This document shows, piece after piece, positions 1 to 64,000 of a stretch of DNA of 64,000 nt (the first letter of the stretch is position 1; the number at the start of each line of letters is the position of its first letter). The notes under the pieces were generated by a model, which searched no databases, had not been told where the DNA came from, and saw nothing but the letters and a program-made list of their open reading frames with translations. Source of the DNA: an uncultured Gammaproteobacteria bacterium (GTDB taxonomy: Bacteria; Patescibacteriota; Patescibacteriia; UBA10025; JAHIVO01); the NCBI GenBank assembly GCA_964592105.1, contig CAZQBL010000016.1, positions 2,560-66,559 on the forward strand. The letters run 5' to 3'. Made by a program: the position numbers and the translations under genes.

Positions 1-132
1 CGAGAAACATCACGGTTCAGTCTGGTTCGAAAGCATCGAAGGTCGAGGAACAATTTTTTATTTTTCCTTGCCCATTGAGACACCGCGACCGCTCGGCACA
101 CAGTTTGAAAAATTTATTAAGAGTATTTAAAT

Positions 133-837
133 ATGGCTTTTCCTATCAGTGCGTTGATTGATTTTTGCAATAGTATAATCTGCGCTTACTGCAGCTATCA
201 GCTTTACCAATCTTTTAAAAAAGAATCGACCAATAAAATTATCCTATTTTTTTCCCAGGCCTATTTGTCTCTGGTTTTTTCGTATTTGTTTTTTTCTATC
301 CCGCGTTTGGCCGCTCCTGATAATTCATTTGTGGTCGGGGTGAGTTTTATCATCGCCCAAGCCTTTTTGTATGTAGCCTTGGCGTTATTTTCCCGGATTA
401 CGGTTTCATTCAAAAGCGTGGTTTGGTCTAGGCGGGTATTCGCCATACTATTACTGATCGCGTTGGTGGCCATATTTTTGAGCGTGATTTATTTCGGTTA
501 TCCTGAGTACAATTCGGCCACTGGCATTACCAATTGGAATATTAATCCGGTTGTTGGCATGTTTAGTTCCGCAATTTTCGTTGTGGCCCTAGTGCCAAGC
601 GCTTTGTTTTTTTTGTGGCAGGGGGGAAAATCACACGATGCGGCCGTGAAGATACGATCAATTTTGATTGGTTGTGGACTTTTACTTTTGATAATTACAG
701 CGTATACTTACTACACAGCCACTACTTCATTATCCATTCTTGTTTCCGATCTTTTCTCTCTTTTCTCGTATATCGTGATATTCGCGGGAGTAATTTATCG
801 AGGCAAAAAGTCAAATATTATCATAACTAATCAATAA
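133..837 (+). CDS. hypothetical polytopic membrane protein
   Basis: ORF-track protein is almost entirely hydrophobic with about 7 predicted TM segments. It sits directly upstream of a response regulator. No recognisable catalytic motif. Confidence 0.45.
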   Translation: MAFPISALIDFCNSIICAYCSYQLYQSFKKESTNKIILFFSQAYLSLVFSYLFFSIPRLAAPDNSFVVGVSFIIAQAFLYVALALFSRITVSFKSVVWSRRVFAILLLIALVAIFLSVIYFGYPEYNSATGITNWNINPVVGMFSSAIFVVALVPSALFFLWQGGKSHDAAVKIRSILIGCGLLLLIITAYTYYTATTSLSILVSDLFSLFSYIVIFAGVIYRGKKSNIIITNQ

Positions 838-851
838 AATTTAGTGATACT

Positions 852-1685
852 ATGCCAAATAAAACCAAAATAGTGATCATCGAGGACGAGGAAATTTTGA
901 TTGAAGTCCTGTCAAAAAAACTGGAGACGGAAGGTTTTGAAGTGTATTGTGCTCCCGATGGTGAGGCCGGGTTAGAATTAGTGGATAAGGTATCACCCGA
1001 TCTTGTATTGCTAGATATTATCATGCCGCGCTTGAACGGCTATGAAGTCCTGGGCGTCTTGCAAAAAAAATATGGTTCACAAAAGATGCCCCCAGTGATT
1101 ATCATTTCCAACTCTGGCCAGCCAGTGGAAATAGACAAGGCTATCGCTTTAGGCGCCAGAGATTATATTGTGAAGGCGCAATTTACTCCTGAAGAGGTTA
1201 CGGAAAAAGTGCGTAAGGTTTTGGGAACGGTAAACGTTTCGACTCAAGCCAGGTCCGCGGAATCAACAGTTAAAGTCAGGGAACAAAAAACCAATCAGAA
1301 TCCGGAGGCTCACATTTTAGTGGTAGAAGATGATCAGTTTCTGCGCGATCTGTTGACCACCAAGCTGGAAAAAGAAAATTTTCAGGTAACCAGCGCTATT
1401 GACGGACCAGCCGGATTGGAGAAAATTATCAAAGAGCGCCCTGAGGTTGTGCTGTTGGATATTATTTTGCCGGGTATCGACGGTTTTGAGGTATTGAAAC
1501 GGATACGTTCAAATTCCAATATGCAATTAGCCAGCTTGCCCATAATCCTGTTGTCCAACCTCGGTCAGGAAGCTGATATCGAAAAAGGTCGGGCTTTGGG
1601 GGCCAATGACTATTTGATAAAATCGAATTTCACTATTGACGAGATAATAGAAAAAGTCAGAAAAATATTGAATACGAAAAAATAG
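852..1685 (+). CDS. response regulator with two tandem receiver (REC) domains and no output domain
   Basis: Two CheY-like modules: IVIIEDEE...LVLLDIIMP...KAIALGARDYIVK and ILVVEDDQ...VVLLDIILPGIDGFEV...ALGANDYLIK. Each carries the conserved acidic pocket, phospho-Asp and Lys. Confidence 0.8.
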   Translation: MPNKTKIVIIEDEEILIEVLSKKLETEGFEVYCAPDGEAGLELVDKVSPDLVLLDIIMPRLNGYEVLGVLQKKYGSQKMPPVIIISNSGQPVEIDKAIALGARDYIVKAQFTPEEVTEKVRKVLGTVNVSTQARSAESTVKVREQKTNQNPEAHILVVEDDQFLRDLLTTKLEKENFQVTSAIDGPAGLEKIIKERPEVVLLDIILPGIDGFEVLKRIRSNSNMQLASLPIILLSNLGQEADIEKGRALGANDYLIKSNFTIDEIIEKVRKILNTKK

Positions 1686-1757
1686 CTTGGGAAACTATTA
1701 AGGCCCCAAATAACGTCAATTTTTTTGAAATTTAGGCTTTTTAAGTTCGGCAGCTGC

Positions 1758-3062
1758 TTACAAGTAAGTTAGCGGATTCACTTTTTTTCCGTTGACGATG
1801 ACCTCAAAATGCAGATGTGTGCCGGTGCACCAACCTGTGCAGCCGACGATGCCGATAGTCTGTCCCCGTTTGACGGAATCCCCGACCCTCACAAAGATTT
1901 TACTGGCATGGGCGTAAAGTGTTTTTATGCCGCTACCGTTATTAACGACAATATGCAGACCATAGCCCCGCGCTTTGCTGTCGGCTCTTTCTACACGGCC
2001 GTCATCGGCAGCGTAAATGGGCGAAGAGTAGTTTCCGTCAATATCCAAACCGGTATGTCGGAGTTTGTAGTACTGATTTATTTTGTGACTGGTAGTCGGC
2101 CACAGCAAGCGTGAACCTGAATCAGTTCGACTGGGTGGCGGAGCGTCCAAAATGCTTAAAATAGCAAATTTTGAGCTATTTGAAGAAATCTGAGGCTTTG
2201 GTTCTTCCGGCATCGAGCCGCCTGGAATAATGAGAATTTGGTCTTGGTTAATGGCTGAAGCATCAGCCAGTTTATTGTAATCCATGATGGTGGCCACCTG
2301 GACTCCGTATTTTTGAGCAATTTTATCCAGGGTGTCGCCCTTTTTTACTTGGTGGGAGACTCCTGACTGAGGCAGAATAGTTAGCCGGTCGCCTGGTTTA
2401 ATATAGTCGCGAGGCCCCAGTTTGTTTTCCCAAAGAATCGTATTTGTCGAGATGCCGAATTTTTCGGCGATAGCGCTGATGGTATCCCCGCCCTGGACAA
2501 TGTAGTATTCCACTGACTCTCGGGGTCTGTTTCCTAAGGTGGTACTGGCTAATTCCGGTTTGACCAAGGAACCGCTGCTCTCGGAGGTGATGATACTTGT
2601 ATTTTCATCGGAAAGAGCCGTAATCATGCTCTGGGTCCCGTCAGTGGCTTTGAGCATAGCCAAACCCCGATTTGTAGCCGCTTTTTTGACTTCGTCGATT
2701 GCCGTTTCTGTAATTGTTTTATCGTAAGGATCCATGGTCAGTGAGGCGATAATAGTATTTTGTTCGAATCCCTCAGCACGAATCTCCCGAACATGGATAT
2801 TGTTTATTACTACGCCCACGGTAATGATAATAATGATAATGTGAATGGTCGATTTGTTCAGTAAGGGGTAAATTATTTTATTTTTAGCCGGAGCGAAAAT
2901 AAGAGTCAGCCATTTTTTTAGATTGAAGTAAACTTTATAAAGCGGCACCAGTAACTTTCTAAAGATAAAAATTCCTGCCAGTGTTGAAGGCTTGAGAACT
3001 GCCAGGGAAAAAAGTTGCCCCAAGGATTTTCCGATGAAGGCGCAAAAGTTTAGAAATTTCAA
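1758..3062 (-). CDS. LysM-domain M23 family metallopeptidase (peptidoglycan endopeptidase)
   Basis: Two LysM repeats: YIVQGGDTISAIAEKFGIS and HQVKKGDTLDKIAQKYGV. The C-terminal M23 signature is GLDIDG...GYGLHIVVNNGSGIKTLYAH...GCTGWCTGTHLHFEV. An N-terminal TM anchor is present. Confidence 0.85.
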   Translation of the reverse strand: MKFLNFCAFIGKSLGQLFSLAVLKPSTLAGIFIFRKLLVPLYKVYFNLKKWLTLIFAPAKNKIIYPLLNKSTIHIIIIIITVGVVINNIHVREIRAEGFEQNTIIASLTMDPYDKTITETAIDEVKKAATNRGLAMLKATDGTQSMITALSDENTSIITSESSGSLVKPELASTTLGNRPRESVEYYIVQGGDTISAIAEKFGISTNTILWENKLGPRDYIKPGDRLTILPQSGVSHQVKKGDTLDKIAQKYGVQVATIMDYNKLADASAINQDQILIIPGGSMPEEPKPQISSNSSKFAILSILDAPPPSRTDSGSRLLWPTTSHKINQYYKLRHTGLDIDGNYSSPIYAADDGRVERADSKARGYGLHIVVNNGSGIKTLYAHASKIFVRVGDSVKRGQTIGIVGCTGWCTGTHLHFEVIVNGKKVNPLTYL

Positions 3063-3282
3063 TAGGGCTTCTAGAATAATCTTTTTTGCTCGCCAGCTAA
3101 TAAGGTTATTCTTAGTTAGTTAAGCTTATTTTTAGGCTAAACTTGGTAAAAACGTAAATGAAAAAAAGATCAGCAATTATCATACCATGGGCCGAAGCCC
3201 TTGTCAATTATGTGGAGATTAATTTGTTTTTGGTCCGGTTGTATTGAATTTGCTAAGTAAAAATGATAAGCTTTAGCTAACT

Positions 3283-6200
3283 ATGATTGAAAAATATAAT
3301 CATTTGTCATTGGAAAAAAAGTGGCAAAAGGTCTGGGAGAAAAGTCGCTCGTGGAAAGTTACAGAGCTAAAAACTGCAAAAAAGTTTTATGTTCTAGATA
3401 TGTTCCCCTATCCTTCGGCCGAAGGATTGCACGTCGGTCATCCAGAAGGTTATACGGCCACCGACATTGTTTCTCGTTTTTTGCGCCTTAAGGGTTATAA
3501 TGTTTTGCATCCTATGGGCTGGGACGCTTTTGGTTTGCCGGCGGAGAATTACGCCATTAAAACCGGTATTCATCCTAAAGAGATAACCAAGAAAAATATC
3601 AAGAATTTCAAGCGACAGATAAAGTCTCTGGGGTTTTCTTACGACTGGTCGCGGGAAATTAATACCACTGACCCCGAATACTATAAATGGACGCAGTGGA
3701 TTTTTTTGCAGATGTATAAGAAAGGTCTGGCTTATGAAGCGGTGGTGCCTATTAATTGGTGCCCGTCATGTAAAACAGGTCTAGCTAATGAAGAGGTGGT
3801 CAGCGGCCAGTGCGAGCGATGCGGCACGGCGGTGGTCAAGAAAGATATGCGCCAGTGGATGTTACGCATTACAAAATATGCGGATAGGCTCTTAGCCGGA
3901 TTGGATAATCTGGACTGGCCGGAGCCGATAAAATTATTGCAACGAAATTGGATCGGCCGCAGTGAAGGGGTGATAGTTAGTTTTTCTGTTATGGCGAGTC
4001 CCGTAATTCAGCGGGGCAATCCCCGCGAAGTGATCTCGTCTAGAAAGGGGATTAAAACTGAGATTGACATGTCGTCCCACCGGGCCGGGTCTCCTTGCAA
4101 TGGCACCTTTGGAGTTATTGAAGTTTTTACTACCCGGGTAGACACTTTGTTCGGTGTGACCTATTTGGTGTTAGCTCCGGAGCATCCTATAGTGGCGCGT
4201 AGCGCGTCGCAATTGGTCAATCGCTCAGAGGTGGAAAAATACGTTGCCCAGGCAAAAAGCAAATCCGATTTGGAAAGGACTTCATTGGCAAAAGACAAAA
4301 CCGGAGTTGAATTAAAAGGTCTTCATGCCATTAATCCGGGAACCGGCAAGAAGATCCCAATCTGGGTGTCTGATTATGTGTTGATTTCGTATGGCACCGG
4401 AGCGGTTATGGCCGTACCCGCGCATGATATTAGAGATTTTCAATTTGCGAATGAGCAGATTAAGAAGGGCGCAAAAATAGAAATAAAGAATGTTATTGCC
4501 CCGAAATCATCAAAAAGTTTAAATCCAGCCAATATATTTAATTTTACCCTTCGTTCCCATCAGCCAAGTGGAGGAAGGGAATGGGACGAAGAAATCGAAT
4601 ACCAGGAACTTTTAAACGGAAAAAGGTGTTATATCGGAGGTGGTATACTTAGAAATTCCGAAACTTATAATGGCTTGTCTTCTGAGGAAGGCGGTAAAAA
4701 AATTACCGAATGGCTTGAAAAAAATAATATCGGTAGAAAATCAGTTAATTATAAACTTCGCGACTGGGTTTTTTCTCGCCAGCGGTATTGGGGCGAGCCG
4801 ATACCTCTCGTGCATTGTGACTACTGTAAAAAGGAAGTCACCGAGACAAAACATTATTTGAATTTTTACGACCAGGAAATGTGGAGATTGCTGAAAAGTG
4901 GTGTTAAAACAGTGGAAACACGCGCTCTAAACCCGGATGAACAGGCGAGATTTTTTGGTCGGATAAAAAGCGGTGACTATATCAAGTGTATAAATAAGAT
5001 AAGTGAGGAGGTTTTATTTGTCAAAGTTATTGAGAGTCGAACTTTTAAAAATTTGAAAGAATTTTTTGGCGCAACCGATCTGATTAGTGGTGTTAAAGGC
5101 ACAGTTTTTAACACTTATGAAGAATTATTTGGTTTTTACCAGCGGCTTGCTCCTGATTATGAGAAGAAAATCGAAAAGAACGGTTTAATTGCCTGGCGGA
5201 TTCAAGTTTTAACCCCGGGCGTAGTGCCAGTTCCGGAGGATCAATTGCCTGTAAAATTACCCGATGTAAAAAAATACGAGCCAACCGGCACAGGCGAGTC
5301 GCCGCTGGCCACTATTGAAGATTGGGTCAAGGTGAGGTGTCCAAAATGTAAAAAGGAGGCTAGGCGTGAGACTAATACTATGCCTCAATGGGCCGGTTCG
5401 TGCTGGTATTATCTGCGCTATTTGGATCCGACCAATAAAAAAGAATTGGTTAGTCCGTCCAAGGAGAAATACTGGATGGGTAAAAACGGCATCGATTTAT
5501 ACGTGGGCGGGGCGGAACATGCTGTTCTACACCTTTTGTACGCGAGATTTTGGCACATGTTTCTTTTTGATCTTGGCGTGGTTTCGACACCAGAGCCGTT
5601 TTGCAAGTTAAGGAATCAGGGCATGATTTTGGGTGAAGATGGTCAAAAAATGTCCAAGTCGCGCGGCAATGTCATCAATCCCGACGAGGTGATTAAGGAA
5701 TTCGGAGCAGACAGCATGCGTATGTACGAAATGTTCATGGGGCCGTTTGCTGCGGTTAAACCATGGTCTCAGCAGGGTATTCGGGGCGTATATCGGTTTT
5801 TACAACGCGTTTGGCAATTACAGGATAAAGTCAAGGGGATCAGCTGTCCTTTACCGTTGGAGAAATTGCGACATAGGCTTATTAAAAAAATAACTAAAGA
5901 CATTGAAACTTATAATTTCAATACCGCGGTCAGCACCTTCATGGAGACGGTTAATATGATAGCCAAGGAAGAGTTTGTGCCCAAAGTTTTTTGGAGAACT
6001 TTTTTGATATTACTCAAACCATTTGCTCCACACCTAGCTGAGGAGTTGTGGTCGCGCCTGGGGCATGAAAAAAACATAACTGTTGAACGCTGGCCGAATT
6101 ATAATGAGGCCTTGATTAAGGAGGATAAAGTTGAACTGATTGTTCAGGTCAATGGCAAGCTTCGCGATAGAATAAAAGTCCCCGCCTCAAGTCAGGCCGA

Positions 6201-6309
6201 GGAAGTAAAAAAAATAGCTCTGACATCAGAAAAAATAAAAAAATACGTATCCGGCGAACCGAAAAAAGTAATTTTCGTACCAAACAGGCTGATTAATTTC
6301 GTTGTTTAG
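3283..6309 (+). CDS. leuS: leucyl-tRNA synthetase
   Basis: Class I HIGH motif (GLHVGHPEGY) and KMSKS motif (QKMSKSRGN). A CP1 editing block (TTRVDT...YGTGAVMAVPAHD) and Zn-finger blocks are present. The protein is 1008 aa and carries extra insertions, described in findings. Confidence 0.95.
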   Translation: MIEKYNHLSLEKKWQKVWEKSRSWKVTELKTAKKFYVLDMFPYPSAEGLHVGHPEGYTATDIVSRFLRLKGYNVLHPMGWDAFGLPAENYAIKTGIHPKEITKKNIKNFKRQIKSLGFSYDWSREINTTDPEYYKWTQWIFLQMYKKGLAYEAVVPINWCPSCKTGLANEEVVSGQCERCGTAVVKKDMRQWMLRITKYADRLLAGLDNLDWPEPIKLLQRNWIGRSEGVIVSFSVMASPVIQRGNPREVISSRKGIKTEIDMSSHRAGSPCNGTFGVIEVFTTRVDTLFGVTYLVLAPEHPIVARSASQLVNRSEVEKYVAQAKSKSDLERTSLAKDKTGVELKGLHAINPGTGKKIPIWVSDYVLISYGTGAVMAVPAHDIRDFQFANEQIKKGAKIEIKNVIAPKSSKSLNPANIFNFTLRSHQPSGGREWDEEIEYQELLNGKRCYIGGGILRNSETYNGLSSEEGGKKITEWLEKNNIGRKSVNYKLRDWVFSRQRYWGEPIPLVHCDYCKKEVTETKHYLNFYDQEMWRLLKSGVKTVETRALNPDEQARFFGRIKSGDYIKCINKISEEVLFVKVIESRTFKNLKEFFGATDLISGVKGTVFNTYEELFGFYQRLAPDYEKKIEKNGLIAWRIQVLTPGVVPVPEDQLPVKLPDVKKYEPTGTGESPLATIEDWVKVRCPKCKKEARRETNTMPQWAGSCWYYLRYLDPTNKKELVSPSKEKYWMGKNGIDLYVGGAEHAVLHLLYARFWHMFLFDLGVVSTPEPFCKLRNQGMILGEDGQKMSKSRGNVINPDEVIKEFGADSMRMYEMFMGPFAAVKPWSQQGIRGVYRFLQRVWQLQDKVKGISCPLPLEKLRHRLIKKITKDIETYNFNTAVSTFMETVNMIAKEEFVPKVFWRTFLILLKPFAPHLAEELWSRLGHEKNITVERWPNYNEALIKEDKVELIVQVNGKLRDRIKVPASSQAEEVKKIALTSEKIKKYVSGEPKKVIFVPNRLINFVV

Positions 6310-6488
6310 TTGTCGAGATATCGCCTAAATGAATTTTTAATTCACGAATCGACACTAATTAGATTTTAATTGGTAAGTAAGTCATAAATAAGTGTTGCTG
6401 TCTCGCCCCCTAATTCCCCGAATTTAATTTAAAGTTAGATTGGGAGGGGCAGCAAGACAATAGATTAATGGATGCTTAATAAAAAAAC

Positions 6489-6959
6489 ATGGTTCCTAAA
6501 ACACAAATAATTTACAATTACGATTACGCTAAACGACTTTATCGTGGTCAGGAAAATTTTGAGTATGTCTGGCAGAGGATAATCGACCTTGGTGGGGATT
6601 TTGAAAAAATATACGATGAATACATAATTTTTTTGCTAGAGAAAGTGGAAAAATATACTGGTTTTGTTTGGGCAGAGATGACTCCTGATTTTTTACCTAT
6701 TTATATGGCCGACTGCGAAACTTCTTTCACGCCGCCACTGACCCTGACTGTTGATGAAAATCCGGCGGCCATGTTGGAGGACTTAATTTATCAGCTGGTA
6801 CACCAGAATATGTCGTTTGGTTTCATAAACGAAGAAGAGCGGAATAAATGTTATTCTCTGGTGACTGACAGAATAATGTTCGATTTGGGTTTAAAGGAAA
6901 AAGGAAACGAGGAATGGGATTTGACTAAAAAGACAATTAAAGAGTATTTGAAAAAATAA
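6489..6959 (+). CDS. hypothetical acidic cytoplasmic protein
   Basis: Intact 156-aa ORF with coding-like composition. It lies 5 nt upstream of tsaC, so it is likely co-transcribed. No recognisable motif. Confidence 0.4.
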   Translation: MVPKTQIIYNYDYAKRLYRGQENFEYVWQRIIDLGGDFEKIYDEYIIFLLEKVEKYTGFVWAEMTPDFLPIYMADCETSFTPPLTLTVDENPAAMLEDLIYQLVHQNMSFGFINEEERNKCYSLVTDRIMFDLGLKEKGNEEWDLTKKTIKEYLKK

Positions 6960-6964
6960 GAATT

Positions 6965-7588
6965 ATGGAAATCGTAAAAATCAATCTGCATAAGCCGGAA
7001 TTGAGCGTCATTAAACAAGCGGCCGGGATTATTTTAGCGGGCGGCGTGGTGGCTTATCCGACTGATACGGCTTATGGTTTGGCAGCAGACGCTCTTAATG
7101 AAGAGGCGATCGGCAAGCTGTTTATTATTAAACATCGGATCCAAAAGCCATTACCGGTGATTGTCGATTCTCTAAAAATGTTGGCCCAGATAGCACAGGT
7201 CACGGATAAGGAAAAAAGTCTGATCAGCAAGCACTGGCCCGGGCCATTGACTATAATTTTTAAAAAAAAGGACTGTGTGCCGTCATTTTTGACACTGGGA
7301 CTTCCGACCATCGGCGTCCGCATACCCGATAGTAAAGTGGCCATGGCGATTATAAAAACCTGCAACAAACCCTTGACCTCGACAAGCGCTAATATTTCCG
7401 GTCGGGGAAATTGTTATACCACCGAATGTGTACTCCATATGTTCCAAGACCAGGAGACTCAGCCGGATTTGCTGCTGGACGCTGGTGAGTTGCCGGAGGT
7501 GCCGGTTTCGACGGTGGTCCAGGTTACGGATAAGGGACCAAAAGTTTTGCGTCAAGGACCGGTTAAAATAAAACAGCATGTTAAATAA
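6965..7588 (+). CDS. tsaC: L-threonylcarbamoyladenylate synthase (YrdC/Sua5 family, TsaC type)
   Basis: YrdC signature ILAGGVVAYPTDTAYGLAADALNEEAIGKLFIIKHR..KPLPVIV and STSANISG. At 207 aa it is the single-domain TsaC type rather than Sua5. Confidence 0.8.
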   Translation: MEIVKINLHKPELSVIKQAAGIILAGGVVAYPTDTAYGLAADALNEEAIGKLFIIKHRIQKPLPVIVDSLKMLAQIAQVTDKEKSLISKHWPGPLTIIFKKKDCVPSFLTLGLPTIGVRIPDSKVAMAIIKTCNKPLTSTSANISGRGNCYTTECVLHMFQDQETQPDLLLDAGELPEVPVSTVVQVTDKGPKVLRQGPVKIKQHVK

Positions 7589-8756
7589 ATTTAAATCTAT
7601 TGTTCATATTCCCCACTATTTTGCCAAACACCCATCTCGCGCTTTGGTGGAGTTGTATTGGGCCGTGGGCATGAATGATTTAGCTCGAGCATCCGTATCG
7701 TTGTTTGAGCCCATTTATCTTTATACCATTGGTTACTCGGTCAAGCAGATAATATTTTTTTATTTATTAGTTTATAGTGGCTATGGGTTGCTCCTGCCAT
7801 TTTTTGGTAAATTGGTTGGGCGCTTGGGATTTGAGCATTCGATTTTTTATAGTCAATTTTTTCAAATCGGTTATTATTTGACACTTTTTGGAATTTCCAA
7901 ATTCAGCTTTCTGTTTTTTGTTTCGCCTTTCGTTTTTTCCGTCCAGAAATGTCTTTATTGGCCCGCTTATCATGCTGATTTTGCAGTTTTTTCCTCGGAT
8001 GAGCAGCGCGGTCGTGAAGTGGGCGGCGTGGAAACCTTGAGCATGATAATGTTTATTGTTGGTCCGTTTATCGGCGGCGTCATTCTGGAATTGACCAATT
8101 TCAGCGTATTATTTGTCGTGGTGGCCGGACTTTTTATTCTTTCGGCTTTGCCGCTCTTGCGCATTAAGGAGGTGCACGATCGCGTGGAATTCTCTTACAG
8201 CGATGTTTTTAAGCAGTTGATTGATTCAAAACACCGCCGCAATTTCTTGGCTTATCTGGGGTTTGGTGAAGAGCTGATCGTCCTGTCGCTCTGGCCGATA
8301 TTCATTTACGTAGTTATTAAAGATTACTTGGATATTGGGGCGGTAGTGGCGCTGGCTACTTTAATCACCAGCTTTATTGTTTTGTATTTAGGGCGTTTGG
8401 CCGATAAATACAAAAAGGAACACATTATCCGTTGGGGCAGTGTTTTTTATTCCCTCGTTTGGTTATTGCGCACCATGGCTAGCAGCACTTGGCATGTTTT
8501 TGGGCTGGATACATCTTCACGTATTGCCAAGGAGGCCCTGATTGTACCGTTGGTGGCTACAACATACAGTAATGCTAGAAAAACAGAAGTACTTTCCTAT
8601 GTGGTTTTTTATGAGCAGTCGATTGCCATTACCAAATTTTTTACGGCAGCGTTGTTGCTTTCGATACTGCAGTTTGTTAGCACTCCCTGGACCGCGATTT
8701 TCGCAGTAGCCGCGGTTTTTTCGTTATTATATATGTTATTGAAAGAGAATGTATAA
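7578..8756 (+). CDS. MFS-type transporter
   Basis: About 12 predicted TM helices. An MFS motif-A-like loop GKLVGRLGFE sits between TM2 and TM3. The start overlaps the tsaC stop by 11 nt. Confidence 0.55.
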   Translation: MLNKFKSIVHIPHYFAKHPSRALVELYWAVGMNDLARASVSLFEPIYLYTIGYSVKQIIFFYLLVYSGYGLLLPFFGKLVGRLGFEHSIFYSQFFQIGYYLTLFGISKFSFLFFVSPFVFSVQKCLYWPAYHADFAVFSSDEQRGREVGGVETLSMIMFIVGPFIGGVILELTNFSVLFVVVAGLFILSALPLLRIKEVHDRVEFSYSDVFKQLIDSKHRRNFLAYLGFGEELIVLSLWPIFIYVVIKDYLDIGAVVALATLITSFIVLYLGRLADKYKKEHIIRWGSVFYSLVWLLRTMASSTWHVFGLDTSSRIAKEALIVPLVATTYSNARKTEVLSYVVFYEQSIAITKFFTAALLLSILQFVSTPWTAIFAVAAVFSLLYMLLKENV

Positions 8757-8769
8757 TGAATAATTTATA

Positions 8770-9087
8770 ATGTATAATTTTAAGAAATATCAGGATTTGG
8801 ACATCTGGAAAAAATTTTTTGTATTTGGGTTAATGATATTTAGTTTGTGTAAGAAAATTGATCATAATGCGATTAATAAAGTATTGATCAATCAGATAAT
8901 CAGATCAGTTACCTCTATTGCCGGTAATATCGCCGAGGGATCAAGCGCGTTGATCAGGAGGAATTTTATCAATTATTTGATAACGCTTCGTAAATCCGCC
9001 ATTGGACCGATAACTGGCCTGATTTTTACTTTTGCTAATAATAAAATTTGGAGAAAATCTCAAGCATTACTAAAACTAAAATCATAG
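8770..9087 (+). CDS. four-helix-bundle protein (23S rRNA intervening-sequence protein family)
   Basis: The N-terminal FKKYQDLDIWKK matches the family F.dL.vWqka start. The internal SIAGNIAEGSS...NFINYL matches the family SIPSNIAEG...EFIQFL signature. At 105 aa it is somewhat divergent. Confidence 0.45.
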   Translation: MYNFKKYQDLDIWKKFFVFGLMIFSLCKKIDHNAINKVLINQIIRSVTSIAGNIAEGSSALIRRNFINYLITLRKSAIGPITGLIFTFANNKIWRKSQALLKLKS

Positions 9088-9130
9088 GAAATAATTAAAA
9101 TTTCGCCACGATTATAGAGAATTCTAGAGA

Positions 9131-9169
9131 ATAATTATACATTATTCATTATAAATTATATATTGCTTA
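9131..9169 (+). promoter_or_regulatory. conserved AT-rich upstream motif ATAATTATACATTATTCATTATAAATTA immediately 5' of rsmA start
   Basis: A near-identical motif recurs at 25497-25535 (before the VirB4-N ORF) and at 62836-62861 (before pilM). In each case it ends 10-25 nt before the start codon and no GGAGG-type SD is present. Confidence 0.35.
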
Positions 9170-10051
9170 ATGAATCTCGTTTCTCGTCAGACAATCGAAA
9201 TGTTGTGTAGGAAATATAATTTTTGGCCGCGACGGGAGTCTGGCCAGAATTTTTTGATTTCAGAAAAAGTTCTATATTCAATCGTTGAGACGGCCCAGTT
9301 GAATTCGGCTGATACTGTTTTGGAGATAGGTGGCGGATTTGGAGCGTTGACCAGCGAACTCATCAGTAGGGCAGGTTCGGTGATAACAGTTGAGCTTGAT
9401 AAGCGCCTGTCTGCCGCTCTGAAGAAAATTGCCGGTGTTAGCCGCAACCTGAAAATAATAGAGGGTGATGTTTTCAAACAGTGGCCGGTAATCAGCCGCC
9501 AGTTGGTCAATAAAAAATACAAGTTAGTCGCAAACTTGCCGTATAATATCACTTCATTGGTGCTGCGGAATTTTTTAGAAAATAAACCCAAGCCAAGCAC
9601 CATGATCCTGTTGGTTCAGAAGGAGGTGGCCGAGCGGGTCACGGCCGACCCGGGAGAAATGAGTCTACTATCAGTGGCGGTGCAGTTTTTCGGCCGGCCG
9701 GAGATTATTTCCTTAGTTTCCAGGGAGAATTTTTGGCCTCAACCAGAAGTTGATTCAGCAATTTTGAAAATCAGCGAGATTGACGATGATGCGTTCGGCT
9801 ACCAAAAGATGCTTGGAGCAATTCCAGTGAAAAAGTTTTTCAGTGTGGTCAAAATCGGTTTTTCGGCCAAGCGGAAACAGCTGCACAATAACTTGTCAGC
9901 CGGTTTTCGGCGCGATAACACGGAAATAGAGAGAATATTGAGTCTGGCCAGGATCAAAAACAAAGCCCGGGCTCAGGATTTAAGCCTGGAAAATTGGATA
10001 GAGATCGCCATTCGGCTGGATAAAAAACATGATTTTTTCAGTTTGACATAA
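9170..10051 (+). CDS. rsmA: 16S rRNA (adenine1518/1519-N6)-dimethyltransferase
   Basis: GQNFLISEKV, the SAM-binding VLEIGGGFGALT and the NLPYNITS motif, all typical of KsgA/RsmA. Confidence 0.9.
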   Translation: MNLVSRQTIEMLCRKYNFWPRRESGQNFLISEKVLYSIVETAQLNSADTVLEIGGGFGALTSELISRAGSVITVELDKRLSAALKKIAGVSRNLKIIEGDVFKQWPVISRQLVNKKYKLVANLPYNITSLVLRNFLENKPKPSTMILLVQKEVAERVTADPGEMSLLSVAVQFFGRPEIISLVSRENFWPQPEVDSAILKISEIDDDAFGYQKMLGAIPVKKFFSVVKIGFSAKRKQLHNNLSAGFRRDNTEIERILSLARIKNKARAQDLSLENWIEIAIRLDKKHDFFSLT

Positions 10052-10083
10052 AGAGAATAATATGATATAATGGCATTATCAAA

Positions 10084-10974
10084 ATGTTCAATTTTTTTGG
10101 GGAAAATAAAAACAAAACAGCCGAAAAAAATTCAATCAATCAGCCAAATTTTCCACAAAACCAGCTGACGAAGAACAACGAGAATAGTTTAAAAAAAGGG
10201 GCTTTGGTTTTTTTGTTGATTATAGGCATAGGTTCGCTGATTTTCGGTATTTTTGAAATGCAGCGCCGGATTAAATTGGTTGAAGTTGAAATCAACACCA
10301 ATACCGCTGAACTTTCTCTTTTAAATAACGAAAATACCACGAATACTCGGTCATCGGCGGTACTTGAAGATCTTCGCGGAAAAGATACGGATAAGGACGG
10401 ACTTTCTGATTACGATGAACTTTATCAGTATCGCACCAGCCCATATATCACAGATTCGGACAGCGATGGCCTCGGGGATTACCTAGAAGTGTCCCAAGGA
10501 TCAGATCCAAATTGCCCTCAGGGTCAGGACTGCGGACGCTCAGTGAATTCCAATACCAACGCGCAAGCCAACACCAATGTATTCTTTGGGGATATCCAGC
10601 CAAATGTTGATTTGAATAATTTGACGGCCGATGAGATTCGCAATCTCCTGCGTAACAACGGCGCCTCTGAAGCGGATTTGAGTCAAATAGATGATGCCTC
10701 ACTGATGCAAACTTATCATGAGGTGCTGGCCGAGCATGGCGGTACGGCTTCAACGAACACCAATAGCACGGCCCTCAATATAAATTCTCTTTCAAATGGC
10801 GATCAGCAAACAGTGACTTACGAGCAGTTGAAGAACCTAACGCCCACGGAGATCAGACAATTGCTAATTGAAACGGGTGTGGCCGAGGAAACTCTTAGCT
10901 CGGTTGACGACACTACCTTGCGGTCTATTTATCTGGATGCTTTAGAGCAGCAGCTGCAGAACTCAACCCAATAA
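10084..10974 (+). CDS. membrane-anchored protein with thrombospondin-type-3-like Asp-rich calcium-binding repeats
   Basis: An N-terminal TM (ALVFLLIIGIGSLIFGIF). Two D.D.DG..D motifs: DTDKDGLSDYDE and DSDSDGLGDYLE. A C-terminal internal duplication of about 40 aa: NLTADEIRNLLRNNGASEADLSQIDDASLMQTY and NLTPTEIRQLLIETGVAEETLSSVDDTTLRSIY. Confidence 0.5.
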   Translation: MFNFFGENKNKTAEKNSINQPNFPQNQLTKNNENSLKKGALVFLLIIGIGSLIFGIFEMQRRIKLVEVEINTNTAELSLLNNENTTNTRSSAVLEDLRGKDTDKDGLSDYDELYQYRTSPYITDSDSDGLGDYLEVSQGSDPNCPQGQDCGRSVNSNTNAQANTNVFFGDIQPNVDLNNLTADEIRNLLRNNGASEADLSQIDDASLMQTYHEVLAEHGGTASTNTNSTALNINSLSNGDQQTVTYEQLKNLTPTEIRQLLIETGVAEETLSSVDDTTLRSIYLDALEQQLQNSTQ

Positions 10975-10986
10975 AATAAGTCAACA

Positions 10987-13900
10987 ATGTTTTCAAGGAA
11001 AAAAAAAGTTAAAAAAACCAGCTCGCGGATGACTTTGTTTTTGCTGGTTTTTTGCGGCTGGCTTATCACGGCTCCGCTGCTTTTTTATACCCATGATGCT
11101 TATGCTCAGTGGGCCACGACCGAGGTCGGTCCGCAATTGCATCTCTCTATTTGGCAGAAAATCTGGAACAGTTTACAAAAGTCCTTGAAAACCGCGGGCG
11201 ATGTGGCTTTCAAAAACATGCTGAAAAGGTATTTGGATAATCTGGCTTATAATATGGCTACCAAAATCGCCACTGGCCAGCCAGGGCAAAAACCGACCTA
11301 TCCCACCAAGCCTCTTAATTTTTTGAAAGACGCCGGTGACGCGGCGGCCGGTGATTTACTGAACATGTTGGTCAACGAAACCCTCCCCGGCAAGTGCGAG
11401 GGACATTCTTATCAAACCTGTTTAAAGGATTCGGATTGTCCGCCGGTAGTACTGGCTTGCCATCCGACTCATGCTGAGGTGGTTATGGGGCGGACTCTTA
11501 ATCCAGCAAAGAACCCCGAAACGAAAGAGGGATATAATTGGTTGTTGACACATAGGGTATGCACGATAGTCAAATGCACCGAGAGTAGTTGTGATCTTCC
11601 GCCCGAGGGTTATAACGTTTGGAGTACCGTCGGTATCTGTAATCCCGCCGGTATAAATTTGTGTACTACTGATGTGGCTTTGAAATTAAAATTGACCGGG
11701 TACGCCCGGCAGTATCTTGAAGGTACCAGTGGAAAAGTAACCAGCGTTTGTCCTTTATCGGATATAATCAAGAATTACAACGCCACTACCCATCAAAAAT
11801 TGGTAGATTTGCAAAAATATTTCAATCCCCAGGCCAATCAACTGGGCATGTTCGGTGAAATAATCAGCGAAGGACAGCTGTTTAAGGCCCAAGCCGTTGA
11901 CGCAAAAAAGTTTGCCCAGTCATTGGCCGGAGAATTTTTTCCGCAAACGACAAAAATTTCCGGTGTGGTGAAAACACCCGCGTCTCTGGTAAAAAGCGCG
12001 GCTGAAGATATTCTACCAGCTTCGCTTGATCCATACGTGACTTATACCGGCTCTGCCATTGCCGACGCGGTTGGCGTTTTTACCAATACCTTGGCTTCCA
12101 AGCTCATGGAGAAATATATTTTTGGCAAGGGCTTTAATCCCGGCGCGGTTAGCCCGTCTTCCGGCAGCTCCAGAGGGTTGGCCGGTTCTATACCCGGCAT
12201 AGCTGCCGCTAAGTTGCTTTTTTCATCAATAAGCGAAACCAACTATTCAGTCGGCGGCGAAGTGGATCTATTGGGCCAGCTGGCCAGCTGTCCGGACAAG
12301 AACGATCCCTTGCCGACTAACTGCGTTATTGATAATAATTTCAGGACAGCGATAGAGCAACAGCTGACTGTTAAGGAAGCCTTGGATCAGGGCCTGCTGG
12401 GTGGTAATAAAGTATTTGGTTACGATGCCAATGGACGAGAGCCGGATTACTTGAGTGGTTATCCTTATCGGAGTTTGCTGATTTTACGCAAATACCGAAT
12501 CATCCCGGTGGGTTGGGAACTGGCCGCCGAATATATTAAGAATTTTTCCGGAGGTAATTACAGTCTGAATACTTTAATACAAGAATACCATAATACCAGT
12601 TCTCCGTTTTATCATTTGATAGATCCTAACTGGGTGTTGAAAAGTCCGGCGGTTTTTTGTAAAAAACAGGGTGCCAGCGCAAAAATCGCGGCCACTTCCC
12701 AGGTGGTTACGGGGGATACCAATCACGACGGTAGCGTTGACAAGAAAGATATTGCCGTGACTACGGTTCAGCGCGAGGATTATTGCGCTGACGAGCAAAC
12801 CTGCGTAGCCGAAGCCGATGATGGAACTTGTTTGCGCTATGGTTATTGCATTGAGGAAAAACCGATCTGGAAATTCGAAGGCGAATCTTGCCTGGCGCAA
12901 TATAACACTTGCCAAACTTTCCAGCGGCGGAATGGGGTCAGTGTTTCTTATTTGAAAAATACCATAGATGTCAATGGTTGTGACTCGAGCAACGTTGGTT
13001 GCCAGAATTATTATACTGAATTCAACTATGATACCAAGCAATGGGACAATAATGGTGATCAGATTAACTTCAATAAAAATGTCGAATCATGTTTGGCTAG
13101 CGGCGAGGGCTGTCATGAGTTTATGTTGGTTAAAGACAGCGGCGTAAACTTGCAGGTCAATTCGGATTTTGAGTCATTCACCGGCACCAAAGACGATGGG
13201 GCCGACGATGATTTTCCTGGTTGGAACACACCGGGCCTTGCTGAAGCCGTTTCGGTTGACGGCATTTCCGGTCAGACTTCGGCTAAACTTCAGGCTGGCG
13301 ATACCTTGGTTTCTGAGCCGGTTGAGACAGGTTCTATTAATAATGACAGATCGTTTACTGTTTCTTTTTATGCTAAAGCCGATAGCGCCAGTTGCGGCGC
13401 CAACCCCGGTACTTTAACAGCGAGTTTAGGCAGGCCCGTTACCGCTTTTGGTAATGTTCTGACGCCAGTCGGCACTATAAATTTAACCGAGACCTGGACG
13501 CGATATTCAGGTACGGTGTACCTGCCCAAAGTTGCGGGCAATTTAGAAACTACTGTTTACGTTGTTTTCGAACGCAACGATTGCGTGGGTTATATTGACA
13601 ATGTTCAGGTGGAGGAAGGCGGACTCACTCCATATAAGACTTACGAAGATTCGCCCAAACTATACATTAAAAAATCCCCTGGTTATCTTGACTGCGCCCA
13701 CAATCTAACCCGACCGGAATGTGCGGCTTTTGCTCTGGCTTGTGTCGCAGACGAAGTTGGCTGTCAGGCCTTTACCTCGGTTTCAACCGGCGAGGTTGTC
13801 AATGGAACAATTTCCAATCCGCTCGGCTGTAATCCGCTGGATCCGTCTTCATGCAATCAGTGCCCGGCTCAATACGCGGGTTGCAAGGCCTACCGAGAAT

Positions 13901-16900
13901 TAGCTATTACGCATGTGCCACAGCGCGCTGAACGCGACCCGGTATCTTTTGTGGCCGCGACCGGTGTTTCCTGTCCGGCCTCGGCCGTGGGCTGCGAAGA
14001 GTATACCAATCTTGATGAAGTGGCCAGAGGCGGCGAAGGCACGGAGTATTATACCTTGATCAGGCAATGCGTTAATGAGGACGCGGCTGGCGTGGCTAAT
14101 TATTATTCATGGGAAGGTTCCGATGAGTTTGGTTATCAGCTGAAAAATTATAGATTAAAAACTACAAACGTTGGTGGCAGTAACGCGCCATGTACTAACA
14201 TGAACCCCGAGGGCGGTGTCGCACCGGCCTGGCCGAATTGCAACGATAGCAGCAACCCAGCTGATTCTAATTACTGGGCAATTTGTGCCGACCCGGCCGT
14301 AGATACCTGCAATTTAGCCACTCATCAGTGCAACATTACTAACGCCGCATGTAATACAAATCAGGATTGTATTGACAATCGTCTGGCGGCTAACCCCGAC
14401 TGCACTGAGTTTTACGATGAAAGCGGTAACATTTATTATCGCCTGAAATCACGCGTGATATATGCTTCCGATCAGTGCATAAATTATCGTAATTCAATAG
14501 ACGGCGCTTCTCTGGTATATCACATGATTCCCGGACAAGGCTTGTCCTGCAGCGCTGCTTACGCTGGTTGCCGTGCCTATAAAGGCAATACCGGTGATAA
14601 CGTGCGGACTATTTATCAAAATAATTTTGAAAACGGCACGGTAAATCCTTGGACCGGCAATGCTTACTACAGCAATGAGTCAGTCCAGCAGGGCGGACAT
14701 TCCATGCTGATTGCCAACGTCGCAAATTACGAAAATGTGGGCACCGAACTCGGCTTTGCGGCAGGTAATTCGTATTCGATTTCTTTCTGGGCCAAAGCCG
14801 GCGGTGTTGATACGAATATTAGCGTAGTTCTCAACACGGCCACGCCATTGACTTTCGCTGGGCAGGCCACGGCCAGAAGCGGAGAGTGGAATCGCTATGA
14901 GTTAGGTCCTTTATTCGTGCCAGAAAATGCGGATTTGACGGCGGCGCGTTTATCTATATTCTCTACCAACGCTTTCTATCTGGATTCAATAGTAATTAAG
15001 CAGGTTAGGGACAATGTTTATTTCATCAAGGATTCATATCAGGAATGCTCGGGTTGGGAAAATTGCGACGAATACGTGGATAGAAATAATTCCACTCACT
15101 ATTTGAAATCTTTTACCAAATTGTGCAGTCCCGATAAGGTCGGTTGTTCGGCTATGATTGACACCCAGAATTCAAGATCGCCGTTTGCGACTGTTTATCC
15201 TTTGAATTCTACGCTGCCGATCAACAATCTTACGGCGCCGGCCGATACAGTCACGACTCTGATTAATGACCCGATCAAATATTGTTCGGCTAATGATAAA
15301 GGTTGCCAACTTTTAGGCAAACCGAATTTGGACAATAATCTTAATATTGTTAATTTTACCGACACTTATGTACGCAATAACCCGGATGATTATGACAATA
15401 TCCTGTGTCTGAATGAGGAAATCGGTTGTGAAGAATATAAAGTTGAGGGTTCAAGCCCCATGTATTTCAAAGATCCAGGAGAAAGAGTTTGTGAATTTAA
15501 GCGCGTGACCGGCCAGGAAGTCAGCGGCTGGTATAAAAGAGGTACAGAGAGCGGGGCGCCGGACTGTCCAACTACCAGTGGGGTTTGTGTTGCCGGTCCC
15601 CGTGCCGGTAACTGGTGTGCTGTGGATTCTGACTGTGGCGTGGGCGGTGCCTGCAGTCCTATTCCTGAAAGACCAATAGAGGACGCCACTGGTCCCTGGG
15701 TAGGCGTGTGCCAGGCTGCGGCTTCGGGGTGCACGGAAATTAGGGATCCGGAAGATCCGCAATTCTGCGACGCGCGAATACCAGGTGATTGTAAATCGTA
15801 TTACTATATTTCCAATACCCTAGATAAGGGTTCGTGCAACGGTATTGTCAGTCGAGATGAGGGTTGCCGCCTCTTCAACGACACTTCATCAACAACACTG
15901 AATTACTCCGCCGATAATTCTCCTGATAAACGGCCGCCGGTTTTATGCAGTGATCCTGCAGGTCAGGCAATGGATTGTAATGCCAATACTATTATTAAGA
16001 TACGCCGTGACCGCGTCTGCGGCACCTGGCTGGAGTGCAGGAGCGCCTGGCCCGTAAAAAATAAACAAGGTAAAATCGAAAACCTTTGTCTGCAGTTATC
16101 CGCTTGCGACCAGTTTGATCCGGATTCGGGGCAGTGTACACACCCCGTACTCCAATCCCATGCTAATGAGACCTATAACTCACCAGTTTATGTTGATGAA
16201 ATTAAAAATTATTCTGGCTTGGTCACGGCGGGTTTGGAATGGGGTAGGCGATGCAAGAATAATCCCAACATTGTGTGTACGAACAACGCCCAGTGCAAAG
16301 TTTGCAGTAATGACGTAACTCGCCCCTGTGCCACCAGTGCCAATTGTCAGAACGGCGGTGTTTGTCCAGATGACGAACAGGCAGTCTGTCCGGCCACGCC
16401 GCAGATCATCCAAGGATATTATCCGTATAGCACCATGAATGAAGTTGGCAAGAGCGGCGCATCAAGTATAGATATGATCAGGAACGGGGATTTTGGTGAC
16501 AGCAATGCTGTGGCTAATAAAATAGTGAGTGATTATATCGCCTGCGGTGATGGGTCTTGTGGGAGTCAAATATTGGCAGAAGCGCCGATTCAAACATCTG
16601 AGTTTGGCGTTTGGAATAATCCTTTGCAGGGTGCCGGTGTGTCCATAGGCGAGGAAACCGCTGACGGATTTATTTCAGAGCAAGGTAGCGCCAATCTTGA
16701 TGAAAATAATGTGCTGATTGTCAGCCATCCTGAAACATACCCTGTGCCGGCTTGGTGGGGTGTTGCGGTTACTATTCCTGAGATTTCCTCAAGCCAGGAA
16801 TTTGCTTTGAGTTATAAAGTTAAAAGATCAGCCTTGCCCGCGGGTTCCGGTAATCGGATAGATGTCTTTTTGGCTTGGGATGCGGCTGAACAGCCTGTTC

Positions 16901-19131
16901 ATGACCGCGGACAAACCTGGATGCCTGTCAGCCAGTCTTATGATGTCGGCACAGAGTGGAAAGAGTTCATCGTAAAGATGAATATCTCCGAGCTGGTGGA
17001 TAACTGGATAGCCGGTGATCCCGGGAATCTTCGGCCGTCTGATAAATCGGCAATTATGTCTGAAATAAACGCAGCCAGTGATTTCAGTTTGAGATTCCAG
17101 TCGCGCACCGGCTCGGCCATTGATTTTTACCTTGATGATGTGTCCATGAAACCGGTCTTGGAAGTGCAGAACCCCCCGTCTCCCGCGACTTTGGTGCGGC
17201 GTACTTGCCGCATGTATCCGGAGTCGAATGCTTCATCCTGCACTTATACTGATGAAAATAATGTCACTCACCGTGGCTGGTACGGTTATTGTTTGGAAGC
17301 CGATCCGCACAACCCCAACTACTGCCTTAATTGGTGGCCGATAGACATATTGAGCGGTGAGACTAATATTTTTAACACTACCCAGGTCGGCTATCAGGGC
17401 CGTTCGCCATTGTATATGTGCGTCCAGGCAGAAGGGAATTATAATCAAGGAGGTTTTAACGGTGACGTGGAATGTCAGTCCAATAATAACTATTGCGGCG
17501 ATGATGTACCCATCGAACTTTGTGGTAAACAGCCCACTGGTTATTATAGAGTTTTTCATAGCCACATTGCCGGGGGAGACGTAAGCGAAGATGAGAGTTG
17601 TGCGGGAGAACATAGCTGTGGTCGTATGGAAGACTTGGCCGATTGTGACGATCAGACAATTTCAGGGATTTGTGGTTGTGACGAGACTCCTGTGGCGCCC
17701 GGCTGGCGCAATATTACCGATCCGGCTGATCAATATTATGAATGGCAGATTGATAAAATATATTGGACAGCGCAAGCGGTTTCGCACAGCGATTGGCGAC
17801 CAACCCGAGCCTATCCAGGACAATATGTACCAGGTGTTGGAGATGTTTACTTCATCACTGATCGCAGTAACAACTGGGGCAATGATCCCGGGAGTGGTCA
17901 CTGGGAATTTGCAGGTAATATTTTGGATATTCGCGTCGAATTTAATGCCCAACATCGACTTTCAAGAGTCTATGCTTATATGTTTGATGGTAGTGATAAT
18001 GAAGGCGGCGCCTGGGTTCAGGGAGTGATACAGTTGCGCGAATATTGCACGCAAATTGCCCAAGTAGTTCAATCCAATGGCGAGAACAAGGCCTGGACAG
18101 GCCGGACCACTCAATTAGCCGGCTATAAAGTTCCTGATTTGCTTTTCGGCTACACCCAGGATTATGTACCGTTTGGCGGTATTGTTCAGCCGGCTTCTTC
18201 CAGCGATCCTGAGAGCTGGTCAGCGGGCAGCGGGCTCGGACCCCTCTATATTCAAAAGACTTCGGCTTCAACCTCGCGGGGTGGAAGTCCATACAGTTGC
18301 GCTAATCCTAACGGGTGTCGTAACCGTACCTGTAGCACTGGTGAGAATGACTGTTCGGACAATAGTGATGTAATAGACTGTTATGATGGCCCCGACGATA
18401 ATATCAATTTGGCGGACGACAATGGGTATTGTATCGGTTTGGGTACCGGATTTTGTAGCGACATGAACACGGTTCTGTGTGATCAGGATTCTGATTGTGG
18501 TTCAAATGGACTATGTACTATTCCTAAATTTCCCAATAGCGGTGGCGCGGCCAATATCACCGATCCGCAGCAGGCTATCATGAGAATCAGGGAGTTATTT
18601 GCCGATGCTTACGATGCCTGGACCTGGAATCCAGCTACTGGTGAGTATGATAATACTCCTAATCTGATCACGTCAAATTGGCGGACAAGCTTTGCCGATA
18701 TGACAGTCTGCCCGGGTAATAATAGGACAGGTGCTTACCCCGCTGATTATTGCGGCGTTACGCCGGTTGCCAACAATTTCTCCGTTGGTTCAGGAAACCA
18801 GACACACATCACCGTGAACAAAGCCCAGTTGATCCAGCTTAACTTTAATATTAATGTTAATCCCGAGCAGCTGCCGATCCAGTCGGTGGAAGTAGCCTGG
18901 GATAATGATATTTTACACAATTCTCTAATCCAGGGCCCGTTCGGCAGCGGTCCGATGATGTTGGCGCATTTCTATGATGTGCCAGGTATTTATACCCCAC
19001 GCGTTCAAATAGTCGATAATTGGGGCTTCTGCAGTGATGATCCTCGGGGAGGAATGACCAGGGGTGATACTTGTACTCGTGATTTAAATCGTTGGCTTTC
19101 CTCGAATATTACTATTATGGTTAAAGATTAG
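10987..19131 (+). CDS. giant (2714 aa) secreted cysteine-rich surface protein with carbohydrate-binding-module-like (CBM4/9-like) jelly-roll domains
   Basis: A signal peptide ends AYA/QW. More than 100 Cys are present with a recurring (V/A/I)GC(Q/E/K/R)(A/E)(Y/F) motif. Three segments resemble the CBM4/9 family: ...FYAKADSASCG...YIDNVQVEEG, ...SFWAKAGGVD...FYLDSIVIKQV and ...DFYLDDVSM. Confidence 0.7.
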   Translation: MFSRKKKVKKTSSRMTLFLLVFCGWLITAPLLFYTHDAYAQWATTEVGPQLHLSIWQKIWNSLQKSLKTAGDVAFKNMLKRYLDNLAYNMATKIATGQPGQKPTYPTKPLNFLKDAGDAAAGDLLNMLVNETLPGKCEGHSYQTCLKDSDCPPVVLACHPTHAEVVMGRTLNPAKNPETKEGYNWLLTHRVCTIVKCTESSCDLPPEGYNVWSTVGICNPAGINLCTTDVALKLKLTGYARQYLEGTSGKVTSVCPLSDIIKNYNATTHQKLVDLQKYFNPQANQLGMFGEIISEGQLFKAQAVDAKKFAQSLAGEFFPQTTKISGVVKTPASLVKSAAEDILPASLDPYVTYTGSAIADAVGVFTNTLASKLMEKYIFGKGFNPGAVSPSSGSSRGLAGSIPGIAAAKLLFSSISETNYSVGGEVDLLGQLASCPDKNDPLPTNCVIDNNFRTAIEQQLTVKEALDQGLLGGNKVFGYDANGREPDYLSGYPYRSLLILRKYRIIPVGWELAAEYIKNFSGGNYSLNTLIQEYHNTSSPFYHLIDPNWVLKSPAVFCKKQGASAKIAATSQVVTGDTNHDGSVDKKDIAVTTVQREDYCADEQTCVAEADDGTCLRYGYCIEEKPIWKFEGESCLAQYNTCQTFQRRNGVSVSYLKNTIDVNGCDSSNVGCQNYYTEFNYDTKQWDNNGDQINFNKNVESCLASGEGCHEFMLVKDSGVNLQVNSDFESFTGTKDDGADDDFPGWNTPGLAEAVSVDGISGQTSAKLQAGDTLVSEPVETGSINNDRSFTVSFYAKADSASCGANPGTLTASLGRPVTAFGNVLTPVGTINLTETWTRYSGTVYLPKVAGNLETTVYVVFERNDCVGYIDNVQVEEGGLTPYKTYEDSPKLYIKKSPGYLDCAHNLTRPECAAFALACVADEVGCQAFTSVSTGEVVNGTISNPLGCNPLDPSSCNQCPAQYAGCKAYRELAITHVPQRAERDPVSFVAATGVSCPASAVGCEEYTNLDEVARGGEGTEYYTLIRQCVNEDAAGVANYYSWEGSDEFGYQLKNYRLKTTNVGGSNAPCTNMNPEGGVAPAWPNCNDSSNPADSNYWAICADPAVDTCNLATHQCNITNAACNTNQDCIDNRLAANPDCTEFYDESGNIYYRLKSRVIYASDQCINYRNSIDGASLVYHMIPGQGLSCSAAYAGCRAYKGNTGDNVRTIYQNNFENGTVNPWTGNAYYSNESVQQGGHSMLIANVANYENVGTELGFAAGNSYSISFWAKAGGVDTNISVVLNTATPLTFAGQATARSGEWNRYELGPLFVPENADLTAARLSIFSTNAFYLDSIVIKQVRDNVYFIKDSYQECSGWENCDEYVDRNNSTHYLKSFTKLCSPDKVGCSAMIDTQNSRSPFATVYPLNSTLPINNLTAPADTVTTLINDPIKYCSANDKGCQLLGKPNLDNNLNIVNFTDTYVRNNPDDYDNILCLNEEIGCEEYKVEGSSPMYFKDPGERVCEFKRVTGQEVSGWYKRGTESGAPDCPTTSGVCVAGPRAGNWCAVDSDCGVGGACSPIPERPIEDATGPWVGVCQAAASGCTEIRDPEDPQFCDARIPGDCKSYYYISNTLDKGSCNGIVSRDEGCRLFNDTSSTTLNYSADNSPDKRPPVLCSDPAGQAMDCNANTIIKIRRDRVCGTWLECRSAWPVKNKQGKIENLCLQLSACDQFDPDSGQCTHPVLQSHANETYNSPVYVDEIKNYSGLVTAGLEWGRRCKNNPNIVCTNNAQCKVCSNDVTRPCATSANCQNGGVCPDDEQAVCPATPQIIQGYYPYSTMNEVGKSGASSIDMIRNGDFGDSNAVANKIVSDYIACGDGSCGSQILAEAPIQTSEFGVWNNPLQGAGVSIGEETADGFISEQGSANLDENNVLIVSHPETYPVPAWWGVAVTIPEISSSQEFALSYKVKRSALPAGSGNRIDVFLAWDAAEQPVHDRGQTWMPVSQSYDVGTEWKEFIVKMNISELVDNWIAGDPGNLRPSDKSAIMSEINAASDFSLRFQSRTGSAIDFYLDDVSMKPVLEVQNPPSPATLVRRTCRMYPESNASSCTYTDENNVTHRGWYGYCLEADPHNPNYCLNWWPIDILSGETNIFNTTQVGYQGRSPLYMCVQAEGNYNQGGFNGDVECQSNNNYCGDDVPIELCGKQPTGYYRVFHSHIAGGDVSEDESCAGEHSCGRMEDLADCDDQTISGICGCDETPVAPGWRNITDPADQYYEWQIDKIYWTAQAVSHSDWRPTRAYPGQYVPGVGDVYFITDRSNNWGNDPGSGHWEFAGNILDIRVEFNAQHRLSRVYAYMFDGSDNEGGAWVQGVIQLREYCTQIAQVVQSNGENKAWTGRTTQLAGYKVPDLLFGYTQDYVPFGGIVQPASSSDPESWSAGSGLGPLYIQKTSASTSRGGSPYSCANPNGCRNRTCSTGENDCSDNSDVIDCYDGPDDNINLADDNGYCIGLGTGFCSDMNTVLCDQDSDCGSNGLCTIPKFPNSGGAANITDPQQAIMRIRELFADAYDAWTWNPATGEYDNTPNLITSNWRTSFADMTVCPGNNRTGAYPADYCGVTPVANNFSVGSGNQTHITVNKAQLIQLNFNINVNPEQLPIQSVEVAWDNDILHNSLIQGPFGSGPMMLAHFYDVPGIYTPRVQIVDNWGFCSDDPRGGMTRGDTCTRDLNRWLSSNITIMVKD

Positions 19132-19139
19132 CCAAAACA

Positions 19140-22100
19140 ATGATATTTAGCGGGCTTCGGAAAAAAATATCAGACAGATTTCATAAATCTACGAAACTCT
19201 TTTCATTGAGCGCGTTTTCGGTGGCGGCAATTTTTTTATTAGGTGTAATTCTTATAATCATTCCCCACTCGGCCCAGGCCGGAATTGTCGAAACTTTGGG
19301 CGAGGGTCTGGCTTGGATAATTTTGCGGGTTGTTTCCTTGCTGGGAAAACTACTCGTGCTTATTATTAATTTATTTATCAACATCGCCCAGTACAATAAT
19401 TTCATCAATTCCGTGCCGGTGAGCGTGGGCTGGAGCATTGTGCGCGATGTCTGTAACATGTTTTTCATCGTGGCTCTCTTGGTTATCGCTTTTGGCACTA
19501 TTTTGAAAATCGAACGCTACCGCTACAACCGCCTGCTGGTCAACCTCATCATCATGGCCATACTTATCAATTTTTCCAAAGTCATCGCTGGTTTTTTTAT
19601 TGATTTCGGACAGGTAGTGATGATGACTTTTGTTAATGCCTTCAAAGACGCGGCCGCGGGCAATTTCACCCAGGCCTTCCGCATGAGGGAAATATTGGAG
19701 CTGCGGGATGATATTCCCGAAATTAACACCGCTGATTTTCTGGGAGCGGCCGTTTTAGCCCTAGCTATGGTGCTTATTGCCTTGGTGGTAATGATTGCTC
19801 TTTTGGTAGTGATTTTGGTCAGGATTATAATGTTGTGGATTCTGGTGGTGCTCTCCCCCTTGGCTTATCTGCTGTCGGTTTTGCCCGGCTCCTGGCAGCA
19901 GCAGTCCTCCAAGTGGTGGTCAAATTTTGGTAAATGGGTAGCTATTGGTCCGGTTCTGGCTTTTTTTGTCTGGTTGTCATTGACTGTTATCGGCGATCCG
20001 AGTGGCACCAAGGATTTTATTACTACAACCAAGGATGAGGTTAGCGCCAGCGGTCAGCTGGTAGAAACGGTAGGCAATGACAGGTTATCAGCGGCCATTA
20101 CTAAAGCCTCGTCAACTGATAACATGCTGGGATTTGCTTTGGGCATTTCCATGCTGATAATGGCGTTATTAACCGCCCAGCAAATGGGCGGGATAGCTGG
20201 AAATTTTGCGGGCAAGGCCCTAAATAAAATCCAAAGCGGTGCTATGGCCGTGACGGGCGCGCGCTGGGTTCAGGACAGATGGCGGGCTTTTCAGGGCATG
20301 CGTGAGCAAAAACGCAAAGAAAAAGCGGCCAGGTTTGGCGCCAGGGCTTATGGTATTTACGAAGGCGCTAAAAGCATCCCCGGAGCAGCGTTTAAAGCCG
20401 CGGGCAAAGGCATTGATTATGTCGCGGAGAAGGCCGGTAAAAAAATTGCTGGTGATGGCACTAGTAGATTCAGAAAGGGAGCCGGCTGGGTTGCCGAAAA
20501 AGCTATTAAAGTTGGTGCGCGCTCGTTAGTGGTTGGAGGCGCGGGCGCTTTGACTGGTGGAGCGGGTTTTGGCTTGGCGCTCGGGGGCGTCGCCACCCCG
20601 CTGGCTTTGACGACCGCCAAAATGATGAGGGAAGGCAGTAAGGGGGTAAGTGATTTTACGAAAAAATTGGAAAAAGGTTTCATGAACAGGGTCGCTGCTT
20701 CCATGACCGAAAAAGGCGATTTCGTGGATTCAAACGGAAAAGCAGTTGATTCAAGCGTGAGGGGTCATTACGCATATGATAACCGAGCCGGAGCTTATTT
20801 AAAGGATACAACCATGGCCAGGTTTAAAAATCTTGATTTACAGGGCGTTAGCTATGATGACACAGAAAAAAAATGGCAAGCTCATGTGAAGAGGTCTGAT
20901 GGTAGTATAGAAAAGATACATTTAGGAAACGACGAATTATTAACTAAAGATGGGTCGCTGGTTGATAAATATGGAAAAATTGAGGATGTTGATAACCCTG
21001 ATTTGAAGTATAAATATGATCAAGAAGCGATGACTTATTATCGGGTTAATGATCGCGGCGAAGCCGTGGATAAAGACGGAAGGATTGCCCAAAAATTAGA
21101 AGACCGCGTTTACGCTGGAGGTAAAAGGTTGCCTAAATTCGTTCAGGAACTGGGCTATGGTTGGGCTTTGGGCAGGACCCAGTCCTGGGCTTTGCGCGCC
21201 AGAGGTGAACAGGAAAGAATTAGCAAAAGTTCCCAGGAAATGATCGCGGCCGGGATTTCTCCGGAATTGATGCACCGCGGTCTTAATGATAACAATTTAT
21301 CCAATGACGCTCGTCTGGCTCGCGGTCTGGCTTTGGCGGCTAGAGACGGCTTCAAGGGTATGGACGTGTCCATGGCCCGCGCCGACGTGGAACTCATAAA
21401 GAAATTGACCGCCTCCAATACTTTATTGGCTAAAGAATTTCAGGAAAACATGTACAAGCGCTTTGCGCATTTGTACCATGATTTGTCCACGGAAACCGGC
21501 CGAGGCCAGCTGAAAAAAGCCGCGGCGGAAGGCCGGGTGGATTTAACCCGCCAGGACGATTCATCATTGACTCCAGATTTTTTGAAAGTTATGAGGGATC
21601 ATTTTGGTAAAAAATATCTATCTAAGCTGGAAGATGCCGCTTCAACTGATGATCGAGAGAAGAAGATAATCAGTTCTTTGAAGTCTTTGGTTAATGAGCT
21701 TGGCAATCAAGTAAGAGATGAAAAAGGTGATAAAAGGATTCTGCCCGATCGTTTGGCCTTGGCAAATATCAGTGGCGATCTGCCAACCGCACTGGGTCGA
21801 GTTATAAAAGATAAAGATACTGGTGAAGAGAGAATGAATCCAGAATATTCCAATAATGTCGCGGATTTCATTAAAAATGCTAAAGTTGAACATATTATCA
21901 AAATAAACCCTGATTTGATTGATATCGACGAAAACGGCCTGATAAATAATGAGGCAATTAAAAGATTGATTGATAAATATAATTTGCAAGGAGACGAGCA
22001 AGCGAAAATTGATCAGGCCAAGGCACTTATTAACGCTACGATAGAGGGCTTCAAGGCTATAGATAAAAATCAAATAAATTCCGTGCTCAGATCGAGAGAA

Positions 22101-22232
22101 GCAACACAGAGATTGAAGGTATTGATTGATAGGGTTTATAAAAAAACTCACGCAAATGAACAAGATAATGTGGATAAGCAAAATGATGGAGATCAGGATG
22201 AGGAAGAAGATAAGGGTTCAGCAATAAAATAA
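19140..22232 (+). CDS. VirB6/TrbL-like polytopic membrane protein with a long hydrophilic C-terminal extension
   Basis: The first ~350 aa carry at least 6 TM helices. A Gly/Ala-rich segment and about 550 aa of charged, coiled-coil-like sequence follow. The protein sits in a T4SS-like gene neighbourhood; the assignment rests on topology and context only. Confidence 0.45.
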   Translation: MIFSGLRKKISDRFHKSTKLFSLSAFSVAAIFLLGVILIIIPHSAQAGIVETLGEGLAWIILRVVSLLGKLLVLIINLFINIAQYNNFINSVPVSVGWSIVRDVCNMFFIVALLVIAFGTILKIERYRYNRLLVNLIIMAILINFSKVIAGFFIDFGQVVMMTFVNAFKDAAAGNFTQAFRMREILELRDDIPEINTADFLGAAVLALAMVLIALVVMIALLVVILVRIIMLWILVVLSPLAYLLSVLPGSWQQQSSKWWSNFGKWVAIGPVLAFFVWLSLTVIGDPSGTKDFITTTKDEVSASGQLVETVGNDRLSAAITKASSTDNMLGFALGISMLIMALLTAQQMGGIAGNFAGKALNKIQSGAMAVTGARWVQDRWRAFQGMREQKRKEKAARFGARAYGIYEGAKSIPGAAFKAAGKGIDYVAEKAGKKIAGDGTSRFRKGAGWVAEKAIKVGARSLVVGGAGALTGGAGFGLALGGVATPLALTTAKMMREGSKGVSDFTKKLEKGFMNRVAASMTEKGDFVDSNGKAVDSSVRGHYAYDNRAGAYLKDTTMARFKNLDLQGVSYDDTEKKWQAHVKRSDGSIEKIHLGNDELLTKDGSLVDKYGKIEDVDNPDLKYKYDQEAMTYYRVNDRGEAVDKDGRIAQKLEDRVYAGGKRLPKFVQELGYGWALGRTQSWALRARGEQERISKSSQEMIAAGISPELMHRGLNDNNLSNDARLARGLALAARDGFKGMDVSMARADVELIKKLTASNTLLAKEFQENMYKRFAHLYHDLSTETGRGQLKKAAAEGRVDLTRQDDSSLTPDFLKVMRDHFGKKYLSKLEDAASTDDREKKIISSLKSLVNELGNQVRDEKGDKRILPDRLALANISGDLPTALGRVIKDKDTGEERMNPEYSNNVADFIKNAKVEHIIKINPDLIDIDENGLINNEAIKRLIDKYNLQGDEQAKIDQAKALINATIEGFKAIDKNQINSVLRSREATQRLKVLIDRVYKKTHANEQDNVDKQNDGDQDEEEDKGSAIK

Positions 22233-22351
22233 TCACCGAAAATCTTAATGAAAACCTCACTGATTATATGAATGACCCAAATAGAAAAAATCTAGTTGAT
22301 TTATATGAAGTGCGTCTCGCATAATGATAATAATTATTCTTAAGCAGTTTT

Positions 22352-23464
22352 ATGGACAATCATACAATTCCAGCCATAGACGACAAAAAAGAAAAGGAAG
22401 AGGCTTTACAGCTTTTCCGCGAAGGCATACGCGATGTTTTGTCTTTGGACCACCCGGATGACGGTTTTATTATCAGCCAGTTCAATTTTACTTTAATCAG
22501 GTTCATGCTTGAGGATCCTATGTTCAGGCGGAATATCGAACGGGCCTTGTACGAAAACAAAGAAGAGCTGACAGAAGGTAGTTTACTTCTGGGCGACAAA
22601 GAACAGCCACCGACGGTGGGCAACTGGCTTAAAGATTTTATCCAGCGCGAAGGCTCCGGGCTTTTTGATAACGTGGTTTTATCTCGTTATTTGACTAGTT
22701 CCCCAAACACCAGGCATATCTCAGAAAAAGATAGGCAGAAAGTTAGGAAGCTGTTGCGGCTGTACCGTAACTTCAAGTTTTTTCCAGAGAGCATGGCTGA
22801 CAGAATCGTCGCTCAATGGGAAATAATTCCCATGCCAGCCGGTGAGGAAGTTTTGACTAAGGCTGCCACTGTTAAGACGCCTGGTCAGCAGGGCGAAATT
22901 GAGAATATCGAATTTACTCCTTCGGCCAATCCTTTGGACATGCTTAAGGCTAAATACGAAACTTATCGCCTGAAACGCGAACCAGTCCTAAAAATCGAAG
23001 ACGAGCTTATAGTTAAAACCCGCGGTGAAATTTCTAAACTCTCCAGAGAGTTGTCAGTGGCTACGCGCACTGGCGATAAAAATAAAGCTATTGCCTGTCT
23101 GAAGCTAATGGCCAGGCAGGGAGCCTTATTGAATTCTTTGTATGACAATCTTTCTTGGCTGGCGGCGGTCTCGGAATACATTCAGAAAAAATACACTGGA
23201 AAATTTCCAGCTCCGGAGGTGGCCATGGCTGTAGCTAATTTGAAATTGGACGCCAAAAACCCGGCGGCCATTTCGGAATTACTACAGTACATTCTTAAGG
23301 AAAAATTAAAACTCAACGAAAACGATTCAGCGCTTATCGGCGTGGAAATAGGTCAGCTTTTGGGCGGGGCCTATCAGGGGCTGGCTTATGGCAATCAGGC
23401 CACGGGTAGTTTTGAGTGGAGCCAGAATAAGATTGTGGATAAGAAATTGGTTAGCGAGATTTAA
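22352..23464 (+). CDS. hypothetical protein
   Basis: 370-aa ORF with coding-like composition and no recognisable motif. It is part of the colinear + strand gene string. Confidence 0.4.
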   Translation: MDNHTIPAIDDKKEKEEALQLFREGIRDVLSLDHPDDGFIISQFNFTLIRFMLEDPMFRRNIERALYENKEELTEGSLLLGDKEQPPTVGNWLKDFIQREGSGLFDNVVLSRYLTSSPNTRHISEKDRQKVRKLLRLYRNFKFFPESMADRIVAQWEIIPMPAGEEVLTKAATVKTPGQQGEIENIEFTPSANPLDMLKAKYETYRLKREPVLKIEDELIVKTRGEISKLSRELSVATRTGDKNKAIACLKLMARQGALLNSLYDNLSWLAAVSEYIQKKYTGKFPAPEVAMAVANLKLDAKNPAAISELLQYILKEKLKLNENDSALIGVEIGQLLGGAYQGLAYGNQATGSFEWSQNKIVDKKLVSEI

Positions 23465-23706
23465 ATGCTGTTTGCTGTCGTTGATATATCTGTTATGCTG
23501 AACCTGATTAAGCACATCTCTGATAATAATATCCGTGATGCCAAATTAAATTCAGGGTAATAAACGCGCATTTTTACGAGTTATTATTAAATGAAACAGA
23601 CAAGACCTTAAAAATACGGTGTTTTTTTAGTTATTTTTGTATTTTGATTTTTATATGTGTTTGTGCTATAATAAAACCACTTTGAGTTGATTTTTTGTAG
23701 TAAAAT

Positions 23707-25014
23707 ATGGTTGAGGAAAACCAAAACAATATCTTTCCCGGGGGCTTTTTAATCAAGGATAAAAGTGGCCAGTTAAAAAAAGTCCAAGACGATAAAATAG
23801 TGGATTATAAGCCGGTTGGCCCAACAATCACTTCAGGTCAGCCAGCAGAAATGACGTCAAAATCTCAGCCACTACCTAAGCAACCTGTAAGATCCCAGCC
23901 AAGACCAATAGCATCTACTCTCCCTCTAGCCCCTCAACCACCGCTGTCTTCCTCTCCTCATGCGGCTTTTTATTTTTCCCCGGAAGATGAGGACGAAATA
24001 AAAAAACATGCCGAAGCCCTGAAAGAGATAATGGCCAAGCCCACAGAAACCGTGGTGGTCTCGGATACGACAGACGTCAGTTCCGCGATTAAGAGTATTA
24101 TTCAGAAAAACGGTATTAATTTCAATGATGAGGTTTTGAATAAGCGTTTTGGCAAAGTGATGGAATCTTTTTTCAATGATGTTCGCACCGGGCTGGAAAC
24201 TGAGGAAGTGCTGACTCGCCCGCAGAAAATTGGCGGTTTAGCCTTGGCGCCTGAAGTAGCCAAAAAAATTGTGGATAATGCCATAACTGAAGCGAATAAA
24301 ATTAGGGCTGCCAAAATTTCGCCAATCATGACTGGAACTCAAGGCCGGCCATTGAAAACAGCAATGGTCGAAAAATCAGATTTAAGTAAGGCGCCGCCGG
24401 ATTTTATACCACGACCCCAGCCCAAACCCACTGCTCCCCCGGTACCGCCACCCTCGTCCATGCCCAGTCAGCCGTTGAAAACTAAAGTTGAAATTAGTCA
24501 GGCCGAAGAACCAAAAATAGCATCTTCTGTCTCCCGGCCGCCTTTGGCCACGAAATTTTCGGCACCGCCGACTCCCCCTGCCTCGCCGTTGGTTCTGGAG
24601 AGGCCTCAGGAGACGATGACGAACATCGCTTATAAAAGGCCGTCCGAGCCGAGCCGGCCGCAGATGGTAGATATCAAACAGCCGATTAAGGTTGTTGGAC
24701 CGGTTGAGGAAATGGCTGAAATAGATTTGGCGGAATTTCGCAAGTTCAGCCCCAACCCTTATGAGGCAGCCAAAAGAGTTTTGGAGAAAATCCAGCTGCT
24801 GCAAGAAGATTCTTGGCAGATGAGACTGGACGGCATCAAGGCCTGGAAAAAATCGGAAACCTATCAACTTTATTTGGCTTTGGGTCGTGAGAGTCTGGAA
24901 GGTGGTGTGGGTCTTGATAGCGTCATCAAAACGAGAAAGCAGGACAATAAGCCGTATTTGGAAAAAGAGGAGTTTCTGGCCATAAATGAACTTAATAATA
25001 GTTTGACTTTCTAA
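23707..25014 (+). CDS. proline-rich hypothetical protein
   Basis: 435-aa ORF with Pro-rich tracts (PQPKPTAPPVPPPSS, PPTPPASP). Its stop lies 2 nt before the start of the next gene. Confidence 0.4.
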   Translation: MVEENQNNIFPGGFLIKDKSGQLKKVQDDKIVDYKPVGPTITSGQPAEMTSKSQPLPKQPVRSQPRPIASTLPLAPQPPLSSSPHAAFYFSPEDEDEIKKHAEALKEIMAKPTETVVVSDTTDVSSAIKSIIQKNGINFNDEVLNKRFGKVMESFFNDVRTGLETEEVLTRPQKIGGLALAPEVAKKIVDNAITEANKIRAAKISPIMTGTQGRPLKTAMVEKSDLSKAPPDFIPRPQPKPTAPPVPPPSSMPSQPLKTKVEISQAEEPKIASSVSRPPLATKFSAPPTPPASPLVLERPQETMTNIAYKRPSEPSRPQMVDIKQPIKVVGPVEEMAEIDLAEFRKFSPNPYEAAKRVLEKIQLLQEDSWQMRLDGIKAWKKSETYQLYLALGRESLEGGVGLDSVIKTRKQDNKPYLEKEEFLAINELNNSLTF

Positions 25015-25016
25015 AA

Positions 25017-25439
25017 ATGGATCAATTCGTTGTCCCACAATTCATCGACGTAGAAAACAAAATCATCGGTCCTTTGACCGTCAGGCAGTTTTTGACTTTT
25101 CTGGTAGGGGCCGGACTTATGTTTGTGGTTTTTAAGTTGGCCAGTTTTTGGCTGGCGGCTATAGAAAATTTGTTTATTTTTGCCCTGACCGGAGTTTTCG
25201 CTTTTTTCAAGATTAATGGCCGGCCATTTCATTATTTTGTTCTGAACATGATTCAGACTTTGCGCCGTCCGATTCTGAAAGTGTGGAATAAAGAGACATC
25301 CGTGATTCAAAAGAAAAAAGAAGACAAAAAGGAAGAGCCGCCCAAAATTATTGTTAAAAAACACGTGACCGCTTCGCGCTTAAGCGAGCTTTCGCTGGTG
25401 GTTGATACCGGCGGCGCGTATCGCGAAGGCGAAGTTTGA
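25017..25439 (+). CDS. VirB3/PrgI-like small two-TM membrane protein
   Basis: 140 aa. The motif IGPLTVRQFLTFLVGAGL is followed by two hydrophobic helices. The gene sits immediately upstream of the VirB4 ATPase gene, as virB3/prgI does in T4SS operons. Confidence 0.45.
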   Translation: MDQFVVPQFIDVENKIIGPLTVRQFLTFLVGAGLMFVVFKLASFWLAAIENLFIFALTGVFAFFKINGRPFHYFVLNMIQTLRRPILKVWNKETSVIQKKKEDKKEEPPKIIVKKHVTASRLSELSLVVDTGGAYREGEV

Positions 25440-25535
25440 TTGAGTAATGTATTATTTTAAGAAATATGAGGACCAAGACTCAAGGAAATAAATTTTATAT
25501 TATACATTATTCATAATAAATAATAAATTAAGAAC

Positions 25536-26219
25536 GTGGCTCAAGCTAAAGATAAAATTTCTAAAAAACAAACCCTGCCATCCACTCAGAAGTATTTACC
25601 TATTACCGAAATTCGAGATAATGTGATTATCATGAAAGACGGAACATTGCGCGGTGTGATTTTGGTGTCATCAATAAACTTTTCACTTAAATCGGAGGAG
25701 GAACAAAACGCCGTGATTCAAGGCTATATCCAATTTTTGAATTCTTTGGAATTTCCTTTGCAAGTTTTAGTTCAGTCGCGCAAGCTCAATATAGACGACT
25801 ATTTGGAACGGCTGAAAAACATTGAAAAAGAACAAACCAATGAACTTTTGAAGATGCAAACCAGGGAATACCGACAGTACATCGCCGAGCTGGTACAGCT
25901 GGCTGATATCATGAGTAAGAAGTTTTACATGGTGGTGCCTTTCTCCGCGGCCACCATGAAGTCCAAGGGTTTTTTTGCCCGCTTAAAAGAAGCGATTTCA
26001 CCGACTTCGGAAATTATAATCAAACAGAAAAAATTCGAAAACTACCGCTTGGAACTGGCTAAGCGCCTGGAATACATTATTGACGGTTTGAGCTCTATCG
26101 GCTTACAGGCCGTTCCTTTGGATACTCAGAGCTTGATCGAGCTTTTCTACAATACCTATAATCCGGACACATACGATCAGCAAAGGTTAGTGGACATCAA
26201 TAAACTCAATCTCGACTAA
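25536..26219 (+). CDS. VirB4/TrbE N-terminal domain encoded as a separate ORF
   Basis: LPITEIRDNVIIMKDGTLRGVILVSSINFSLKSEEEQNAVIQGYIQFLNSL...QVLVQSRK follows the conserved start of VirB4 family proteins. Compare A. tumefaciens VirB4 LPYIGHLSDHIVLLEDGSIMSIARIDGVAFELEEIE...FNTLFRNI...HLVRH. GTG start. Confidence 0.55.
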   Translation: MAQAKDKISKKQTLPSTQKYLPITEIRDNVIIMKDGTLRGVILVSSINFSLKSEEEQNAVIQGYIQFLNSLEFPLQVLVQSRKLNIDDYLERLKNIEKEQTNELLKMQTREYRQYIAELVQLADIMSKKFYMVVPFSAATMKSKGFFARLKEAISPTSEIIIKQKKFENYRLELAKRLEYIIDGLSSIGLQAVPLDTQSLIELFYNTYNPDTYDQQRLVDINKLNLD

Positions 26220-26221
26220 TT

Positions 26222-28114
26222 ATGGTGGAATTATTTCGCAAAACAAAAGTAATGCCGACCGAGACCCCGCCGGAGTTAAGCCCAGCAGAACAGCAGCAAC
26301 TGGCTCGCGAGCAGCTTGAAGAAAAAAAGGAATTATTGGAAGCGGAACGAGTTTATCGACGAGGCGTAACTACGGTTAAGGATTTAATTGCACCGGCTGC
26401 CATGAAAGTGGAGTCAAAATACTTGGAGCTTGGCTCGCAGTTCGTGCGCACGCTTTTTGTGGTCACTTACCCGCGTTATATCCGGGTAGGTTGGTTCGCG
26501 CCCATTATCAATCTCAACGTGCCTTTGGATATAGCCATGTATTATTATCCTATCGGCTCCGAAGTTATTCTAAAACAATTAAGGAATAAGGTCGGCGCTT
26601 TGGAGGCGCAAATATTGTCAGACGCGGAAAAAGGAGCCCCGCGCGATCCTATCCGCGAAACAGCTTTGCGGGATATTGAAAAATTACGTGATGATTTGAC
26701 CCAGGGCGTGGAGAGATTTTTCCAATTCGCCCTGTATGTGACTCTTTACGCGGGTAGCAAGGATGAGCTGGATAAGATATCCGAAAAAGTGGAATCATTA
26801 TTCGGTTCCAAGCTGGTTTATACCAAACGCGTGCTGTATCAGTCCGAGCAAGGGTTCAACTCTACTTTGCCTTTGGCTAATGATGAACTAGGTATCAGTT
26901 TCAATCTTTCTACTTCTCCATGCGCCTCGTCTTTTCCTTTCATTTCTTCGGAACTTACTTCTGACAACGGTATTCTTTACGGCATCAACCGCCATAATAA
27001 CAGTTTAATTTTGTTTGACCGATTTTCTTTGCAAAATGCTAATTCAGTAGTCTTTGCCACTTCCGGCGCCGGAAAAAGTTACGCCGTAAAACTGGAAATT
27101 TTGCGAAGTATGATGTTGGGCACGGACGTTATTGTTATCGACCCGGAAATGGAATACAAATATTTATCCGACGCGGTCGGCGGCACTTACATTAATATTT
27201 CATTAAGTTCAGAAAGCAAAATAAATCCTTTTGACCTGCCTCGCCCTACCCGCAAAGATGAAAAAACATCGGATATAATTCGTTCGGCGGTTATTACCTT
27301 AAAAGGTCTTTTGCGTCTAATGTTAGGTCAATTTACACACGAAGAAGATTCACTTGTTGATCGGGCGCTTATCGAAACATATGCCAAAAAAGATATTACC
27401 AGCGATTCGGATTTAACTCATATTGAGCCGCCAATTTTCAAGGATTTTGAGGAAGTGCTGGAAGGTATGGTCGGAGCTGAAGATCTGGTAGTGCGGTTGA
27501 AAAAATACACCGAGGGTACTTTCGCCGGTCTGCTGAACAATCCAACCAACGTGGAACTGAATAATCAGCTGGTGGTTTTTTCCGTGCGCGATCTGGAGGA
27601 CGAATTAAAACCAGTAGGCATCTCCCTGATCGTGTCTTATATTTGGAATGTGGTTCGCTCCAGACTGAAAAAGCGTATCATGGTTATTGACGAAGGTTGG
27701 TGGTTGATGCAACAGGAAGATTCGGCCAAGTTCATTTATGCCCTGGTCAAGCGCTGCCGTAAGTATTATTTGGGAGTTACGACCATTACTCAGGATGTGA
27801 ACGATTTTTTACGCTCTCCATACGGCCAGGCGATAGTTACCAATTCATCCATACAGTTGCTAATGAAACAATCCCCGGCGGCCATCGATCTTATTGCCAA
27901 AACTTTTTTACTGACCGAAGGTGAAAAATACCTTCTTCTGGAATGCGGCGTGGGCGAGGGTATATTCTTTGCCGGTTCAAAACATGCCGCCATTAAAATC
28001 GTAGCTTCCTATACCGAAGATCAAATAATCACTTCCGATCCTAGGCAGCTTTTGGAGATTGAGCAAGCCAAGAAAGAGTTTGATCAGGCGCAGATGCAAC
28101 AGACACAAGGGTAG
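26222..28114 (+). CDS. virB4: VirB4/TrbE/CagE-family type IV secretion ATPase (central and C-terminal part)
   Basis: Walker A is FATSGAGKSYAVK and Walker B is IMVIDEGWWLM. VirB4-type blocks VTYPRYIRVGWFAPI and GVTTITQDVNDF are present. Confidence 0.85.
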   Translation: MVELFRKTKVMPTETPPELSPAEQQQLAREQLEEKKELLEAERVYRRGVTTVKDLIAPAAMKVESKYLELGSQFVRTLFVVTYPRYIRVGWFAPIINLNVPLDIAMYYYPIGSEVILKQLRNKVGALEAQILSDAEKGAPRDPIRETALRDIEKLRDDLTQGVERFFQFALYVTLYAGSKDELDKISEKVESLFGSKLVYTKRVLYQSEQGFNSTLPLANDELGISFNLSTSPCASSFPFISSELTSDNGILYGINRHNNSLILFDRFSLQNANSVVFATSGAGKSYAVKLEILRSMMLGTDVIVIDPEMEYKYLSDAVGGTYINISLSSESKINPFDLPRPTRKDEKTSDIIRSAVITLKGLLRLMLGQFTHEEDSLVDRALIETYAKKDITSDSDLTHIEPPIFKDFEEVLEGMVGAEDLVVRLKKYTEGTFAGLLNNPTNVELNNQLVVFSVRDLEDELKPVGISLIVSYIWNVVRSRLKKRIMVIDEGWWLMQQEDSAKFIYALVKRCRKYYLGVTTITQDVNDFLRSPYGQAIVTNSSIQLLMKQSPAAIDLIAKTFLLTEGEKYLLLECGVGEGIFFAGSKHAAIKIVASYTEDQIITSDPRQLLEIEQAKKEFDQAQMQQTQG

Positions 28115-28337
28115 TCGTTCGGAGGGACGTCGTCCTGGGTAAACGACCGAATAATCCTCATTCACGGAATTGATTTCACGTGAAGCAAATCAAGATTTAC
28201 ACCGTATATAAATTAACCAAACTGGAAAGATTTGACTGATTTCATATTACATATTATAAATGGATTAATAAAGATTCTTCGCTCCGCTCAGAATGGCGAT
28301 GGTGGGCACATAATAATCAAAATAATAAATTATTTAT

Positions 28338-28916
28338 ATGGTCATGACCGAAAATAATAAAAGGATATTAATCGTTGTTGTTGTAGTTGTGATTGTCGCC
28401 GCGGCTTTCGTGATTTGGTGGTTGACACGACCAGCCGAAGAAATAATCGGCAACACCAATACCACGCCCGTGAACAACGCCCAAACTGTAGTTATCAACA
28501 CCAATACCGCCGCCAACCAGAATACCAACGCTCAAACCGAAGAGCAGGTAGCCATGGTGCGTTTGGCCAATCTTTTTACTGAGCGCTTCGGCAGCTATTC
28601 TTCTGAAGCGGAATTTCAGAATATTATTGATTTGAAAAAGTTTATGACGACTAAAATGCAATCTTGGGCCGATACTTACGTGACCACGCATAAAAAAACT
28701 CTTAATAGTCAAAGCACCTTTATATCCATAACTACCAAAGTGCTGTCAACTACAGTAAACAGTTTTTCGGATAAAAAAGCCGAGGTTCGCTCCACGACTT
28801 CGCGGGTTGAGGAGGGAGAAAATACCAATGACGTTAGAGCCTATAATCAGGATATTGTTTTACAGCTTGTAAAACAGGGGAATGACTGGAAAGTAGATAG
28901 TGCCTTTTGGCAATAA
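28338..28916 (+). CDS. membrane-anchored protein, possibly VirB8/PrgL-like (NTF2-like fold)
   Basis: An N-terminal TM helix, an Asn/Thr/Gln-rich linker, then a globular domain of about 120 aa that ends in W. The call rests on position downstream of virB4 and on topology; sequence similarity is not demonstrable by eye. Confidence 0.3.
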   Translation: MVMTENNKRILIVVVVVVIVAAAFVIWWLTRPAEEIIGNTNTTPVNNAQTVVINTNTAANQNTNAQTEEQVAMVRLANLFTERFGSYSSEAEFQNIIDLKKFMTTKMQSWADTYVTTHKKTLNSQSTFISITTKVLSTTVNSFSDKKAEVRSTTSRVEEGENTNDVRAYNQDIVLQLVKQGNDWKVDSAFWQ

Positions 28917-28928
28917 ACTAACATCAAT

Positions 28929-29774
28929 ATGGCCATAGATTCCGCCGACAAACCCCAGTGGCTGAAGGACATGAATAAAAGGACTTCGGATTATGAGCGT
29001 GACATGAAAAGGCATTTGAATGAGGTCGAGAGGAAATCCAAAAAACCGGTGGATAATGCTTTGGAGCACGACAGGACTTTTCATGAAACTAAGCAGGAGC
29101 ATGACCGCCAATTCATGAAGCAAAAAATCGCTGAATACAGCCCGGAAGCCATGAGTAGCCGCGAGACCCAGATGAGAAGAGAGTATCTCCGGGCAAAACA
29201 GCAGGAGTACCTTAATATTCCTTCCCCCGGCCAAACAGAAGAGAGTGAGGAAGAAGAAGGGGCCAAGGAAAGTGGTGGAGAAACAGCGCTGGAGGAACAA
29301 CAGGGCGGCATCAAAGGCGCCTTGGCTCGCCAGAAACAGAAAGACAGTATGGCCTTGGAACAGGCCAACAAAGCCAAAGCTGCTCTGGCGGCCGGTGAAA
29401 TCGGAGAGTTGGATGCCACGGTGGTTATTAAATATAAGCTTTTATGGAGCTATGTACATGAGTTTTTTGAGGATTTAGCGCTTTCGTTTTTTGATATAAT
29501 GCTGTTTACCGGACCTTTGTGCGTGGCTTTCTTTCTGTTCAGGATATTGGGCATGTTGAGCATCGGCAGAATGTTTACAATAAATTTCAAAGACGTGAAA
29601 GTTCCTCTGGTGCCGACGTTTAGTATGGCCGAGGTGCCATTACGGGTGGGAAAAACACTGCTTATTGCCGTTATCAGCGGAACCATCTGGTTATTAATAA
29701 TATTTGCCGCCTGGGTCGTGACGCATCAATTGGAGTTTACTTGGGAGTCGATTAAGGCCTTTCTCGGAATTTAA
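28929..29774 (+). CDS. hypothetical protein with charged coiled-coil N-terminus and two C-terminal TM helices
   Basis: ORF-track protein with hydrophobic segments FTGPLCVAFFLFRILGML and LLIAVISGTIWLLIIFAAWVV. Confidence 0.4.
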   Translation: MAIDSADKPQWLKDMNKRTSDYERDMKRHLNEVERKSKKPVDNALEHDRTFHETKQEHDRQFMKQKIAEYSPEAMSSRETQMRREYLRAKQQEYLNIPSPGQTEESEEEEGAKESGGETALEEQQGGIKGALARQKQKDSMALEQANKAKAALAAGEIGELDATVVIKYKLLWSYVHEFFEDLALSFFDIMLFTGPLCVAFFLFRILGMLSIGRMFTINFKDVKVPLVPTFSMAEVPLRVGKTLLIAVISGTIWLLIIFAAWVVTHQLEFTWESIKAFLGI

Positions 29775-29829
29775 AAAAATTTATAAGCAATTTATTCATC
29801 CTGAAGTAAATTTTATATAATAATAATCT

Positions 29830-31032
29830 ATGACAACGCGCCGAATTTTTCTTCTGGCCATGGTAACTTATTTTATCCTTATCACCATCCTGTTTTTAGT
29901 TATGCCCCAGCTGGTGCGCGCGGCCGATACTTCAGTAGATAACAGTTGCAAAATAGGCAGCTCCAAAGAGGAAAAAGAGGCGGCCATCCGAGTAGCCATT
30001 CCTTTGCCGGGAGTAACCCAAAAAGTAACAATTTCAAATACGGAGTCATATAATGCCGTTAAAAATTTGTCCTGCTATTTGTCCGGCTTTTACCGTTATT
30101 TTGCCGGGGTGGCCGGTATTTTGGCCACGGTGATGATTATGTACGGGGGAATTCAGTACGTGATTTCTTTCGGCAATTCGGGCCGCTTGCAAGCGGCCAA
30201 AGACACTATTTTTTCGGCTATGGTCGGACTGGTTATTACCCTGGGTTCATATATTATTCTTTTTACAATCAATCCTAATTTAGTAACCCTAAAATTGCCG
30301 GAAGTTGGTAAGATTTATACTATTAACATAGATACCGATTGGTGTTTGTCTTCGGCTGGAGATATGCCTGTAGTCCCGGGCAGCACAGGCTGCGGCGATA
30401 AGGGCTTGCATACTGAAAATGGAACCCAGACAGAATGCATTTGGCAGGGTGATTGCGGGCAGAGTGGTCAAATTTGTTTCTATGGGCTTGGAGGTTATAA
30501 ATGTCGGGACCCCAAGGATACGTGTAAAAGTAGCTATAGCGATTTATGCCAGCAGGTCAGTCGCGCGATATATGCCGCCGGACTTACTTCTGGGGCCTGT
30601 GCGTCCAAGCCGCCCGACAGCCAGGAATGCGCCTGGGAAGAGCAGCTGCGTTGCCCGGACAACTGGGTCAGGGTAGACTGCACTTTTCACGGCATCGGTG
30701 ATCTCATTTCGACTCCCTGCACTGAAGTATTGGATAGTGTAAAATATTATTCTCTTGGTGGAGGCATGTTTCCCACGTTTTGTTTTGATTTCAGTGAGCG
30801 CCCGGTGGCTGCAGCCAACATTGAGTCAATCTGTTGCGCAGAACAGAGAGACATAGACTGCCGCTGGCCAAAAGGTAGGGGGCCGCTATTTGGGAACGAG
30901 ATCAATAGCAACGAAGTCCAGGTTGACTGCGCCCAATATCCCCCCCAACAATATCCGAACGCCTGTACTCAAGACGAGATTAGGCAGGGGATGATCTGCG
31001 CTATGCAGCTCGAACAACGTAATCGTAATTAA
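29830..31032 (+). CDS. pilin-like (VirB2/TrbC-like two-helix module) membrane protein with large cysteine-rich extracellular domain
   Basis: A signal/TM segment is followed by GVAGILATVMIMYGGIQYVISFGNSGRLQAAKDTIFSAMVGLVITLGSYIILFTINPNLV. This module is paralogous to the one in the gene at 32305. The ~250 C-terminal aa contain about 20 Cys. Confidence 0.5.
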   Translation: MTTRRIFLLAMVTYFILITILFLVMPQLVRAADTSVDNSCKIGSSKEEKEAAIRVAIPLPGVTQKVTISNTESYNAVKNLSCYLSGFYRYFAGVAGILATVMIMYGGIQYVISFGNSGRLQAAKDTIFSAMVGLVITLGSYIILFTINPNLVTLKLPEVGKIYTINIDTDWCLSSAGDMPVVPGSTGCGDKGLHTENGTQTECIWQGDCGQSGQICFYGLGGYKCRDPKDTCKSSYSDLCQQVSRAIYAAGLTSGACASKPPDSQECAWEEQLRCPDNWVRVDCTFHGIGDLISTPCTEVLDSVKYYSLGGGMFPTFCFDFSERPVAAANIESICCAEQRDIDCRWPKGRGPLFGNEINSNEVQVDCAQYPPQQYPNACTQDEIRQGMICAMQLEQRNRN

Positions 31033-31041
31033 TAATTTTTT

Positions 31042-32304
31042 ATGAATAAAAAAGCTCTCTATATAATACTTTTCGTCATAGCCACTTTGGCTTTCGCCGT
31101 ACTGATTTATCTCGTTTTTATAAAAGATTTGGTCGAGACGGCCACGAATGATAACGCTAATACCAACACGGCCCAAAATACCAACGGCGGTGGCTTACCG
31201 ATAATCAACGGCACAACAAGCGCCAATATAAATGCCGTATCTTTAAATACCAATAAGGTTATCACCAATACTATGGCCAGCAATGTTAACGGCCAGATGA
31301 TTTCCAATATTGCCAGCGGCGGACCTACTTCAGTCAAGCCGGTTGTTGACGCCCCGGTCGCTTCCGTCAAGCTCTCCACGGACGGTAATTTGAATTACTA
31401 TGATAAAAACCAGGGTAAATTTTATCGCGTAGACAAAAACGGTCAGGCCGTTGAATTGACCGATCAGCTTTTTCCCGAGGCCAAGGAAATTGCCTGGTCG
31501 CCGGCCGGTGATAAGGTGGTGGTCACCTTCCCTGATTTAAGAAAAATAATGTATGATTTCAACACCAAAAAACAGGCGACTTTGCCCAAAGAATGGGTAG
31601 ATGTTGAATTTTCACAATCGGGTGACAAGCTTGGGTTTAAAAATATGGCTGCTAATGAGGATGATCGCTGGCTGCAAATATCCAATCCTGACGGCACTGA
31701 GGTCCAATCCATTGAGCCTATCGGCGATAAAGGCGGTGATGTGGCGATCAACTGGTCGCCCAATAATCAGGTAGTGGCTACCTTTCGGCAGAGCGTTAAT
31801 GCTGACCAACAGGAAGTGCTGTTGATAGGGCTGCATGGGGAAAATTTTAAATCATTGCTGACCGAGGGTCGTGGTTTTGAAGCTCAGTGGTCCCCCAGCG
31901 GCGAACAGATGATTTACAGTGTTTACAACGAATCGACCGCCTATAATCCTAATCTTTATATTGTAGACGCGCAGGGAGACGAGATAGGCGCCAATAGAAT
32001 TAATTTAGGACTTCAAACTTGGCCGGATAAATGTACTTTTTCTAAGAGTAGCCCGACTTTATATTGCGCCGTACCCAGCAATCTGCCCGATGGTTCTGGT
32101 TTATCCCGAAGTTTGGCTGCCGGTACGACCGATACTATTTATGCTATCAACACTAACACCGGAGCCAAAAGCCCGGTGGCCTTACCGGTTTCAAGTAGTT
32201 TAAAGAAATACTCAATCAGTTCACTATTTTTATCAGAGGACGACAGTCTTTTGTATTTTCAGGACGCGACAACCGGGAAGGTTTATAAAATGCAGTTAAA
32301 GTAA
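31042..32304 (+). CDS. membrane-anchored PD40/TolB-like beta-propeller protein
   Basis: An N-terminal TM and an Asn/Thr-rich linker are followed by repeated WSP..D motifs: IAWSPAGDKVVVTF, INWSPNNQVVATF and AQWSPSGEQMIYSV. Confidence 0.55.
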   Translation: MNKKALYIILFVIATLAFAVLIYLVFIKDLVETATNDNANTNTAQNTNGGGLPIINGTTSANINAVSLNTNKVITNTMASNVNGQMISNIASGGPTSVKPVVDAPVASVKLSTDGNLNYYDKNQGKFYRVDKNGQAVELTDQLFPEAKEIAWSPAGDKVVVTFPDLRKIMYDFNTKKQATLPKEWVDVEFSQSGDKLGFKNMAANEDDRWLQISNPDGTEVQSIEPIGDKGGDVAINWSPNNQVVATFRQSVNADQQEVLLIGLHGENFKSLLTEGRGFEAQWSPSGEQMIYSVYNESTAYNPNLYIVDAQGDEIGANRINLGLQTWPDKCTFSKSSPTLYCAVPSNLPDGSGLSRSLAAGTTDTIYAINTNTGAKSPVALPVSSSLKKYSISSLFLSEDDSLLYFQDATTGKVYKMQLK

Positions 32305-33654
32305 ATGTTTGTTTTTAGGCCCACTGAAAAAATTTTGTGGTTGGGATTATGGCTAGCATTAATTTTTGCATTAATTCCGTTACATCAGGCCCTGGCCGAT
32401 TGCTGTTATGGCGGGGCTGGCCTTTGCGGTCTGCCGGATCCAGTGGAGCGCAGTTGTACAAATGGCTGGTCTTATTTGCCCGGTGACTGTCCGCAGGACT
32501 GCAACCAGCCGGCGCCCGGCGCGCTCATTCAATGCTGTATTTGTCAGCCCTCAACGCCTGGTGAGATCGTAGTTTGTGGCAAACCGGTGACCGACGCTGA
32601 ATTTCCCTGCGGCGCTTCATTGGATTGCCGGCAGAGCCAGTTTTCATGCCAAGATCTAAATAATAATCCACAATGCGCAGAGTGGCTGAAAATAAGCGGT
32701 GAAACCGAGAAGTCTGAGTCACTGTTTTTTGAATTAAATTTTTCTATACCGGGCTCTGAGATATTTAACGCTGGCAAGTCCATAAAGATAACTGGCGCTA
32801 CTTTAGGAGAATATATTGTGGCGCTTTATGTTTTTTTGGTTGGCGTCGGCGGTATCTTGGCTACGATCATGATGATGTGGGGAGGTTTACGGTACGTGGT
32901 TTCCGGAGGCAGTCCCCAGCGGATTTCAGAGGCCAAAGACCAGATCACTGCCGCACTCTCTGGCTTTATAATCTTATTGGCTTCTTATTTGTTGTTATTA
33001 ACGATCAATCCCAACTTGGTGAAGTTCGAGGGATTGTCCGGCGTCAGACCGGTCGAGCAAATTCTCCAAAGCCTGGAGAGCAAGTCAAGCTCGGCTAAAG
33101 GCATGCCGCCGGTTAAGTGGGAAGGAGACAACGTTTCCTGTTTTGATAAGGAAATAACTGATATTGCCGCTCAAAAAGGCGTTGACCGGAACTGGCTAAA
33201 GGCCATAATGCTGGTTGAATCGTCTGGCCATGAAAAAATAGTTTCTTCAGCCGGGGCATGCGGCCTGATGCAGCTTTTGCCGCAAACCGCTAATAAATCC
33301 TGTACGGAATTGAAAGACCCCATTACCAATATTACGGCCGGGGCCGATTATTTTCTCTTCCTTAAGCAGAATGCCTGCCCCAGAGAAAATGCCAAGCATC
33401 CATGTAATTGGGGGCCGGTTTGTGATATTACGAATATGGATTTTGTGCTCGCCGCTTATAACGGCGGGCCGGGAGCTAACTGGTGCAGCGTGACCTGTAA
33501 ACAAGAAACCTGGTGGCAGTGTATCGGAAATCCTGGGTATGCAGAAACCAGAAACTATGTTATTAAGGTAAAACAAGCTTATGATAAAGTCAGCAGTGGT
33601 CTCGTTCCGTTTGTGTGGCAGCCAGATGAAACTTGTACTGGTATTGATGGATAA
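32305..33654 (+). CDS. cysteine-rich protein with pilin-like two-helix membrane module fused to a VirB1-type soluble lytic transglycosylase (SLT) domain
   Basis: SLT motifs LVESSGHEKIVSSAGACGLMQL, ITAGADYF and AAYNGGPGA. Upstream module GVGGILATIMMMWGGLRYVVSGGSPQRISEAKDQITAALSGFIILLASYLLLLTINPNLV. An N-terminal signal peptide plus a Cys-rich domain. Confidence 0.7.
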   Translation: MFVFRPTEKILWLGLWLALIFALIPLHQALADCCYGGAGLCGLPDPVERSCTNGWSYLPGDCPQDCNQPAPGALIQCCICQPSTPGEIVVCGKPVTDAEFPCGASLDCRQSQFSCQDLNNNPQCAEWLKISGETEKSESLFFELNFSIPGSEIFNAGKSIKITGATLGEYIVALYVFLVGVGGILATIMMMWGGLRYVVSGGSPQRISEAKDQITAALSGFIILLASYLLLLTINPNLVKFEGLSGVRPVEQILQSLESKSSSAKGMPPVKWEGDNVSCFDKEITDIAAQKGVDRNWLKAIMLVESSGHEKIVSSAGACGLMQLLPQTANKSCTELKDPITNITAGADYFLFLKQNACPRENAKHPCNWGPVCDITNMDFVLAAYNGGPGANWCSVTCKQETWWQCIGNPGYAETRNYVIKVKQAYDKVSSGLVPFVWQPDETCTGIDG

Positions 33655-33660
33655 TTATTT

Positions 33661-34998
33661 ATGCCCAAAGTAAAAACCATTTTTGTTTGCAGTAAATGCG
33701 ACGCTCAGTTTCCTAAGTGGCTCGGTCGTTGTTCCGAGTGCGGTGCTTGGAGCAGCTTGAAACAGGAGGTGGCCATGAAAAAAGGTCCGGCGGTACCGGT
33801 CGGTCAGCTGGAAACGCTCTCTGAGGTCGAGAACTCAACTACTGATCGTTTGAAAAGCGGTATTTATGAATTTGACAGGGTGGTAGGCGGCGGCATAGTG
33901 CCTGGCAGCTTGGTTTTGCTGGGCGGCGATCCGGGCATCGGGAAATCAACCCTGATTCTGCAGGTAGCCGGTAAGCTAGCTGAAAGCGGACAGGAAGTTT
34001 TGTATATTTCCGGAGAAGAATCGTCTTCCCAGGTTAAAATACGGTTTTCACGTCTGGGGCTTTCTACTTCGAATTTGAAATTTCTTGGAACAACTGACAT
34101 TGATACGGTGGTGGCCACAGTTAATCAGTTCCGTCCGTCTCTGGTTATTTTGGATTCCATTCAGACGATGTCTGATCAGTCGATAGCCTCGGCCGCCGGT
34201 AGCGTAGCTCAGGTACGAGCCGCGACTAGCAAACTAACTACCGTAGGTAAAGGGAATATGATTCCCATAATCATCATCGGTCATGTGACAAAAAAGGGAA
34301 ATGTAGCCGGTCCACGCACTTTAGAACATCTGGTGGATGTGGTTTTATACTTGGAAGGTGACCGTAGTCATATTTTTCGGGTTTTACGCGGCGTTAAAAA
34401 CCGTTTCGGTTCGACTTCCGAGGTCGGAGTTTTCGATATGCAGAAAGGCGGCTTGAAAGAAGTGGCTAATCCTTCGCAGATATTTTTATCCGAACGAAAA
34501 AGTCAGAACCCCGGTTCGGTAGTGGCCGCTATTATCGAAGGTTCCCGAGCTTTTTTGGTGGAAGTTCAAGCCCTAGTTTCTCGTTCGAATTTCGGCTATC
34601 CCCAACGGCGTGTTTCCGGATTTGATTTTAATCGCTTGCAATTGTTAGTGGCCGTTCTGATGAAGAAAGCCCATTTGTTTTTGAGCAATCAGGATATTCA
34701 CGTCAACGTGGCCGGCGGGTTTAAAGTAACCGAGCCGGCCATTGATTTGGCGGTGTGTCTGGCTATTGCTTCGGCCCATAAAAATAAAATTATTCCGCCG
34801 GAGGTAGCAGTTTTTGGTGAGGTGGGTTTGGGCGGCGAAATCAGGGCGGTGGCCCAAAGCGACCAGCGTTTGGAAGAAATAAAAAAAATGGGATTTAAAG
34901 AAGTGATTATGCCAACAACCCGGCTTATTGACGAACCAAAAGGCTTGCAGTTGGTATTTGGCCATTCCGTTGATGAAGTTGTAAGTAATTATCTATAA
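33661..34998 (+). CDS. radA: DNA repair protein RadA/Sms
   Basis: N-terminal C4 zinc finger CSKCDAQFPKWLGRCSECGAW, Walker A GGDPGIGKSTL, the KNRFG motif and a Lon-protease-like C-terminal domain. Confidence 0.95.
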   Translation: MPKVKTIFVCSKCDAQFPKWLGRCSECGAWSSLKQEVAMKKGPAVPVGQLETLSEVENSTTDRLKSGIYEFDRVVGGGIVPGSLVLLGGDPGIGKSTLILQVAGKLAESGQEVLYISGEESSSQVKIRFSRLGLSTSNLKFLGTTDIDTVVATVNQFRPSLVILDSIQTMSDQSIASAAGSVAQVRAATSKLTTVGKGNMIPIIIIGHVTKKGNVAGPRTLEHLVDVVLYLEGDRSHIFRVLRGVKNRFGSTSEVGVFDMQKGGLKEVANPSQIFLSERKSQNPGSVVAAIIEGSRAFLVEVQALVSRSNFGYPQRRVSGFDFNRLQLLVAVLMKKAHLFLSNQDIHVNVAGGFKVTEPAIDLAVCLAIASAHKNKIIPPEVAVFGEVGLGGEIRAVAQSDQRLEEIKKMGFKEVIMPTTRLIDEPKGLQLVFGHSVDEVVSNYL

Positions 34999-35104
34999 TT
35001 AATTTAGAGGAGTATATTTATTGGATATAAAAGAGGCGATTCGCATGTGGCGAACCGCCTTGTTTGTAACCGTGTTTATTATCTCCTTTTTATTTTTAGA
35101 AGAT

Positions 35105-35455
35105 TTACTTAGCCTCCGTTTCATGCTTGGTCTGGCAAGTGAAGCATCTTTTGGCCGTAGGGTGCACTTCAAGCCGCGATTTGGGTATTTTGCGCTGACA
35201 ATCAATACAGATGCCGTAAAGGCCCTGGTTGATTCTGTTGATGGTGTGCTGAATGGCGGATATTTTTTTTTCAAGTGTATTGAGTAGCGCTAGTTGGTCG
35301 ATAGAATTATCGGTTACATCGGCCATATGTTGACCCCGAGTTGTCGGCTGGGTCCTGTTAATGGCTTCAAGCGTCATACTTCTTTGTTGCCTGGTTTGTT
35401 CGAGTTCTGCTTGTAGTTTAGCCAAGTTGTCAACGGAAGGTTGTTTTTTCTCCAT
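35105..35455 (-). CDS. DksA/TraR-family C4 zinc-finger protein
   Basis: A coiled-coil N-terminus and the C-terminal CIDCQRKIPKSRLEVHPTAKRCFTCQ four-Cys finger typical of DksA/TraR. Confidence 0.65.
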   Translation of the reverse strand: MEKKQPSVDNLAKLQAELEQTRQQRSMTLEAINRTQPTTRGQHMADVTDNSIDQLALLNTLEKKISAIQHTINRINQGLYGICIDCQRKIPKSRLEVHPTAKRCFTCQTKHETEAK

Positions 35456-35674
35456 AACTCCCCTCTCTTAGGATGGATACAGGATGTCTGTTTTTCGAGG
35501 TTTAATAAACTGGTTCATTTTAAAGATTTTAAAGATCAGTAGTTTGTCGTTCTCTCCTTTCTTATTTTTTTAGGTAAAATAGAGTTTTTCTTTTAGGTTT
35601 TTGTTTTTTTGTACATATAATAAATATGTCATACTATTAAGTATGACTCTGCTTATTAAGCTTTGTCAAGTGAG

Positions 35675-37756
35675 TTATTCAGGGTGGATATCCCGGTCCA
35701 GTTCGGCTAATTTTTCTCTGATTTGTGGGTAGTTTTCCAGTTGGGGGTCAGTCGCGAATAAAGCCGCGGCCGCTTCTTTTGATTGCTGGATTAACAAGCG
35801 ATCCGTTAGTTTGGCGATCTTGAGATCGGGAAATCCTGATTGTCGTAGTCCAAAAATTTCTCCGGGGCCCCTGAAGGCCAGGTCTTTTTCCGCTAATTCA
35901 AAACCATTTTTTGCAGCGATAAGGGCCTCCAGCCGTTTTAAGGTTTTGTCATTGTTTGAATCGGTAAAGATAAAACAGTATGATTGGTGTTCGGCCCGAC
36001 CGACTCTGCCCCGGAACTGGTGCAATTGCGCCAAACCAAAACGTTCGGCGCCTTCAATCATCATGACCGAAGCATTGGGCACGTCGATGCCGACCTCCAC
36101 TACCGCGGTAGTCACCAATATGTTTACTTTGTTTTGGGAAAATTCCTCCATAACCTTGGCTTTAACCGCCGCTTTGAGCCGTCCGTGCAGCAGTCCGACA
36201 GTGTACTCCGGGAAGACGATTTCTTGTAATTTTTTATATTCGAGAGTCGCGGCCTTGACCCCTAATTTATCAGATTCGTCTATCAGTGGACAAATGACAA
36301 AAACCTGACGTTGATTTTTTATTTCCTGGCGGATGAAATCATAAGCTAGTTGTCTTTTTTCCGGAGGCACGATTTTGGTGATAATTTTTTTTCTATCTTT
36401 GGGCATCTCGGTTATGAGCGACAAATCTAGGTTGCCATAAAGAGTCAGAGCCAGCGATCTTGGAATTGGCGTAGCGGTCATGGAGAGAAGGTGAGGCACG
36501 TTTCTCGTGGCGAGTGGCCCGTTGTCTGATTTTAGTTTTAAAGTTTTTCGCTGGTCCACACCAAAACGATGCTGTTCGTCGATTATTACCAGTCCCAGCT
36601 TGTAGAAATTTACCTTGGTTTGGATGATGGCGTGAGTGCCGATGATAATATTGATTTTCCCCGAGGAAATTTTTTTCAGAATTTCTTTTTGGGAAACCGC
36701 TTGACCGTTCAGTTTTTTCTCGGACCCGGTCAATAGGGCAATGCTAATTTTGTAATTTTTTAATAATTTGCTGATAGTTTGAAAATGCTGGACGGCCAGC
36801 ACTTCGGTCGGTGCCATTAGGGCGGCTTGGTAGCCGTTGGTCTGGGTATTGAGCATGGCCAGAGCGGCGACTACGGTTTTGCCCGAACCTACATCGCCCT
36901 CCAAAAGGCGATTCATTGGCTTTGTCTGATTCAGGTCGCGTAAAATTTCCCAAGCTGCTTTTTTTTGACTGGCGGTCAGCTGCCAAGGCAGGCCGGCTAC
37001 AAATTTTCTGGTTAGAACTTCATTAAAGAATATTTGTGGCGCCTTTTCCAGCTTAAGTTTTTGGCGTAAGGATTGAGTTTTGCACTGGATAAGGAAAAGC
37101 TCATTGAATTTGAGCCGGCGCCTGGCCTGAATAAGGGCGTTTTTATTGATCGGAAAGTGAACTTCTTTGAGCGCCTGTTGGATGCCTATCAACTCGTATT
37201 TTTTAAGAATTTTTTCCGGGACCCACTCTATAATGTTTTGACAAAGCGGCAAAACCATTTTTATGAGATAGCGAATTTGTTTTTCGGTTAAATTTTCGGT
37301 GAGAGAATAAACAGGGACAATTCGGGCGGTATGAGTTTGTTCTTTTTTTATTTTTTCGTAGGTAGGATTCATGAGTTGCAGGCCATAGGAACTGTACTCG
37401 GCTTTGCCGGAAAAATAGGCTTCATCACCGGCCTTCAGAAGTCTGGTGATAAATGGCTGGTTGAACCAAATGGCTTTGATTGTGCCCGAAGAGTCTGATA
37501 TTAAGCATTCCGTCATGTACATTCGGCGTTTGAAGGAGCGCTTATTGGCGATAATGCTGATTCTGCCGCGAATGGTAACGCTGGCGTCCTTTTTAATCGT
37601 ACTGATCGGCACGATGGCGCTGTAGTCATCATAGCGGAACGGAAAGTAGAAAAGTAAGTCATTGACGTTTTTCAATCCTAAACGAAGTAGGCGTTTGGTC
37701 AGGACGGGACCAACGCGCGGTAATTTTTCAATTTCCGTTTGGAGCGTTATCTGCAT
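35675..37756 (-). CDS. recG: ATP-dependent DNA helicase RecG
   Basis: Helicase motifs GDVGSGKTVVA, IIDEQHRFG and a TATPIPRS-type block. Wedge-domain N-terminus. 693 aa. Confidence 0.9.
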   Translation of the reverse strand: MQITLQTEIEKLPRVGPVLTKRLLRLGLKNVNDLLFYFPFRYDDYSAIVPISTIKKDASVTIRGRISIIANKRSFKRRMYMTECLISDSSGTIKAIWFNQPFITRLLKAGDEAYFSGKAEYSSYGLQLMNPTYEKIKKEQTHTARIVPVYSLTENLTEKQIRYLIKMVLPLCQNIIEWVPEKILKKYELIGIQQALKEVHFPINKNALIQARRRLKFNELFLIQCKTQSLRQKLKLEKAPQIFFNEVLTRKFVAGLPWQLTASQKKAAWEILRDLNQTKPMNRLLEGDVGSGKTVVAALAMLNTQTNGYQAALMAPTEVLAVQHFQTISKLLKNYKISIALLTGSEKKLNGQAVSQKEILKKISSGKINIIIGTHAIIQTKVNFYKLGLVIIDEQHRFGVDQRKTLKLKSDNGPLATRNVPHLLSMTATPIPRSLALTLYGNLDLSLITEMPKDRKKIITKIVPPEKRQLAYDFIRQEIKNQRQVFVICPLIDESDKLGVKAATLEYKKLQEIVFPEYTVGLLHGRLKAAVKAKVMEEFSQNKVNILVTTAVVEVGIDVPNASVMMIEGAERFGLAQLHQFRGRVGRAEHQSYCFIFTDSNNDKTLKRLEALIAAKNGFELAEKDLAFRGPGEIFGLRQSGFPDLKIAKLTDRLLIQQSKEAAAALFATDPQLENYPQIREKLAELDRDIHPE

Positions 37757-37869
37757 ACACTCATTTTATCAAAGACACACACAAAAAAACAGAGTTTGTT
37801 GCTCCGTTCTTTGGTGCCGGCGAGCTGTCCACGAAATGGTTTCTGAAAAACCGAAAAGTATGGTTCTAG

Positions 37870-37941
37870 TGCCCTCGAGAGGAATTGAACCTCTATTACA
37901 AGATCCGCAATCTTGTGTCCTATCCGTTGAACGACGAGGGC
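37870..37941 (-). tRNA. tRNA-Arg, anticodon read as GCG
   Basis: Manual fold of the reverse complement: acceptor GCCCTCG/CGAGGGC, D arm GTTC-AACGGATA-GGAC, anticodon stem CAAGA/TCTTG with loop TTGCGGA, T arm AGAGG-TTCAATT-CCTCT. 72 nt. CCA is not encoded. Confidence 0.7.
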
Positions 37942-37978
37942 AGAGGATTAGGAAAATTTTTATATATTATAACTGAAG

Positions 37979-38542
37979 TTATTGAAGTTTCAGTAAGCGA
38001 CTAATGGAATCGGTAAATGTTTCGTTTTCTTTTTCCGTATCTTCTTTTAAATACTCAAGCAATATTTTTCTAACGGTGAGGGGGTTTTGGTCGCCGAGCA
38101 GAATAGTGAGAGAGGGTCGCAATCCCGTTTTGAAATCGAAATACAGGTTTTTTACTTCCGGTGGTTCATAGACAATCCAAAAACTTTTTAGTTGTTTCCA
38201 TTCGTAAAACATTTCCGTCCCGATGGCGATACCATCCTCGGTGATGCTAAAAGTCAGTCTGGCCGGCTTTCGGCGTGAGCGCATGATGTAAATAACCACG
38301 AAAATCATGATTAAAACCACGAACAGATAATTGTTGCTGGTAAAGCCAAAAATTAATAATCCGGCTAATATTACCAGCGCGGTAATGTACCAAGTTTTGG
38401 ACCTTTGGTATTCCCTGAATTCCGGGAAATCCCAAGAGGCTAAAATTTTCCCATGGTCTTCTGGTTGTTCTTTGGCTTGTTCCTCCATATTATTATTGTA
38501 AATAATTAATAAGTTTTTTGAAGCGGAGAGAGAGTGATTCAC
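37979..38542 (-). CDS. membrane protein with two TM helices and a probable bacterial PH-like (YdbS/YdbT-type) domain
   Basis: The TM hairpin (ITALVILAGLLIFGF...LFVVLIMIFVVIYIM) is followed by a ~100-aa soluble domain in the YdbS-like arrangement. The call rests on architecture only. Confidence 0.4.
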   Translation of the reverse strand: MNHSLSASKNLLIIYNNNMEEQAKEQPEDHGKILASWDFPEFREYQRSKTWYITALVILAGLLIFGFTSNNYLFVVLIMIFVVIYIMRSRRKPARLTFSITEDGIAIGTEMFYEWKQLKSFWIVYEPPEVKNLYFDFKTGLRPSLTILLGDQNPLTVRKILLEYLKEDTEKENETFTDSISRLLKLQ

Positions 38543-38657
38543 TCTATCATTAGATGAGGCGTCTCGTGTTTATCGGGGGGCGAGCCTGCAAGACCATCAT
38601 TGGTCTTATGGTTTTATCTCTTCTACATCTTTTTAAATTGGGACGGGGTCCTGCGCA

Positions 38658-38747
38658 TGGCGGTGGGAGCAGGATTCGAACCTGCGGTTCCCTTGCAGGA
38701 ACTCTGGTTTTCAAGACCAGCTCGTTAAACCGCTCCGACATCCCACC
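38658..38747 (-). tRNA. tRNA-Ser(TGA)
   Basis: Reverse complement GGTGGGATGTCGGAGCGGTTTAACGAGCTGGTCTTGAAAACCAGAG-long variable arm-GCAGGTTCGAATCCTGCTCCCACCGCCA. The anticodon loop is CTTGAAA and the extra arm is long. The 3' CCA is encoded. Confidence 0.85.
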
Positions 38748-38962
38748 GCCATTGGCGGGACAAGGCCGTTCCCTTCAACCACCGTGGCACTCCGCTTTGA
38801 TATCTGTTTTAACGGCTCGGTATGCCTCCATTTAATTTTGAATTCGGAAGGGGCGAGATTAGGCTTCGGCTTTCGCTGTCTTTCGCCATTCCCACCAACC
38901 TCATTCCGTTCGGGACTGGATCTCCGTCTGCGCTCCGATCGACTCTCAAATGAATTTTAGTT

Positions 38963-39053
38963 CGGAAGGGGCGAGATTCGAACTCGCGAAAGGGTTTTAA
39001 GGCCCTTTAACGGTTTAGCAAACCGCTGCCTTCAGCCACTCGGCCACCCTTCC
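38963..39053 (-). tRNA. tRNA-Ser(GCT)
   Basis: Reverse complement GGAAGGGTGGCCGAGTGGCTGAAGGCAGCGGTTTGCTAAACCGT-long variable arm-GCGAGTTCGAATCTCGCCCCTTCCG. The anticodon loop is TTGCTAA. CCA is not encoded. Confidence 0.85.
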
Positions 39054-39067
39054 GAACTAAAATTATT

Positions 39068-39826
39068 TTAGCCGCCTCGGGCGATGACGAGACCCCAGAC
39101 CTGCCGGCAACCGGCTTGTTTTAAAACTTTTGCACATTCATTCAAAGTAGAAAGCGTGGTGGCGACATCGTCGATAATTATAACATTTTTTCCGGAAACA
39201 TTAAAGTTATTGTTAAATGAGAAAGCACTGGATATATTCGCGCTTCTTTCGTTTTTTGTCAATTGCGCTTGTGGTGCGGTATATCGTTTTCGATAAATTA
39301 GGCCGGCTTGGTACGGTATTTCAAATTGCCCGGAGATATTCAAGCTCAATAGTTCTGCTTGGTTGAAGCCCCGTTCTAAAAGTCGTTTTTTATGTAAAGG
39401 GACGGCTGTCAGTAAAATTTTTGAGTAATAGGCATTAAGTATGGCCGGTTGGAAATGTCTGTCAAACAGTATGATAAATTTATTGACAAGTCCGCCAAGA
39501 CAGTCGGCCAAGTCAGGGACTAAGCTGTACTTAAGCGTTTGGATGGCGGACTGAACGATTTTCTGGTCATAACTGGTAGCCACCAGCAGACCGTCTAAGG
39601 ATATTTTTTTGGAACACTTTTGACAGACAGCGCCCCGAGTATTTTCTTGGCATAAGGGGCACTTTAAGTCAGTATTGATGGGAATATCGTTAAGGCAATC
39701 ATAACACAGCCATTCTCCTTCCCGACCGCAATTCAAACAGCTAATAGGGAAAACATTATCCAATATCAAACTTTTTAATTTTTTAAGTATGTTCATCGTG
39801 GTTAAAAAAATACCTTCTCTCCCCAC
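39068..39826 (-). CDS. comFC: ComF-family competence protein (phosphoribosyltransferase domain)
   Basis: N-terminal double Cys fingers (CLNCGREGEWLCYDCL...CPLCQ...CQKC) and the C-terminal PRTase motif GKNVIIIDDVATTLSTL. Confidence 0.75.
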   Translation of the reverse strand: MGREGIFLTTMNILKKLKSLILDNVFPISCLNCGREGEWLCYDCLNDIPINTDLKCPLCQENTRGAVCQKCSKKISLDGLLVATSYDQKIVQSAIQTLKYSLVPDLADCLGGLVNKFIILFDRHFQPAILNAYYSKILLTAVPLHKKRLLERGFNQAELLSLNISGQFEIPYQAGLIYRKRYTAPQAQLTKNERSANISSAFSFNNNFNVSGKNVIIIDDVATTLSTLNECAKVLKQAGCRQVWGLVIARGG

Positions 39827-39948
39827 CTTTCTTCATGTAAGTAGTGCTCACCGGAGATTAATCTCTCGTAAATAAGCACAAATCAATAAGGCATTGATTA
39901 CACAAGACGAAAGGTAAGGCAGGGAAGGTATTTATTATCTAAATTTTT

Positions 39949-42453
39949 TTAATTCAGAACAATTGTTTCTTTTTTAACCCTTACTTTGATGGTATCGCCG
40001 AGCCTAAATTTATTGTTCAGTAAGCTGGAAGCGATATTACTTTCGATCATTTCCTGAATGTTGCGACGCACGGCCCTGGCGCCTTGATCTGGTAGATAGC
40101 TTTGGTCAGTAATAAACTTGACTACGTCTTTACTCACGTCCAGTTTCAATTTCTGCTCGGCTAATTTACGCTCCAGTTCTTTGAGTTGTTTCTCGACAAT
40201 TTTATAGATTACGGTGCGATCCAGCGGTTTGTAAACTATGATTTTATCAATTCTATTCAGAAGTTCCGGCTTGAATTTCTGCCGTAAGTCTTTTAGTACC
40301 TGCTGTTTGATCTCTTCGTATTTTTGATCGGCGGCCAGTTTATCTTCCTCGGTCTTGGCCTCAAAGCCGATATTGGCGCCTTTATTGAGGTTTTGAAGGC
40401 CGATGTTGGAAGTCATGATGATTATAGTATTTTTAAAATTAACCTTTTTGCCGGAGGCATCAGTCAAATGGCCGTCTTCCAATATTTGTAAGAGAAGGTT
40501 GAACACTTCCGGATGGGCTTTTTCAATTTCATCGAATAGTACGACTGAATACGGTTTACGCCTGACCGGTTCGGTTAGTTTGCTGCCCTCTTTGTAACCC
40601 ACATAACCGGCCGGAGCGCCGATTAGTTTGGAGACGTTGAAACCTTCGGCAAACTCAGACATGTCGATGCGGATGAGTGCCCGTTCATCTTCATAGACAC
40701 TTTTGGCCAGTACTTTGGCGGTCTCTGTTTTGCCCACGCCCGAGGGGCCCAGGAAAATAAACGAAGCAATTGGCCGGTTGGGGTCAGCCAGTCCCACGCG
40801 GGAGCGACGGATATAGTCGGCGATTACTTTCATAGCCTCATCCTGGCCGATGATTTTTTCGGCCAGCAGCTCTTCTAAGTGCAACAATCTTTCTCTTTCC
40901 TCGACCACCAGATCCTGCAGGGGTACTTTGGTGATTCTGGAAACAACCTCGGCAATGTCCTTTTTTGTAATTTTGCCGATGAATTTCTTGGCCGACTGCT
41001 CCTGTTTTTGGCGCAAAACCATCAGGTGTTCCCGAAGCTTTTTTTCCTGAGATTTTATTTCCAAAGCTTTGTCAAATTGTTCTTTGTTGACCAACTCCTC
41101 TTTAATTTTTTGGAATTTTTCAATTTCTTTTTCCGTCTGATGAATTTCTTTGAGCAGCCCCTCGCCTTTTTGACTGATTTTGATTTTGGAAGCGGCTTCG
41201 TCAATTAAGTCAATGGCTTTGTCGGGCAGAAATTTATCCTGGAGATAGCGGGTGCTTAGATTGACGGCCGCTTCAATGGCTTCATCCGTGATATGAACTA
41301 AATGGTATTTTTCGTAATTTTCCTTGATACCCTGGAGAACTTCCTTGGTTTCTTCGGGGGAAGCCTCCTCGACGATTATCGGTTGGAAACGCCGTTCTAA
41401 AGCGGCGTCTGATTCTATATATTTTCGGTACTCGTCCAAGGTGGTGGCGCCGATGGTTCTGATTTCTCCTTTGGCCAAAGCCGGTTTTAAAATATTGGCG
41501 GCGTCCATAGAGCCGGCCGCCGAGCCGGTGCCGACAACGGTATGGAGCTCGTCAATAAAAAGCACGATGTTGGGGTCTTTTTTTATTTCATCGAGAATCT
41601 GTTTCAAACGCCCTTCAAATTCGCCGCGGTAGATGGTGCCAGCCACGACCAGACCCAGATCCAACTTCAGTATTTTTTTGTCCAGTAGGGCGTCCGGTAC
41701 CTCGCCGCTGATTATTTTTTTGGCCAGACCTTCAACAATGGCGGTCTTACCCACACCCGGATCGCCGATTAGTACCGGATTGTTTTTGGTTCGACGGGAG
41801 AGTATATGGATGAGTCGTTCGATTTCATTTTTTCGGCCGATAACCGGATCAATACTTTTTTGCAACTTGTGGTCGGTCAAATCGGTGGTAAAGAAATCCA
41901 AGGCCGGGTTTTTTGATTCACCTTTTGATTTTTCTTCTTTTTCCGATTCTTTGGCCTGTTCAAAAATTTGGGTGAGGTCCGGAAAGCGGGAGGTGCTGCG
42001 CATGACCGTGTCTAGGTGCGTTTTTAGTTTGTTCAGATTAATGCGATTGTTCTCCCAAAGCTCAATCATGGTGGGTGTATTTACTTCCATCAGGGCGTAG
42101 AGTAAATGCTCGGTACCCACGTATTTATGAGAATAGCGACTGGCCAGTAGGGCTGATTTTTCTATGACTTTTTTGGTGGCCTCGGACAAAACGACCGCTC
42201 CATTATTCTTCACGGGTTCGGCCGTCGGCAAGGCTGTTTTATTTTTCTGAATAACCAAACTGCGAATACGTTCGGCATTCAAACCCATTTTGGTGAGTAT
42301 TTCCGCGGCGATACTGCCACGCTGGAGCATCAGCCCGTAAATCAAATGTTCAGGGTTGACCCCGGTATGGCCAAGGCTTGCGGTCAACTCCCGAGCTTTT
42401 TTTAGAGCGTTTTTTAGATGAGTGGAAAATTTATCTAGAATTTTATTATTCAT
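39949..42453 (-). CDS. Clp/Hsp100 AAA+ chaperone, ClpC/ClpB family
   Basis: A Clp-N repeat domain; two AAA modules with Walker [18 protein letters not shown] and [17 protein letters not shown]; a short coiled-coil middle domain. The 834-aa length fits ClpC better than ClpB. Confidence 0.9.
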
Positions 42454-42592
42454 AATTTAATAAAAAGGTTATTTTAGGTTATTTTATGTGTAAAGTATAT
42501 TATACTAACCAGACATTATCAAGTCAATTCAGAAAGACTTCAAAAGGCCTAACCATACTTTGGTCGGCTGGGTAAGCTGTATTGATAATAGT

Positions 42593-42730
42593 TTATATGT
42601 TGGTCAGTGCCAAAACGATGGTCGCCAAGGCGACGAAGCCGGCAAAGATCATGATTCCGACGGTGATTTTGGTCGAGGTGGCCGTTTTGGTGGCCACTTC
42701 ACTTGCCAGAGCAGGTTTATCGTTATTCAT
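42593..42730 (-). CDS. small (45 aa) single-TM protein downstream of htpX, not in ORF track
   Basis: Manual translation gives MNNDKPALASEVATKTATSTKITVGIMIFAGFVALATIVLALTNI. The ATG lies 6 nt after the htpX stop on the same strand. The C-terminal hydrophobic helix is clean. Confidence 0.3.
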   Translation of the reverse strand: MNNDKPALASEVATKTATSTKITVGIMIFAGFVALATIVLALTNI

Positions 42731-42736
42731 AATTAT

Positions 42737-43633
42737 TTAATTATTGATCGAACCCATCTGGCGTAAGGCGGCTATGCGTTTGTCAATAGGTGGATGAGTA
42801 GAAAAGAGGTTACTAAGGCCGCCAGCCATCGGGTTGGCGATGTAGAGATGCGCGGTTGAGTGCGTAGCCCGTTCGATGCGCGCGCCTTGGTTTTTAATTT
42901 TTTCTAAAGCCGAGGCCAGGCCTTCGGGATAACGGGTGAGCAAGGCGCCAGTAGCATCGGCCAGATATTCCCGTTTGCGCGATACGGCCAGACGGATGAG
43001 CTGGGCGATGATTGGCGACAGTATCAATAATAACAGCCCGACTAGAAAAAAAATGTTCCCGCCTGGGTCACGGTTATCGCGTCGGCCTCCGATAAATCTG
43101 GTGCGCCAGAAAATATCCGAAAGCATCATGATGGTTCCAACTAAAACAATCACCAGAGTCATATAGCGAATATCATAGTTGCCGATGTGCGACATTTCAT
43201 GGGCAATGACTCCTTCTAGCTCCTCGTTGGTCAATTTGGCGATCGCACCTTGAGTTACGGCAATTGAGGAGTGTTTTGGATCACGGCCGGTAGCAAAAGC
43301 GTTGATGTCTTCGTCGGGAATGATATAGACCCTAGGCATAGGCAGACCGGCGGTGATGGCTAAATTTTCCACCAGGCGCACTACATAGGGGTTTTGTTCT
43401 TTGGTAACAGGTTGGGCGCCTGAAGTCCAGAGGGCTATTTTATCGCCAGAGTAATAGCCAACCAGCGCAATTATCAAGGCGTATAGAAAGGCAATGATAA
43501 TCCAGAAATAACCGCCTGTGCCTTCAATCTGATCAATGGCGTAACCAAGGCTGATAAGGACAGCAAAACAAACAACCATTAGTATTATTGACCTGCGTTT
43601 GTTTGAGGCTATATGTGTGTAGATGGTGGGCAT
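42737..43633 (-). CDS. htpX: membrane zinc metalloprotease HtpX (M48 family)
   Basis: The HEXXH motif VIAHEMSHIGNYD, N-terminal TM helices and the downstream Glu-containing segment typical of M48. Confidence 0.9.
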   Translation of the reverse strand: MPTIYTHIASNKRRSIILMVVCFAVLISLGYAIDQIEGTGGYFWIIIAFLYALIIALVGYYSGDKIALWTSGAQPVTKEQNPYVVRLVENLAITAGLPMPRVYIIPDEDINAFATGRDPKHSSIAVTQGAIAKLTNEELEGVIAHEMSHIGNYDIRYMTLVIVLVGTIMMLSDIFWRTRFIGGRRDNRDPGGNIFFLVGLLLLILSPIIAQLIRLAVSRKREYLADATGALLTRYPEGLASALEKIKNQGARIERATHSTAHLYIANPMAGGLSNLFSTHPPIDKRIAALRQMGSINN

Positions 43634-43767
43634 AGATGGCCGTGAACTTTGGGTCCCAAGCTTTGAGCCGGAGAGGCTTACAACTTGGGCCCGTAAAACA
43701 TGGGCTGGATTTTTTATCCTCTTAGTTTTCTACAGAAAGCTGTTAATTGTTTTTCTAAACCTTGTTA

Positions 43768-44325
43768 CTAAAAGCTAACCTTCACCGGTTCTTTGGCTGC
43801 TTCTTCCTCAAGCTCAAAAAACTCACGTTTGCTGAACTTAAACATTGAGGCGACGATGTTGGAAGGAAAACTTTCGATTTTGATGTTGAAGTCGCGGACG
43901 TTGCCGTTATAAAATCTTCTGGCGGCCTGAATTTTGTTCTCGGTGTCTGATAATTCATCCTGCAATTTCAGAAAATTTTCATTAGCTTTTAATTCCGGAT
44001 AATTTTCGGCGATAGCGAATAAACTTTTTAGCGTGCCGGAAAGCATATTTTCTGCTTTGCCCTTTTCTTCAATACCTTGAGCGCCCATGGCTGCGGCGCG
44101 AGCTTGAGTTACTTTTTCAAAAAGTTCGCGCTCGTGTTTGGCGTAGCCCTTGACTGACTCCACCAAATTAGGAATGAGGTCATAGCGGCGTTTTAATTGA
44201 ACATCGATGTCTGACCAGGCTTCGTCCGTTTGGTTGCGCAGGCGGATCAGAGCGTTATAAACTGCTATGAACCAAAAAATTACGGCAGCGAGAGCGATGA
44301 TGATAATCCACAAGATTGGAGACAT
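43768..44325 (-). CDS. lemA: LemA family protein
   Basis: The N-terminal TM plus [42 protein letters not shown], the canonical LemA signature. Confidence 0.9.
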
Positions 44326-44355
44326 ATAAGTTTTTCCTTTCTTATTAATTATAAA

Positions 44356-44883
44356 TTACGTACCCGGAGAAATTAGCAAATTTATAGTGCTGGCCAACAA
44401 TTCAGTCTCAGTCACAGATTCGTTTTCGGTTTGCACGATAATTTGATCACCATTTTTAAATTCGCTTAGTGAAATATTCTGTTTGTAATCGCCAGTGTTG
44501 CCCGGCGTGGGCGCTTGGGACAGATCGAGTTTTAAAAGTTGGGTGTTGGCATTGATTACCGCGGCGATTTCTTTGACTTGAGAAGCGCCATTTGCCTGTT
44601 TGACCTGCGTGGAAAAGTATATTTTATCATTTTCCACCCTGGTGACTCGTCCGTTGTAGCTTACGGTATTAGCGCCTTTGATCCGGTTATTACGTGCCGC
44701 GACTTCTTTTACGGAGATTATCGGAACTATGTTTTTGCCAGAACCCTGTCCGTTTTTTTTGCCGTAGAAATATCCGACCAAGCCAATTACGAGCAGAACA
44801 ATAATAATAACAGAAGAGGCGACGTAAGCGGTTTTAATTTTCTGGTGGGCGTCAGAGTTTTGATTATTTTTTTTACTTGACAT
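44356..44883 (-). CDS. membrane-anchored hypothetical protein
   Basis: An N-terminal TM (VASSVIIIVLLVIGLVGYFY) followed by a polar domain. It lies upstream of lemA and htpX on the same strand. Confidence 0.4.
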   Translation of the reverse strand: MSSKKNNQNSDAHQKIKTAYVASSVIIIVLLVIGLVGYFYGKKNGQGSGKNIVPIISVKEVAARNNRIKGANTVSYNGRVTRVENDKIYFSTQVKQANGASQVKEIAAVINANTQLLKLDLSQAPTPGNTGDYKQNISLSEFKNGDQIIVQTENESVTETELLASTINLLISPGT

Positions 44884-45025
44884 AAGGTCAAATAATGTGT
44901 TAAAATAAGAATACTATTTTTTGATTTTTTGGGTCATTTACCTTTTTAATTATCAAGAAAATATTTTAATTTGTCAACCTTGGTTTTTTCCTTAATTTTT
45001 TTACCTGGCTTTAGTCAAGATTATT

Positions 45026-47104
45026 ATGGAGGAAACGCGAAAAAATACAAAAAAATTTGAATGGCAATCTACAAAATGGGCTTATTATAGCCTGTTTTTT
45101 AGTTTGCTGATGATTTTGGTATTGGGAGACGGTCAAAAAGTGTTGGCGGCCTTTACCGAACCGACTAATCAACCTCCAGAGGAAAATATGCCAGGATTTC
45201 TGAATGTTAGTGGAGAAAATCAAGCCAAAAGCGGAAAGTTACGCTTGGGCAGCAGCGATAAGACCAATATCAATTTTCAACTGGAAGTTACCGGCGAAGG
45301 CGCGAAGATAAGCAATTCAGTTATAGATGAAGACTTGACCGTAAATAAAGGTACTCTGTACGTTGATTCATTGAACAATCGAGTTGGTATCGGCACGTTA
45401 GTTCCCACAGATAAGTTGACGGTACAGGGCAACGCATATATCGACGCTGCTGGTCTTGGGGTTGGCTTGGCGGCCTGGTCTGACAGCACTGATCAGCATA
45501 CCCTTTATGGATCTACGGCAAATACTAACTACGCTGGTGTGGCTGGAGTCGGGACATCAGCAGGTAACTACGGAGTTTATGGTTATAATTTTTCCGGGAC
45601 GGCCGTACGCGGCGAAAATACTTCAAATCAGATAAGCGCCATTTATGGCTATGCTGTTGACGGCCGGGCAATTTATGGTCATAACATAAATCCATATGGT
45701 TTGTGGGCTGGATATTTTTCCGGCCGTCTGGAAACTAATAAAGACTTAAGTGGCGCAAAATTTTTGGCTACTAGTTTGCAAGCTTCAGTTATACCTTTTA
45801 CTTCCGGTCAGATAACCCGGGAATATAATTATGGTGATCCGGTGCCATATGACGGTGCGCCGGCCATAAAATATTTCGACGGCACTTATCTTTGGGGTTT
45901 TCGCGGTTCCTATGTACATAAAATCAGGGCGTCCGACGGATTTAGAATTGCCGCATTCAACGTTGGTAATTTTCCCACCGGACTCGCCTATGATGGAAAA
46001 AACATCTGGGTGACAGTTGGTGGAGAGGCACTAAGTACGGTATCGAAGATTGATCCCAACAGTGGTTCGGTTTTGTGCAGTTACAACACGTTGACCAATG
46101 CCAGGGGCGTGTCTTTTGATGGCCGTAATTACTGGGTTTTGGACAGGATTTCTAGCAGGGCCGGAAAAATTATAAAAATCGACAGTACTTGCGCCAGGAC
46201 AGGAGAAATTTCTTTAACCACCACCACCGACGTAGATGTCGTAGATGGTCAGATTATTTTTAATGGTAGCTATCTCTGGGTTATTGGTAAGGACAGCGCC
46301 GGCAATGGCATTGTTTTTAATATCAATCCTTCAAACGGAAAAGCCATGGCCTGGTCAGACTTGGTTGGGCTCGACCCCCGGCAGATTTTTTATGACAATT
46401 ATTACTATTGGGTGACCAACTACGGTAGTGGTACTCTCACCAAATTCGTACTGACAGACAAAATTTGTACTATGCCGGATTTTGATCCGAACAACCTGCA
46501 ATATTGTTCGGTTGATTCTGATTGCGATTCAGCGCTTGGCATTGGCGACGGTGCCTGTTTCGCTCTGCCCGTTGAATATGAGTCTTATAACCTCGGAGCC
46601 GGGAGTCAGCCGCGCGAAATTATTTTTGATGGAACATATCTCTGGTTGGGCACCCAGTTCGGCGTTTTACGTTTGATGACAGCCGATCCCACCGTGGGCG
46701 CGGCAGCATTTGACACGCTGAATTTTCAGCCCAGCGGGTTAGTTTTTGACGGAACTTATGTTTGGTCTTCGGCCGGCTCGGTTTTGAAAAAAGTTTATAG
46801 CGGTACTGGGTACGGCCTCACAGATCTAGGAGGAGCGCTGACTCTTCAGAATAATAACCAGTTAATTCAGCAAACCGGAGATATAAATGTTAACGGCTCG
46901 GCTATTGTCGGAACCAACGCCATGGCTGATGAATTGGATGTTAGTGAAAATACTTGGGGCGAAGAAGTCGCCGGTGACGTCAGCGAAAACGACGGCGATG
47001 CTTTGGATCAGGGTACTTATTCTTGTCCGAATGGACATTTCGTGAAAAATGTTGTAACCAACGGGTCGGGTGAAGTAATACGTATAGAGTGCCGACCGTT
47101 GTAA
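45026..47104 (+). CDS. secreted beta-propeller repeat protein, paralog A of a three-gene tandem family
   Basis: A signal peptide ends VLAA/FTEP. A Gly/Tyr-rich segment (GVYGYNFSG...) follows. Seven repeats of the F(D/N)G.Y.W type are present: YFDGTYLW, YDGKNIWV, SFDGRNYWV, IFNGSYLWV, YYWVTNYGSG, IFDGTYLWL, VFDGTYVW. The C-terminal tail is SCPNGHFVKNV...IRIECRPL. Confidence 0.7.
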   Translation: MEETRKNTKKFEWQSTKWAYYSLFFSLLMILVLGDGQKVLAAFTEPTNQPPEENMPGFLNVSGENQAKSGKLRLGSSDKTNINFQLEVTGEGAKISNSVIDEDLTVNKGTLYVDSLNNRVGIGTLVPTDKLTVQGNAYIDAAGLGVGLAAWSDSTDQHTLYGSTANTNYAGVAGVGTSAGNYGVYGYNFSGTAVRGENTSNQISAIYGYAVDGRAIYGHNINPYGLWAGYFSGRLETNKDLSGAKFLATSLQASVIPFTSGQITREYNYGDPVPYDGAPAIKYFDGTYLWGFRGSYVHKIRASDGFRIAAFNVGNFPTGLAYDGKNIWVTVGGEALSTVSKIDPNSGSVLCSYNTLTNARGVSFDGRNYWVLDRISSRAGKIIKIDSTCARTGEISLTTTTDVDVVDGQIIFNGSYLWVIGKDSAGNGIVFNINPSNGKAMAWSDLVGLDPRQIFYDNYYYWVTNYGSGTLTKFVLTDKICTMPDFDPNNLQYCSVDSDCDSALGIGDGACFALPVEYESYNLGAGSQPREIIFDGTYLWLGTQFGVLRLMTADPTVGAAAFDTLNFQPSGLVFDGTYVWSSAGSVLKKVYSGTGYGLTDLGGALTLQNNNQLIQQTGDINVNGSAIVGTNAMADELDVSENTWGEEVAGDVSENDGDALDQGTYSCPNGHFVKNVVTNGSGEVIRIECRPL

Positions 47105-47250
47105 TAATAAGTAATTTGTAATTGGCAGTTTTTGGGAAACTATTGAAAAGTTTAAAGAAGCGTAAGTGTCGGCCAAGCGATGAAGCAAAGAAGTAGAAAA
47201 AGAAAATTATTGCAAAATAAATTTACAACCACTTCAGTACTAAAAACGTT

Positions 47251-50200
47251 TTGAAAATTAAGATGAGACATTCTGTCTATAAAACTAAATCAATAAAAAA
47301 ATCAACGCTGTTGTACCTTGGTTTGACCTGTTGGCTTTTGATTGCTGGATTTGGAATAAACGCGGCTCGGGCGGCTTGGGAAGAGCCGTCGGCAGAAGCG
47401 CCGGGCGGCAATGTGTTTGGTCCTTTAAACATTGGTCCTGATATGCAGACTAAACAGGGGCGTTTGCTTTTGGATCCACTTTATAATCCGTTGAATAGTA
47501 TGCCGCCAATCAACAACCAATTGGAGGTTAGAGGTGAGGGCGCTTATTTTTCTACCCTCTATGCCAGCCAAACCCTGGCGGTGGATACGGATACTTTAGT
47601 TGTCAATGACACTGGTCTCGGCATAGGTACGGCCAATCCCACCGTGGCTCTACAAGTGGCGGACAGCAGGGTAAGAGTGACGACTGATTTAGCCGGCGTT
47701 GCGGCGGTACAATCCCGGTCATCCGGAAGTAGCGGCCTTTATGCTTATGCCGAGGGTGCCGACCTTGCCGCGGTTTATGGTACGAGTGCCAGCGGGTTCG
47801 GAGTTTATGGAATTAATGAATTCGGCGGGACGGGGGTTTTTGGACGAAGCGAAACATCATCGGCGGTAGTCGGCAGCACCGCGGCAAGTTACAATCCTAC
47901 CAATATCATCGCCGGTGTTTACGGGCAGGCCAGCGGTTTGAATTCCTGGGCCGGGTATTTCCAGCAACGCCTGTTCGGGTCGGATCAGATCATCGGCAGG
48001 AAATTTTCACCCAATCGCCTGCAAAATTCCCAAATATCCTATACAGCTGGTTGGGAAATGAGACAGGTGGAGGATAGCCGTTACACCTCGCCTAAACACA
48101 TTGTTTTTGACGGAAATTATCTCTGGGTATCGCAGGCGGGGGAGTTTGACAATATGTTTATTATTGATCCTGTCTCTGGCACAATTGCTCAAGAGTTTTA
48201 TCCGGCTGATAACTATCACAATCATATCGTGCCCAATAAAATGATTTTTGTAAACGGTTACATCTGGGCGGCTACCAAGGTCAATACCGGAACGTGCATC
48301 CGTGGGTCAATCGCCAGAATAAACGTTGATCCGGACAATATTGAAATAATAAATTACCCTGTCACCGACTGTCCACCCAGCGGTTACAGCACTGCTATTG
48401 ACTTGGTTTATGACAATCAGACGACCGGCGGTCCGTACATCTGGACTGTTAATTGGATTAACCGCTATGGCGGCAACTATGATTATAGCCTTGGGCGTCT
48501 GAACCTGAATGATTATAGCTATATGCCGCCGATCAAGCCCTCTGGGCAGTGCCTAACTTTTGATCCCTCCAGGTGCAATGATGGTATTGATAATGACAGT
48601 GACGCTAATATTGATTTCGGCTGCAGCGGTGTACCTGGAGTGCCGCCAAATTATTCTTGGCTTTTAGATACGCAAGAAGAATGTGAAGGGGCTGGAGGCA
48701 GTTGGAATACTGGTGATACTCAGTGCACTAATATTGGCTGGGAATCACCTGACGGCAATGATATCACTAATGATGAAAGATTGGTAATGAAAGCATTAGG
48801 TCATCCGACGGGTATCACTATGGATACAAGCCGCGGTGATATTTGGGTGAGTTTTAATGGCATGGAAGCTTACAGCGCCGGAGAGCAATCTATCTCCGGT
48901 GAAGGGCTGATCAAAATTTCGGCTTCCAACACGGATGATTACTCGGTATATTGCCAGCAGAACAGTTCCGGCATCGCCTTGCCGGGTCGTAAGCCGGCGG
49001 ATATCGTTTATGACAGTGTTAATGACCGAATTTGGATAGCTCATGATCCAAGCTGGGTCAACTATCAGCCGGCCAGTGGCATCAGCAAGATAGATCCGGA
49101 GACAGGCAGGACAGAAGCGGAATATACGCGGCAAACCGGCTATGTATGGGGCAGTGGCGGACCGTTTGTCATTGATTTTGATAGTAGCTCCGATGGCGGT
49201 CCGTATATTTGGGCCAGTAACAGTGAACATGGCGAGCATTTGGTGAAGTTTGACATTGCCAATGCAACCTTTACTCATGATTATTATCCATTGCCGGGCA
49301 TAGTCTATGATTTCACTTTTGACAGGCGGAATCCGTCTAATCCTTATATTTGGGGTGCTCATGCCGACGCCAGTCTGCTTAGCCAGAATCAAATAAATAG
49401 TCCATATACAACAGTTACTTATGTCCCCAAGGGAGCCGCTTCTGGAGATGTATTGTTTGACGGAACTTATGTTTGGACCAGTAATAGAAGCGGATATTCC
49501 GTCAGTAAATATCGGGCCGTGGATGGAAAAAAAATAGGTGATTATGGCACCGGACGCAATCCAAACTTTATGGTTTTTGACGGCACTAATATTTGGACAT
49601 TCAACAATTATGACTTGCAAAGCCGAGATATTACCAAGATTCGGGCGATTGATGGAGCGCGCCTGGGCGATTTTAACAAAGGCCAAAGGGAGATGGGCGC
49701 TGACGCTGTTTTTGACGGTCGGTATATCTGGAATTCTAATTCATATTCAAACTCGCTAAGAAAAATAGATACGCAGAACTGCACCGATCCGGATGGCGGA
49801 GGTCCAGCAGTCGGCAGTTGTGCTAATAAATTATTCACGGCCTCGTCTGGCTTGCCGGTAAATTTTCAGCCTAATAAAATCATTTACGATGGAAATTACA
49901 TCTGGGCAACATCAAATAAATCCAATAATGGCAATCAAATTATAAAAATATCATTTAGCGATAATAATACGCCAAACAATATTAATGATGACACAATTGC
50001 AGTAGTCGGCACATATACTTTTACTGATATTGGTATAGCCACGGGTAATATTAATTTGATTGAGTTTGACGGCACTTATATCTGGCTGGGCACGATCGGA
50101 GTGGATGGTTTTGGCAATAGCGTTTATAAATTTGATCCAAATAACTGCTCCGGGAGTGCGTGTCCTCTGGCGGGGAGATTCCCCATTTACCATGAGGCGG

Positions 50201-51198
50201 GCAAATGTTCCAATACTAATTTGTATTGTTCAAAAAATGGGGATTGTACCGGGGGCGGGACATGCCAGATGATGGGATCCCGGGTTTCCGGTATGACTTT
50301 TGACGGGACGAATATGTGGATTTATAACGGTACCAGTAATGATAATATAGCGGCTAGGGAATGCAGTGATGACATTGATAATGATGGTGATGGCCTAAAA
50401 GATGGTGCTGATCCGAATTGCCGTAATTCGGGCAATTCTATTGATCTTCACGAAGCCAGTTTATGCGATGATAACATTGATAATGATAATGACGGATTGT
50501 GCGATTGGGATGGCTGCAATGGTCTGCCGGCTGAAGCAGAATGTATTGTGACAGGCAATACTGATAACCAAAACAAGATGCTGGATACCGAAGGTGCTAA
50601 AGATAGTAATGGTAATTGGATTTATTCTAATCAACTCGGCTTAACCGAGTGCCGTGATGGCAAGGATAATGACGGCAATGGTTTGTGTGATTTTGACGGC
50701 GCTGTGGGCAGTCCCGGCTGCAGCGGAAAGCCGGATCCGGGGTGTACAAACGCCGAAGATAGAAGTGAGGCTAGTCGGTTGCATGATTCCCATTTGACCC
50801 GCGTAGTCGCCGCGACGAATCAAATAGTTGAGAGCGTGCGGGTGGGTAATTACAGCCGTGCCTCGGGGATGATTTTTAATGGTTCTAGCATCTGGCTCGG
50901 CATCAGTAATGATAGTTACGTATTGCATCAATATTATTCAGGCAGTGGCCTTGGCGCGACTGACCTGGCTGGAGCGGTGAATCTTCAGGGTTCTTTGCCA
51001 GGCACTGCCCAGCCAGGTAGTTTCTCTATTTCTGGTTCCGCTGTTTTGGCCGGAAGATTGACGGTAGTGGGCGATCTAGTGGTTCAGAATAATGAGTGGG
51101 GTAGCGCGGGAGTGAATAAAAATTTTGGTACATCATGCGATGATGGTGAATTTGCCACGGAAGTCACTTCAACCGGCATTGTATGTAAAAAATTGTAG
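47251..51198 (+). CDS. secreted double beta-propeller protein with Cys/Asp-rich putative metal-binding (MopE-like) repeats, paralog B
   Basis: A signal peptide ends ARAA/WEEP. About 14 FDG.Y.W-type blades are present. Four C.DG.DND.DG motifs occur: CNDGIDNDSDANIDFGCSG, CSDDIDNDGDGLKDGADPNC, CDDNIDNDNDGLCDWDGC and CRDGKDNDGNGLCDFDG. The C-terminal tail is SCDDGEFATEVTSTGIVCKKL. Confidence 0.7.
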   Translation: MKIKMRHSVYKTKSIKKSTLLYLGLTCWLLIAGFGINAARAAWEEPSAEAPGGNVFGPLNIGPDMQTKQGRLLLDPLYNPLNSMPPINNQLEVRGEGAYFSTLYASQTLAVDTDTLVVNDTGLGIGTANPTVALQVADSRVRVTTDLAGVAAVQSRSSGSSGLYAYAEGADLAAVYGTSASGFGVYGINEFGGTGVFGRSETSSAVVGSTAASYNPTNIIAGVYGQASGLNSWAGYFQQRLFGSDQIIGRKFSPNRLQNSQISYTAGWEMRQVEDSRYTSPKHIVFDGNYLWVSQAGEFDNMFIIDPVSGTIAQEFYPADNYHNHIVPNKMIFVNGYIWAATKVNTGTCIRGSIARINVDPDNIEIINYPVTDCPPSGYSTAIDLVYDNQTTGGPYIWTVNWINRYGGNYDYSLGRLNLNDYSYMPPIKPSGQCLTFDPSRCNDGIDNDSDANIDFGCSGVPGVPPNYSWLLDTQEECEGAGGSWNTGDTQCTNIGWESPDGNDITNDERLVMKALGHPTGITMDTSRGDIWVSFNGMEAYSAGEQSISGEGLIKISASNTDDYSVYCQQNSSGIALPGRKPADIVYDSVNDRIWIAHDPSWVNYQPASGISKIDPETGRTEAEYTRQTGYVWGSGGPFVIDFDSSSDGGPYIWASNSEHGEHLVKFDIANATFTHDYYPLPGIVYDFTFDRRNPSNPYIWGAHADASLLSQNQINSPYTTVTYVPKGAASGDVLFDGTYVWTSNRSGYSVSKYRAVDGKKIGDYGTGRNPNFMVFDGTNIWTFNNYDLQSRDITKIRAIDGARLGDFNKGQREMGADAVFDGRYIWNSNSYSNSLRKIDTQNCTDPDGGGPAVGSCANKLFTASSGLPVNFQPNKIIYDGNYIWATSNKSNNGNQIIKISFSDNNTPNNINDDTIAVVGTYTFTDIGIATGNINLIEFDGTYIWLGTIGVDGFGNSVYKFDPNNCSGSACPLAGRFPIYHEAGKCSNTNLYCSKNGDCTGGGTCQMMGSRVSGMTFDGTNMWIYNGTSNDNIAARECSDDIDNDGDGLKDGADPNCRNSGNSIDLHEASLCDDNIDNDNDGLCDWDGCNGLPAEAECIVTGNTDNQNKMLDTEGAKDSNGNWIYSNQLGLTECRDGKDNDGNGLCDFDGAVGSPGCSGKPDPGCTNAEDRSEASRLHDSHLTRVVAATNQIVESVRVGNYSRASGMIFNGSSIWLGISNDSYVLHQYYSGSGLGATDLAGAVNLQGSLPGTAQPGSFSISGSAVLAGRLTVVGDLVVQNNEWGSAGVNKNFGTSCDDGEFATEVTSTGIVCKKL

Positions 51199-51247
51199 AA
51201 AATTTAATTGTCATTTTTAGGACAATGACAAAGTAAAACAATACATA

Positions 51248-53344
51248 ATGAATCGTTCAAATAGAAAATTAAATTATTCTCAAAAAACAGCCGGACTGTA
51301 TATGAGTTTTATGATGATTTTTTTTATCGCGCTTTTTGGCGCAAAAATGACGAGAGCCGACTGGCGCGAGCCGACAGCACCGCCGCCAACAAAAAATATT
51401 TATCCTCCGTTGACTGTCAGTGGGGAGCCGCAGGCCAAGGCCGGAAAATTAAAACTTGATCCAAACTTTAATCCTGATAACCTGACCACTTTATTAACTT
51501 ACCCTCTGGAAGTTGTGGGGACCGGTAAAGTAATAAAGGGCGCAGCGGATAATTTGCGAGTCGCTGACACCTTGTTTGTGAGTGCCGATGAAGACAAGGT
51601 TGATATTGCTAGTAAGCCCACTAATAACTCGGCAAAATTAACTGTTTATGGTGGCAAAGTGCAGATCGGGACAGAACTCAATCCTGTTTCTGGTCAGGCT
51701 TTGTGGGGAGAAAGTGCCAGTGGGCACGGAATTCTTGGCACGACTTTGGCTTCGAGCAGCAGTCAAGTTTATGCCGGAGTCAGAGGTGAAAATAACAATG
51801 CTCGGGGTTATGGCGTTTGGGGTTTATCAAGCAGTAGCGGAGCGAATGCCAGGTCCGGCGTTTATGGCCAGACCAAGGGCGGTGCTGGTATCTATGGCGT
51901 AACAAACTCATATTTGTACGCGGCTGTTTATGGGGAAAATACTGCGGCTATCAATATGGGCTGGGCCGGTTATTTTGACGGTAATCTGGGCGCCGGTTCT
52001 GATGTAGTTTCCAGCAGGTTTCTGCCGACAAATCTTCGGCGGTCACTTATACCGTTCACCTCGGGGCAGGCGGTGAGCAATTATTCTTTTGGACAATGGT
52101 CGTCCACTTGGCCCGATAACGGCGTGCTGGCTTTTGATGGTACTTATGTTTGGCTGGCGACAAATCGGGATGACAGTGTGACCCACAATAACCTTTTTAA
52201 ACTTCGCGCTTCTGATGGTCAATTGATTAAATCCTATCAAATCGGCGACAATTTGTGGGCCATAACTTTTGACGGGCGCTACCTTTGGCTTTTGGATCAG
52301 GATGGTGATTTACGGCGTTTTGATCCGGTAAACGAAACGGCTGCGCCATTGGTGATAAGCGGCGCGAGTCTGGAGTTAGATTCCGACGACACCACGCCTT
52401 ATCTGGCGGTCAGTCATCAAAGTGGTCATACATATATTTGGTTAGTTGATAGAGGTGATGATCGGGTTATCAAGGTAAATTCCTTTTTGGCGAACATCGA
52501 TTCCGCATATTCTTTGGATGCTTTAGTTGATAGCGCCGTTTATGATCCCATGGGCATTACCTACGATGGAAAATATATTTGGGTAGCCGCGCGTGGCGAC
52601 GGCGGATACTTAATTCGTCTCTGGGCTGAAAATCCTTCAAATCCCACCGACCCGGCCGATCGGCCGTTGCGTTTTGATACTACCACCGATCAACTGGCCT
52701 GCCCTCCCTATAATGTGGTGGCAGACGGTCTGCATGTCTGGTGTCTGCCGGATCAGGGTTCCGACACGGAATTGGTACGTGTGTGGGCAGCCAATCCTAA
52801 CGATCCGCGCCATCCGGCTAAGGATTTTGGCGCGTTCAGTAGCGTGCAGCTTAAAGATGGCACGACGGACGGGACTTACCTCTGGGTGGTCAGTTTGCAG
52901 GACAGACGGCTGTACCGGTTCTTATTGGCTGATCCTGGCCAGTATACTTATTTCACAGTTTCGTTCGAGGAACCCAAGGAAATACTTTTTGACGGGACAT
53001 ATTTATGGATTCCCGAGACGTCAGGCACCGCCGCCCCCACGTTGCATAAATATTTTTCCGGCAACGGCCTCGGACATACCGATTTGACTACCGTTGTTAA
53101 TTTGGACTCCTCGCCTGCCCAAAACGGCAATTTCAATATTTTTGGTACAGCTGAGGTCGGCGGCACTTTGTCAGTAGGAGGCGATCTGGTGGCCAAAAAT
53201 AATACTTGGGATCCGGCGGGTGATGACGTAGCCGTTCCGGTTTTTGGGGGTTTGGCCTCTTGCGCTGTCAATGGCCACTTCATCAAAGGTATTACGATTG
53301 GTGCCGACCATAAAATAAGTGCAATTGTGTGCCGGGGGCTGTAA
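51248..53344 (+). CDS. secreted beta-propeller repeat protein, paralog C
   Basis: A signal peptide ends TRA/DWREP. The conserved N-terminal module PLTVSGEPQAKAGKLKLDP is present. Blades include AFDGTYVWL, TFDGRYLWL, TYDGKYIWV and LFDGTYLWI. The C-terminal tail is SCAVNGHFIKGITIGADHKISAIVCRGL. Confidence 0.7.
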   Translation: MNRSNRKLNYSQKTAGLYMSFMMIFFIALFGAKMTRADWREPTAPPPTKNIYPPLTVSGEPQAKAGKLKLDPNFNPDNLTTLLTYPLEVVGTGKVIKGAADNLRVADTLFVSADEDKVDIASKPTNNSAKLTVYGGKVQIGTELNPVSGQALWGESASGHGILGTTLASSSSQVYAGVRGENNNARGYGVWGLSSSSGANARSGVYGQTKGGAGIYGVTNSYLYAAVYGENTAAINMGWAGYFDGNLGAGSDVVSSRFLPTNLRRSLIPFTSGQAVSNYSFGQWSSTWPDNGVLAFDGTYVWLATNRDDSVTHNNLFKLRASDGQLIKSYQIGDNLWAITFDGRYLWLLDQDGDLRRFDPVNETAAPLVISGASLELDSDDTTPYLAVSHQSGHTYIWLVDRGDDRVIKVNSFLANIDSAYSLDALVDSAVYDPMGITYDGKYIWVAARGDGGYLIRLWAENPSNPTDPADRPLRFDTTTDQLACPPYNVVADGLHVWCLPDQGSDTELVRVWAANPNDPRHPAKDFGAFSSVQLKDGTTDGTYLWVVSLQDRRLYRFLLADPGQYTYFTVSFEEPKEILFDGTYLWIPETSGTAAPTLHKYFSGNGLGHTDLTTVVNLDSSPAQNGNFNIFGTAEVGGTLSVGGDLVAKNNTWDPAGDDVAVPVFGGLASCAVNGHFIKGITIGADHKISAIVCRGL

Positions 53345-53373
53345 GTAATTATTGATTCATAATATATTATATA

Positions 53374-53445
53374 ATGAGCGGACGATTTAAAGAATACAAA
53401 AATTTGGATATTTGGCGCAGATCGTTCAGTAGATATCCAAACTAA
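53374..53445 (+). pseudogene. truncated remnant (23 codons) of a four-helix-bundle protein gene
   Basis: Manual translation MSGRFKEYKNLDIWRRSFSRYPN-stop. KEYKNLDIWRRS matches the conserved N-terminus of the four-helix-bundle family and the 8770 ORF start FKKYQDLDIWKK. The reading frame stops after 23 codons. Confidence 0.4.
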
Positions 53446-53476
53446 CCCATTTGCACTTCAAACTGATGTTGGTCAA

Positions 53477-56400
53477 GTGAATCGTTTAAATGGCCGCGAT
53501 AATAAATTCTCACTGGCTTTAGCCAGGAACGATCAAAGTGGCTTTGAAAATAATATGAGTAAGTTCACTAAATACATCTCCTATACAGTATTAATTCTGG
53601 CCCTGGCCGGGGTCTTGGCGGCTGGGTTGTTTTTGATAACTTATATGATGAGTAAACCAGCAGAAAAGGCAGTGGGTCCGGTTGGAGTTGATCCGGAAAC
53701 GCAGATAGATGAATCAGTACAGAAAATTAGCCGTAATTATAGTGAAGTTTTAAACGAAGATGGCACGAGGACCGCTACTTTTACCTTGGGCCAAAGCCAG
53801 TATCTTGATGCGAATGGAACTTATCAGCCGATTGACACTAACTTAGTGGCTTCCGAGGGGGATTTTGCTTATAAAAACGAAACCAACGGCTTCCGGTCGT
53901 ACTTCAGCGCCAGCGCAACAGCAGATAATTTTGCCAAGTTTCAAATTGGCGACCGGTCAGTGGCTTTTTCATTCGTTGAGCCTAACGGATCAACCGCTGC
54001 TGTTGACGACAATACGATTATTTATCCGAATGTTTATGACGGCTTAGACGCCAAATACACCATTACCGGCGACGAATTTCTGGAAGAACTGATCGCCAGA
54101 AAGGAATTGACTGTAGATAGAATCAGCCAAAAAATAAAATTAAACGGCGTTTATTATAAACAGCAACCAGACGGCTCCATTACTTTTCATGATGAAAAAA
54201 CGAAGAAAATAGCCTGGCTGGCGCCGGCGCCGGTCATGTACGAGCAGAATAATCCCGAAAAAATCAGCTCAGGTCTGCATTATGAAATACAGGAAAGCGG
54301 GGAGGGGATTATTCTAAGCAAAGTGATTGATCAGGCAGGCAAGCAGTGGCTGAAAACCGCGACTTTCCCAGTAGTGATTGAGCCGACTTATTCGCCTCCA
54401 CCTTATTATGTCAGCGGCCCTTGGGGCTATCTGCGACGGCGGACTGATGGTGGCATCATATCGACTTTTCTACATTATACGCCTGGCGAGGTTAAAAATC
54501 ATACAGTATATACACGACATCACTATCAAGCCCGTTCCTATTTGAGTTTTGACACCAGTTCAATCGTGGACAGCGCTGTTGTCCAGACTGCCACTTTGGC
54601 AGTAACTATGGACAGCTGGGGTGCATGTCTAAGTGACGGGTCAAGCTTTCAGCGGATTTATTCCTGCAAAGACACCTGGAGTACTTTGGATAGCAGTACC
54701 TGGAATTCTTGCCTTACTACTCGAGACGGCAATGTCCGAATAGGCACGGGCGAATTTTGGGGGCCGGGCGAAACTGTGACCATTAATGTCAGCCCTGTCA
54801 ATATCAGCACCATTGGCGCAAGTCAATTTAATTTAGATTATCGGGGTATAGTTGCTCCAAATGATGATGTAAATTGTTGGGTCCAATATCACATTGGGTC
54901 TGGCGGTGCTGCTCGGCCAGTTCTCACCGTAACTTATTTAGCTCAACCTGCGCCGCCTAACAATTTTGAAATATTGCCAGCTACTACCCAGGACTCGCTG
55001 ACCATGACTTTTTCCGATCAAACCACTGATGAAGACGGCTGGGTAATACAAACCTCGTTGACAGGCGCTGATGGCACCTGGATTGATATGTGCGATATCC
55101 CGACGGCTAGCCCTAGCGGGGGTTGTTATAATTATTTGAGAGGAGAGTACTCTTGTCATAATACCTCTAAGGCGAATTATGATTATGACGACGGCACTAC
55201 CCACCGCTACTGCACGGTGACCCATTATGACTTTACGACTACTCCCAACTCAAAACACTACTACCGCATTGCTTCTCGCGCCAATGACGTGCCGGGCAGT
55301 CCTTACTGGATCGGCGAAAGTTTTCAGCTTAGCACGCCGACTTATCGGTACACCCTGGCTTCTCCAATTACCGTAGCGCCGACCACAGTGACCTCGCCCG
55401 GCTGGAATTATTATCAGATTCCGAGCGGTGGTTTGCCGGGTGGCCTGCCGACTTTTTGCCTCGGAGCGAGATTTTTGGCTCCCAATGGCACCTGGCCGCC
55501 CGCAACTCCGACCGTCGGCACCAGATACCTTATGGAAAGAGCATATACTCAGTCCGGCGTCGGCACGGTAAGCGCCTATGTTTTGACCAGTAACCCCAAT
55601 AGATGCACCCAACATACTTTAGCTGAGTGGAACGCTTTGCTCCCGATAGTGATTCCCGCGGCGGAGGTGCCTTATCCAATATGGCCAAATCGTTTGTTCG
55701 AGTTTGGTTTTTATTCCGTAAATGGTGACGGCGTACTGACCGAGCCGACAGTTTTTCGGTCCAGATATAGCCGAGCGAGACGGCCGTCCGCGCCGGCTAT
55801 CAGCAACATCACCAGCACCAGCATGACTGTCAAAATTGATACTGCGCCATCTGACGGGTTTACAAAGCCTTCAACTCCGCCAGCCGGGTGTAGTGATACA
55901 ATTTGCGGCGATGTGAATAGGGATTGTGATGTTACGGGAAGCGATGTTTCCTATTTTGTCAATTATATAAAAAATGGCGGCGGTTTCGTGGAAAATTGGA
56001 CGGGTGATGTTAATGGCGACGGCGTCATTAATAGTTTGGATATACTGTATCTTGTTGATTTTTTTCAAGGAGAAATAACTTTGAATTGTGGTGGGGCAAA
56101 TATTCTTAATCCGGCTTGGACTGATTATGAGGTAGGGACCACATCAGGTTCTTATATCAACGTAAGCGGAGCAAATGGGAATTTGCAATCCAACGAGCGC
56201 TGGTATGATTACGACGGTATGTGCTCGGTGGATAATTATATGACTTGTCATGTGGCTAATGACTGTCCTAGTCCACAAACATGCATCATCAGCGGTACAA
56301 CCTGGGGAGGCGCCGCAGGGGTCAACCTCACTGGCTTGACTCCTAATACTTGCTATACTTTTCAGGCTAGGTCGCGAAACAATACCGATCTCATTGTTTC

Positions 56401-59400
56401 AAACTGGCAAACAGGCTCACAACAATGCACTCTGGCGGCCGTACCTGGCAGTCCGGGTGTATCCTGCAATTATGACGATGACATCACAAAACAGTATTTT
56501 TGCCAGGTGACCATTACTAATCCAAATGGCAATCCGAATGGCACCCAATATTTAACTGAATACTCATATGACAATGTCAATTGGGGTCACTGTTCGAACA
56601 ATCCGGCTATTGCTTGTAATGATGCCACTCCTTGCGGCGGCGGTAATTGCGTTACGAATATAGCAGAAGATTGGACAGCCTATCCTAAGTCAGGCGGTTC
56701 CTGGTTATTGAGCCATAATCAATTGACCTGCGACGCCGGCCACTCGCGCTATTATTACCGGGTCAGGGCCAGGAATTCGGTAGGAGTGGTGACTGATCCC
56801 TCGCCGGTCGGTTCCGACACCCTGCCGCCTTGTCCAGTATCTGTCAATCATTATGATAATCCTGTTTGTCGGAAAAATAGTTATCTTGATGGCTGGCCGG
56901 AAGATCCACAATGCGACTTAGCCGATCCTTTTGATCCGCAGAGTGAAGACGAGTTCCCGGTTTTCTGGTGGTGGCGGCCGGCGGTGAGCGGCCGTGAGAT
57001 ACAGGCTTATCAAGTTTATTTACATAGTCAAGATGGTAATGATTATTGTCTGGCAGGTATTCCCCTTGAACAATTCGGGTGTGGTGAAACAGTGCGTTTG
57101 AAAACCGAGGGGGAAGAATTTAAACAGCCATGGCGGGAGTCTGAGTGGAATGAAGTTGAAATCCCTCAGATCAACGAAAGAGGTATTATTTTCAAGCAAT
57201 TTTTTCAGGAAGGTGCCAAAGATCCTACGACTCCAACCATGACCCTACCTAACCATCAGTACGAGATTATTGTTCGCGGAGTCGATAATCTAGGCAAAAT
57301 GGGTGCACCTTCGACATTAGGTGTATCGGCAGATAATTCTGCATACACCCACTTCGAACAACCCGAGCCTGTCAATTTGGAAATTAGTCGCGTAAACCAG
57401 GAAAATAGGATAACCATATCTACTTCTAATCCCCAGAGACATTGCGATGGTGAGGATTTCTGTAATTTAACTGGATTAAATAATTCCGGTTTGCAATTTA
57501 AAGTGGTGTCAGTCTCAGAAGGAGGCACTGAAGCGCCTCAAGGCGGCGGCGAGACCGGTTTTGATCTGTCAAATGTTTATAAATCTTTAAGTGTTGTTGA
57601 TCGGCAATTATCTACAAACCGCAGATATTGTTATAACGTTCGCGGCTACAACGGTGATTGCGTTGATACGGATCCGACTGACGGCGAGTGCGATCAATTG
57701 AACGATTCGACATCATGGGCCAGAGACATGACCTGCGCCTTTACCTGGGCCAATGTGCCGCACGCACCGCGGCTAATCAAACAGGAGGGCACGACTGATA
57801 CTACGGTTATTATTAGGTCCGACGACGGCAACCCCCATCCCACTACTGAGCCAACCAACGAAGCCGGCGCTAACACCCGGTACGCCATGTGCGTGACTAA
57901 ATATTCTGCCACTGATCAGGTTGATTTTCGCCGATATGTCAGCCCGACAACGGGATTTTTGGGCAGCTGTGCTGGCTATCCAAATGTCAGCAACGAAAAT
58001 GATTGTACTAACCCGCCTTATAACAGCACCTGGACCTGGAACGACAGCTGTGACCAACCAAACAGTTATCTGACCACGCCGGAAAAGTATTGGAGCGTGC
58101 GCGGATCTGGCACTGGCAACGGTTGGGGCGGGGATGATGGCGTTTTGCTGACCGGACTGGAAAATTCTAAGTATGATTTTAGTTTTCAGGCCAGAAACGG
58201 CGATAAGGTGCCGACCCAATTCGGTCCGGCGGCTACGCTATTTTTGGTCAGAAACAATGTGGTGGGCTGGGCCTGGTCCTCTAATGCTGGCTGGATTTCG
58301 CTTAATTGCCTGAACATGTGGGCTAATCCCACTGTTTACGGCTATAGCTGTAATAGTGCTGATGAGTGGGGCTTGAACACCTATTATGTTGAGGGCCGTG
58401 AGTATAATCCGCTGGAAGGGTATGCCTGGTCAGCATCAGGTCTGGCTTTGGGTGGAGAATGGACAGAGGCGGAGAATGTGAGCCGGGTAAAGAATGTGTC
58501 CTCAGCTTATGGCGCGCCATCTTTGGCGGTAGATGTTTACGGCAATCCGCATCTGGCTTGGGCAAATCGTGCCGGCGGTGATCGTACCGACATTTATTAT
58601 TTAAAAAAAGAAAATGGCGAGTGGAGAACCGCCGATGACACGATCTATGTTCCTGGTTCCACCCCTTCAGTCAATGTGACGAATACTAACGCCTTGGCTT
58701 CAGTTATGCCCTCATTGGCGTTAGATTCGAGCGGTCTGCCTCATCTGGTTTGGTATGAAGAGGGCGGAGGTGTGTTTTATTTGAAGTGGGATACGGCTGA
58801 TAATCGCTGGGAAACAATTCTTGGTTGGGATTTTGCCACAGCCAATATCCCAGCAAACCGTGGAACGTCCGGGCTTAGAATTTCCCCTCCCGGAAATAAC
58901 GGCAACAATACACCGCATCTTGTTTTGGATAAAAAAAATCTGCCGCACGTGGTTTATACATTTAATAATGAAATATATTATAAATACTGGGATTCTACGG
59001 CCAGTTCAGGTGATGGGGCTTGGGTTGATGCTAACGGTGAAGCCGGAGGAGAGGATCGTCTCAATGTCAGTAATACTGGCGCAGAGGAGAATTATTGTTC
59101 CACCGATCCCAAGCTGGCTTTGAGCAATGAAGCCGAGCAGCGGCCATATATAGTTTGGAGGCAATCAGACCCGAACAATGAAGGTTGCGATGAAACCGGT
59201 GCGGTTTATTTAAGGAGATGGGACGGGGCAAACTGGGTGACCGTCAGCGGCGACAGCGATCAGGGTTATAACGGTGCCAATTTACACGTTAATTTTGGTG
59301 TGGCGGGGTATGTGGAAGAAAATAATCCGCCGGATAATTATCATGCCGAATCGCCCAATTTGGCTCTTGATTCGCAAAACCGGCCAGGCGTGGTCTGGCG

Positions 59401-62400
59401 CGATCCCAATGATATTTTTTATAAAAAATGGAATGGCGTGCGTTGGGTCCCGTCTGCCGCGTCTGCCAGCTTTCCTGATTTATGGGTAAATTATGATACA
59501 GGAAAATTCCATCAAAATGCCAGCCGTACCGGCTCAGCCTCTGGCACCTTGCAGATTGCCATTACCATGAAAGACGACCTGCCCCAGATTTCCTGGGGAG
59601 AAAATGCACCGGGTTTCAAGAAAGAGGTTGTTTTTCGGTACTGGAACCAGCAACACTGGACCACTATATCCGGTGCGGGTAACGATGATTTTGTCCATCG
59701 TGACGACGAAGATTTCAGCGTTTCGCGTACCCCCCAGGACGCCTCCTTGGCTCCGTCCATGTCTTTTGACGCTTTTGGTAATCCCCATATCGCCTGGTTG
59801 GAATATACGTATGATTGGGACGATGGAGATTGCGTGACTAATGGTGAGGGTGGACAGACTTGCTGCGCTTCAAACAATGACTGCGCCAATCCCGATTATC
59901 CTTATTGCGTTAATTTGTATCCCGATTCTTTCTGTTCTGCGGTGGATATAAAATATTCCAAGTGGGACCAGACGCCAAAAAACACAGGTTTGGGGTGGGT
60001 AAGTTTATACGCTAAAGTTTGTAAAGATGATACGCAACATGGTTGTTTCGACGATGATGACTGCGGCGGGGTGGCCGGTTCGTGCCAAGAGAGCGCGGGC
60101 ACGCCCCCGGACGGAGTGCTTTATGGATTTTGTTATAACAATACCGATACCACTGGCGAAAAATATGGAGTTTGCTCAAACAACAATACAATAAAATGTA
60201 CCGAGCATGACGTTTCTGATTGTAACGCCCCAGATACGGCTACTTGTATTTTGGAAACTTGTATTTCGGATTCTGATTGTCCAGATCCAGAGTCTGGCGT
60301 CAAAGAATGCCGCCGGATCACAACCGCGAATTTCAATGGCACTACCAGAGAGATTGAGGGCTGGGCCAGGATTTTGTCAAAGAAGGACGAGGGTTTGATC
60401 AATGGCTTTGTTGATTGGGGCTGGATCCATTTAAATGGTAATTATGATGATGGTCAGGGTAATGCCGGAACTTATGGTTTGACCGGAACGGAAGTCGATT
60501 CACAGAATTTCTTAGGCGACCCGGATGTCAATCCTAATAACGTAAAATTATACAGTTTGTTCGGCTGGGCTTGGCAGAGCCAAACAGCATGGTTTCCAGA
60601 CAAGGTCCAATCAGGCGTTGGCTGGATAGAATTTATGCCCGTTGGCGCGCTCTTGGGTATCCCTTACTTGCAGACCCAGTACAGTGATATTTATGCGGGA
60701 CAGAATATTTCGCTGGCGCCGCCGCCGCGCGGTTCTGGGTATTACACTTCAACCTATCTAATCTTGGCTAACGGCGATATTCAGGGCATACCCGGTTATT
60801 ACGCCCAGACCCAAACCGGCTTGCCGACCAGCCAATATATTGAATCAGGTTTAAGTTCTCTGATTGGCGGTTCATGCAGTAACACCAATTACCACACCCA
60901 AGCTGATTGCGAGGCGCATCTTGGTACCTGGACTCAGGGAGCCGGAGAGCCGCTGGGCACCCGGCCGCTTTCAAGAATTAATATTACTGATTTGATAACC
61001 CAAGTCAGCGGCTCCAACAAGAATCGATTCGGTCAGGAGGTCGTCACTTTGAGCTCCGGTGACTTAAGTTTGAGTGACGGTGACCATTTGGGGCCCACTC
61101 CGGTTCTGAATAGCAAAGTTTACTACGTGAACGGCAACGCCAGCGTGGACTATTCGACTATTACTTTCATGAAAGGGGGTGATGGTACCAGCGGCAACGG
61201 CACTATCATTATCAATGGTAATTTGGAAATCAACAAGGATATTAAATATGACGATACTGAACTGGATTCAGGTAACGATAATATCACTGATTTGCCGTCG
61301 GCCGCATTTATTGTTGAGGGAAATATCTATATCAATTCAAAAGTTCAGACATTGTCTGCCGTGTTCGTGGCCAAGGACAATCCCAATACAACTGATGTGG
61401 TTGAAGGCACGATCAGCACCGGCCGAGTGAAGCCTTTCTCAGTGAGTATTGAAAATAGCAGGGACGATGGTAATGTGGTATATGTACCTAGCGGTTCGAA
61501 ATATATAGATCAATTTGATTTTAACGACCTAAGCGTCGGCTATAATATTGATGGCCAGGAAGTTTATCGCGGCTTCCTACGCTTCCCACTGGATGTCCCG
61601 GCAGGATCGGAAATACAGCGAGCCTATTTACGTCTGACAGCGGCTGGTTCGAGCGAGATAGGTAACCCAGAAGCTTTTGCCCCCCGGATTTATTTGGTTA
61701 ATACGGGAAATATGAACAGTTTAGACTCGTACGATGCCAATGGAGATGGTAATTGGGATGAATTGTATAATATAGCCATCGCCAATGGAATTACCGCTCC
61801 ACTTCTAACCGGCTGGAATAATGGCAGTCAATGGGTTGACGACGCTGGCGCGGTTAATGAATCTCCTGATTTGAAAAGTTTGATTCAGCATTTCGTAAAT
61901 ATGAGCGATTATATCGAGGGCAATTCTATAGGTATTGTTATAAAAGAAGGTAATGCGGCTTCATTGGATGAGAATAATATTTTGAGATTCTATACTTTTG
62001 ATAATGGCGATCCGAATTATTATCCTGAATTGGTTATTGAGTATTCCCCGCGACGAACCAGTGTTCAGGTCAGCCACGATGCATCGGGGTCAAAGCAGGG
62101 CTCAACATATTTCAATGATACCCCAAATTGTATTGATATTGGCTGGAATAATAGTCGTGCCAACAGGGCAATTCTACAGTTTGCTCCATTGGCCGTTCCC
62201 AAGGAAGCTGAAATAGTCAACGCACGGTTGCGCATGGAGATTTGCGACAGCGGCGGTGGTAGTTTCCAGATGCGTTATGGTTTGCATGAAGGATATCCGG
62301 CATTTGACAATGACTATTTGCCACATTATTATGATACCCCCAAGCTTGACATTACCCGCGTGGCTGAAGTCGCGCAATCATTGAGCTCGAGTGATTGGGC

Positions 62401-62779
62401 CAATGGTACTACGGTTGTTTCAGATGATATTACGCGACTAGTTGCTTCGTTTTTTGATCGTGATGACTACAACAGTAGATTTGAACAAGCATTTAGTTTA
62501 CGATTGCGCCGCGGTCAAAACGAAGAACAGAGTGATGATGGCGCCGGTCAGTATCGCAGCATTAGACACGCTAGCACAGTTCTGGACGTTGATTATCGTA
62601 TACCTCTGCGTGTCAGTGGACTCTTTGTGGCCAAGGGCTATAATTTCGACCGAAAGTATTTAAGAAATCTTGCCGCCGCCGAACAAATCGTGTATGATGG
62701 AAGGGTAGTGGCTAACACTCCGCCGGGCTTGTCCGATTTTATAAAAGCCCTGCCCGTATATCAGAGGGTAACACCATAA
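53477..62779 (+). CDS. giant (3100 aa) membrane-anchored surface protein with dockerin-like Ca-binding repeat and Trp-rich beta-propeller repeats
   Basis: An N-terminal TM anchor (YTVLILALAGVLAAGLFLITYMM). The dockerin-like pair is CGDVNRDCDVTGSDVSYFVNYI...GDVNGDGVINSLDILYLVDFF. At least 7 repeats of the type PH(L/V)(A/V)W....(I/V)(Y/F)Y(L/K)KW....W are present, for example NPHLAWANRAGGDRTDIYYLKKENGEWRT and LPHLVWYEEGGGVFYLKWDTADNRWET. Confidence 0.7.
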   Translation: MNRLNGRDNKFSLALARNDQSGFENNMSKFTKYISYTVLILALAGVLAAGLFLITYMMSKPAEKAVGPVGVDPETQIDESVQKISRNYSEVLNEDGTRTATFTLGQSQYLDANGTYQPIDTNLVASEGDFAYKNETNGFRSYFSASATADNFAKFQIGDRSVAFSFVEPNGSTAAVDDNTIIYPNVYDGLDAKYTITGDEFLEELIARKELTVDRISQKIKLNGVYYKQQPDGSITFHDEKTKKIAWLAPAPVMYEQNNPEKISSGLHYEIQESGEGIILSKVIDQAGKQWLKTATFPVVIEPTYSPPPYYVSGPWGYLRRRTDGGIISTFLHYTPGEVKNHTVYTRHHYQARSYLSFDTSSIVDSAVVQTATLAVTMDSWGACLSDGSSFQRIYSCKDTWSTLDSSTWNSCLTTRDGNVRIGTGEFWGPGETVTINVSPVNISTIGASQFNLDYRGIVAPNDDVNCWVQYHIGSGGAARPVLTVTYLAQPAPPNNFEILPATTQDSLTMTFSDQTTDEDGWVIQTSLTGADGTWIDMCDIPTASPSGGCYNYLRGEYSCHNTSKANYDYDDGTTHRYCTVTHYDFTTTPNSKHYYRIASRANDVPGSPYWIGESFQLSTPTYRYTLASPITVAPTTVTSPGWNYYQIPSGGLPGGLPTFCLGARFLAPNGTWPPATPTVGTRYLMERAYTQSGVGTVSAYVLTSNPNRCTQHTLAEWNALLPIVIPAAEVPYPIWPNRLFEFGFYSVNGDGVLTEPTVFRSRYSRARRPSAPAISNITSTSMTVKIDTAPSDGFTKPSTPPAGCSDTICGDVNRDCDVTGSDVSYFVNYIKNGGGFVENWTGDVNGDGVINSLDILYLVDFFQGEITLNCGGANILNPAWTDYEVGTTSGSYINVSGANGNLQSNERWYDYDGMCSVDNYMTCHVANDCPSPQTCIISGTTWGGAAGVNLTGLTPNTCYTFQARSRNNTDLIVSNWQTGSQQCTLAAVPGSPGVSCNYDDDITKQYFCQVTITNPNGNPNGTQYLTEYSYDNVNWGHCSNNPAIACNDATPCGGGNCVTNIAEDWTAYPKSGGSWLLSHNQLTCDAGHSRYYYRVRARNSVGVVTDPSPVGSDTLPPCPVSVNHYDNPVCRKNSYLDGWPEDPQCDLADPFDPQSEDEFPVFWWWRPAVSGREIQAYQVYLHSQDGNDYCLAGIPLEQFGCGETVRLKTEGEEFKQPWRESEWNEVEIPQINERGIIFKQFFQEGAKDPTTPTMTLPNHQYEIIVRGVDNLGKMGAPSTLGVSADNSAYTHFEQPEPVNLEISRVNQENRITISTSNPQRHCDGEDFCNLTGLNNSGLQFKVVSVSEGGTEAPQGGGETGFDLSNVYKSLSVVDRQLSTNRRYCYNVRGYNGDCVDTDPTDGECDQLNDSTSWARDMTCAFTWANVPHAPRLIKQEGTTDTTVIIRSDDGNPHPTTEPTNEAGANTRYAMCVTKYSATDQVDFRRYVSPTTGFLGSCAGYPNVSNENDCTNPPYNSTWTWNDSCDQPNSYLTTPEKYWSVRGSGTGNGWGGDDGVLLTGLENSKYDFSFQARNGDKVPTQFGPAATLFLVRNNVVGWAWSSNAGWISLNCLNMWANPTVYGYSCNSADEWGLNTYYVEGREYNPLEGYAWSASGLALGGEWTEAENVSRVKNVSSAYGAPSLAVDVYGNPHLAWANRAGGDRTDIYYLKKENGEWRTADDTIYVPGSTPSVNVTNTNALASVMPSLALDSSGLPHLVWYEEGGGVFYLKWDTADNRWETILGWDFATANIPANRGTSGLRISPPGNNGNNTPHLVLDKKNLPHVVYTFNNEIYYKYWDSTASSGDGAWVDANGEAGGEDRLNVSNTGAEENYCSTDPKLALSNEAEQRPYIVWRQSDPNNEGCDETGAVYLRRWDGANWVTVSGDSDQGYNGANLHVNFGVAGYVEENNPPDNYHAESPNLALDSQNRPGVVWRDPNDIFYKKWNGVRWVPSAASASFPDLWVNYDTGKFHQNASRTGSASGTLQIAITMKDDLPQISWGENAPGFKKEVVFRYWNQQHWTTISGAGNDDFVHRDDEDFSVSRTPQDASLAPSMSFDAFGNPHIAWLEYTYDWDDGDCVTNGEGGQTCCASNNDCANPDYPYCVNLYPDSFCSAVDIKYSKWDQTPKNTGLGWVSLYAKVCKDDTQHGCFDDDDCGGVAGSCQESAGTPPDGVLYGFCYNNTDTTGEKYGVCSNNNTIKCTEHDVSDCNAPDTATCILETCISDSDCPDPESGVKECRRITTANFNGTTREIEGWARILSKKDEGLINGFVDWGWIHLNGNYDDGQGNAGTYGLTGTEVDSQNFLGDPDVNPNNVKLYSLFGWAWQSQTAWFPDKVQSGVGWIEFMPVGALLGIPYLQTQYSDIYAGQNISLAPPPRGSGYYTSTYLILANGDIQGIPGYYAQTQTGLPTSQYIESGLSSLIGGSCSNTNYHTQADCEAHLGTWTQGAGEPLGTRPLSRINITDLITQVSGSNKNRFGQEVVTLSSGDLSLSDGDHLGPTPVLNSKVYYVNGNASVDYSTITFMKGGDGTSGNGTIIINGNLEINKDIKYDDTELDSGNDNITDLPSAAFIVEGNIYINSKVQTLSAVFVAKDNPNTTDVVEGTISTGRVKPFSVSIENSRDDGNVVYVPSGSKYIDQFDFNDLSVGYNIDGQEVYRGFLRFPLDVPAGSEIQRAYLRLTAAGSSEIGNPEAFAPRIYLVNTGNMNSLDSYDANGDGNWDELYNIAIANGITAPLLTGWNNGSQWVDDAGAVNESPDLKSLIQHFVNMSDYIEGNSIGIVIKEGNAASLDENNILRFYTFDNGDPNYYPELVIEYSPRRTSVQVSHDASGSKQGSTYFNDTPNCIDIGWNNSRANRAILQFAPLAVPKEAEIVNARLRMEICDSGGGSFQMRYGLHEGYPAFDNDYLPHYYDTPKLDITRVAEVAQSLSSSDWANGTTVVSDDITRLVASFFDRDDYNSRFEQAFSLRLRRGQNEEQSDDGAGQYRSIRHASTVLDVDYRIPLRVSGLFVAKGYNFDRKYLRNLAAAEQIVYDGRVVANTPPGLSDFIKALPVYQRVTP

Positions 62780-62861
62780 GTAGTCTTAAGCATTTATCAT
62801 GTTGAATAAGTTTCAGCACGACAAATGCGCGAAATATAATTATACATTATAAATTAAGAAC

Positions 62862-63980
62862 GTGGCCAAAAAACAATATTATCTTGGTGTCGATATTGGA
62901 GGCGGAAGCCTCAAAGTCGTTGAATTAAAACCCGTGGGCAACAGACCCCAGTTGGTTACTTATGGCTATGTGGATGAAAGCTACAATATCATCAAAGATG
63001 ATACGCCTGATGCTCTCCGGGAAATCGCTGACCATTTACGTGAATTACTAAAGCAATCTCGGGTCACCAGCAATCGTGCGGTCTCGGCCTTGCCATCTTT
63101 TTCCGTTTTCAGCTCGATTATCAATCTGCCGGCTATGGCAAAAAAGGATTTGATTTCTGCCGTGCGCTGGGAAGCCAAAAAATTCGTGCCCATTCCTTTG
63201 GAAGAAATGATTTTAGACTGGGAGGTTCTGAAAGAACCGGGTCAGGTAATTTCAGACGGCGAAGAAATAGGGGAAAAAAGAAAAAAAGACGAAATAGATA
63301 AAGAAAAGTCCAAAAATGCCAAGGGAGAAACCGCCAAGGGTAATCTCAAAGTGCTGTTGACTGCCGCCCCGAAAAATCTAGTTAATCGGTATGTGGAGTT
63401 ATTCAAGGAAGTCGGTTTGCAGTTGGTTGGTCTGGAAACCGAATCTTTCGCTTTGGAGAGATCTTTGGTGGGCAATGACTTGAATCCGGTCATGGTTGTT
63501 GATTTAGGCAGCCGTTTCACCAGTATAATAATATTTTCCGGGGGTGTGCCAATTTTGAACCGGAGTATCGACGTAGGCGGTCGTTCCGTTACCAAAGGTT
63601 TGGCCGAAACTATGGGACTTTCTGAGCCGCAGGCAGAGCAGTACAAAAGGGACATGAGTATTTCTTTGGAGAAAGAGCCGCTGGAGAAATTGCCGCGGCC
63701 GGTTGCTTACCTGATCAACTCTTTGATTAACGAAATGCGTTATATTCTTAACATTTATCAGAGTCAAAGTCGTCAGCCGGTATCAAAAGTAATTTTAACC
63801 GGCGGGTCATGTTTTGTGGCCGGTCTCGCTGACTATATTTATAATATTTTCAATATCAAGGCATTTATCGGTGATCCTTGGGCCAGGGTTATTCATCCGG
63901 TTGATATCGACGCTATGCTTAAAGAACTGGGCCCCAGGTTTGCGGTCTCTATTGGATTGGCTTTACGGGAGATTGGATAA
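62862..63980 (+). CDS. pilM: type IV pilus assembly protein PilM
   Basis: The actin-like ATPase N-terminus YYLGVDIGGGSLKVVELK, the second phosphate motif VVDLGSRFTSIIIF and the C-terminal GGSCFVAGLADYI. GTG start. A low-complexity Lys/Glu insert is present in the middle. Confidence 0.8.
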   Translation: MAKKQYYLGVDIGGGSLKVVELKPVGNRPQLVTYGYVDESYNIIKDDTPDALREIADHLRELLKQSRVTSNRAVSALPSFSVFSSIINLPAMAKKDLISAVRWEAKKFVPIPLEEMILDWEVLKEPGQVISDGEEIGEKRKKDEIDKEKSKNAKGETAKGNLKVLLTAAPKNLVNRYVELFKEVGLQLVGLETESFALERSLVGNDLNPVMVVDLGSRFTSIIIFSGGVPILNRSIDVGGRSVTKGLAETMGLSEPQAEQYKRDMSISLEKEPLEKLPRPVAYLINSLINEMRYILNIYQSQSRQPVSKVILTGGSCFVAGLADYIYNIFNIKAFIGDPWARVIHPVDIDAMLKELGPRFAVSIGLALREIG

Positions 63981-64000
63981 CTTATCCAAAATCACTTGGA

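Follow-up and report, generated by a model that had tools for sequence, protein, structure and literature searches.

The locus described here, a run of genes between positions 10084 and 33654 of a 64-kb stretch of DNA (hereinafter, the window), raises the question of what a T4SS can be doing when neither a coupling protein (T4CP) nor a relaxase is encoded nearby, and whether such a cluster is something new. The original prediction, in which the locus was viewed as a T4SS-like machine of the type found in ultrasmall episymbionts, considered most of it functionally undescribed. We find that the locus is a genuine T4SS gene cluster of a kind already known from chromosomes in the ultrasmall Patescibacteria (CPR, class ABY1); as an example it is good and complete and adds a few details not yet described, but the type of system is not new. 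Far from being undescribed, such systems were surveyed in 2025, and homologous genes were reported in 2023 to be essential in one cultured species. The block is colinear on the plus strand, as anticipated, with all the predicted ORFs present at the following positions.

10043..10071, plus strand: putative sigma-70 consensus promoter (TTGACA, 17-nt spacer, TG-extended TATAAT; perfect), 13 nt 5' of the first gene of the block
10084..10974, plus strand: TSP3 protein, 296 aa, membrane-anchored (one TM segment, aa 39-57), with bacterial TSP3 (Ca-binding) repeats (Pfam TSP3_bac)
10987..19131, plus strand: 2714-aa Cys-rich surface protein with an N-terminal signal/anchor, two CBM_4_9 stretches and 113 Cys; candidate adhesin
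19140..22232, plus strand: 1030-aa VirB6-like polytopic protein; aa 23-346 hold 7 TM segments and are followed by a hydrophilic, poorly conserved extension of ~650 aa
22352..23464, plus strand: unk370, 370 aa, soluble, no TM segment; after VirB6 in 19 loci
23707..25014, plus strand: unk435, 435 aa, soluble; always directly 5' of prgI
25017..25439, plus strand: PrgI/VirB3-like protein, 140 aa, two TM segments (at 28-64; Pfam PrgI)
25536..26219, plus strand: TrsD/TraD-like protein, 227 aa, free-standing homologue of the VirB4 N-terminal domain (NCBIfam)
26222..28114, plus strand: VirB4 ATPase, 630 aa, CD1110 / MPF-FATA type (NCBIfam NF045971, Pfam P-loop_TraG)
28338..28916, plus strand: VirB8-like protein, 192 aa, bitopic (N-terminal TM segment, Asn/Thr-rich linker, NTF2-like domain)
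28929..29774, plus strand: 281-aa protein, charged N-terminal half, 2-3 C-terminal TM segments; lineage-specific
29830..31032, plus strand: 400-aa VirB2-like protein (signal/anchor, two-helix hairpin at aa ~85-145, 250-aa Cys-rich ectodomain with 22 Cys)
31042..32304, plus strand: 420-aa N-terminally anchored protein, weakly TolB/PD40-like, possibly a beta-propeller
32305..33654, plus strand: 449-aa fusion (signal/anchor, Cys-rich domain, VirB2-like hairpin at aa 166-232, SLT at aa 287-393; VirB1 function)
33661..34998, plus strand: radA, DNA repair/recombination helicase (Pfam zinc ribbon, KaiC/AAA_25, Lon_C/ChlI)
35675..39826, minus strand: recG, three tRNAs, a bPH membrane protein and a comFC-like gene (39068-39826); conserved flanking block

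Many of the intergenic gaps in the block are just 0-12 nt, including the 12 nt that follow the TSP3 gene. The upstream element matches the consensus in 12 of the 12 positions plus the TG and is the sole such match in 20 kb, with ~0.007 perfect matches expected by chance per 40 kb of strand (arithmetic); its sequence suggests that it could serve as a promoter. The short gaps and this element point to an operon. The core order unk435-PrgI-TrsD-VirB4-VirB8 is kept in nearly all of 63 Patescibacteria loci, which is far beyond chance. Across these 63 genomes, VirB4 is 55-90% identical, and every close relative of the VirB4 from the window (identity from 55% up to 100%) comes from a Patescibacterium, with the Bacilli reaching only 23%; this distribution, together with the gene content and the radA, recG and comF neighbours typical of the published ABY1 organisation (PMC12102498), agrees with the predicted episymbiont type.

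The assignment of the ATPase to the VirB4 family was borne out by profile search: the 630-aa protein scores 353 bits against NF045971 (cut-off 325 bits), matches P-loop_TraG with E 9e-29, and contains the Walker A (ATSGAGKS, read from the translation) and Walker B (IMVIDE) motifs; the NCBIfam scan of the locus also yielded a weak match to CedB (E 1.3e-8). The 227-aa protein is homologous to the N-terminal part of the same family, with NCBIfam matches that are all under the curated cut-offs (VirB4_plasma, E 6.4e-11; CD1110 VirB4, E 1.5e-6; TrsD, E 3.7e-6). Jointly, the two ORFs tile the CD1110 VirB4 model (positions 2-163 and 153-730). The VirB4 described as lying in two pieces is not a broken gene but a conserved TrsD-VirB4 gene pair: the TrsD ORF is separate in 56 of 56 related loci, in all three frame offsets and with gaps of up to 156 nt.

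The membrane partners of the motor are recognisable to different degrees. The 140-aa protein, correctly described as VirB3/PrgI-like, passes the Pfam PrgI cut-off (E 1.6e-8; 35.4 bits against 27) and occurs in 56 loci at 33-76% identity. The 192-aa protein, originally listed as possibly VirB8-like, has the VirB8 fold, as demonstrated by structure. For the 1030-aa protein, no match was found in Pfam or NCBIfam; its VirB6 identity is supported through its orthologues, 4 of 21 of which match Pfam TrbL/VirB6 (best E 1.1e-5), so that the predicted VirB6/TrbL-like polytopic character stands, with seven hydrophobic segments, except that the tail is longer than the ~550 aa originally given. Its N-terminal ~370 aa are conserved in 25 loci, with full lengths ranging from 487 to 1570 aa. 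The 281-aa protein has no family match in Pfam or NCBIfam and homologues only in L009 and L016; in L002, the VirB8-like and pilin-like genes are just ~45 nt apart, which leaves no room for its gene. This protein is a lineage-specific orphan, not a conserved component.

The two soluble proteins are conserved. No match to unk370 was found in Pfam, NCBIfam or the PDB, and its N-terminal module is homologous to the N-terminal extension of the unk435 family (hhalign 97.5%, E 5.7e-12). The latter family is very large (2,926 clusters); in unk435 itself, a disordered, Pro-rich linker connects two confident helical domains (aa ~121-204 and 332-433).

At the 3' end of the block, the original prediction placed two pilin-like Cys-rich proteins and a separate lytic transglycosylase. 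The pilin hairpins and the SLT domain are indeed there, but the SLT domain is fused to the second pilin-like protein. The 449-aa protein (24 Cys) matches both SLT (E 2.2e-18, 66 bits; motifs ES at 305, GLMQ at 320 and AYNGG at 384) and T4SS_pilin (E 1.7e-9, 38.1 bits), and the two domains occur together in 14 of 14 scanned orthologues. The 400-aa protein falls just under the T4SS_pilin cut-off (E 6.8e-6; 26.5 against 26.6 bits), and its hairpin is paralogous to that of the fusion protein (40% identity over 124 aa, E 8e-19). More of the system than VirB4 and SLT, the only components originally deemed recognisable by sequence, can thus be identified, since PrgI and the second pilin domain pass the Pfam thresholds and the first pilin is 0.1 bit short. 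With ectodomains of 250 aa, the pilin-like proteins may fail to assemble into a pilus. The intervening PD40 propeller assignment holds in a diluted form: the Pfam propeller matches are sub-threshold, the profile of the protein matches many TolB chains with E 0.011-0.2, and the 420-aa protein is only weakly propeller-like. Its gene is found in 34 loci (33-54% identity), between the two pilin-like genes or adjoining them.

The surface proteins at the 5' end correspond to what had been anticipated. The TSP3 protein passes the TSP3_bac cut-off (E 9e-6; 25.9 against 25 bits), and its orthologue in L045 lies between ksgA and the unk435 gene. The CBM-like domains of the 2714-aa Cys-rich protein are confirmed by the two CBM_4_9 stretches (E 1.3e-14); no relative of this protein was detected in the PDB by sequence. 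Its C-terminal ~400 aa are conserved immediately 5' of VirB6 in L003, L010, L013, L018 and L019, and a large Cys-rich ORF occupies this place in at least 10 of the ~17 loci in which the region is visible.

Downstream, radA begins 6 nt past the last T4SS gene, immediately after the block as predicted, and is probably co-transcribed with it; its neighbourhood is conserved in ~29 loci. In L020, L031 and L041, the whole recG-to-comFC block is turned around, so that comFC adjoins the VirB8-like gene there. The radA/recG/comFC linkage represents one conserved neighbourhood, the seeming second arrangement being a single inversion of the same block; because these are housekeeping genes, the linkage may be historical and not functional. 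Farther along the window, a pilM gene opens at position 62862.

The T4SS-like machine without a nearby coupling protein or relaxase is supported by the domain matches and by domain scans in which none of the substantial ORFs across the 64 kb showed a T4CP, relaxase, VirB11 or integrase domain. Sensitivity is not the problem, because the same Pfam scan detects a coupling protein (T4SS-DNA_transf, E 3.8e-54) ~4 kb 3' of virB4 in the Bacilli relative L065, which has the order VirB6, TrsD-like, VirB4, hydrolase in common with the locus. The predicted absence of VirD4 is nevertheless a statement about these 64 kb: in most Patescibacteria genomes, VirD4-like genes lie far from virB4 (PMC12102498), so a distal coupling protein elsewhere in the genome is conceivable.

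Taken together, these observations lead us to propose, with a probability of about 0.8, that the locus is a chromosomal, vertically inherited T4SS of a Kerfeldbacteria-like ABY1 Patescibacterium, derived from Gram-positive conjugation machinery and acting not in conjugation but as a contact-dependent conduit that connects the epibiont with its host cell. The source would be MPF-FATA machinery of the pGO1/pIP501/CTn2 kind, within which the Patescibacteria VirB4 clade nests; in these bacteria, TrsD, PrgI, VirB6 and VirB2 occur commonly and relaxases rarely, and the ABY1 loci come with comF, recG and radA (PMC12102498). In the proposed machine, TrsD and VirB4 would form the cytoplasmic motor, and the VirB6-like, PrgI/VirB3-like and VirB8-like proteins the membrane translocon; the SLT domain, tethered to the membrane via the VirB2-like hairpin, would locally open the cell wall, and the two VirB2-like Cys-rich proteins, the propeller protein and the giant CBM/TSP3 proteins would make up the extracellular, host-contacting part.

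The proposed derivation also brings to mind a decaying or non-functional ICE remnant, or its cargo, stripped of relaxase, coupling protein and integrase. In favour of it is the order TrsD, VirB4, hydrolase, held in common with the T4CP-carrying Bacilli element. However, all ORFs are intact, with the Walker A, Walker B and SLT motifs present; the split of VirB4 is ancestral, not a frameshift; the GC content shows no step across the locus, and no integrase or flanking repeats around it were found. The locus lies among housekeeping genes (leuS, sua5, ksgA, radA, recG, clpB), and its shared synteny in 63 species together with the conservation of VirB4 implies strong purifying selection. A remnant is effectively refuted.

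As to what passes through the conduit, our tentative suggestion is host-derived nucleic acid or nucleotides moving inward, which would be slightly favoured over, or about equal to, export of effectors. The T4SS has been proposed as a route for nucleotide or DNA acquisition (PMC11665869); a cultured relative takes up host RNA, and its tubular structures may be T4SS pili (bioRxiv 10.64898/2026.06.21.733656); in Southlakia, the T4SS and pilin genes are essential, with comEC dispensable (PMC10633639; PMC12857230). It is possible, to a similarly limited degree, that the system delivers proteins, by injection or secretion, into the host bacterium or onto its surface so as to manipulate or lyse it, the candidates being the Cys-rich giant protein or unk370 and unk435, two conserved soluble proteins, the latter from a family of 2,926 clusters. 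Protein-secreting T4SSs without a T4CP exist (PMC12102498; PMC12857230), with Bordetella Ptl and Brucella VirB as precedents, and Wang et al., given the missing relaxase and T4CP, lean towards protein export or an alternative role (PMC10633639). Yet the locus contains no recognisable effector, toxin or immunity domain, no secretion signal has been described, and unk435, always directly 5' of prgI and here separated from it by 2 nt, is more readily seen as a structural or cytoplasmic accessory subunit than as a variable effector. Less likely than either, and rather improbable, is a VirB4-driven platform that assembles VirB2-like structures and adhesins to hold the epibiont on its host, without translocation. 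The extracellular set is dominated by the VirB2-like Cys-rich proteins, the propeller and the giant CBM protein, pilin arrays are essential in Southlakia (PMC10633639; PMC12857230), and strain OT8 shows tubular structures at the host interface; but the full translocon set (VirB3, VirB6, VirB8) is retained next to a well-conserved VirB4, these organisms already adhere by means of type IV pili (PMC10633639; PMC12857230), and the window has the pilM gene at 62862.

Among known systems, the pGO1/pIP501 Trs/Tra machines of Firmicutes (MPF-FATA) show the same order of VirB3-like (TrsC/PrgI), TrsD, VirB4 (TrsE) and cell-wall hydrolase, and the VirB4 of the window passes the NCBIfam cut-off of the CTn2 CD1110 family. 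These systems are plasmid- or ICE-borne, have a relaxase and a T4CP, lack VirB2-like pilins and move DNA outward, whereas the locus described here is chromosomal and contains pilin-like genes, with neither a relaxase nor a T4CP in the 64 kb. Helicobacter pylori ComB and archaeal Ced, which are VirB4-driven, possess VirB2/B3/B6/B8 equivalents and import DNA although they work with neither relaxase nor coupling protein, provide the precedent for import (PMC11665869); the locus has no specific sequence affinity to either, and ComB, unlike it, includes the outer-membrane core of diderms (VirB7, B9, B10) and still relies on ComEC at the inner membrane. Southlakia epibionticum ML1 (SEML1_0006-0019; Wang et al. 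2023, PMC10633639), which belongs to a different class (Saccharimonadia) and in which essentiality was shown, shares a Gram-positive-like subunit set with a PrgI-family protein, a VirB6-like protein of >1000 aa with a C-terminal extension, an NTF2-like (pIP501 TraM-like) protein and VirB2-like pilins, with no recognisable relaxase or T4CP in the cluster. By contrast, Southlakia has an array of six pilin genes, with the pilin domain of SEML1_0018 and 0019 in the first ~125 residues, and, 3' of virB4, homologues of peptidases and lysozyme take the place of SLT. The locus described here has two large pilin-domain proteins, one of which is the SLT fusion. Term searches of the main text of the 2025 survey (Quinonero-Coronel et al., PMC12102498), which reports no adhesins detected, returned neither the VirB2-hairpin/SLT fusion, the Cys-rich pilin-like ectodomains and the conserved propeller gene, nor the unk435 and unk370 families and the recurrent giant Cys-rich gene 5' of virB6. 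The closest counterparts are the ABY1 systems of that survey, which combine a chromosomal virB4 near trsD, prgI/virB3, virB6 and virB2-like genes with VirB8-like proteins, detected almost only in ABY1; there, too, relaxase and T4CP are absent from the vicinity, ksgA lies upstream, and radA, recG and comF are neighbours.

The ATPase of the locus belongs to the VirB4 family, as the original prediction held. In the profile search, the 630-aa protein matches NCBIfam NF045971 (CD1110 family) with 353 bits, above the cut-off of 325 bits, over model positions 153-730, and also matches Pfam P-loop_TraG (E 9e-29), AAA_10 and DUF87; the nucleotide-binding motifs, namely, Walker B (IMVIDE, found by motif search) and Walker A (ATSGAGKS, read in the translation), are intact. 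The 227-aa ORF located just 5' of virB4 covers positions 2-163 of the CD1110 VirB4 model, that is, the part adjoining the one covered by the 630-aa protein, so that the two ORFs jointly tile one VirB4. The shorter ORF shows similarity to TrsD/TraD and to the N-terminus of mycoplasma VirB4 (NCBIfam, E 4e-6 to 6e-11), with the TrsD match (E 3.7e-6, 26.9 bits) falling far under the curated value of 200. The description of this gene as a VirB4 in two pieces thus stands with respect to the tiling but not with respect to fragmentation: the TrsD-like and VirB4 proteins are encoded by separate ORFs in 56 of the 56 related loci, two from Bacilli among them. Given that these pairs occur in all three frame offsets, with spacers of up to 156 nt, a VirB4 broken by a frameshift or decaying as a pseudogene is ruled out. 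Judging from this comparison of loci, TrsD and VirB4 are an ancestral gene pair, and the split is not damage. The pair is equivalent to TrsD and TrsE of pGO1/pIP501 in the Gram-positive conjugation class MPF-FATA, a feature of which, the separate TrsD/TraD gene just 5' of virB4, is present here; TrsD ranks first in abundance among accessory components in Patescibacteria (PMC12102498).

The two motor genes lie within an unbroken series of 13 ORFs on the + strand, followed directly by the repair gene radA, as originally noted. The features of the locus and its surroundings are as follows.

Features of the window, by position
852-1685: 277-aa protein with two receiver (REC) domains, without a detected output domain
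Upstream flank: leuS, a Sua5/YciO/YrdC-family (Sua5-like) gene, an MFS transporter gene, ksgA
8770-9087: 23S rRNA-intervening-sequence protein (Pfam E 4e-12), encoded by a stand-alone gene flanked by the MFS transporter gene and ksgA; the window is without an rRNA gene
10043-10071: match to the sigma-70 consensus in 12 of 12 positions (TTGACA, 17 nt, TG-TATAAT, with the extended -10 TG), 13 nt 5' of the TSP3 gene
10084-33654 (+): the 13 ORFs, with gaps of 12 nt (TSP3 gene to giant gene), 8 nt (giant gene to VirB6-like gene), 2 nt (unk435 to prgI), 2 nt (trsD-like gene to virB4) and 0 nt (propeller gene to pilin/SLT gene)
22352-23464 (+): unk370, a 370-aa soluble protein
23644-23672: second promoter-like site (10 of 12 positions, plus TG), upstream of unk435
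23707-25014 (+): unk435, a 435-aa soluble protein
28929-29774 (+): 281-aa protein with a charged N-terminal half and C-terminal TM segments, between the VirB8-like and pilin-like genes
Downstream flank: radA (6 nt after the pilin/SLT gene), a DksA/TraR zinc-finger gene, recG, three tRNAs, a comFC-like gene, clpB, htpX, lemA
35034-35060 (-): strong terminator-like hairpin near the DksA/TraR zinc-finger gene
35105-35455 (-): 116-aa DksA/TraR C4 zinc-finger protein (Pfam E 5e-12), between radA and recG
37869-39054 (-): tRNA Arg-GCG, Ser-TGA and Ser-GCT, interleaved with a gene for a membrane protein with a bPH domain; recG and the comFC-like gene lie on either side
45026-62779 (+): second series of very large unannotated proteins (692, 1315, 698 and 3100 aa), with weak DUF6454 matches in both the 692-aa and 698-aa proteins, and a dockerin domain and a BNR-like match below threshold in the 3100-aa protein
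62862-63980: pilM, after the 3100-aa gene; a type IV pilus cluster apparently starts here and extends beyond the window

The predicted promoter at 10043-10071 points to a high level of transcription for the TSP3, giant and VirB6-like genes; in the promoter scan as a whole, the counts of promoter-like sites showed no clear excess over shuffled controls. Terminator-like sites in 28000-40000 numbered 30 versus 15.7 in shuffled sequences (sd 4.4) and lie mostly within genes. At the borders of the block, the GC content shows no step, and Rfam matches are limited to the three tRNAs. The radA gene is probably co-transcribed with the locus.

Apart from the motor, the parts of a VirB4-based T4SS are present in the form of VirB3-like, VirB6-like and VirB8-like proteins and a hydrolase with the VirB1 function. 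The 140-aa PrgI/VirB3-like protein, with two TM segments, scores 35.4 bits against the Pfam PrgI cut-off of 27 bits. The 1030-aa VirB6-like protein contains seven hydrophobic segments in the first 346 residues, followed by a poorly conserved hydrophilic tail of ~650 aa. By itself, this protein matches no family in Pfam, NCBIfam or the profile search; its assignment is indirect, by way of the seven TM segments and the orthologues, 4 of 21 of which match Pfam TrbL/VirB6 (best E 1.1e-5). The next component is a VirB8-like bitopic protein with an NTF2 fold, which is supported on the structural level. Structure prediction at this locus made use of a 15-sequence alignment. When the profiles of the VirB6 N-terminal region, the VirB8-like protein, TrsD, unk435 and unk370 and the giant protein were compared with the PDB, nothing useful was retrieved. 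For the 281-aa protein, homologues were detected only in two loci, L009, where the gene lies 5' of unk435, and L016; in L002, which is among the closest relatives, the VirB8-like gene and the pilin-like gene are only ~45 nt apart, so the protein is absent there. By this distribution, the 281-aa orphan is a lineage-specific protein.

A VirB2-like two-helix hairpin (Pfam T4SS_pilin) is present in both the 400-aa and the 449-aa protein; the two are 40% identical over 124 aa and have 22 and 24 cysteines, respectively, in their extracytoplasmic domains. The 449-aa protein additionally contains a complete SLT lytic-transglycosylase domain (66 bits) with the ES, GLMQ and AYNGG motifs. The VirB1-type lytic transglycosylase that had been predicted is thus present as a domain but not as a separate gene, being fused to the second pilin-like protein, and the hairpin and SLT domain occur together in all 14 orthologues scanned. 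The 420-aa protein encoded between these two has an N-terminal anchor and shows no more than a weak resemblance to TolB/PD40 propellers.

At its N-terminus, unk370 has a module that also occurs in the longer proteins of the unk435 family (hhalign 97.5%), and in some genomes, e.g., at locus L046, single ORFs match both unk370 and unk435 and so look like fusions. The unk435 family, which adjoins prgI, is a very large, unannotated family of soluble proteins, and the unk435 protein bears a weak resemblance to the PWI/Nab2-N fold; when all proteins of this family and of the unk370 family were scanned against Pfam, none was assigned to a family. The giant protein (2714 aa) contains a signal or anchor, 113 cysteines and CBM_4_9 domains, and its conserved C-terminal region recurs directly 5' of virB6 in several genomes; a large Cys-rich ORF occupies this position in at least 10 of the ~17 loci in which the region is visible. 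No adhesin was detected in the 2025 survey of Quinonero-Coronel et al. (PMC12102498), and the giant protein is a reasonable candidate for the one missed; the recurrent giant Cys-rich proteins beside virB6 could be the missing adhesins.

The VirB4 genome scan identified 63 loci in Patescibacteria, with 55-90% identity, and the nearest genomes thereafter were Bacilli, with three loci at 23% identity. Among the best 120 of 8000 VirB4 homologues scored (E<=1e-10), all those with a named source come from Patescibacteria/CPR, with 74-100% identity. The patescibacterial loci include representatives of Kerfeld-, Komeili-, Uhr- and Magasanikbacteria, which we take to belong to the class ABY1. These loci are modular: on the left, ksgA, with or without the TSP3 gene, is followed by an optional giant-VirB6-unk370 module; the core unk435-PrgI-TrsD-VirB4-VirB8 is near-universal; and to its right come the pilin-propeller-pilin/SLT module and then radA and recG. 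At many other loci, the gene immediately after the VirB8-like gene is comFC. At L020, L031 and L041, however, everything from the first pilin-like gene through comFC is turned around as one unit compared with the window, so this arrangement amounts to one inversion and yields no independent evidence of functional linkage, and wherever the flank suffices to judge (these three loci), we rejected it as such. The MAG records of loci L001, L004, L013, L015, L018, L020-L022 and ~15 others are titled 'uncultured Gammaproteobacteria bacterium' and, in one case, 'Candidatus Methylomirabilis sp.'; mislabelling or mis-binning is the probable cause. As an outgroup for the patescibacterial arrangement, one can use L065, a conjugative-type locus from a Bacilli MAG with the order VirB6 (TrbL_4), TrsD-like, VirB4, M23/lysozyme hydrolase, T4CP, in which a separate 184-aa TrsD-like ORF overlaps virB4 by 8 nt (9442-11782).

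The original remark that VirD4, relaxase, VirB11, integrase and oriT-like features are not visible in the 64 kb was borne out. T4CP (VirD4/TcpA), relaxase (MOB), VirB11 and integrase domains were found in none of the substantial ORFs of the window, and the same scan detected T4SS-DNA_transf (T4CP) in L065 with E 3.8e-54; oriT-like hairpins or intergenic inverted repeats of note were likewise not found in the window. The hallmarks of a conjugative T4SS or ICE, namely, a relaxase with oriT, a T4CP, and an integrase with element boundaries, are accordingly missing from these 64 kb. VirD4-like genes are present in most Patescibacteria genomes, nearly all of them far from virB4 (PMC12102498). Within 10084-33654, there is no PilB/TadA-type ATPase, PilC/TadBC platform or prepilin peptidase, and pilM, at 62862, is part of another cluster at the edge of the window, in agreement with the prediction of a T4SS rather than a Tad or T4P apparatus.

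What the system transports can be addressed only tentatively. Nucleic-acid import as the function is possible but, in our estimate, does not reach even odds. In its full form, to which we assign a probability of about 0.25, the import reading posits a monoderm nucleic-acid importer, a functional analogue of ComB/Ced. The assembly of VirB2-like proteins, propeller and giant adhesin would contact or breach the host envelope; TrsD and VirB4 would draw host DNA or RNA inward via a VirB6/VirB8 channel; the soluble unk435 would handle nucleic acid on the cytoplasmic side; and co-transcribed RadA, with RecG and ComFC, would process the incoming single strands. If this is the case, import would explain the feeding of nucleotide-auxotrophic CPR bacteria and also why the T4SS is essential and ComEC is not. 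Import is favored by the precedents of ComB and Ced, by the fact that neither a relaxase nor a T4CP lies nearby, by the closeness of radA, by the presence of recG and comFC in the conserved block, and by CPR nucleotide auxotrophy. Moreover, comEC is dispensable in Southlakia (PMC10633639; PMC12857230), and strain OT8 takes up host RNA and shows tubular structures, possibly T4SS pili (bioRxiv 10.64898/2026.06.21.733656).

Against import, the genes linked to the locus have housekeeping roles and belong to a single conserved neighbourhood, a ComB-like step is not obviously needed by a monoderm, and distal T4CPs may exist. Furthermore, T4SSs without a T4CP are able to export proteins. In our estimate, effector export is about as likely as import. 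A role in adhesion or as a pilus only appears rather improbable. That the locus is the remnant of an ICE is hardly credible because it is conserved, its ORFs are intact and its flanks consist of housekeeping genes.

Patescibacteria make up a large, mostly uncultured share of bacterial diversity and depend on host cells. To our knowledge, their T4SS is the only one so far proven essential to its own carrier bacterium; what such systems transport is an important question. The identity and general architecture of the locus are well supported, and the original observation is confirmed and its interpretation upheld with corrections; in particular, the likeness to the T4SS-like configuration of ultrasmall episymbionts holds in that gene content and neighbourhood match the Patescibacteria-clade T4SS (PMC12102498). 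According to that survey, this clade is nested in MPF-FATA, has TrsD, PrgI, VirB6 and VirB2-like genes and rarely relaxases, with VirB8 homologues almost only in ABY1, where the loci adjoin comF, recG and radA (PMC12102498). The homologous cluster of Southlakia epibionticum, which is essential for epibiotic growth, similarly encodes a long VirB6-like protein, PrgI, an NTF2-like protein and VirB2-like pilins, and neither a T4CP nor a relaxase is recognisable in it (PMC10633639); in a 2025 review, such systems are regarded as a new subgroup of T4SSs whose function is unknown (PMC12857230). Compared with these systems, the present locus is a clean, complete ABY1 example and nothing categorically new; what it adds is modest, namely, the conserved VirB2-hairpin/SLT fusion, a VirB8 backed by structure, the large unk435 family, the conserved propeller protein and the recurrent giant Cys-rich neighbour of virB6.

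Follow-up and report, generated by a model that had tools for sequence, protein, structure and literature searches.

A family of giant cysteine-rich proteins with CBM_4_9-type domains, encoded beside type IV secretion genes in Patescibacteria

Background

A considerable part of bacterial diversity belongs to the ultra-small Patescibacteria (CPR), which seemingly live attached to host cells. [quoted passage not shown] The Patescibacteria T4SS is FATA-related, and a dedicated survey detected no PrgB-type adhesin for it (PMC12102498). A T4SS-like system is essential in the sole Patescibacteria species tested (PMC10633639), and its role in these bacteria has been called completely unknown (PMC11665869). 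A second point of reference is the large cysteine-rich extracellular proteins (>1.5 kaa) with a signal peptide in CPR Peregrinibacteria/Peribacteria, for which stiffening or attachment to other cells has been proposed (PMC4736985). Here we describe a family of giant proteins encoded beside T4SS genes, of which we found no description in the literature.

Results and discussion

The window, i.e. the whole stretch of 64,000 nucleotides that was analysed, resembles the pCF10 arrangement in that a gene for a large, apparently exported surface protein lies upstream of VirB6-like, PrgI and VirB4 genes:

10084..10974, + strand: TSP3 partner gene (296 aa, single-pass, transmembrane segment at aa 39-57, TSP3-type Ca-binding repeats)
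10987..19131, + strand: giant gene, open reading frame intact, product of 2714 aa
19140..22232, + strand: VirB6/TrbL-like partner gene (1030 aa, polytopic N-terminus, long soluble C-terminal part)
25017..25439, + strand: PrgI/VirB3-like gene, T4SS core, downstream of the giant gene
25536..26219, + strand: TrsD/TraC-like gene, T4SS core
26222..28114, + strand: VirB4 ATPase gene, T4SS core
29830..31032: gene for a T4SS pilin-domain protein
32305..33654: gene for a T4SS pilin-domain protein with an SLT domain, in the T4SS cluster

Only 12 nt separate the stop of the TSP3 gene (Pfam TSP3_bac, E 9e-6) from the start of the giant gene, and 8 nt separate the stop of the latter from the VirB6-like gene. 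The earlier note had placed the giant gene immediately before a VirB6-like gene; the adjacency holds, and the label finds its only support in orthologues of this neighbour, 7 of 30 of which match Pfam TrbL/VirB6 (best E 3.5e-7), whereas the copy in the window, with 7-8 predicted N-terminal transmembrane helices, has no Pfam match at E<=10 and no PDB match, singly or as a profile. Of the 73 loci with enough upstream sequence, 68 have a TSP3 homologue immediately before the giant gene, and a VirB6-like gene lies downstream in at least 54 of the 63 loci with enough flank; none was found in the available flank of L004, L060, L074, L085 and L086. Where the flank permits, the order TSP3 protein, giant protein, VirB6-like protein, PrgI, TrsD, VirB4 is conserved, with the PrgI, TrsD and VirB4 genes following in this order in L005, L006, L028, L030, L034, L040, L058 and L063. 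No T4SS gene follows the giant gene in L004. In L006, housekeeping genes stand between the giant/VirB6-like pair and PrgI plus VirB4, and the giant gene still adjoins the VirB6-like gene even though the other cluster genes lie apart.

The giant gene is on the same strand as, and next to, bona fide T4SS genes, a conserved adjacency typical of T4SS-cluster components; its product matches no known T4SS protein family in Pfam, NCBIfam or PDB. The upstream housekeeping genes LeuRS, Sua5 and KsgA are as syntenic as the T4SS neighbours, with an MFS gene co-syntenic too, and because of this gene order alone is no proof of a functional link. The T4SS pilin-domain proteins of the same cluster are likewise cysteine-rich and extracellular in character. 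The giant-protein family comprises 1094 clusters at 50% identity. Its members were found in at least 537 species genomes, and their lineage is Patescibacteria wherever records name one, including Kerfeld-, Falkow-, Uhr- and Kuenenbacteria.

The comparison with PrgB extends to the role in cell-to-cell contact that we propose below, but the giant protein has no sequence or fold similarity to PrgB and no LPXTG motif, is double its size, is cysteine-rich and carries CBM domains. PrgB and antigen I/II-type adhesins gave no PDB sequence match and are absent from the best 50 Foldseek PDB matches listed. The cysteine-rich CPR proteins of PMC4736985 are similar in size, signal peptide and cysteine richness, but belong to another CPR lineage and were described by composition only, with homology to the present family not established. 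The similarity to Myxococcus cysteine-rich repeats reported there is absent here (no TIGR02232 match in the NCBIfam scan), and unlike those proteins the giant family has a defined C-x5-G-C hairpin, CBM domains and T4SS synteny.

As the earlier note had stated, the 2714-aa product has more than 100 cysteines; we counted 113 (4.2% of residues). Its N-terminal parts are as follows:

10987..11109, + strand: signal peptide or signal anchor, aa 1-41 (from sequence and hydrophobicity; putative cleavage)
11110..12258, + strand: N-terminal region, aa 42-424, mostly long helices in a low-pLDDT model
12259..12681, + strand: compact alpha/beta domain, aa 425-565, highly conserved (GYPYRSL.ILRKYRIIPVGWELAA ... 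VDPNWVLK)
12715..12750, + strand: single dockerin/EF-hand-type Ca-binding loop, aa 577-588 (DTNHDGSVDKKD; regex scan)

The first 41 residues run from a basic n-region through a 19-aa hydrophobic stretch to AYA|Q, and all homologues examined keep this export-signal layout with P-x-x-A-x-A. Since the basic stretch, the hydrophobic stretch and A-x-A recur in query and homologues, the protein is predicted to be exported. An anchor scan found neither an LPXTG motif nor a C-terminal transmembrane helix in any of 62 family members (62/62), and the N-terminal signal is the sole candidate for a wall or membrane anchor. Searched as a whole protein, it had 0 matches to PDB sequences (phmmer), 0 matches to PHROGs and, in NCBIfam at E<=0.01, only a sub-threshold GTA_spike_fiber match over the first CBM. 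A phage origin of the gene was rejected on the lack of PHROGs matches and on its surroundings of housekeeping and T4SS genes. A second giant ORF of the window (53477..62779) was likewise rejected as a paralogue (BLASTP E>=0.32).

The N-terminal region (aa 42-424) has the family consensus AYDTAT..ASG..GQKPLF...GDAAAGDF and a variable cysteine-rich insert at aa 150-225. The model of the protein's N-terminal part (overall pLDDT 64.7) is of low quality except in the aa 425-565 domain, which reaches pLDDT 92-98. This domain is N-terminal in every giant protein (1094 representative matches), mean identity across the family is about 55% over aa 451-550, and Glu 511 (GWELAA) is invariant and Asp 546 (DPNW) near-invariant. 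Its model had no PDB match with E<2 in Foldseek, and its 32-sequence profile found nothing below E 0.2 among PDB sequences; neither this domain nor the hairpin block described below matches Pfam, NCBIfam or PDB. The Ca-binding loop is present at its alignment position in 8 sequences, query included. Many homologues have full dockerin pairs inserted at query position ~1405-1414 and carry PF00404 (dockerin type I), from which their NCBI names derive; in the query, which has one loop only, the Pfam match to a PF00404 pair is not significant.

The earlier note had described a recurring cysteine motif, (V/A/I)GC.(A/E)(Y/F). All ten words it quoted are present (aa 670, 924, 964, 1001, 1193, 1385, 1438, 1479, 1580 and 1625), but only five of the ten fit the strict pattern. 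For these 5 occurrences the expectation from shuffling is 0.018, and none of 2000 shuffled sequences had as many; the looser GC.[AE][YF] is found 6 times, with 0.10 expected. The actual unit is longer, C-x5-G-C-x2-[YFLIM] (n=10), and neighbouring cysteines exactly 7 apart number 18, against 4.8 in shuffles. Across 61 homologues the pairs 665/672, 702/709, 919/926, 996/1003, 1188/1195, 1380/1387, 1433/1440 and 1474/1481 are 100% conserved and 1575/1582 is 90% conserved; in 959/966, C959 is invariant and C966 is aligned in 51%. In the AlphaFold model the ten C-x5-G-C sites share one predicted strand/3-10 turn/strand shape, which DSSP gives as E-C-xx-HHH-x-GC-EEEEE for 635/642 and 702/709. An i/i+7 disulfide probably closes each of these hairpins. 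The units are grouped in three modules:

12784..13134, + strand: hairpin module A, aa 600-716, Cys pairs 600/606, 615/621, 635/642, 665/672, 702/709
13693..14601, + strand: hairpin module B, aa 903-1205, Cys pairs 912/919, 919/926, 959/966, 996/1003, 1188/1195
15046..16146, + strand: hairpin module C, aa 1354-1720, Cys pairs 1354/1360, 1380/1387, 1433/1440, 1474/1481, and further 1575/1582, 1617/1627, 1678/1684, 1701/1707

All five pairs of module A are 100% conserved, and module B contains a variable cysteine-rich insert (aa ~1051-1150). Modules B and C are collinear over 236 columns (hhalign E 5e-6), and module A matches both with probability 89-93. The three cysteine-rich regions score 45-50 among themselves, as against 12 +/- 2 (max <20) for column-shuffled and 13.5-16 for reversed controls, which gives statistical support to the internal repeat proposed in the earlier note. 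Hairpin block plus CBM together form a triplicated supermodule, with profile scores of 45-78 compared with ~12 in shuffled controls. Self-BLASTP gave no internal repeat at E<=10, and the repeat is detectable only through family profiles. The note's view that the unit belongs to no named family agrees with the lack of any Pfam, NCBIfam, PHROGs or PDB sequence match outside the CBM domains.

Set among these modules are three CBM-like domains:

13147..13641, + strand: CBM_4_9-like beta-sandwich 1 (CBM1), aa 721-885 (Pfam PF02018, hhalign, model)
14608..15006, + strand: CBM_4_9-like beta-sandwich 2 (CBM2), aa 1208-1340 (Pfam PF02018, Foldseek)
16459..17166, + strand: third jelly-roll-like domain, aa 1825-2060 (hhalign only; divergent and variable, 8-13% column identity)

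Scanned alone, the segments of CBM1 (aa 721-852; 32.1 bits, E 1.7e-7) and CBM2 (aa 1208-1326; 41.2 bits, E 2.7e-10) both exceed the PF02018 gathering threshold of 25.9 bits and are thus CBM_4_9 members; the whole protein scores 55.2 bits. The two match each other with hhalign probability 97.6, CBM1 is modelled at pLDDT of about 80-93, and CBM2 is the most conserved of the three. Two of the three CBM4/9-like segments claimed earlier therefore stand at Pfam level. The third has no Pfam match at E<=10, but its profile aligns with CBM1 (probability 97.0, E 8.8e-11) and CBM2 (96.4, E 1.4e-9) over the full length of these two, with an observed score of 70.6 against 8.4 +/- 1.5 when shuffled; because its relation to CBM1 and CBM2 comes from profile-profile comparison only, we treat it as a divergent homologue below Pfam-level membership.

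The structure predictions, built on 32-sequence alignments, include a confident all-beta AlphaFold model of 1156 aa in the central region (aa 590-1745; pLDDT 82.8, pTM 0.65), which points to domains in a definite arrangement and not to loosely strung beads. Foldseek matches to CBM22, CBM4-2 and CBM16 (TM 0.6-0.72 on target) give CBM1 and CBM2 a jelly-roll fold, and the modelled CBM2 superposes on the CBM22 structure 4xuo_A with TM 0.72 and rmsd 2.2 A. The protein is thus like CBM_4_9, CBM22, CBM16 and CBM4 systems in family and fold. CBM_4_9 modules are usually found with glycoside hydrolases, whereas those of the giant protein have no recognisable glycoside hydrolase beside them and are set between cysteine-hairpin blocks in a 2714-aa non-enzymatic scaffold. 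These domains presumably bind glycan, which may lie on a host cell surface, as the earlier note suggested; family membership alone does not establish the ligand.

In the viral library BFVD, the best structural matches (E 1e-12 to 1e-9) are phage proteins of the receptor-binding, host-specificity and minor tail classes, which serve in host recognition, are likewise built of several beta-sandwiches and carry CBM-cenC modules. Here only single beta-sandwich modules match, however, with a global TM of ~0.1, and the window has no phage context. Elapor1 (PDB 9vql; Foldseek E 6.4e-8, TM 0.09-0.12, rmsd 37 A) offers a lead in that eukaryotic furin-like and GCC2/GCC3 ladders stack short disulfide-closed hairpins, as the giant protein probably does, but they have no sequence relation to the giant protein.

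The remainder of the protein is a single region:

17167..19131, + strand: C-terminal region, aa 2061-2714 (conservation map), with neither of the C-terminal anchors noted above

It has no Pfam match at E<=10 and contains conserved cysteine knots at aa 2074-2145 and 2438-2510 and a hypervariable stretch at aa 2150-2350. The hairpin blocks and the N-terminal domain show 47-56% identity, whereas aa 2150-2350 and the third CBM show 5-13%. In split-gene variants, the N-terminus and core are on one part and the C-terminal part is separate.

Our preferred reading, to which we assign a probability of roughly 0.45, is that the giant protein is an exported, stiff, glycan-binding stalk or adhesin working with the Patescibacteria T4SS-like apparatus. 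Because the family adjoins type IV secretion genes, it is a candidate for the component, so far missing, by which the T4SS would contact the host, and we infer a functional or physical link between the two. The protein would be exported by Sec, after which the helical region and the aa 425-565 domain would remain at the envelope, where the N-terminal part would probably contact the proteins encoded on either side of it in the operon, i.e. the TSP3 membrane protein and the polytopic VirB6-like protein. In every copy of the triplicated supermodule, the C-x5-G-C hairpin blocks would flank a CBM4/9-type beta-sandwich, the disulfide staples giving an extracellular rod that is rigid and resists proteases, while the three CBM-like domains would bind surface polysaccharide. 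The conserved base would be proximal and the variable tip distal, and the choice of host surface would be governed by the distal parts that are poorly conserved, namely the third CBM, the aa 2150-2350 stretch and the C-terminus. The conserved export signal, the cysteine pairs, the all-beta model, the CBM domains, the phage receptor-binding and tail proteins among the structural matches, the 12- and 8-nt gaps, the synteny, the TrbL/VirB6 matches of the neighbour's orthologues, the conservation gradient and the split-gene variants support a T4SS-coupled stalk. So do the lack of a detected PrgB-like adhesin in Patescibacteria (PMC12102498) and the finding in Southlakia epibionticum that epibiotic growth requires the T4SS and several glycan-binding/dockerin surface proteins (PMC10633639). 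Against it, the upstream housekeeping genes are equally syntenic, a few loci showed no VirB6-like gene, the N-terminal signal is the sole candidate anchor, a core so strongly conserved would be unusual for an adhesin, the protein has no similarity of any kind (PDB sequence, profile, Foldseek) to known T4SS adhesins or components, and many such organisms inhabit anoxic groundwater.

A structural role within the T4SS itself, as a rigid, envelope-spanning stalk, sheath or conduit that crosses wall and S-layer and whose CBM domains anchor it to the cell's own peptidoglycan or surface glycan instead of the host, we consider unlikely. The very conserved N-terminus and hairpin core, with cysteine pairs invariant among 61 homologues, the breadth of the family (about 1000 clusters at 50% identity), the defined global architecture of the model (pTM 0.65) and the close coupling to the VirB6-like gene would all suit such a part. 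Moreover, T4SS of the monoderm type are without the VirB7/9/10 outer core (PMC12102498), so that a wall-spanning element is otherwise missing. But the protein resembles none of the T4SS structural proteins and shows no feature suggestive of oligomerisation or of a channel, its distal third is hypervariable, and the dockerin insertions differ among homologues; an interaction surface under diversifying pressure fits a hypervariable tip with such insertions better than a fixed conduit does.

It is also doubtful that the protein is a general surface coat or adhesin with no mechanistic link to the T4SS, its adjacency being the frozen order of streamlined genomes. That explanation would account for the co-synteny of LeuRS, Sua5, MFS and KsgA, for L004 without a following T4SS gene and for the L006 pair split from PrgI/VirB4, and it draws on large cysteine-rich extracellular proteins being a general CPR feature (PMC4736985) and on the second, unrelated giant protein elsewhere in the window. 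It sits poorly with the giant and VirB6-like genes staying together in L006 despite the displaced cluster, with the same-strand gaps of 8-12 nt and with the cysteine-rich extracellular character shared by the cluster's T4SS pilin-domain proteins.

Far less probable is a secreted carbohydrate-active enzyme or effector, with aa 425-565 as a novel catalytic domain targeted by the CBM domains to host wall polysaccharide. The usual company of CBM_4_9 modules, the invariant Glu 511 and near-invariant Asp 546 in the most conserved part of the protein and the wall hydrolase that T4SS clusters usually require speak for an enzyme, but no enzyme matched in Pfam, NCBIfam, PDB sequences or Foldseek, the cluster already has its SLT-domain protein (32305..33654), and a non-catalytic scaffold of ~2100 aa would be unusual. 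That the C-x6-C pairs bind metal (e.g. Zn or Fe between neighbouring hairpins) rather than forming disulfides is highly improbable, for while the pairs are invariant and many host environments are anoxic, the protein appears to be exported, the motif lacks conserved His or Asp partners, the conserved cysteines are even in number and paired, and in the model the paired cysteines of every unit flank one 3-10 turn, as a local staple would.

Conclusions

The stalk or adhesin reading makes the giant family a concrete, testable candidate for the host-contact element in the Patescibacteria lineages that carry it. Two of its sequence modules, the aa 425-565 domain and the C-x5-G-C hairpin block, have no counterpart in Pfam or PDB. 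The variable distal domains could help to predict host range from metagenomes. A bolder and rather unlikely version is that the family is the long-sought extracellular, host-contacting T4SS element, a disulfide-stapled rod anchored by its conserved N-terminal domain to a VirB6-like translocon, with CBM domains that recognise host surface glycans. The rod would keep the episymbiont joined to its host as DNA, proteins or nutrients pass through the T4SS. If this were true, the hairpin block and the N-terminal domain would be two new families and the giant proteins a new class of T4SS accessory component.

A recurring cysteine hairpin unit

An intact ORF at 10987..19131 (+) specifies a protein of 2714 aa, here called the giant protein, with 113 cysteines (4.2% of residues), which bears out the count of over 100 in the earlier note. 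That note also described a motif, (V/A/I)GC.(A/E)(Y/F), recurring at least ten times. All ten of its peptide words are present (at aa 670, 924, 964, 1001, 1193, 1385, 1438, 1479, 1580 and 1625), but the strict pattern fits only five of them, against 0.018 expected and with 0 of 2000 shuffles reaching five; GC.[AE][YF] occurs 6 times against 0.10 expected. The GC motif is thus recurrent, but the actual repeat unit is longer than the one proposed. A second cysteine precedes the GC cysteine by 7 residues, which extends the motif to C-x5-G-C-x2-(Y/F/L/I/M), the hairpin unit, of which the giant protein has 10 copies (family median 8-9). Neighbouring cysteines exactly 7 apart number 18, compared with 4.8 in shuffles.

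In an alignment of the giant protein with 61 homologues, the C-x6-C pairs 665/672, 702/709, 919/926, 996/1003, 1188/1195, 1380/1387, 1433/1440 and 1474/1481 are 100% conserved, as are 635/642 and the C-x5-C pairs 600/606, 615/621 and 1354/1360. The pair 1575/1582 is 90% conserved, and in the pair 959/966, C959 is invariant and C966 is aligned in 51%. An AlphaFold2 model of the core (aa 590-1745), built from 32 sequences, is confident (mean pLDDT 82.8, pTM 0.65) and nearly all beta. DSSP assignments mapped on the motifs are alike at ten sites: a strand, Cys, two residues, a 3-10 turn, x-Gly-Cys and a strand of 5-6 residues. This predicted geometry is as expected for a local i/i+7 disulfide staple, from which we infer the disulfide itself.

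Triplicated architecture and CBM-like domains

Plain self-BLAST of the giant protein revealed no internal repeat. By family-profile hhalign, however, three Cys-rich regions, R1 (aa 590-716), R2 (aa 895-1205) and R3 (aa 1345-1745), are mutually similar (probability 86-91%, E 9e-7 to 5e-6), with hairpins aligned in register: 635/642-665/672-702/709, 919/926-959/966-996/1003 and 1354/1360-1380/1387-1433/1440. The scores of 45-50 lie far above those of column-shuffled (12 +/- 2, max <20) and reversed (13.5-16) controls, and therefore the repeat signal, which gives the repeat suspected in the earlier note its statistical support, is no artefact of cysteine composition. In a 150-aa window scan, aa 711-1008 match aa 1197-1445, that is, a CBM and the hairpin block after it, and the CBM core also matches aa 1926-2059, so the duplicated unit is larger than the hairpin block alone. 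The giant protein thus opens with an N-terminal domain, continues as three copies of a supermodule in which a hairpin block is joined to a jelly-roll, and ends in a C-terminal region.

The three CBM4/9-like domains noted before are all present. Two are CBM_4_9 (PF02018) members above the gathering score, CBM1 at aa 721-852 (32.1 bits) and CBM2 at aa 1208-1326 (41.2 bits). The third, which has no Pfam match even at E<=10, is a divergent homologue detected by profile-profile comparison only: its family profile gives full-length alignments to CBM1 (probability 97.0, E 8.8e-11) and CBM2 (probability 96.4, E 1.4e-9), with a score of 70.6 against 8.4 +/- 1.5 in the shuffled control. Foldseek of the core model against the PDB gave CBM22, CBM4-2 and CBM16 as clean single-domain matches (4xuo_A: TM 0.72, rmsd 2.2 A), and the top matches among predicted viral structures are phage receptor-binding, minor-tail and host-specificity proteins with CBM-cenC modules.

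Terminal regions and conservation gradient

At the N-terminus, a basic segment leads into a hydrophobic segment of 19 residues and then AYA|Q. This layout, with a P-x-x-A-x-A consensus, is common to all homologues examined, and Sec export is therefore very likely on sequence grounds; cleavage would follow at this site. Long helices are predicted with low confidence for aa 42-424, followed by a compact alpha/beta domain at aa 425-565 (pLDDT 92-98), within which aa 451-550 (55% mean identity) are among the best conserved stretches of the family. For this N-terminal part, Foldseek found no relative in the PDB (best E 2.0), a 32-sequence profile found none among PDB sequences (best E 0.2), and Pfam and NCBIfam gave no match.

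Where the N-terminal part meets the core lies a single dockerin/EF-hand-type loop, DTNHDGSVDKKD (aa 577-588). In many homologues (P0002-P0023), full dockerin type I pairs are inserted at the position of aa ~1405-1414, a loop of hairpin module C (approximately R3), and this insertion accounts for their NCBI name, 'dockerin type I domain-containing protein'; the giant protein has no such pair. Of 62 family members, 0 have a C-terminal TM helix or LPXTG motif.

Averaged by column, identity reaches 47-56% in the N-terminal domain and the hairpin blocks. It is lower in the CBMs, at 28-38% for CBM2, 16-23% for CBM1 and 8-13% for the third, and aa 2150-2350 show 5-9% at low occupancy. In some genomes (L016, L018, L023, L033, and L029, L061, L083) two successive ORFs take the place of the one gene, the first, of 1.7-1.9 kaa, holding the N-terminus and core and the second the C-terminal part. 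The split point is approximately where conservation falls in the giant protein (aa ~1700-1750).

Genomic context

Features of the window around the giant gene and a second giant ORF
3283..6309, +, LeuRS
6965..7588, +, Sua5
7578..8756, +, MFS transporter
8770..9087, +, 23S rRNA-intervening-sequence-protein gene (PF05635), between MFS transporter and KsgA
9170..10051, +, KsgA
10084..10974, +, TSP3 protein, 296 aa, single-pass membrane, TSP3 Ca-binding repeats
10987..19131, +, giant gene, after a 12-nt gap
19140..22232, +, VirB6-like, 1030 aa, 7-8 N-terminal TM helices, after an 8-nt gap
22352..23464 and 23707..25014, +, two soluble proteins
25017..25439, +, PrgI/VirB3-like ORF, 140 aa, two TM segments
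25536..26219, +, TrsD/TraC-like
26222..28114, +, VirB4
28338..28916 and 28929..29774, +, two small membrane proteins
29830..31032, +, Cys-rich T4SS_pilin protein, 22 Cys in 400 aa
31042..32304, +, TM-anchored 420-aa protein, weak beta-propeller-type matches
32305..33654, +, Cys-rich T4SS_pilin-SLT protein, 24 Cys in 449 aa, SLT transglycosylase fusion
33661..34998, +, RadA
35675..37756, opposite strand, RecG
47251..51198 and 51248..53344, 1315-aa and 698-aa ORFs without Pfam matches, before the second giant ORF
53477..62779, +, second giant ORF, 3100 aa, GTG start, Dockerin_1 at aa 811-859, weak BNR_4 match
62862..63980, PilM (type IV pilus), after the second giant ORF

As noted before, the giant gene immediately precedes a VirB6-like gene. 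The 1030-aa product of the latter has no Pfam match itself; its label holds by transitivity, since 7 of 30 orthologues (32-50% identical) match TrbL/VirB6 (best E 3.5e-7). The PrgI/VirB3-like ORF, at 140 aa below the 150-aa cut-off of the ORF list, sits where the interval from the 435-aa ORF to the TrsD-like gene had seemed empty, and its orthologues in loci L005 and L006 carry Pfam PrgI. We compared 86 related loci. Of the 73 informative for the upstream side, 68 have the TSP3 protein immediately before the giant gene, and of the 63 informative for the downstream side at least 54 have the VirB6-like gene after it, with PrgI, TrsD and VirB4 next wherever the 10-kb flank extends far enough; a few loci (e.g., L004) have no T4SS gene within the available flank. 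No PF05635 gene is called at the equivalent position in the syntenic loci L001-L006. A RadA/RecG neighbourhood has been reported for class ABY1 (PMC12102498).

The TSP3 protein has a TM helix and two TSP3 Ca-binding loops, and beyond these an internal duplication (L.NLT..EIR.LL......L...DD..L...Y). Both T4SS_pilin proteins are very Cys-rich outside their TM segments, and the extracellular parts of the whole T4SS-like apparatus therefore seem to depend on disulfides. G+C rises to 0.46-0.485 over 12001..22000, in the giant and VirB6-like genes, from 0.40-0.44 on either side, probably an effect of amino-acid composition (rich in Gly, Ala and Cys). The second giant ORF is no paralogue of the giant protein (BLASTP E>=0.32); C..DSDC-type motifs are common to both.

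Family and comparison with known proteins

The family is large, coherent and uncharacterised. A word-indexed search gave 61 homologue clusters (1.5-4.0 kaa), the closest with 49% identity over 99% of the query, and all source-named clusters are Patescibacteria (Kerfeld-, Falkow- and Uhrbacteria). With one genome taken per GTDB species, a pattern scan identified relatives in at least 537 genomes. When the N-terminal 570 aa were compared by exhaustive phmmer with 1.84 billion representatives, there were 1094 matches at E<=1e-3, 488 of them at E<=1e-30; nearly all of the best 150 have the domain close to the N-terminus, and most of these proteins are giants. Informative titles among the 80 loci listed are Patescibacteria/Parcubacteria group, Kerfeld-, Falkow-, Uhr-, Kuenen- and Nomurabacteria, Paceibacter and Microgenomatus. 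Many further loci come from mass-produced MAGs under the title 'uncultured Gammaproteobacteria', and a single one bears the title Pirellulales; those examined have patescibacterial gene order, and the Gammaproteobacteria titles look like mislabels. The 'uncultured Gammaproteobacteria bacterium' records with the family (L008, L020, L030, L031, L033, L039-L044 and others) are binchicken co-assembly MAGs.

Searches of Pfam, NCBIfam and PDB sequences place the giant protein in no described T4SS protein family. A PrgB/antigen I/II adhesin was rejected (no PDB sequence match; no LPXTG in 62 family members), as were a dockerin (one loop only) and the Myxococcus Cys-rich repeat family (NCBIfam scan). 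The loose class of 'large cysteine-rich extracellular proteins' of Peregrinibacteria (PMC4736985) fits by description alone, and Elapor1, a Cys-rich receptor (Foldseek E 6.4e-8, TM about 0.1), is a mere lead for the hairpin-ladder fold. Family members are already in databases as hypothetical or 'dockerin' proteins; our literature searches found no paper describing the family, and as far as could be found the hairpin module, N-terminal domain and T4SS linkage are undescribed.

Proposed function

The best-supported reading, to which we give a probability of roughly 0.45, is that the giant protein serves as an extracellular stalk or adhesin, stiffened by disulfides and binding glycan, that operates with the T4SS-like apparatus; it would then be a secretion-system-associated giant adhesin. 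The analysis establishes the ORF, its repeat, the CBM_4_9 membership, the structural model, the family and its synteny, whereas export and cleavage, the disulfides, glycan binding, the orientation and a physical link to the T4SS are inferred. The conserved N-terminal base would sit at the cell envelope and the variable distal end would face outwards; Cys staples would stiffen the stalk, which may bind glycan and work together with the apparatus. In favour of this, the giant gene occupies an operon position like that of prgB, which in monoderm conjugation systems lies ahead of prgH, prgI and prgJ. The Patescibacteria T4SS is related to those systems, and a dedicated survey found no adhesin for the Patescibacteria T4SS (PMC12102498). 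Epibiotic growth of Southlakia epibionticum requires the T4SS as well as several surface proteins of the glycan-binding or dockerin kind (PMC10633639).

Two other readings are unlikely, and about equally so. The protein could be a structural, wall-spanning part of the machine, with its CBMs binding the bacterium's own wall. Or it could be a general surface protein, adjacent to the T4SS through frozen gene order only; LeuRS, Sua5 and KsgA are as syntenic with the giant gene as the T4SS genes are, so gene order alone is no proof of a functional link. In L006 the cluster is broken by housekeeping genes and the giant gene is still with the VirB6-like gene. An enzyme or effector with a novel catalytic domain in the N-terminal part is improbable, and metal binding by the cysteines, in place of disulfides, is hardly to be expected.

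Overall, the earlier note had a real finding and read it essentially right. The giant protein family gives a tangible way into a question that the field itself recognises: which partners the T4SS of CPR bacteria touches, and by what means.

Follow-up and report, generated by a model that had tools for sequence, protein, structure and literature searches.

Collinear, complementary parts of VirB4 predicted from two adjacent genes in a patescibacterial type IV secretion locus

One-gene and two-gene forms of VirB4 in described systems

The chromosomal type IV secretion systems (T4SSs) of Patescibacteria (CPR) are described as having VirB4, an adjacent TrsD homolog, PrgI/VirB3, VirB2-like pilins and no relaxase (Wang et al. 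2023, PMC10633639; PMC12102498, here and below in the portions of that paper drawn on), and epibiotic growth is known to require T4SS genes (PMC10633639). According to Quinonero-Coronel et al. 2025 (PMC12102498), TrsD is a remote homolog of the VirB4 N-terminus and, next to virB4, the most abundant T4SS component in Patescibacteria; 1,664 of its 2,272 homologs adjoin virB4, and the homolog in Ca. Southlakia epibionticum ML1 is essential. In Gracilibacteria, TrsD homologs mostly lie apart from virB4 (PMC12102498), so the adjacency of trsD and virB4 is not universal. The two-gene arrangement of TrsD with a shortened VirB4 is normal and conserved in Patescibacteria and has already been published. 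TrsD is treated there as a separate component of unknown function, and the portions of PMC12102498 drawn on here do not say explicitly that TrsD and the VirB4 of Patescibacteria complement each other as halves of a canonical VirB4. The phrase 'split VirB4' was not found in the literature searched, and TrsD is not named in the main text of Guglielmini 2014, though it is the paper cited for the homology of TrsD with VirB4.

A comparable pair of genes is present in pSK41, one of the pGO1/pSK41 staphylococcal conjugative plasmids, which belong to MPF_FATA, pGO1 subclass. Its trsD (227 aa) lies downstream of small membrane-protein genes and immediately upstream of the gene for a 672-aa VirB4-type ATPase. 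The two are labeled 'trsD' and 'DUF87 domain-containing protein' in the plasmid record, and we take them to be TraD and TraE (TrsD/TrsE). Canonical VirB4, on the other hand, is a single chain, as in TrwK of R388, CD1110 of Firmicutes ICEs and the VirB4 of the Mycoplasma ICE. In R388, the VirB4 N-terminal domain (residues 15-400 in TrwK) is wrapped by VirB3 and forms the dimer interface (PMC9259494). Some conjugative systems have VirB3-VirB4 fusions, of which the 2025 survey found none in Patescibacteria (PMC12102498).

The locus and its genes

The window analyzed here, a stretch of 64,000 nucleotides taken as a whole, carries a chromosomal T4SS locus of the ABY1-class type, in which we refer to the two genes of interest as ORF1 and ORF2. 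Its features are as follows.

23707..25014, + strand: proline-rich 435-aa protein, no Pfam family
25017..25439, + strand: PrgI-family (VirB3-like) membrane protein, 140 aa (Pfam PrgI, 1.6e-8, 35.4 bits against a cut-off of 27)
25536..26219, + strand: ORF1, GTG start, 227 aa
26217..26224, + strand: TAA-tt-ATG junction, read directly (ORF1 stop at 26217-26219, 2 nt, ORF2 start at 26222)
26222..28114, + strand: ORF2, ATG start, 630 aa, in a frame different from that of ORF1
27059..27079, + strand: Walker A motif TSGAGKS, ORF2 residues 280-286, located in the translation
27677..27697, + strand: Walker B motif IMVIDEG, ORF2 residues 486-492, located in the translation
28338..28916, + strand: 192-aa protein with an N-terminal hydrophobic segment, directly downstream of VirB4, no significant Pfam match
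29830..31032, + strand: 400-aa protein with a borderline T4SS_pilin match (residues 85-137) and a Cys-rich C-terminal part
32305..33654, + strand: 449-aa protein with T4SS_pilin (1.7e-9) and SLT lytic transglycosylase (2.2e-18) domains, both above cut-off
33661..34998: RadA/Sms ATPase gene

An earlier note on this DNA had described two adjacent ORFs in different frames with an ATG 2 nt after a TAA, and its coordinates proved exact. The lengths of the two products sum to 857 aa, and the stop and start at the junction are probably coupled in translation. Sites resembling promoters and terminators are as frequent as expected by chance.

Compared with the patescibacterial T4SSs described above, the locus shows no substantive difference and is one more instance of them. 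Its gene order is also shared by relatives. Among 80 related loci, 74 have a homolog of the 435-aa protein upstream and 70 a homolog of the 192-aa protein downstream, in both cases on the same strand, while a PrgI homolog precedes the ORF1 homolog in all 76 loci with enough upstream DNA. The 435-aa proline-rich gene is the conserved first gene of this core block. The T4SS_pilin match of the 400-aa protein (6.8e-6, 26.5 bits) falls just under the cut-off of 26.6 and is flagged as weak on the JGI contig L086. This contig is the sole other one found with the exact ORF2; it matches the window without a difference across 9893 nt, and thus represents the same sequence rather than an independent replicate of the assembly. 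The SLT domain of the 449-aa protein is predicted to provide a VirB1-like activity. The window contains no relaxase, and neither VirD4 nor VirB11 was found in it. VirB4, which the earlier note had called the only ATPase of the locus, is the sole ATPase of T4SS type in the window, but not the sole ATPase gene, given that of RadA/Sms. The flanking radA and recG and the upstream ksgA match the context reported for class ABY1 (PMC12102498, portions drawn on here).

Correspondence of the two proteins to VirB4

ORF1, a TrsD-like or 'TraC-like' (PF26593) protein, is the counterpart of the first ~200 residues in canonical VirB4, a stretch that makes up the N-terminal half of that protein's N-terminal domain. 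Among the NCBIfam profiles, it matches VirB4_plasma at positions 92-281 of 894 (E = 6e-11), conju_CD1110 at positions 2-163 of 752 (E = 1.5e-6), TrsD/TraD (NF041427) at positions 13-142 of 201 (E = 3.7e-6), and TIGR00929 VirB4 at positions 6-138 of 792 (E = 1.2e-5). The resemblance to VirB4 N-termini that the earlier note had seen by eye is therefore recovered with profiles. The match to NF041427 (26.9 bits) does not reach the cut-off of 200 bits, and by this NCBI criterion ORF1 would count as a remote relative of TrsD rather than a member of the family. A precomputed, unmarked PF26593 match (E ≤ 1e-5) is carried by the same 227-aa protein as encoded on L086 and by each of the best 120 of 3751 ORF1 homologs, these 120 being 206-250 aa in length; in a scan with a Pfam copy that does not include PF26593, ORF1 gave nothing above threshold. 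Clustering at 50% identity leaves 2732 ORF1 representatives, and the best 150 of them range from 116 to 443 aa, with many at 300-443 aa. The ORF1 sequences show 55 invariant columns, including a C-terminal motif, LDTQ..IE..Y.T.NP. When the AF2 model of ORF1 (pLDDT 68) was compared with the PDB by Foldseek, the five best matches were all TrwK/VirB4 of R388, though weak (E 0.05-0.2, TMq up to 0.42), and the ORF1 profile gave only chance-level matches to PDB sequences.

ORF2 is the VirB4 core: it begins with the other half of the N-terminal domain, continues with the C-terminal ATPase domain, and so makes up the remainder of VirB4 as the earlier note had it. It matches conju_CD1110 at positions 153-730 of 752 (353.2 bits, above the cut-off of 325) and VirB4_plasma at positions 285-893 of 894, and it also matches Pfam P-loop_TraG (9e-29, 100.7 bits against a cut-off of 25.8), AAA_10 (39.2 bits against 27.5) and DUF87 (above cut-off). 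Sequence matches in the PDB include 4AG5, the C-terminal domain of Thermoanaerobacter VirB4 (4e-48, ORF2 residues 245-604), and TrwK (7O41, 1.2e-6). In an alignment of 19 homologs, Walker A residues G282, A283, G284, K285 and S286 and Walker B residues V488, I489, D490 and E491 are invariant. The AF2 model of ORF2, made from a low-diversity 19-sequence alignment, has a pLDDT of 45.7, too low to support comparing folds. The best 120 ORF2 homologs are 549-682 aa in length. Because the ORF2 match starts only at position 153 of 752 in one profile and 285 of 894 in the other, VirB4 without ORF1 would be N-terminally incomplete.

The profile spans of the two proteins adjoin in both conju_CD1110 (2-163 and 153-730) and VirB4_plasma (92-281 and 285-893), and by this measure ORF1 and ORF2 are collinear, complementary parts of a full-length VirB4, almost without overlap. 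ORF2 alone does not span the whole VirB4 profile, whereas the pair does so end to end. It is also evident that the pair agrees with canonical single-chain VirB4 in total length, domain order and the Walker A/B core, whereas its chain is broken inside the N-terminal domain. Moreover, a 1344-aa plasmid protein of Rubrobacter marinus is a fused form collinear with both ORFs, with ORF1 residues 16-204 aligning to its residues 120-314 and ORF2 residues 56-619 to its residues 379-967. ORF1 was also considered as a duplicate or paralog of the ORF2 N-terminus and rejected (profile-profile hhalign probability 0.1%); BLASTP between the two gave only a weak alignment of ORF1 63-95 with ORF2 90-122.

A stand-alone small protein directly upstream of a shortened VirB4 is found in the window, in all 80 related loci and in pSK41, where TrsD has the same length as ORF1. 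The breakpoint in pSK41 lies within ~20 residues of that in the window. On the ATPase side, ORF2 54-593 aligns with 36-617 of the pSK41 ATPase (5e-48), and the alignment of TrsD 32-112 with ORF1 15-94 is marginal (hhalign E = 1.3e-4, 80 columns, probability 53%). pSK41 differs in being a conjugative plasmid that encodes a relaxase as well as a coupling protein resembling VirD4, whereas the locus in the window is chromosomal and has VirB2-like pilin genes. The VirB3-VirB4 fusions of some conjugative systems resemble the present case in the fluidity of gene boundaries around the VirB3/VirB4 N-terminal interface, but they are fusions, whereas the present case would be a fission, with PrgI encoded by a separate gene.

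Conservation of the split and its interpretation

To see how the junction varies, we turn to the 80 related loci, which come from 80 other species-level Patescibacteria genomes with differing junction sequences. The ORF1 and ORF2 homologs are adjacent, in the same order and on the same strand, with a stop between them in all 80. Intergenic distances lie between about -41 and +511 nt, these values, chiefly the large ones, being approximate since starts of ORF2 homologs were chosen heuristically as the start codon nearest the aligned N-terminus; this choice has no effect on the finding of a stop between the genes. Frequently, stop and start overlap or almost abut. The frame offset is 0, 1 and 2 in 19, 34 and 27 loci, respectively, and the 19 loci with both genes in frame still carry the stop. 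Every relative has its own ORF2 start codon (ATG in 75 of 80), and the start context ATG-GTx/GCx/TTT is recurrent. In 72 loci both genes are matched over nearly their full length, and neither homolog contains an internal stop there. The nearest homologs come from Patescibacteria/Kerfeldbacteria MAGs, and no relative of VirB4 length was found among the best 120 homologs of ORF1, the best 120 of ORF2 or the best 150 of the ORF1 representatives at 50% identity.

Both genes are under strong purifying selection. We compared pN with pS instead of using dN/dS, as even comparisons with the closest genomes show saturation at synonymous sites. For ORF1, pN is 0.13-0.24 and pS 0.83-0.90 (saturated), and for ORF2 pN is 0.08-0.15, with pS across both genes at 0.77-0.94 (saturated). 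ORF1 evolves faster than ORF2, with a mean pairwise distance of 0.43 vs 0.26. Pairwise distances in ORF1 closely track those in ORF2 (r = 0.81, Mantel P ≤ 0.001), which shared ancestry alone would also predict.

It is thus very probable that the window carries a genuine, anciently fixed two-gene VirB4, whose halves would assemble as one VirB4-equivalent. ORF1 and ORF2 would be co-transcribed within the conserved block that runs from the 435-aa protein through PrgI/VirB3, ORF1 and ORF2 to the 192-aa protein. Their complementarity, their synteny and the fused Rubrobacter homolog suggest that the two polypeptides may associate non-covalently into a VirB4-equivalent subunit. By analogy with R388, in which VirB3 wraps the membrane-proximal surface and the VirB4 dimer makes contacts there, ORF1 could supply part of that surface. 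The assembled hexameric ATPase would then power a chromosomal, relaxase-less, pilin-bearing T4SS in an ABY1-type context.

A different explanation is that ORF1 is an independent accessory protein, a TrsD-type paralog derived from a VirB4 N-terminus and now separate, for example as an adaptor, a regulator or a pilin-handling factor. Its faster evolution, the many ORF1 representatives of 300-443 aa among the best 150, and the joining of ORF1-like modules to other parts in Firmicutes megaplasmids and a haloarchaeal plasmid could all be explained in this way. However, ORF2 lacks the region that ORF1 supplies, the two are collinear with the fused Rubrobacter protein, and they remain adjacent in 80/80 loci, frequently with overlapping or near-abutting stop and start. 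We therefore regard an accessory role as improbable.

Far less probable still is a frameshift from sequencing or assembly, or a recent inactivating mutation that turned a single virB4 into a pseudogene. The sole support for such a lesion is that the two ORFs abut in different frames and sum to a normal VirB4 length. Against it, the break falls at the same protein site in 80/80 other genomes with differing junctions, 19 of them in frame with a stop; the junction has no homopolymer, the nearest being A7 at 26322; the two halves, with their conserved termini, evolve under purifying selection; stand-alone homologs number in the thousands; and the arrangement has already been published (PMC12102498). 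Because relatives carry the same two-gene arrangement with separate starts throughout, the split is real and not a lesion. Programmed ribosomal frameshifting or stop bypass yielding one ORF1-ORF2 polypeptide, to which the 2-nt spacing and an ORF2 frame that stays open upstream of its ATG, for 18 nt only, might point, is scarcely credible given the lack of an X XXY YYZ slippery heptamer in the overlap window and of any Rfam match around the junction, the unconserved frame relation, the gaps of up to hundreds of nucleotides and the separate start codon in every relative. Of the three readings offered in the earlier note, the genuine two-gene VirB4 is hence strongly supported, whereas frameshift and inactivating mutation are rejected by the comparison of orthologous loci that it had proposed.

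For annotation, these results imply that, when a patescibacterial VirB4 of ~630 aa is preceded by a small gene labeled 'hypothetical' or 'TraC family', that gene should not be marked as frameshifted or broken; likewise, the T4SS in the window should be read as intact. The latter matters because this system is reportedly required for living as an epibiont in the only member amenable to genetics. In biological terms the gain is small, and no new kind of system is added. Since the two genes divide VirB4 within its N-terminal domain and not at a domain boundary, the TrsD-VirB4 pair is a natural 'split-protein' experiment, which could help to map the part of VirB4 that VirB3 docks onto.

Paenibacillus pSC2 and the megaplasmid of C. 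difficile BI1 share this breakpoint, each with a PrgI gene upstream, and so does a haloarchaeal plasmid. It is conceivable, though we hold it only tentatively and think it rather unlikely, that the first ~200 residues of VirB4 are an ancient autonomous module, with a gene boundary common to Patescibacteria, pGO1/pSK41-type plasmids, Firmicutes megaplasmids and haloarchaeal plasmids. If so, the two-gene state may be ancestral for much of MPF_FATA, and canonical VirB4 would be a fusion; alternatively, the module may be a detachable VirB3-docking adaptor, whose separate dosage would regulate assembly of the ATPase on its membrane platform. The ORF1-like versions in the Firmicutes megaplasmids bear an N-terminal hydrophobic helix and ~100 additional C-terminal residues, and the haloarchaeal version forms the C-terminus of a 1075-aa protein. 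On this view, the VirB4 N-terminal module can occur free, membrane-anchored or appended to this 1075-aa protein.

Two genes sharing one VirB4 profile

The VirB4 of the window is divided between two adjacent genes:

25536..26219, + strand: ORF1, TrsD-like ('TraC-like') protein, 227 aa, GTG start
26222..28114, + strand: ORF2, VirB4 core with the ATPase domain, 630 aa, ATG start

Both ORFs lie exactly where the earlier note had placed them. In the sequence, two nucleotides (tt) separate the ORF1 stop TAA (26217-26219) from the ATG of ORF2, so the two frames differ. Upstream of this ATG the frame of ORF2 stays open over just 18 nt, a stretch that contains neither an X XXY YYZ slippery heptamer nor a homopolymer (the closest one, A7, is at 26322). 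The ORF1 start is GTG in the window; of the 19 relatives with an alignment extending to residue 1, 17 use ATG. The N-terminal MA is conserved.

The alignment to VirB4 that the earlier note had made by eye is reproduced by NCBIfam profiles, in which ORF1 takes the N-terminal positions and ORF2 the remainder. ORF1 matches positions 2-163 of 752 in the CD1110-family VirB4 model, 92-281 of 894 in the Mycoplasma-ICE VirB4 model and 6-138 in TIGR00929, and ORF2 covers 153-730 in the CD1110 model (353 bits, cut-off 325) and 285-893 in the Mycoplasma-ICE model. ORF2 bears the Pfam domains P-loop_TraG, AAA_10 and DUF87, its Walker A and Walker B motifs are intact and invariant, and its match to 4AG5, a solved structure of the VirB4 C-terminal domain, reaches 4e-48. 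Judged by profile coverage, the two ORFs are complementary and not redundant. Because no similarity between ORF1 and ORF2 is detectable, ORF1 is not a copy of the N-terminus of ORF2 itself. ORF1 also matches the staphylococcal small-protein family TrsD/TraD of NCBIfam (3.7e-6, far under the family cut-off); the Pfam family for the small protein is PF26593 'TraC-like', and some members bear the NCBI name 'TraC family protein'. The AF2 model of ORF1 is of moderate confidence (pLDDT 68), and in Foldseek each of its five best PDB matches is a TrwK/VirB4 chain from the R388 T4SS; these matches are weak (E 0.05-0.2, TMq up to 0.42) and are taken only as consistent with a VirB4 identity.

Related genomes and the nature of the split

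The 80 best related loci were sampled from bacterial and archaeal assemblies with one genome per species, and all are Patescibacteria MAGs. The earlier note held that the same two-gene arrangement throughout the relatives, with independent conserved starts, would speak for a genuine split and not a lesion, and this is what the sample contains: in 80/80 loci a stop closes the ORF1 homologue (51-77% identity), and next on the same strand comes the ORF2 homologue (53-88%), starting with ATG in 75. The stop-to-start distance varies between about -41 and +511 nt (overlap in 11 loci, 0-10 nt in 27, 11-50 nt in 21 and longer in 21). The two homologues are in frame in 19 loci, where a stop between the genes is nonetheless present, and in the other two frame relations in 34 and 27.

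The lengths of homologues across the databases agree. ORF1 has 3751 homologues, the best 120 of which are all 206-250 aa, and the best 120 ORF2 homologues are all 549-682 aa; HMMER, run exhaustively over 1.84 billion representatives, gave 2732 ORF1 relatives, the best 150 of them all 116-443 aa. None of these three sets of best matches includes a VirB4-length protein.

Together, the 80-locus comparison and these lengths reject the three readings in which the break is not a real gene boundary. Programmed frameshifting is contradicted by the varying frame relation and the lack of a slippery heptamer, and a frameshift error by a two-gene state that occurs in every locus and in all frames. A pseudogene is contradicted as well: the break is universal in the sample, both genes are free of internal stops in all 72 loci where each has a near full-length match, and nonsynonymous divergence from the closest genomes (pN 0.13-0.24 for ORF1, 0.08-0.15 for ORF2) is far below that at the saturated synonymous sites (pS 0.77-0.94). 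ORF1 keeps its C-terminus and the motif LDTQ..IE..Y.T.NP right up to the stop.

ORF1 and ORF2 are separate, adjacent, co-oriented and selectively maintained genes, and they are co-inherited, their pairwise distances being correlated (r = 0.81). Stop and start abut or overlap in about half of the relatives, the usual signature of translational coupling. We infer that the two products join to form a single subunit equivalent to VirB4. In VirB4 of R388, VirB3 wraps the N-terminal domain (residues 15-400), which makes the dimer interface and binds VirB8 tails (PMC9259494). By profile coordinates ORF1 corresponds to the first half of this domain, and on these grounds it may be expected to pack on ORF2 residues ~50-250 and to add to the PrgI/VirB3-binding surface. 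The earlier note, which had weighed a two-subunit VirB4, a frameshift and an inactivating mutation, is therefore partly supported: conservation in all loci, selection and homologue lengths uphold the genuine two-subunit VirB4, with assembly of the products as the inferred part, and speak against the other two.

Some record titles in the sample are doubtful. L013, L016, L017, L021, L022 and ~25 further related loci are titled 'uncultured Gammaproteobacteria bacterium isolate binchicken_... / SRP...' and have a Patescibacteria-type locus with ORF1 identity of 52-60%; the organism names in these titles look like placeholders or mislabels.

Neighbourhood of the gene pair

The core block consists, in order, of a 435-aa proline-rich protein, PrgI (VirB3-like), ORF1, ORF2 and a 192-aa protein, present in 74, 79, 80, 80 and 70 of the 80 loci, and PrgI is present in 76/76 loci with enough upstream DNA. 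On the 5' side lie ksgA, leuS and giant ORFs, and on the 3' side two pilin-domain proteins, then radA and recG:

9170-10051: ksgA, upstream of the T4SS block
10987-19131, +: giant ORF, 2714 aa, CBM_4_9 (the sole Pfam match among the four giant ORFs)
19140-22232, +: giant ORF, 1030 aa, no Pfam match
23707-25014, +: 435-aa proline-rich protein, without family assignment
28338-28916, +: 192-aa protein, N-terminal hydrophobic segment, without family assignment
29830-31032, +: 400-aa protein, T4SS_pilin match just under the Pfam cut-off, long Cys-rich C-terminal part
32305-33654, +: 449-aa protein, T4SS_pilin domain fused to an SLT lytic transglycosylase
33661-34998, +: radA/sms, directly 3' of the T4SS block
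35675-37756, -: recG, directly after the block with radA/sms
47251-51198, +: giant ORF, 1315 aa, no Pfam match
53477-62779, +: giant ORF, 3100 aa, no Pfam match

No VirD4, VirB11 or relaxase was found within the window, and its T4SS is chromosomal, not on a plasmid or ICE. The flanking 435-aa and 192-aa proteins may supply the VirB8/VirB6-type components that are missing. The fusion in the 449-aa protein places a VirB1-like enzyme on a pilin-like membrane segment; at 449 and 400 aa, both T4SS_pilin-domain proteins are unusually large. The 1030-aa gene and a 370-aa gene just 5' of the block are conserved in ~22 of the 80 related loci.

The two-gene VirB4 arrangement in Patescibacteria is already published. 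In the survey of 3,035 Patescibacteria genomes by Quinonero-Coronel et al. 2025 (PMC12102498), 2,272 TrsD homologues were found, 1,664 with virB4 association, to which Gracilibacteria are an exception; the TrsD homologue of Ca. Southlakia epibionticum ML1 is listed there as essential, after the Tn-seq work of Wang et al. 2023 (PMC10633639). The survey also describes T4SS loci of class ABY1 as commonly having recG, radA and comF, and the radA/recG/ksgA neighbourhood of the window is the one it gives for this class, in agreement with best matches that are affiliated with Kerfeldbacteria. No paper using the phrase 'split VirB4' was found in the literature searched. The present analysis adds detail only, namely the explicit complementarity of the halves, the junction statistics, a breakpoint common to Firmicutes megaplasmids and a haloarchaeal plasmid, and a fused counterpart in Rubrobacter.

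Counterparts beyond Patescibacteria

A tblastn search of plasmids with ORF1 revealed the same order in Paenibacillus polymyxa pSC2 (L081 3603-6853), where PrgI is followed by a 332-aa protein and a 641-aa DUF87 protein, and in the 300-kb replicon of C. difficile BI1 (L082 3570-6782), where it is followed by proteins of 322 and 640 aa. The TrsD-like proteins of both (322-332 aa) have an N-terminal hydrophobic helix. The split VirB4 recurs here in surroundings that are uncharacterised; both replicons are Firmicutes megaplasmids classed as non-mobilizable, with a sigma-70 factor gene just 5'. In the haloarchaeal Salinibaculum sp. KK48 plasmid (L083 1550-7350) the ORF1-like module forms residues 818-1055 of a 1075-aa protein, after which comes a separate 843-aa DUF87 ATPase; another, very large DUF87 gene lies downstream. 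In pSK41, trsD (227 aa) is directly 5' of a 672-aa ATPase, whose residues 36-617 align with ORF2 54-593. By the ORF1 and ORF2 alignments, the break falls in the same place in all four plasmids. The fused state occurs in a Rubrobacter marinus plasmid as a single 1344-aa protein, to which the two ORFs are collinear (ORF1 with residues 120-314, ORF2 with residues 379-967).
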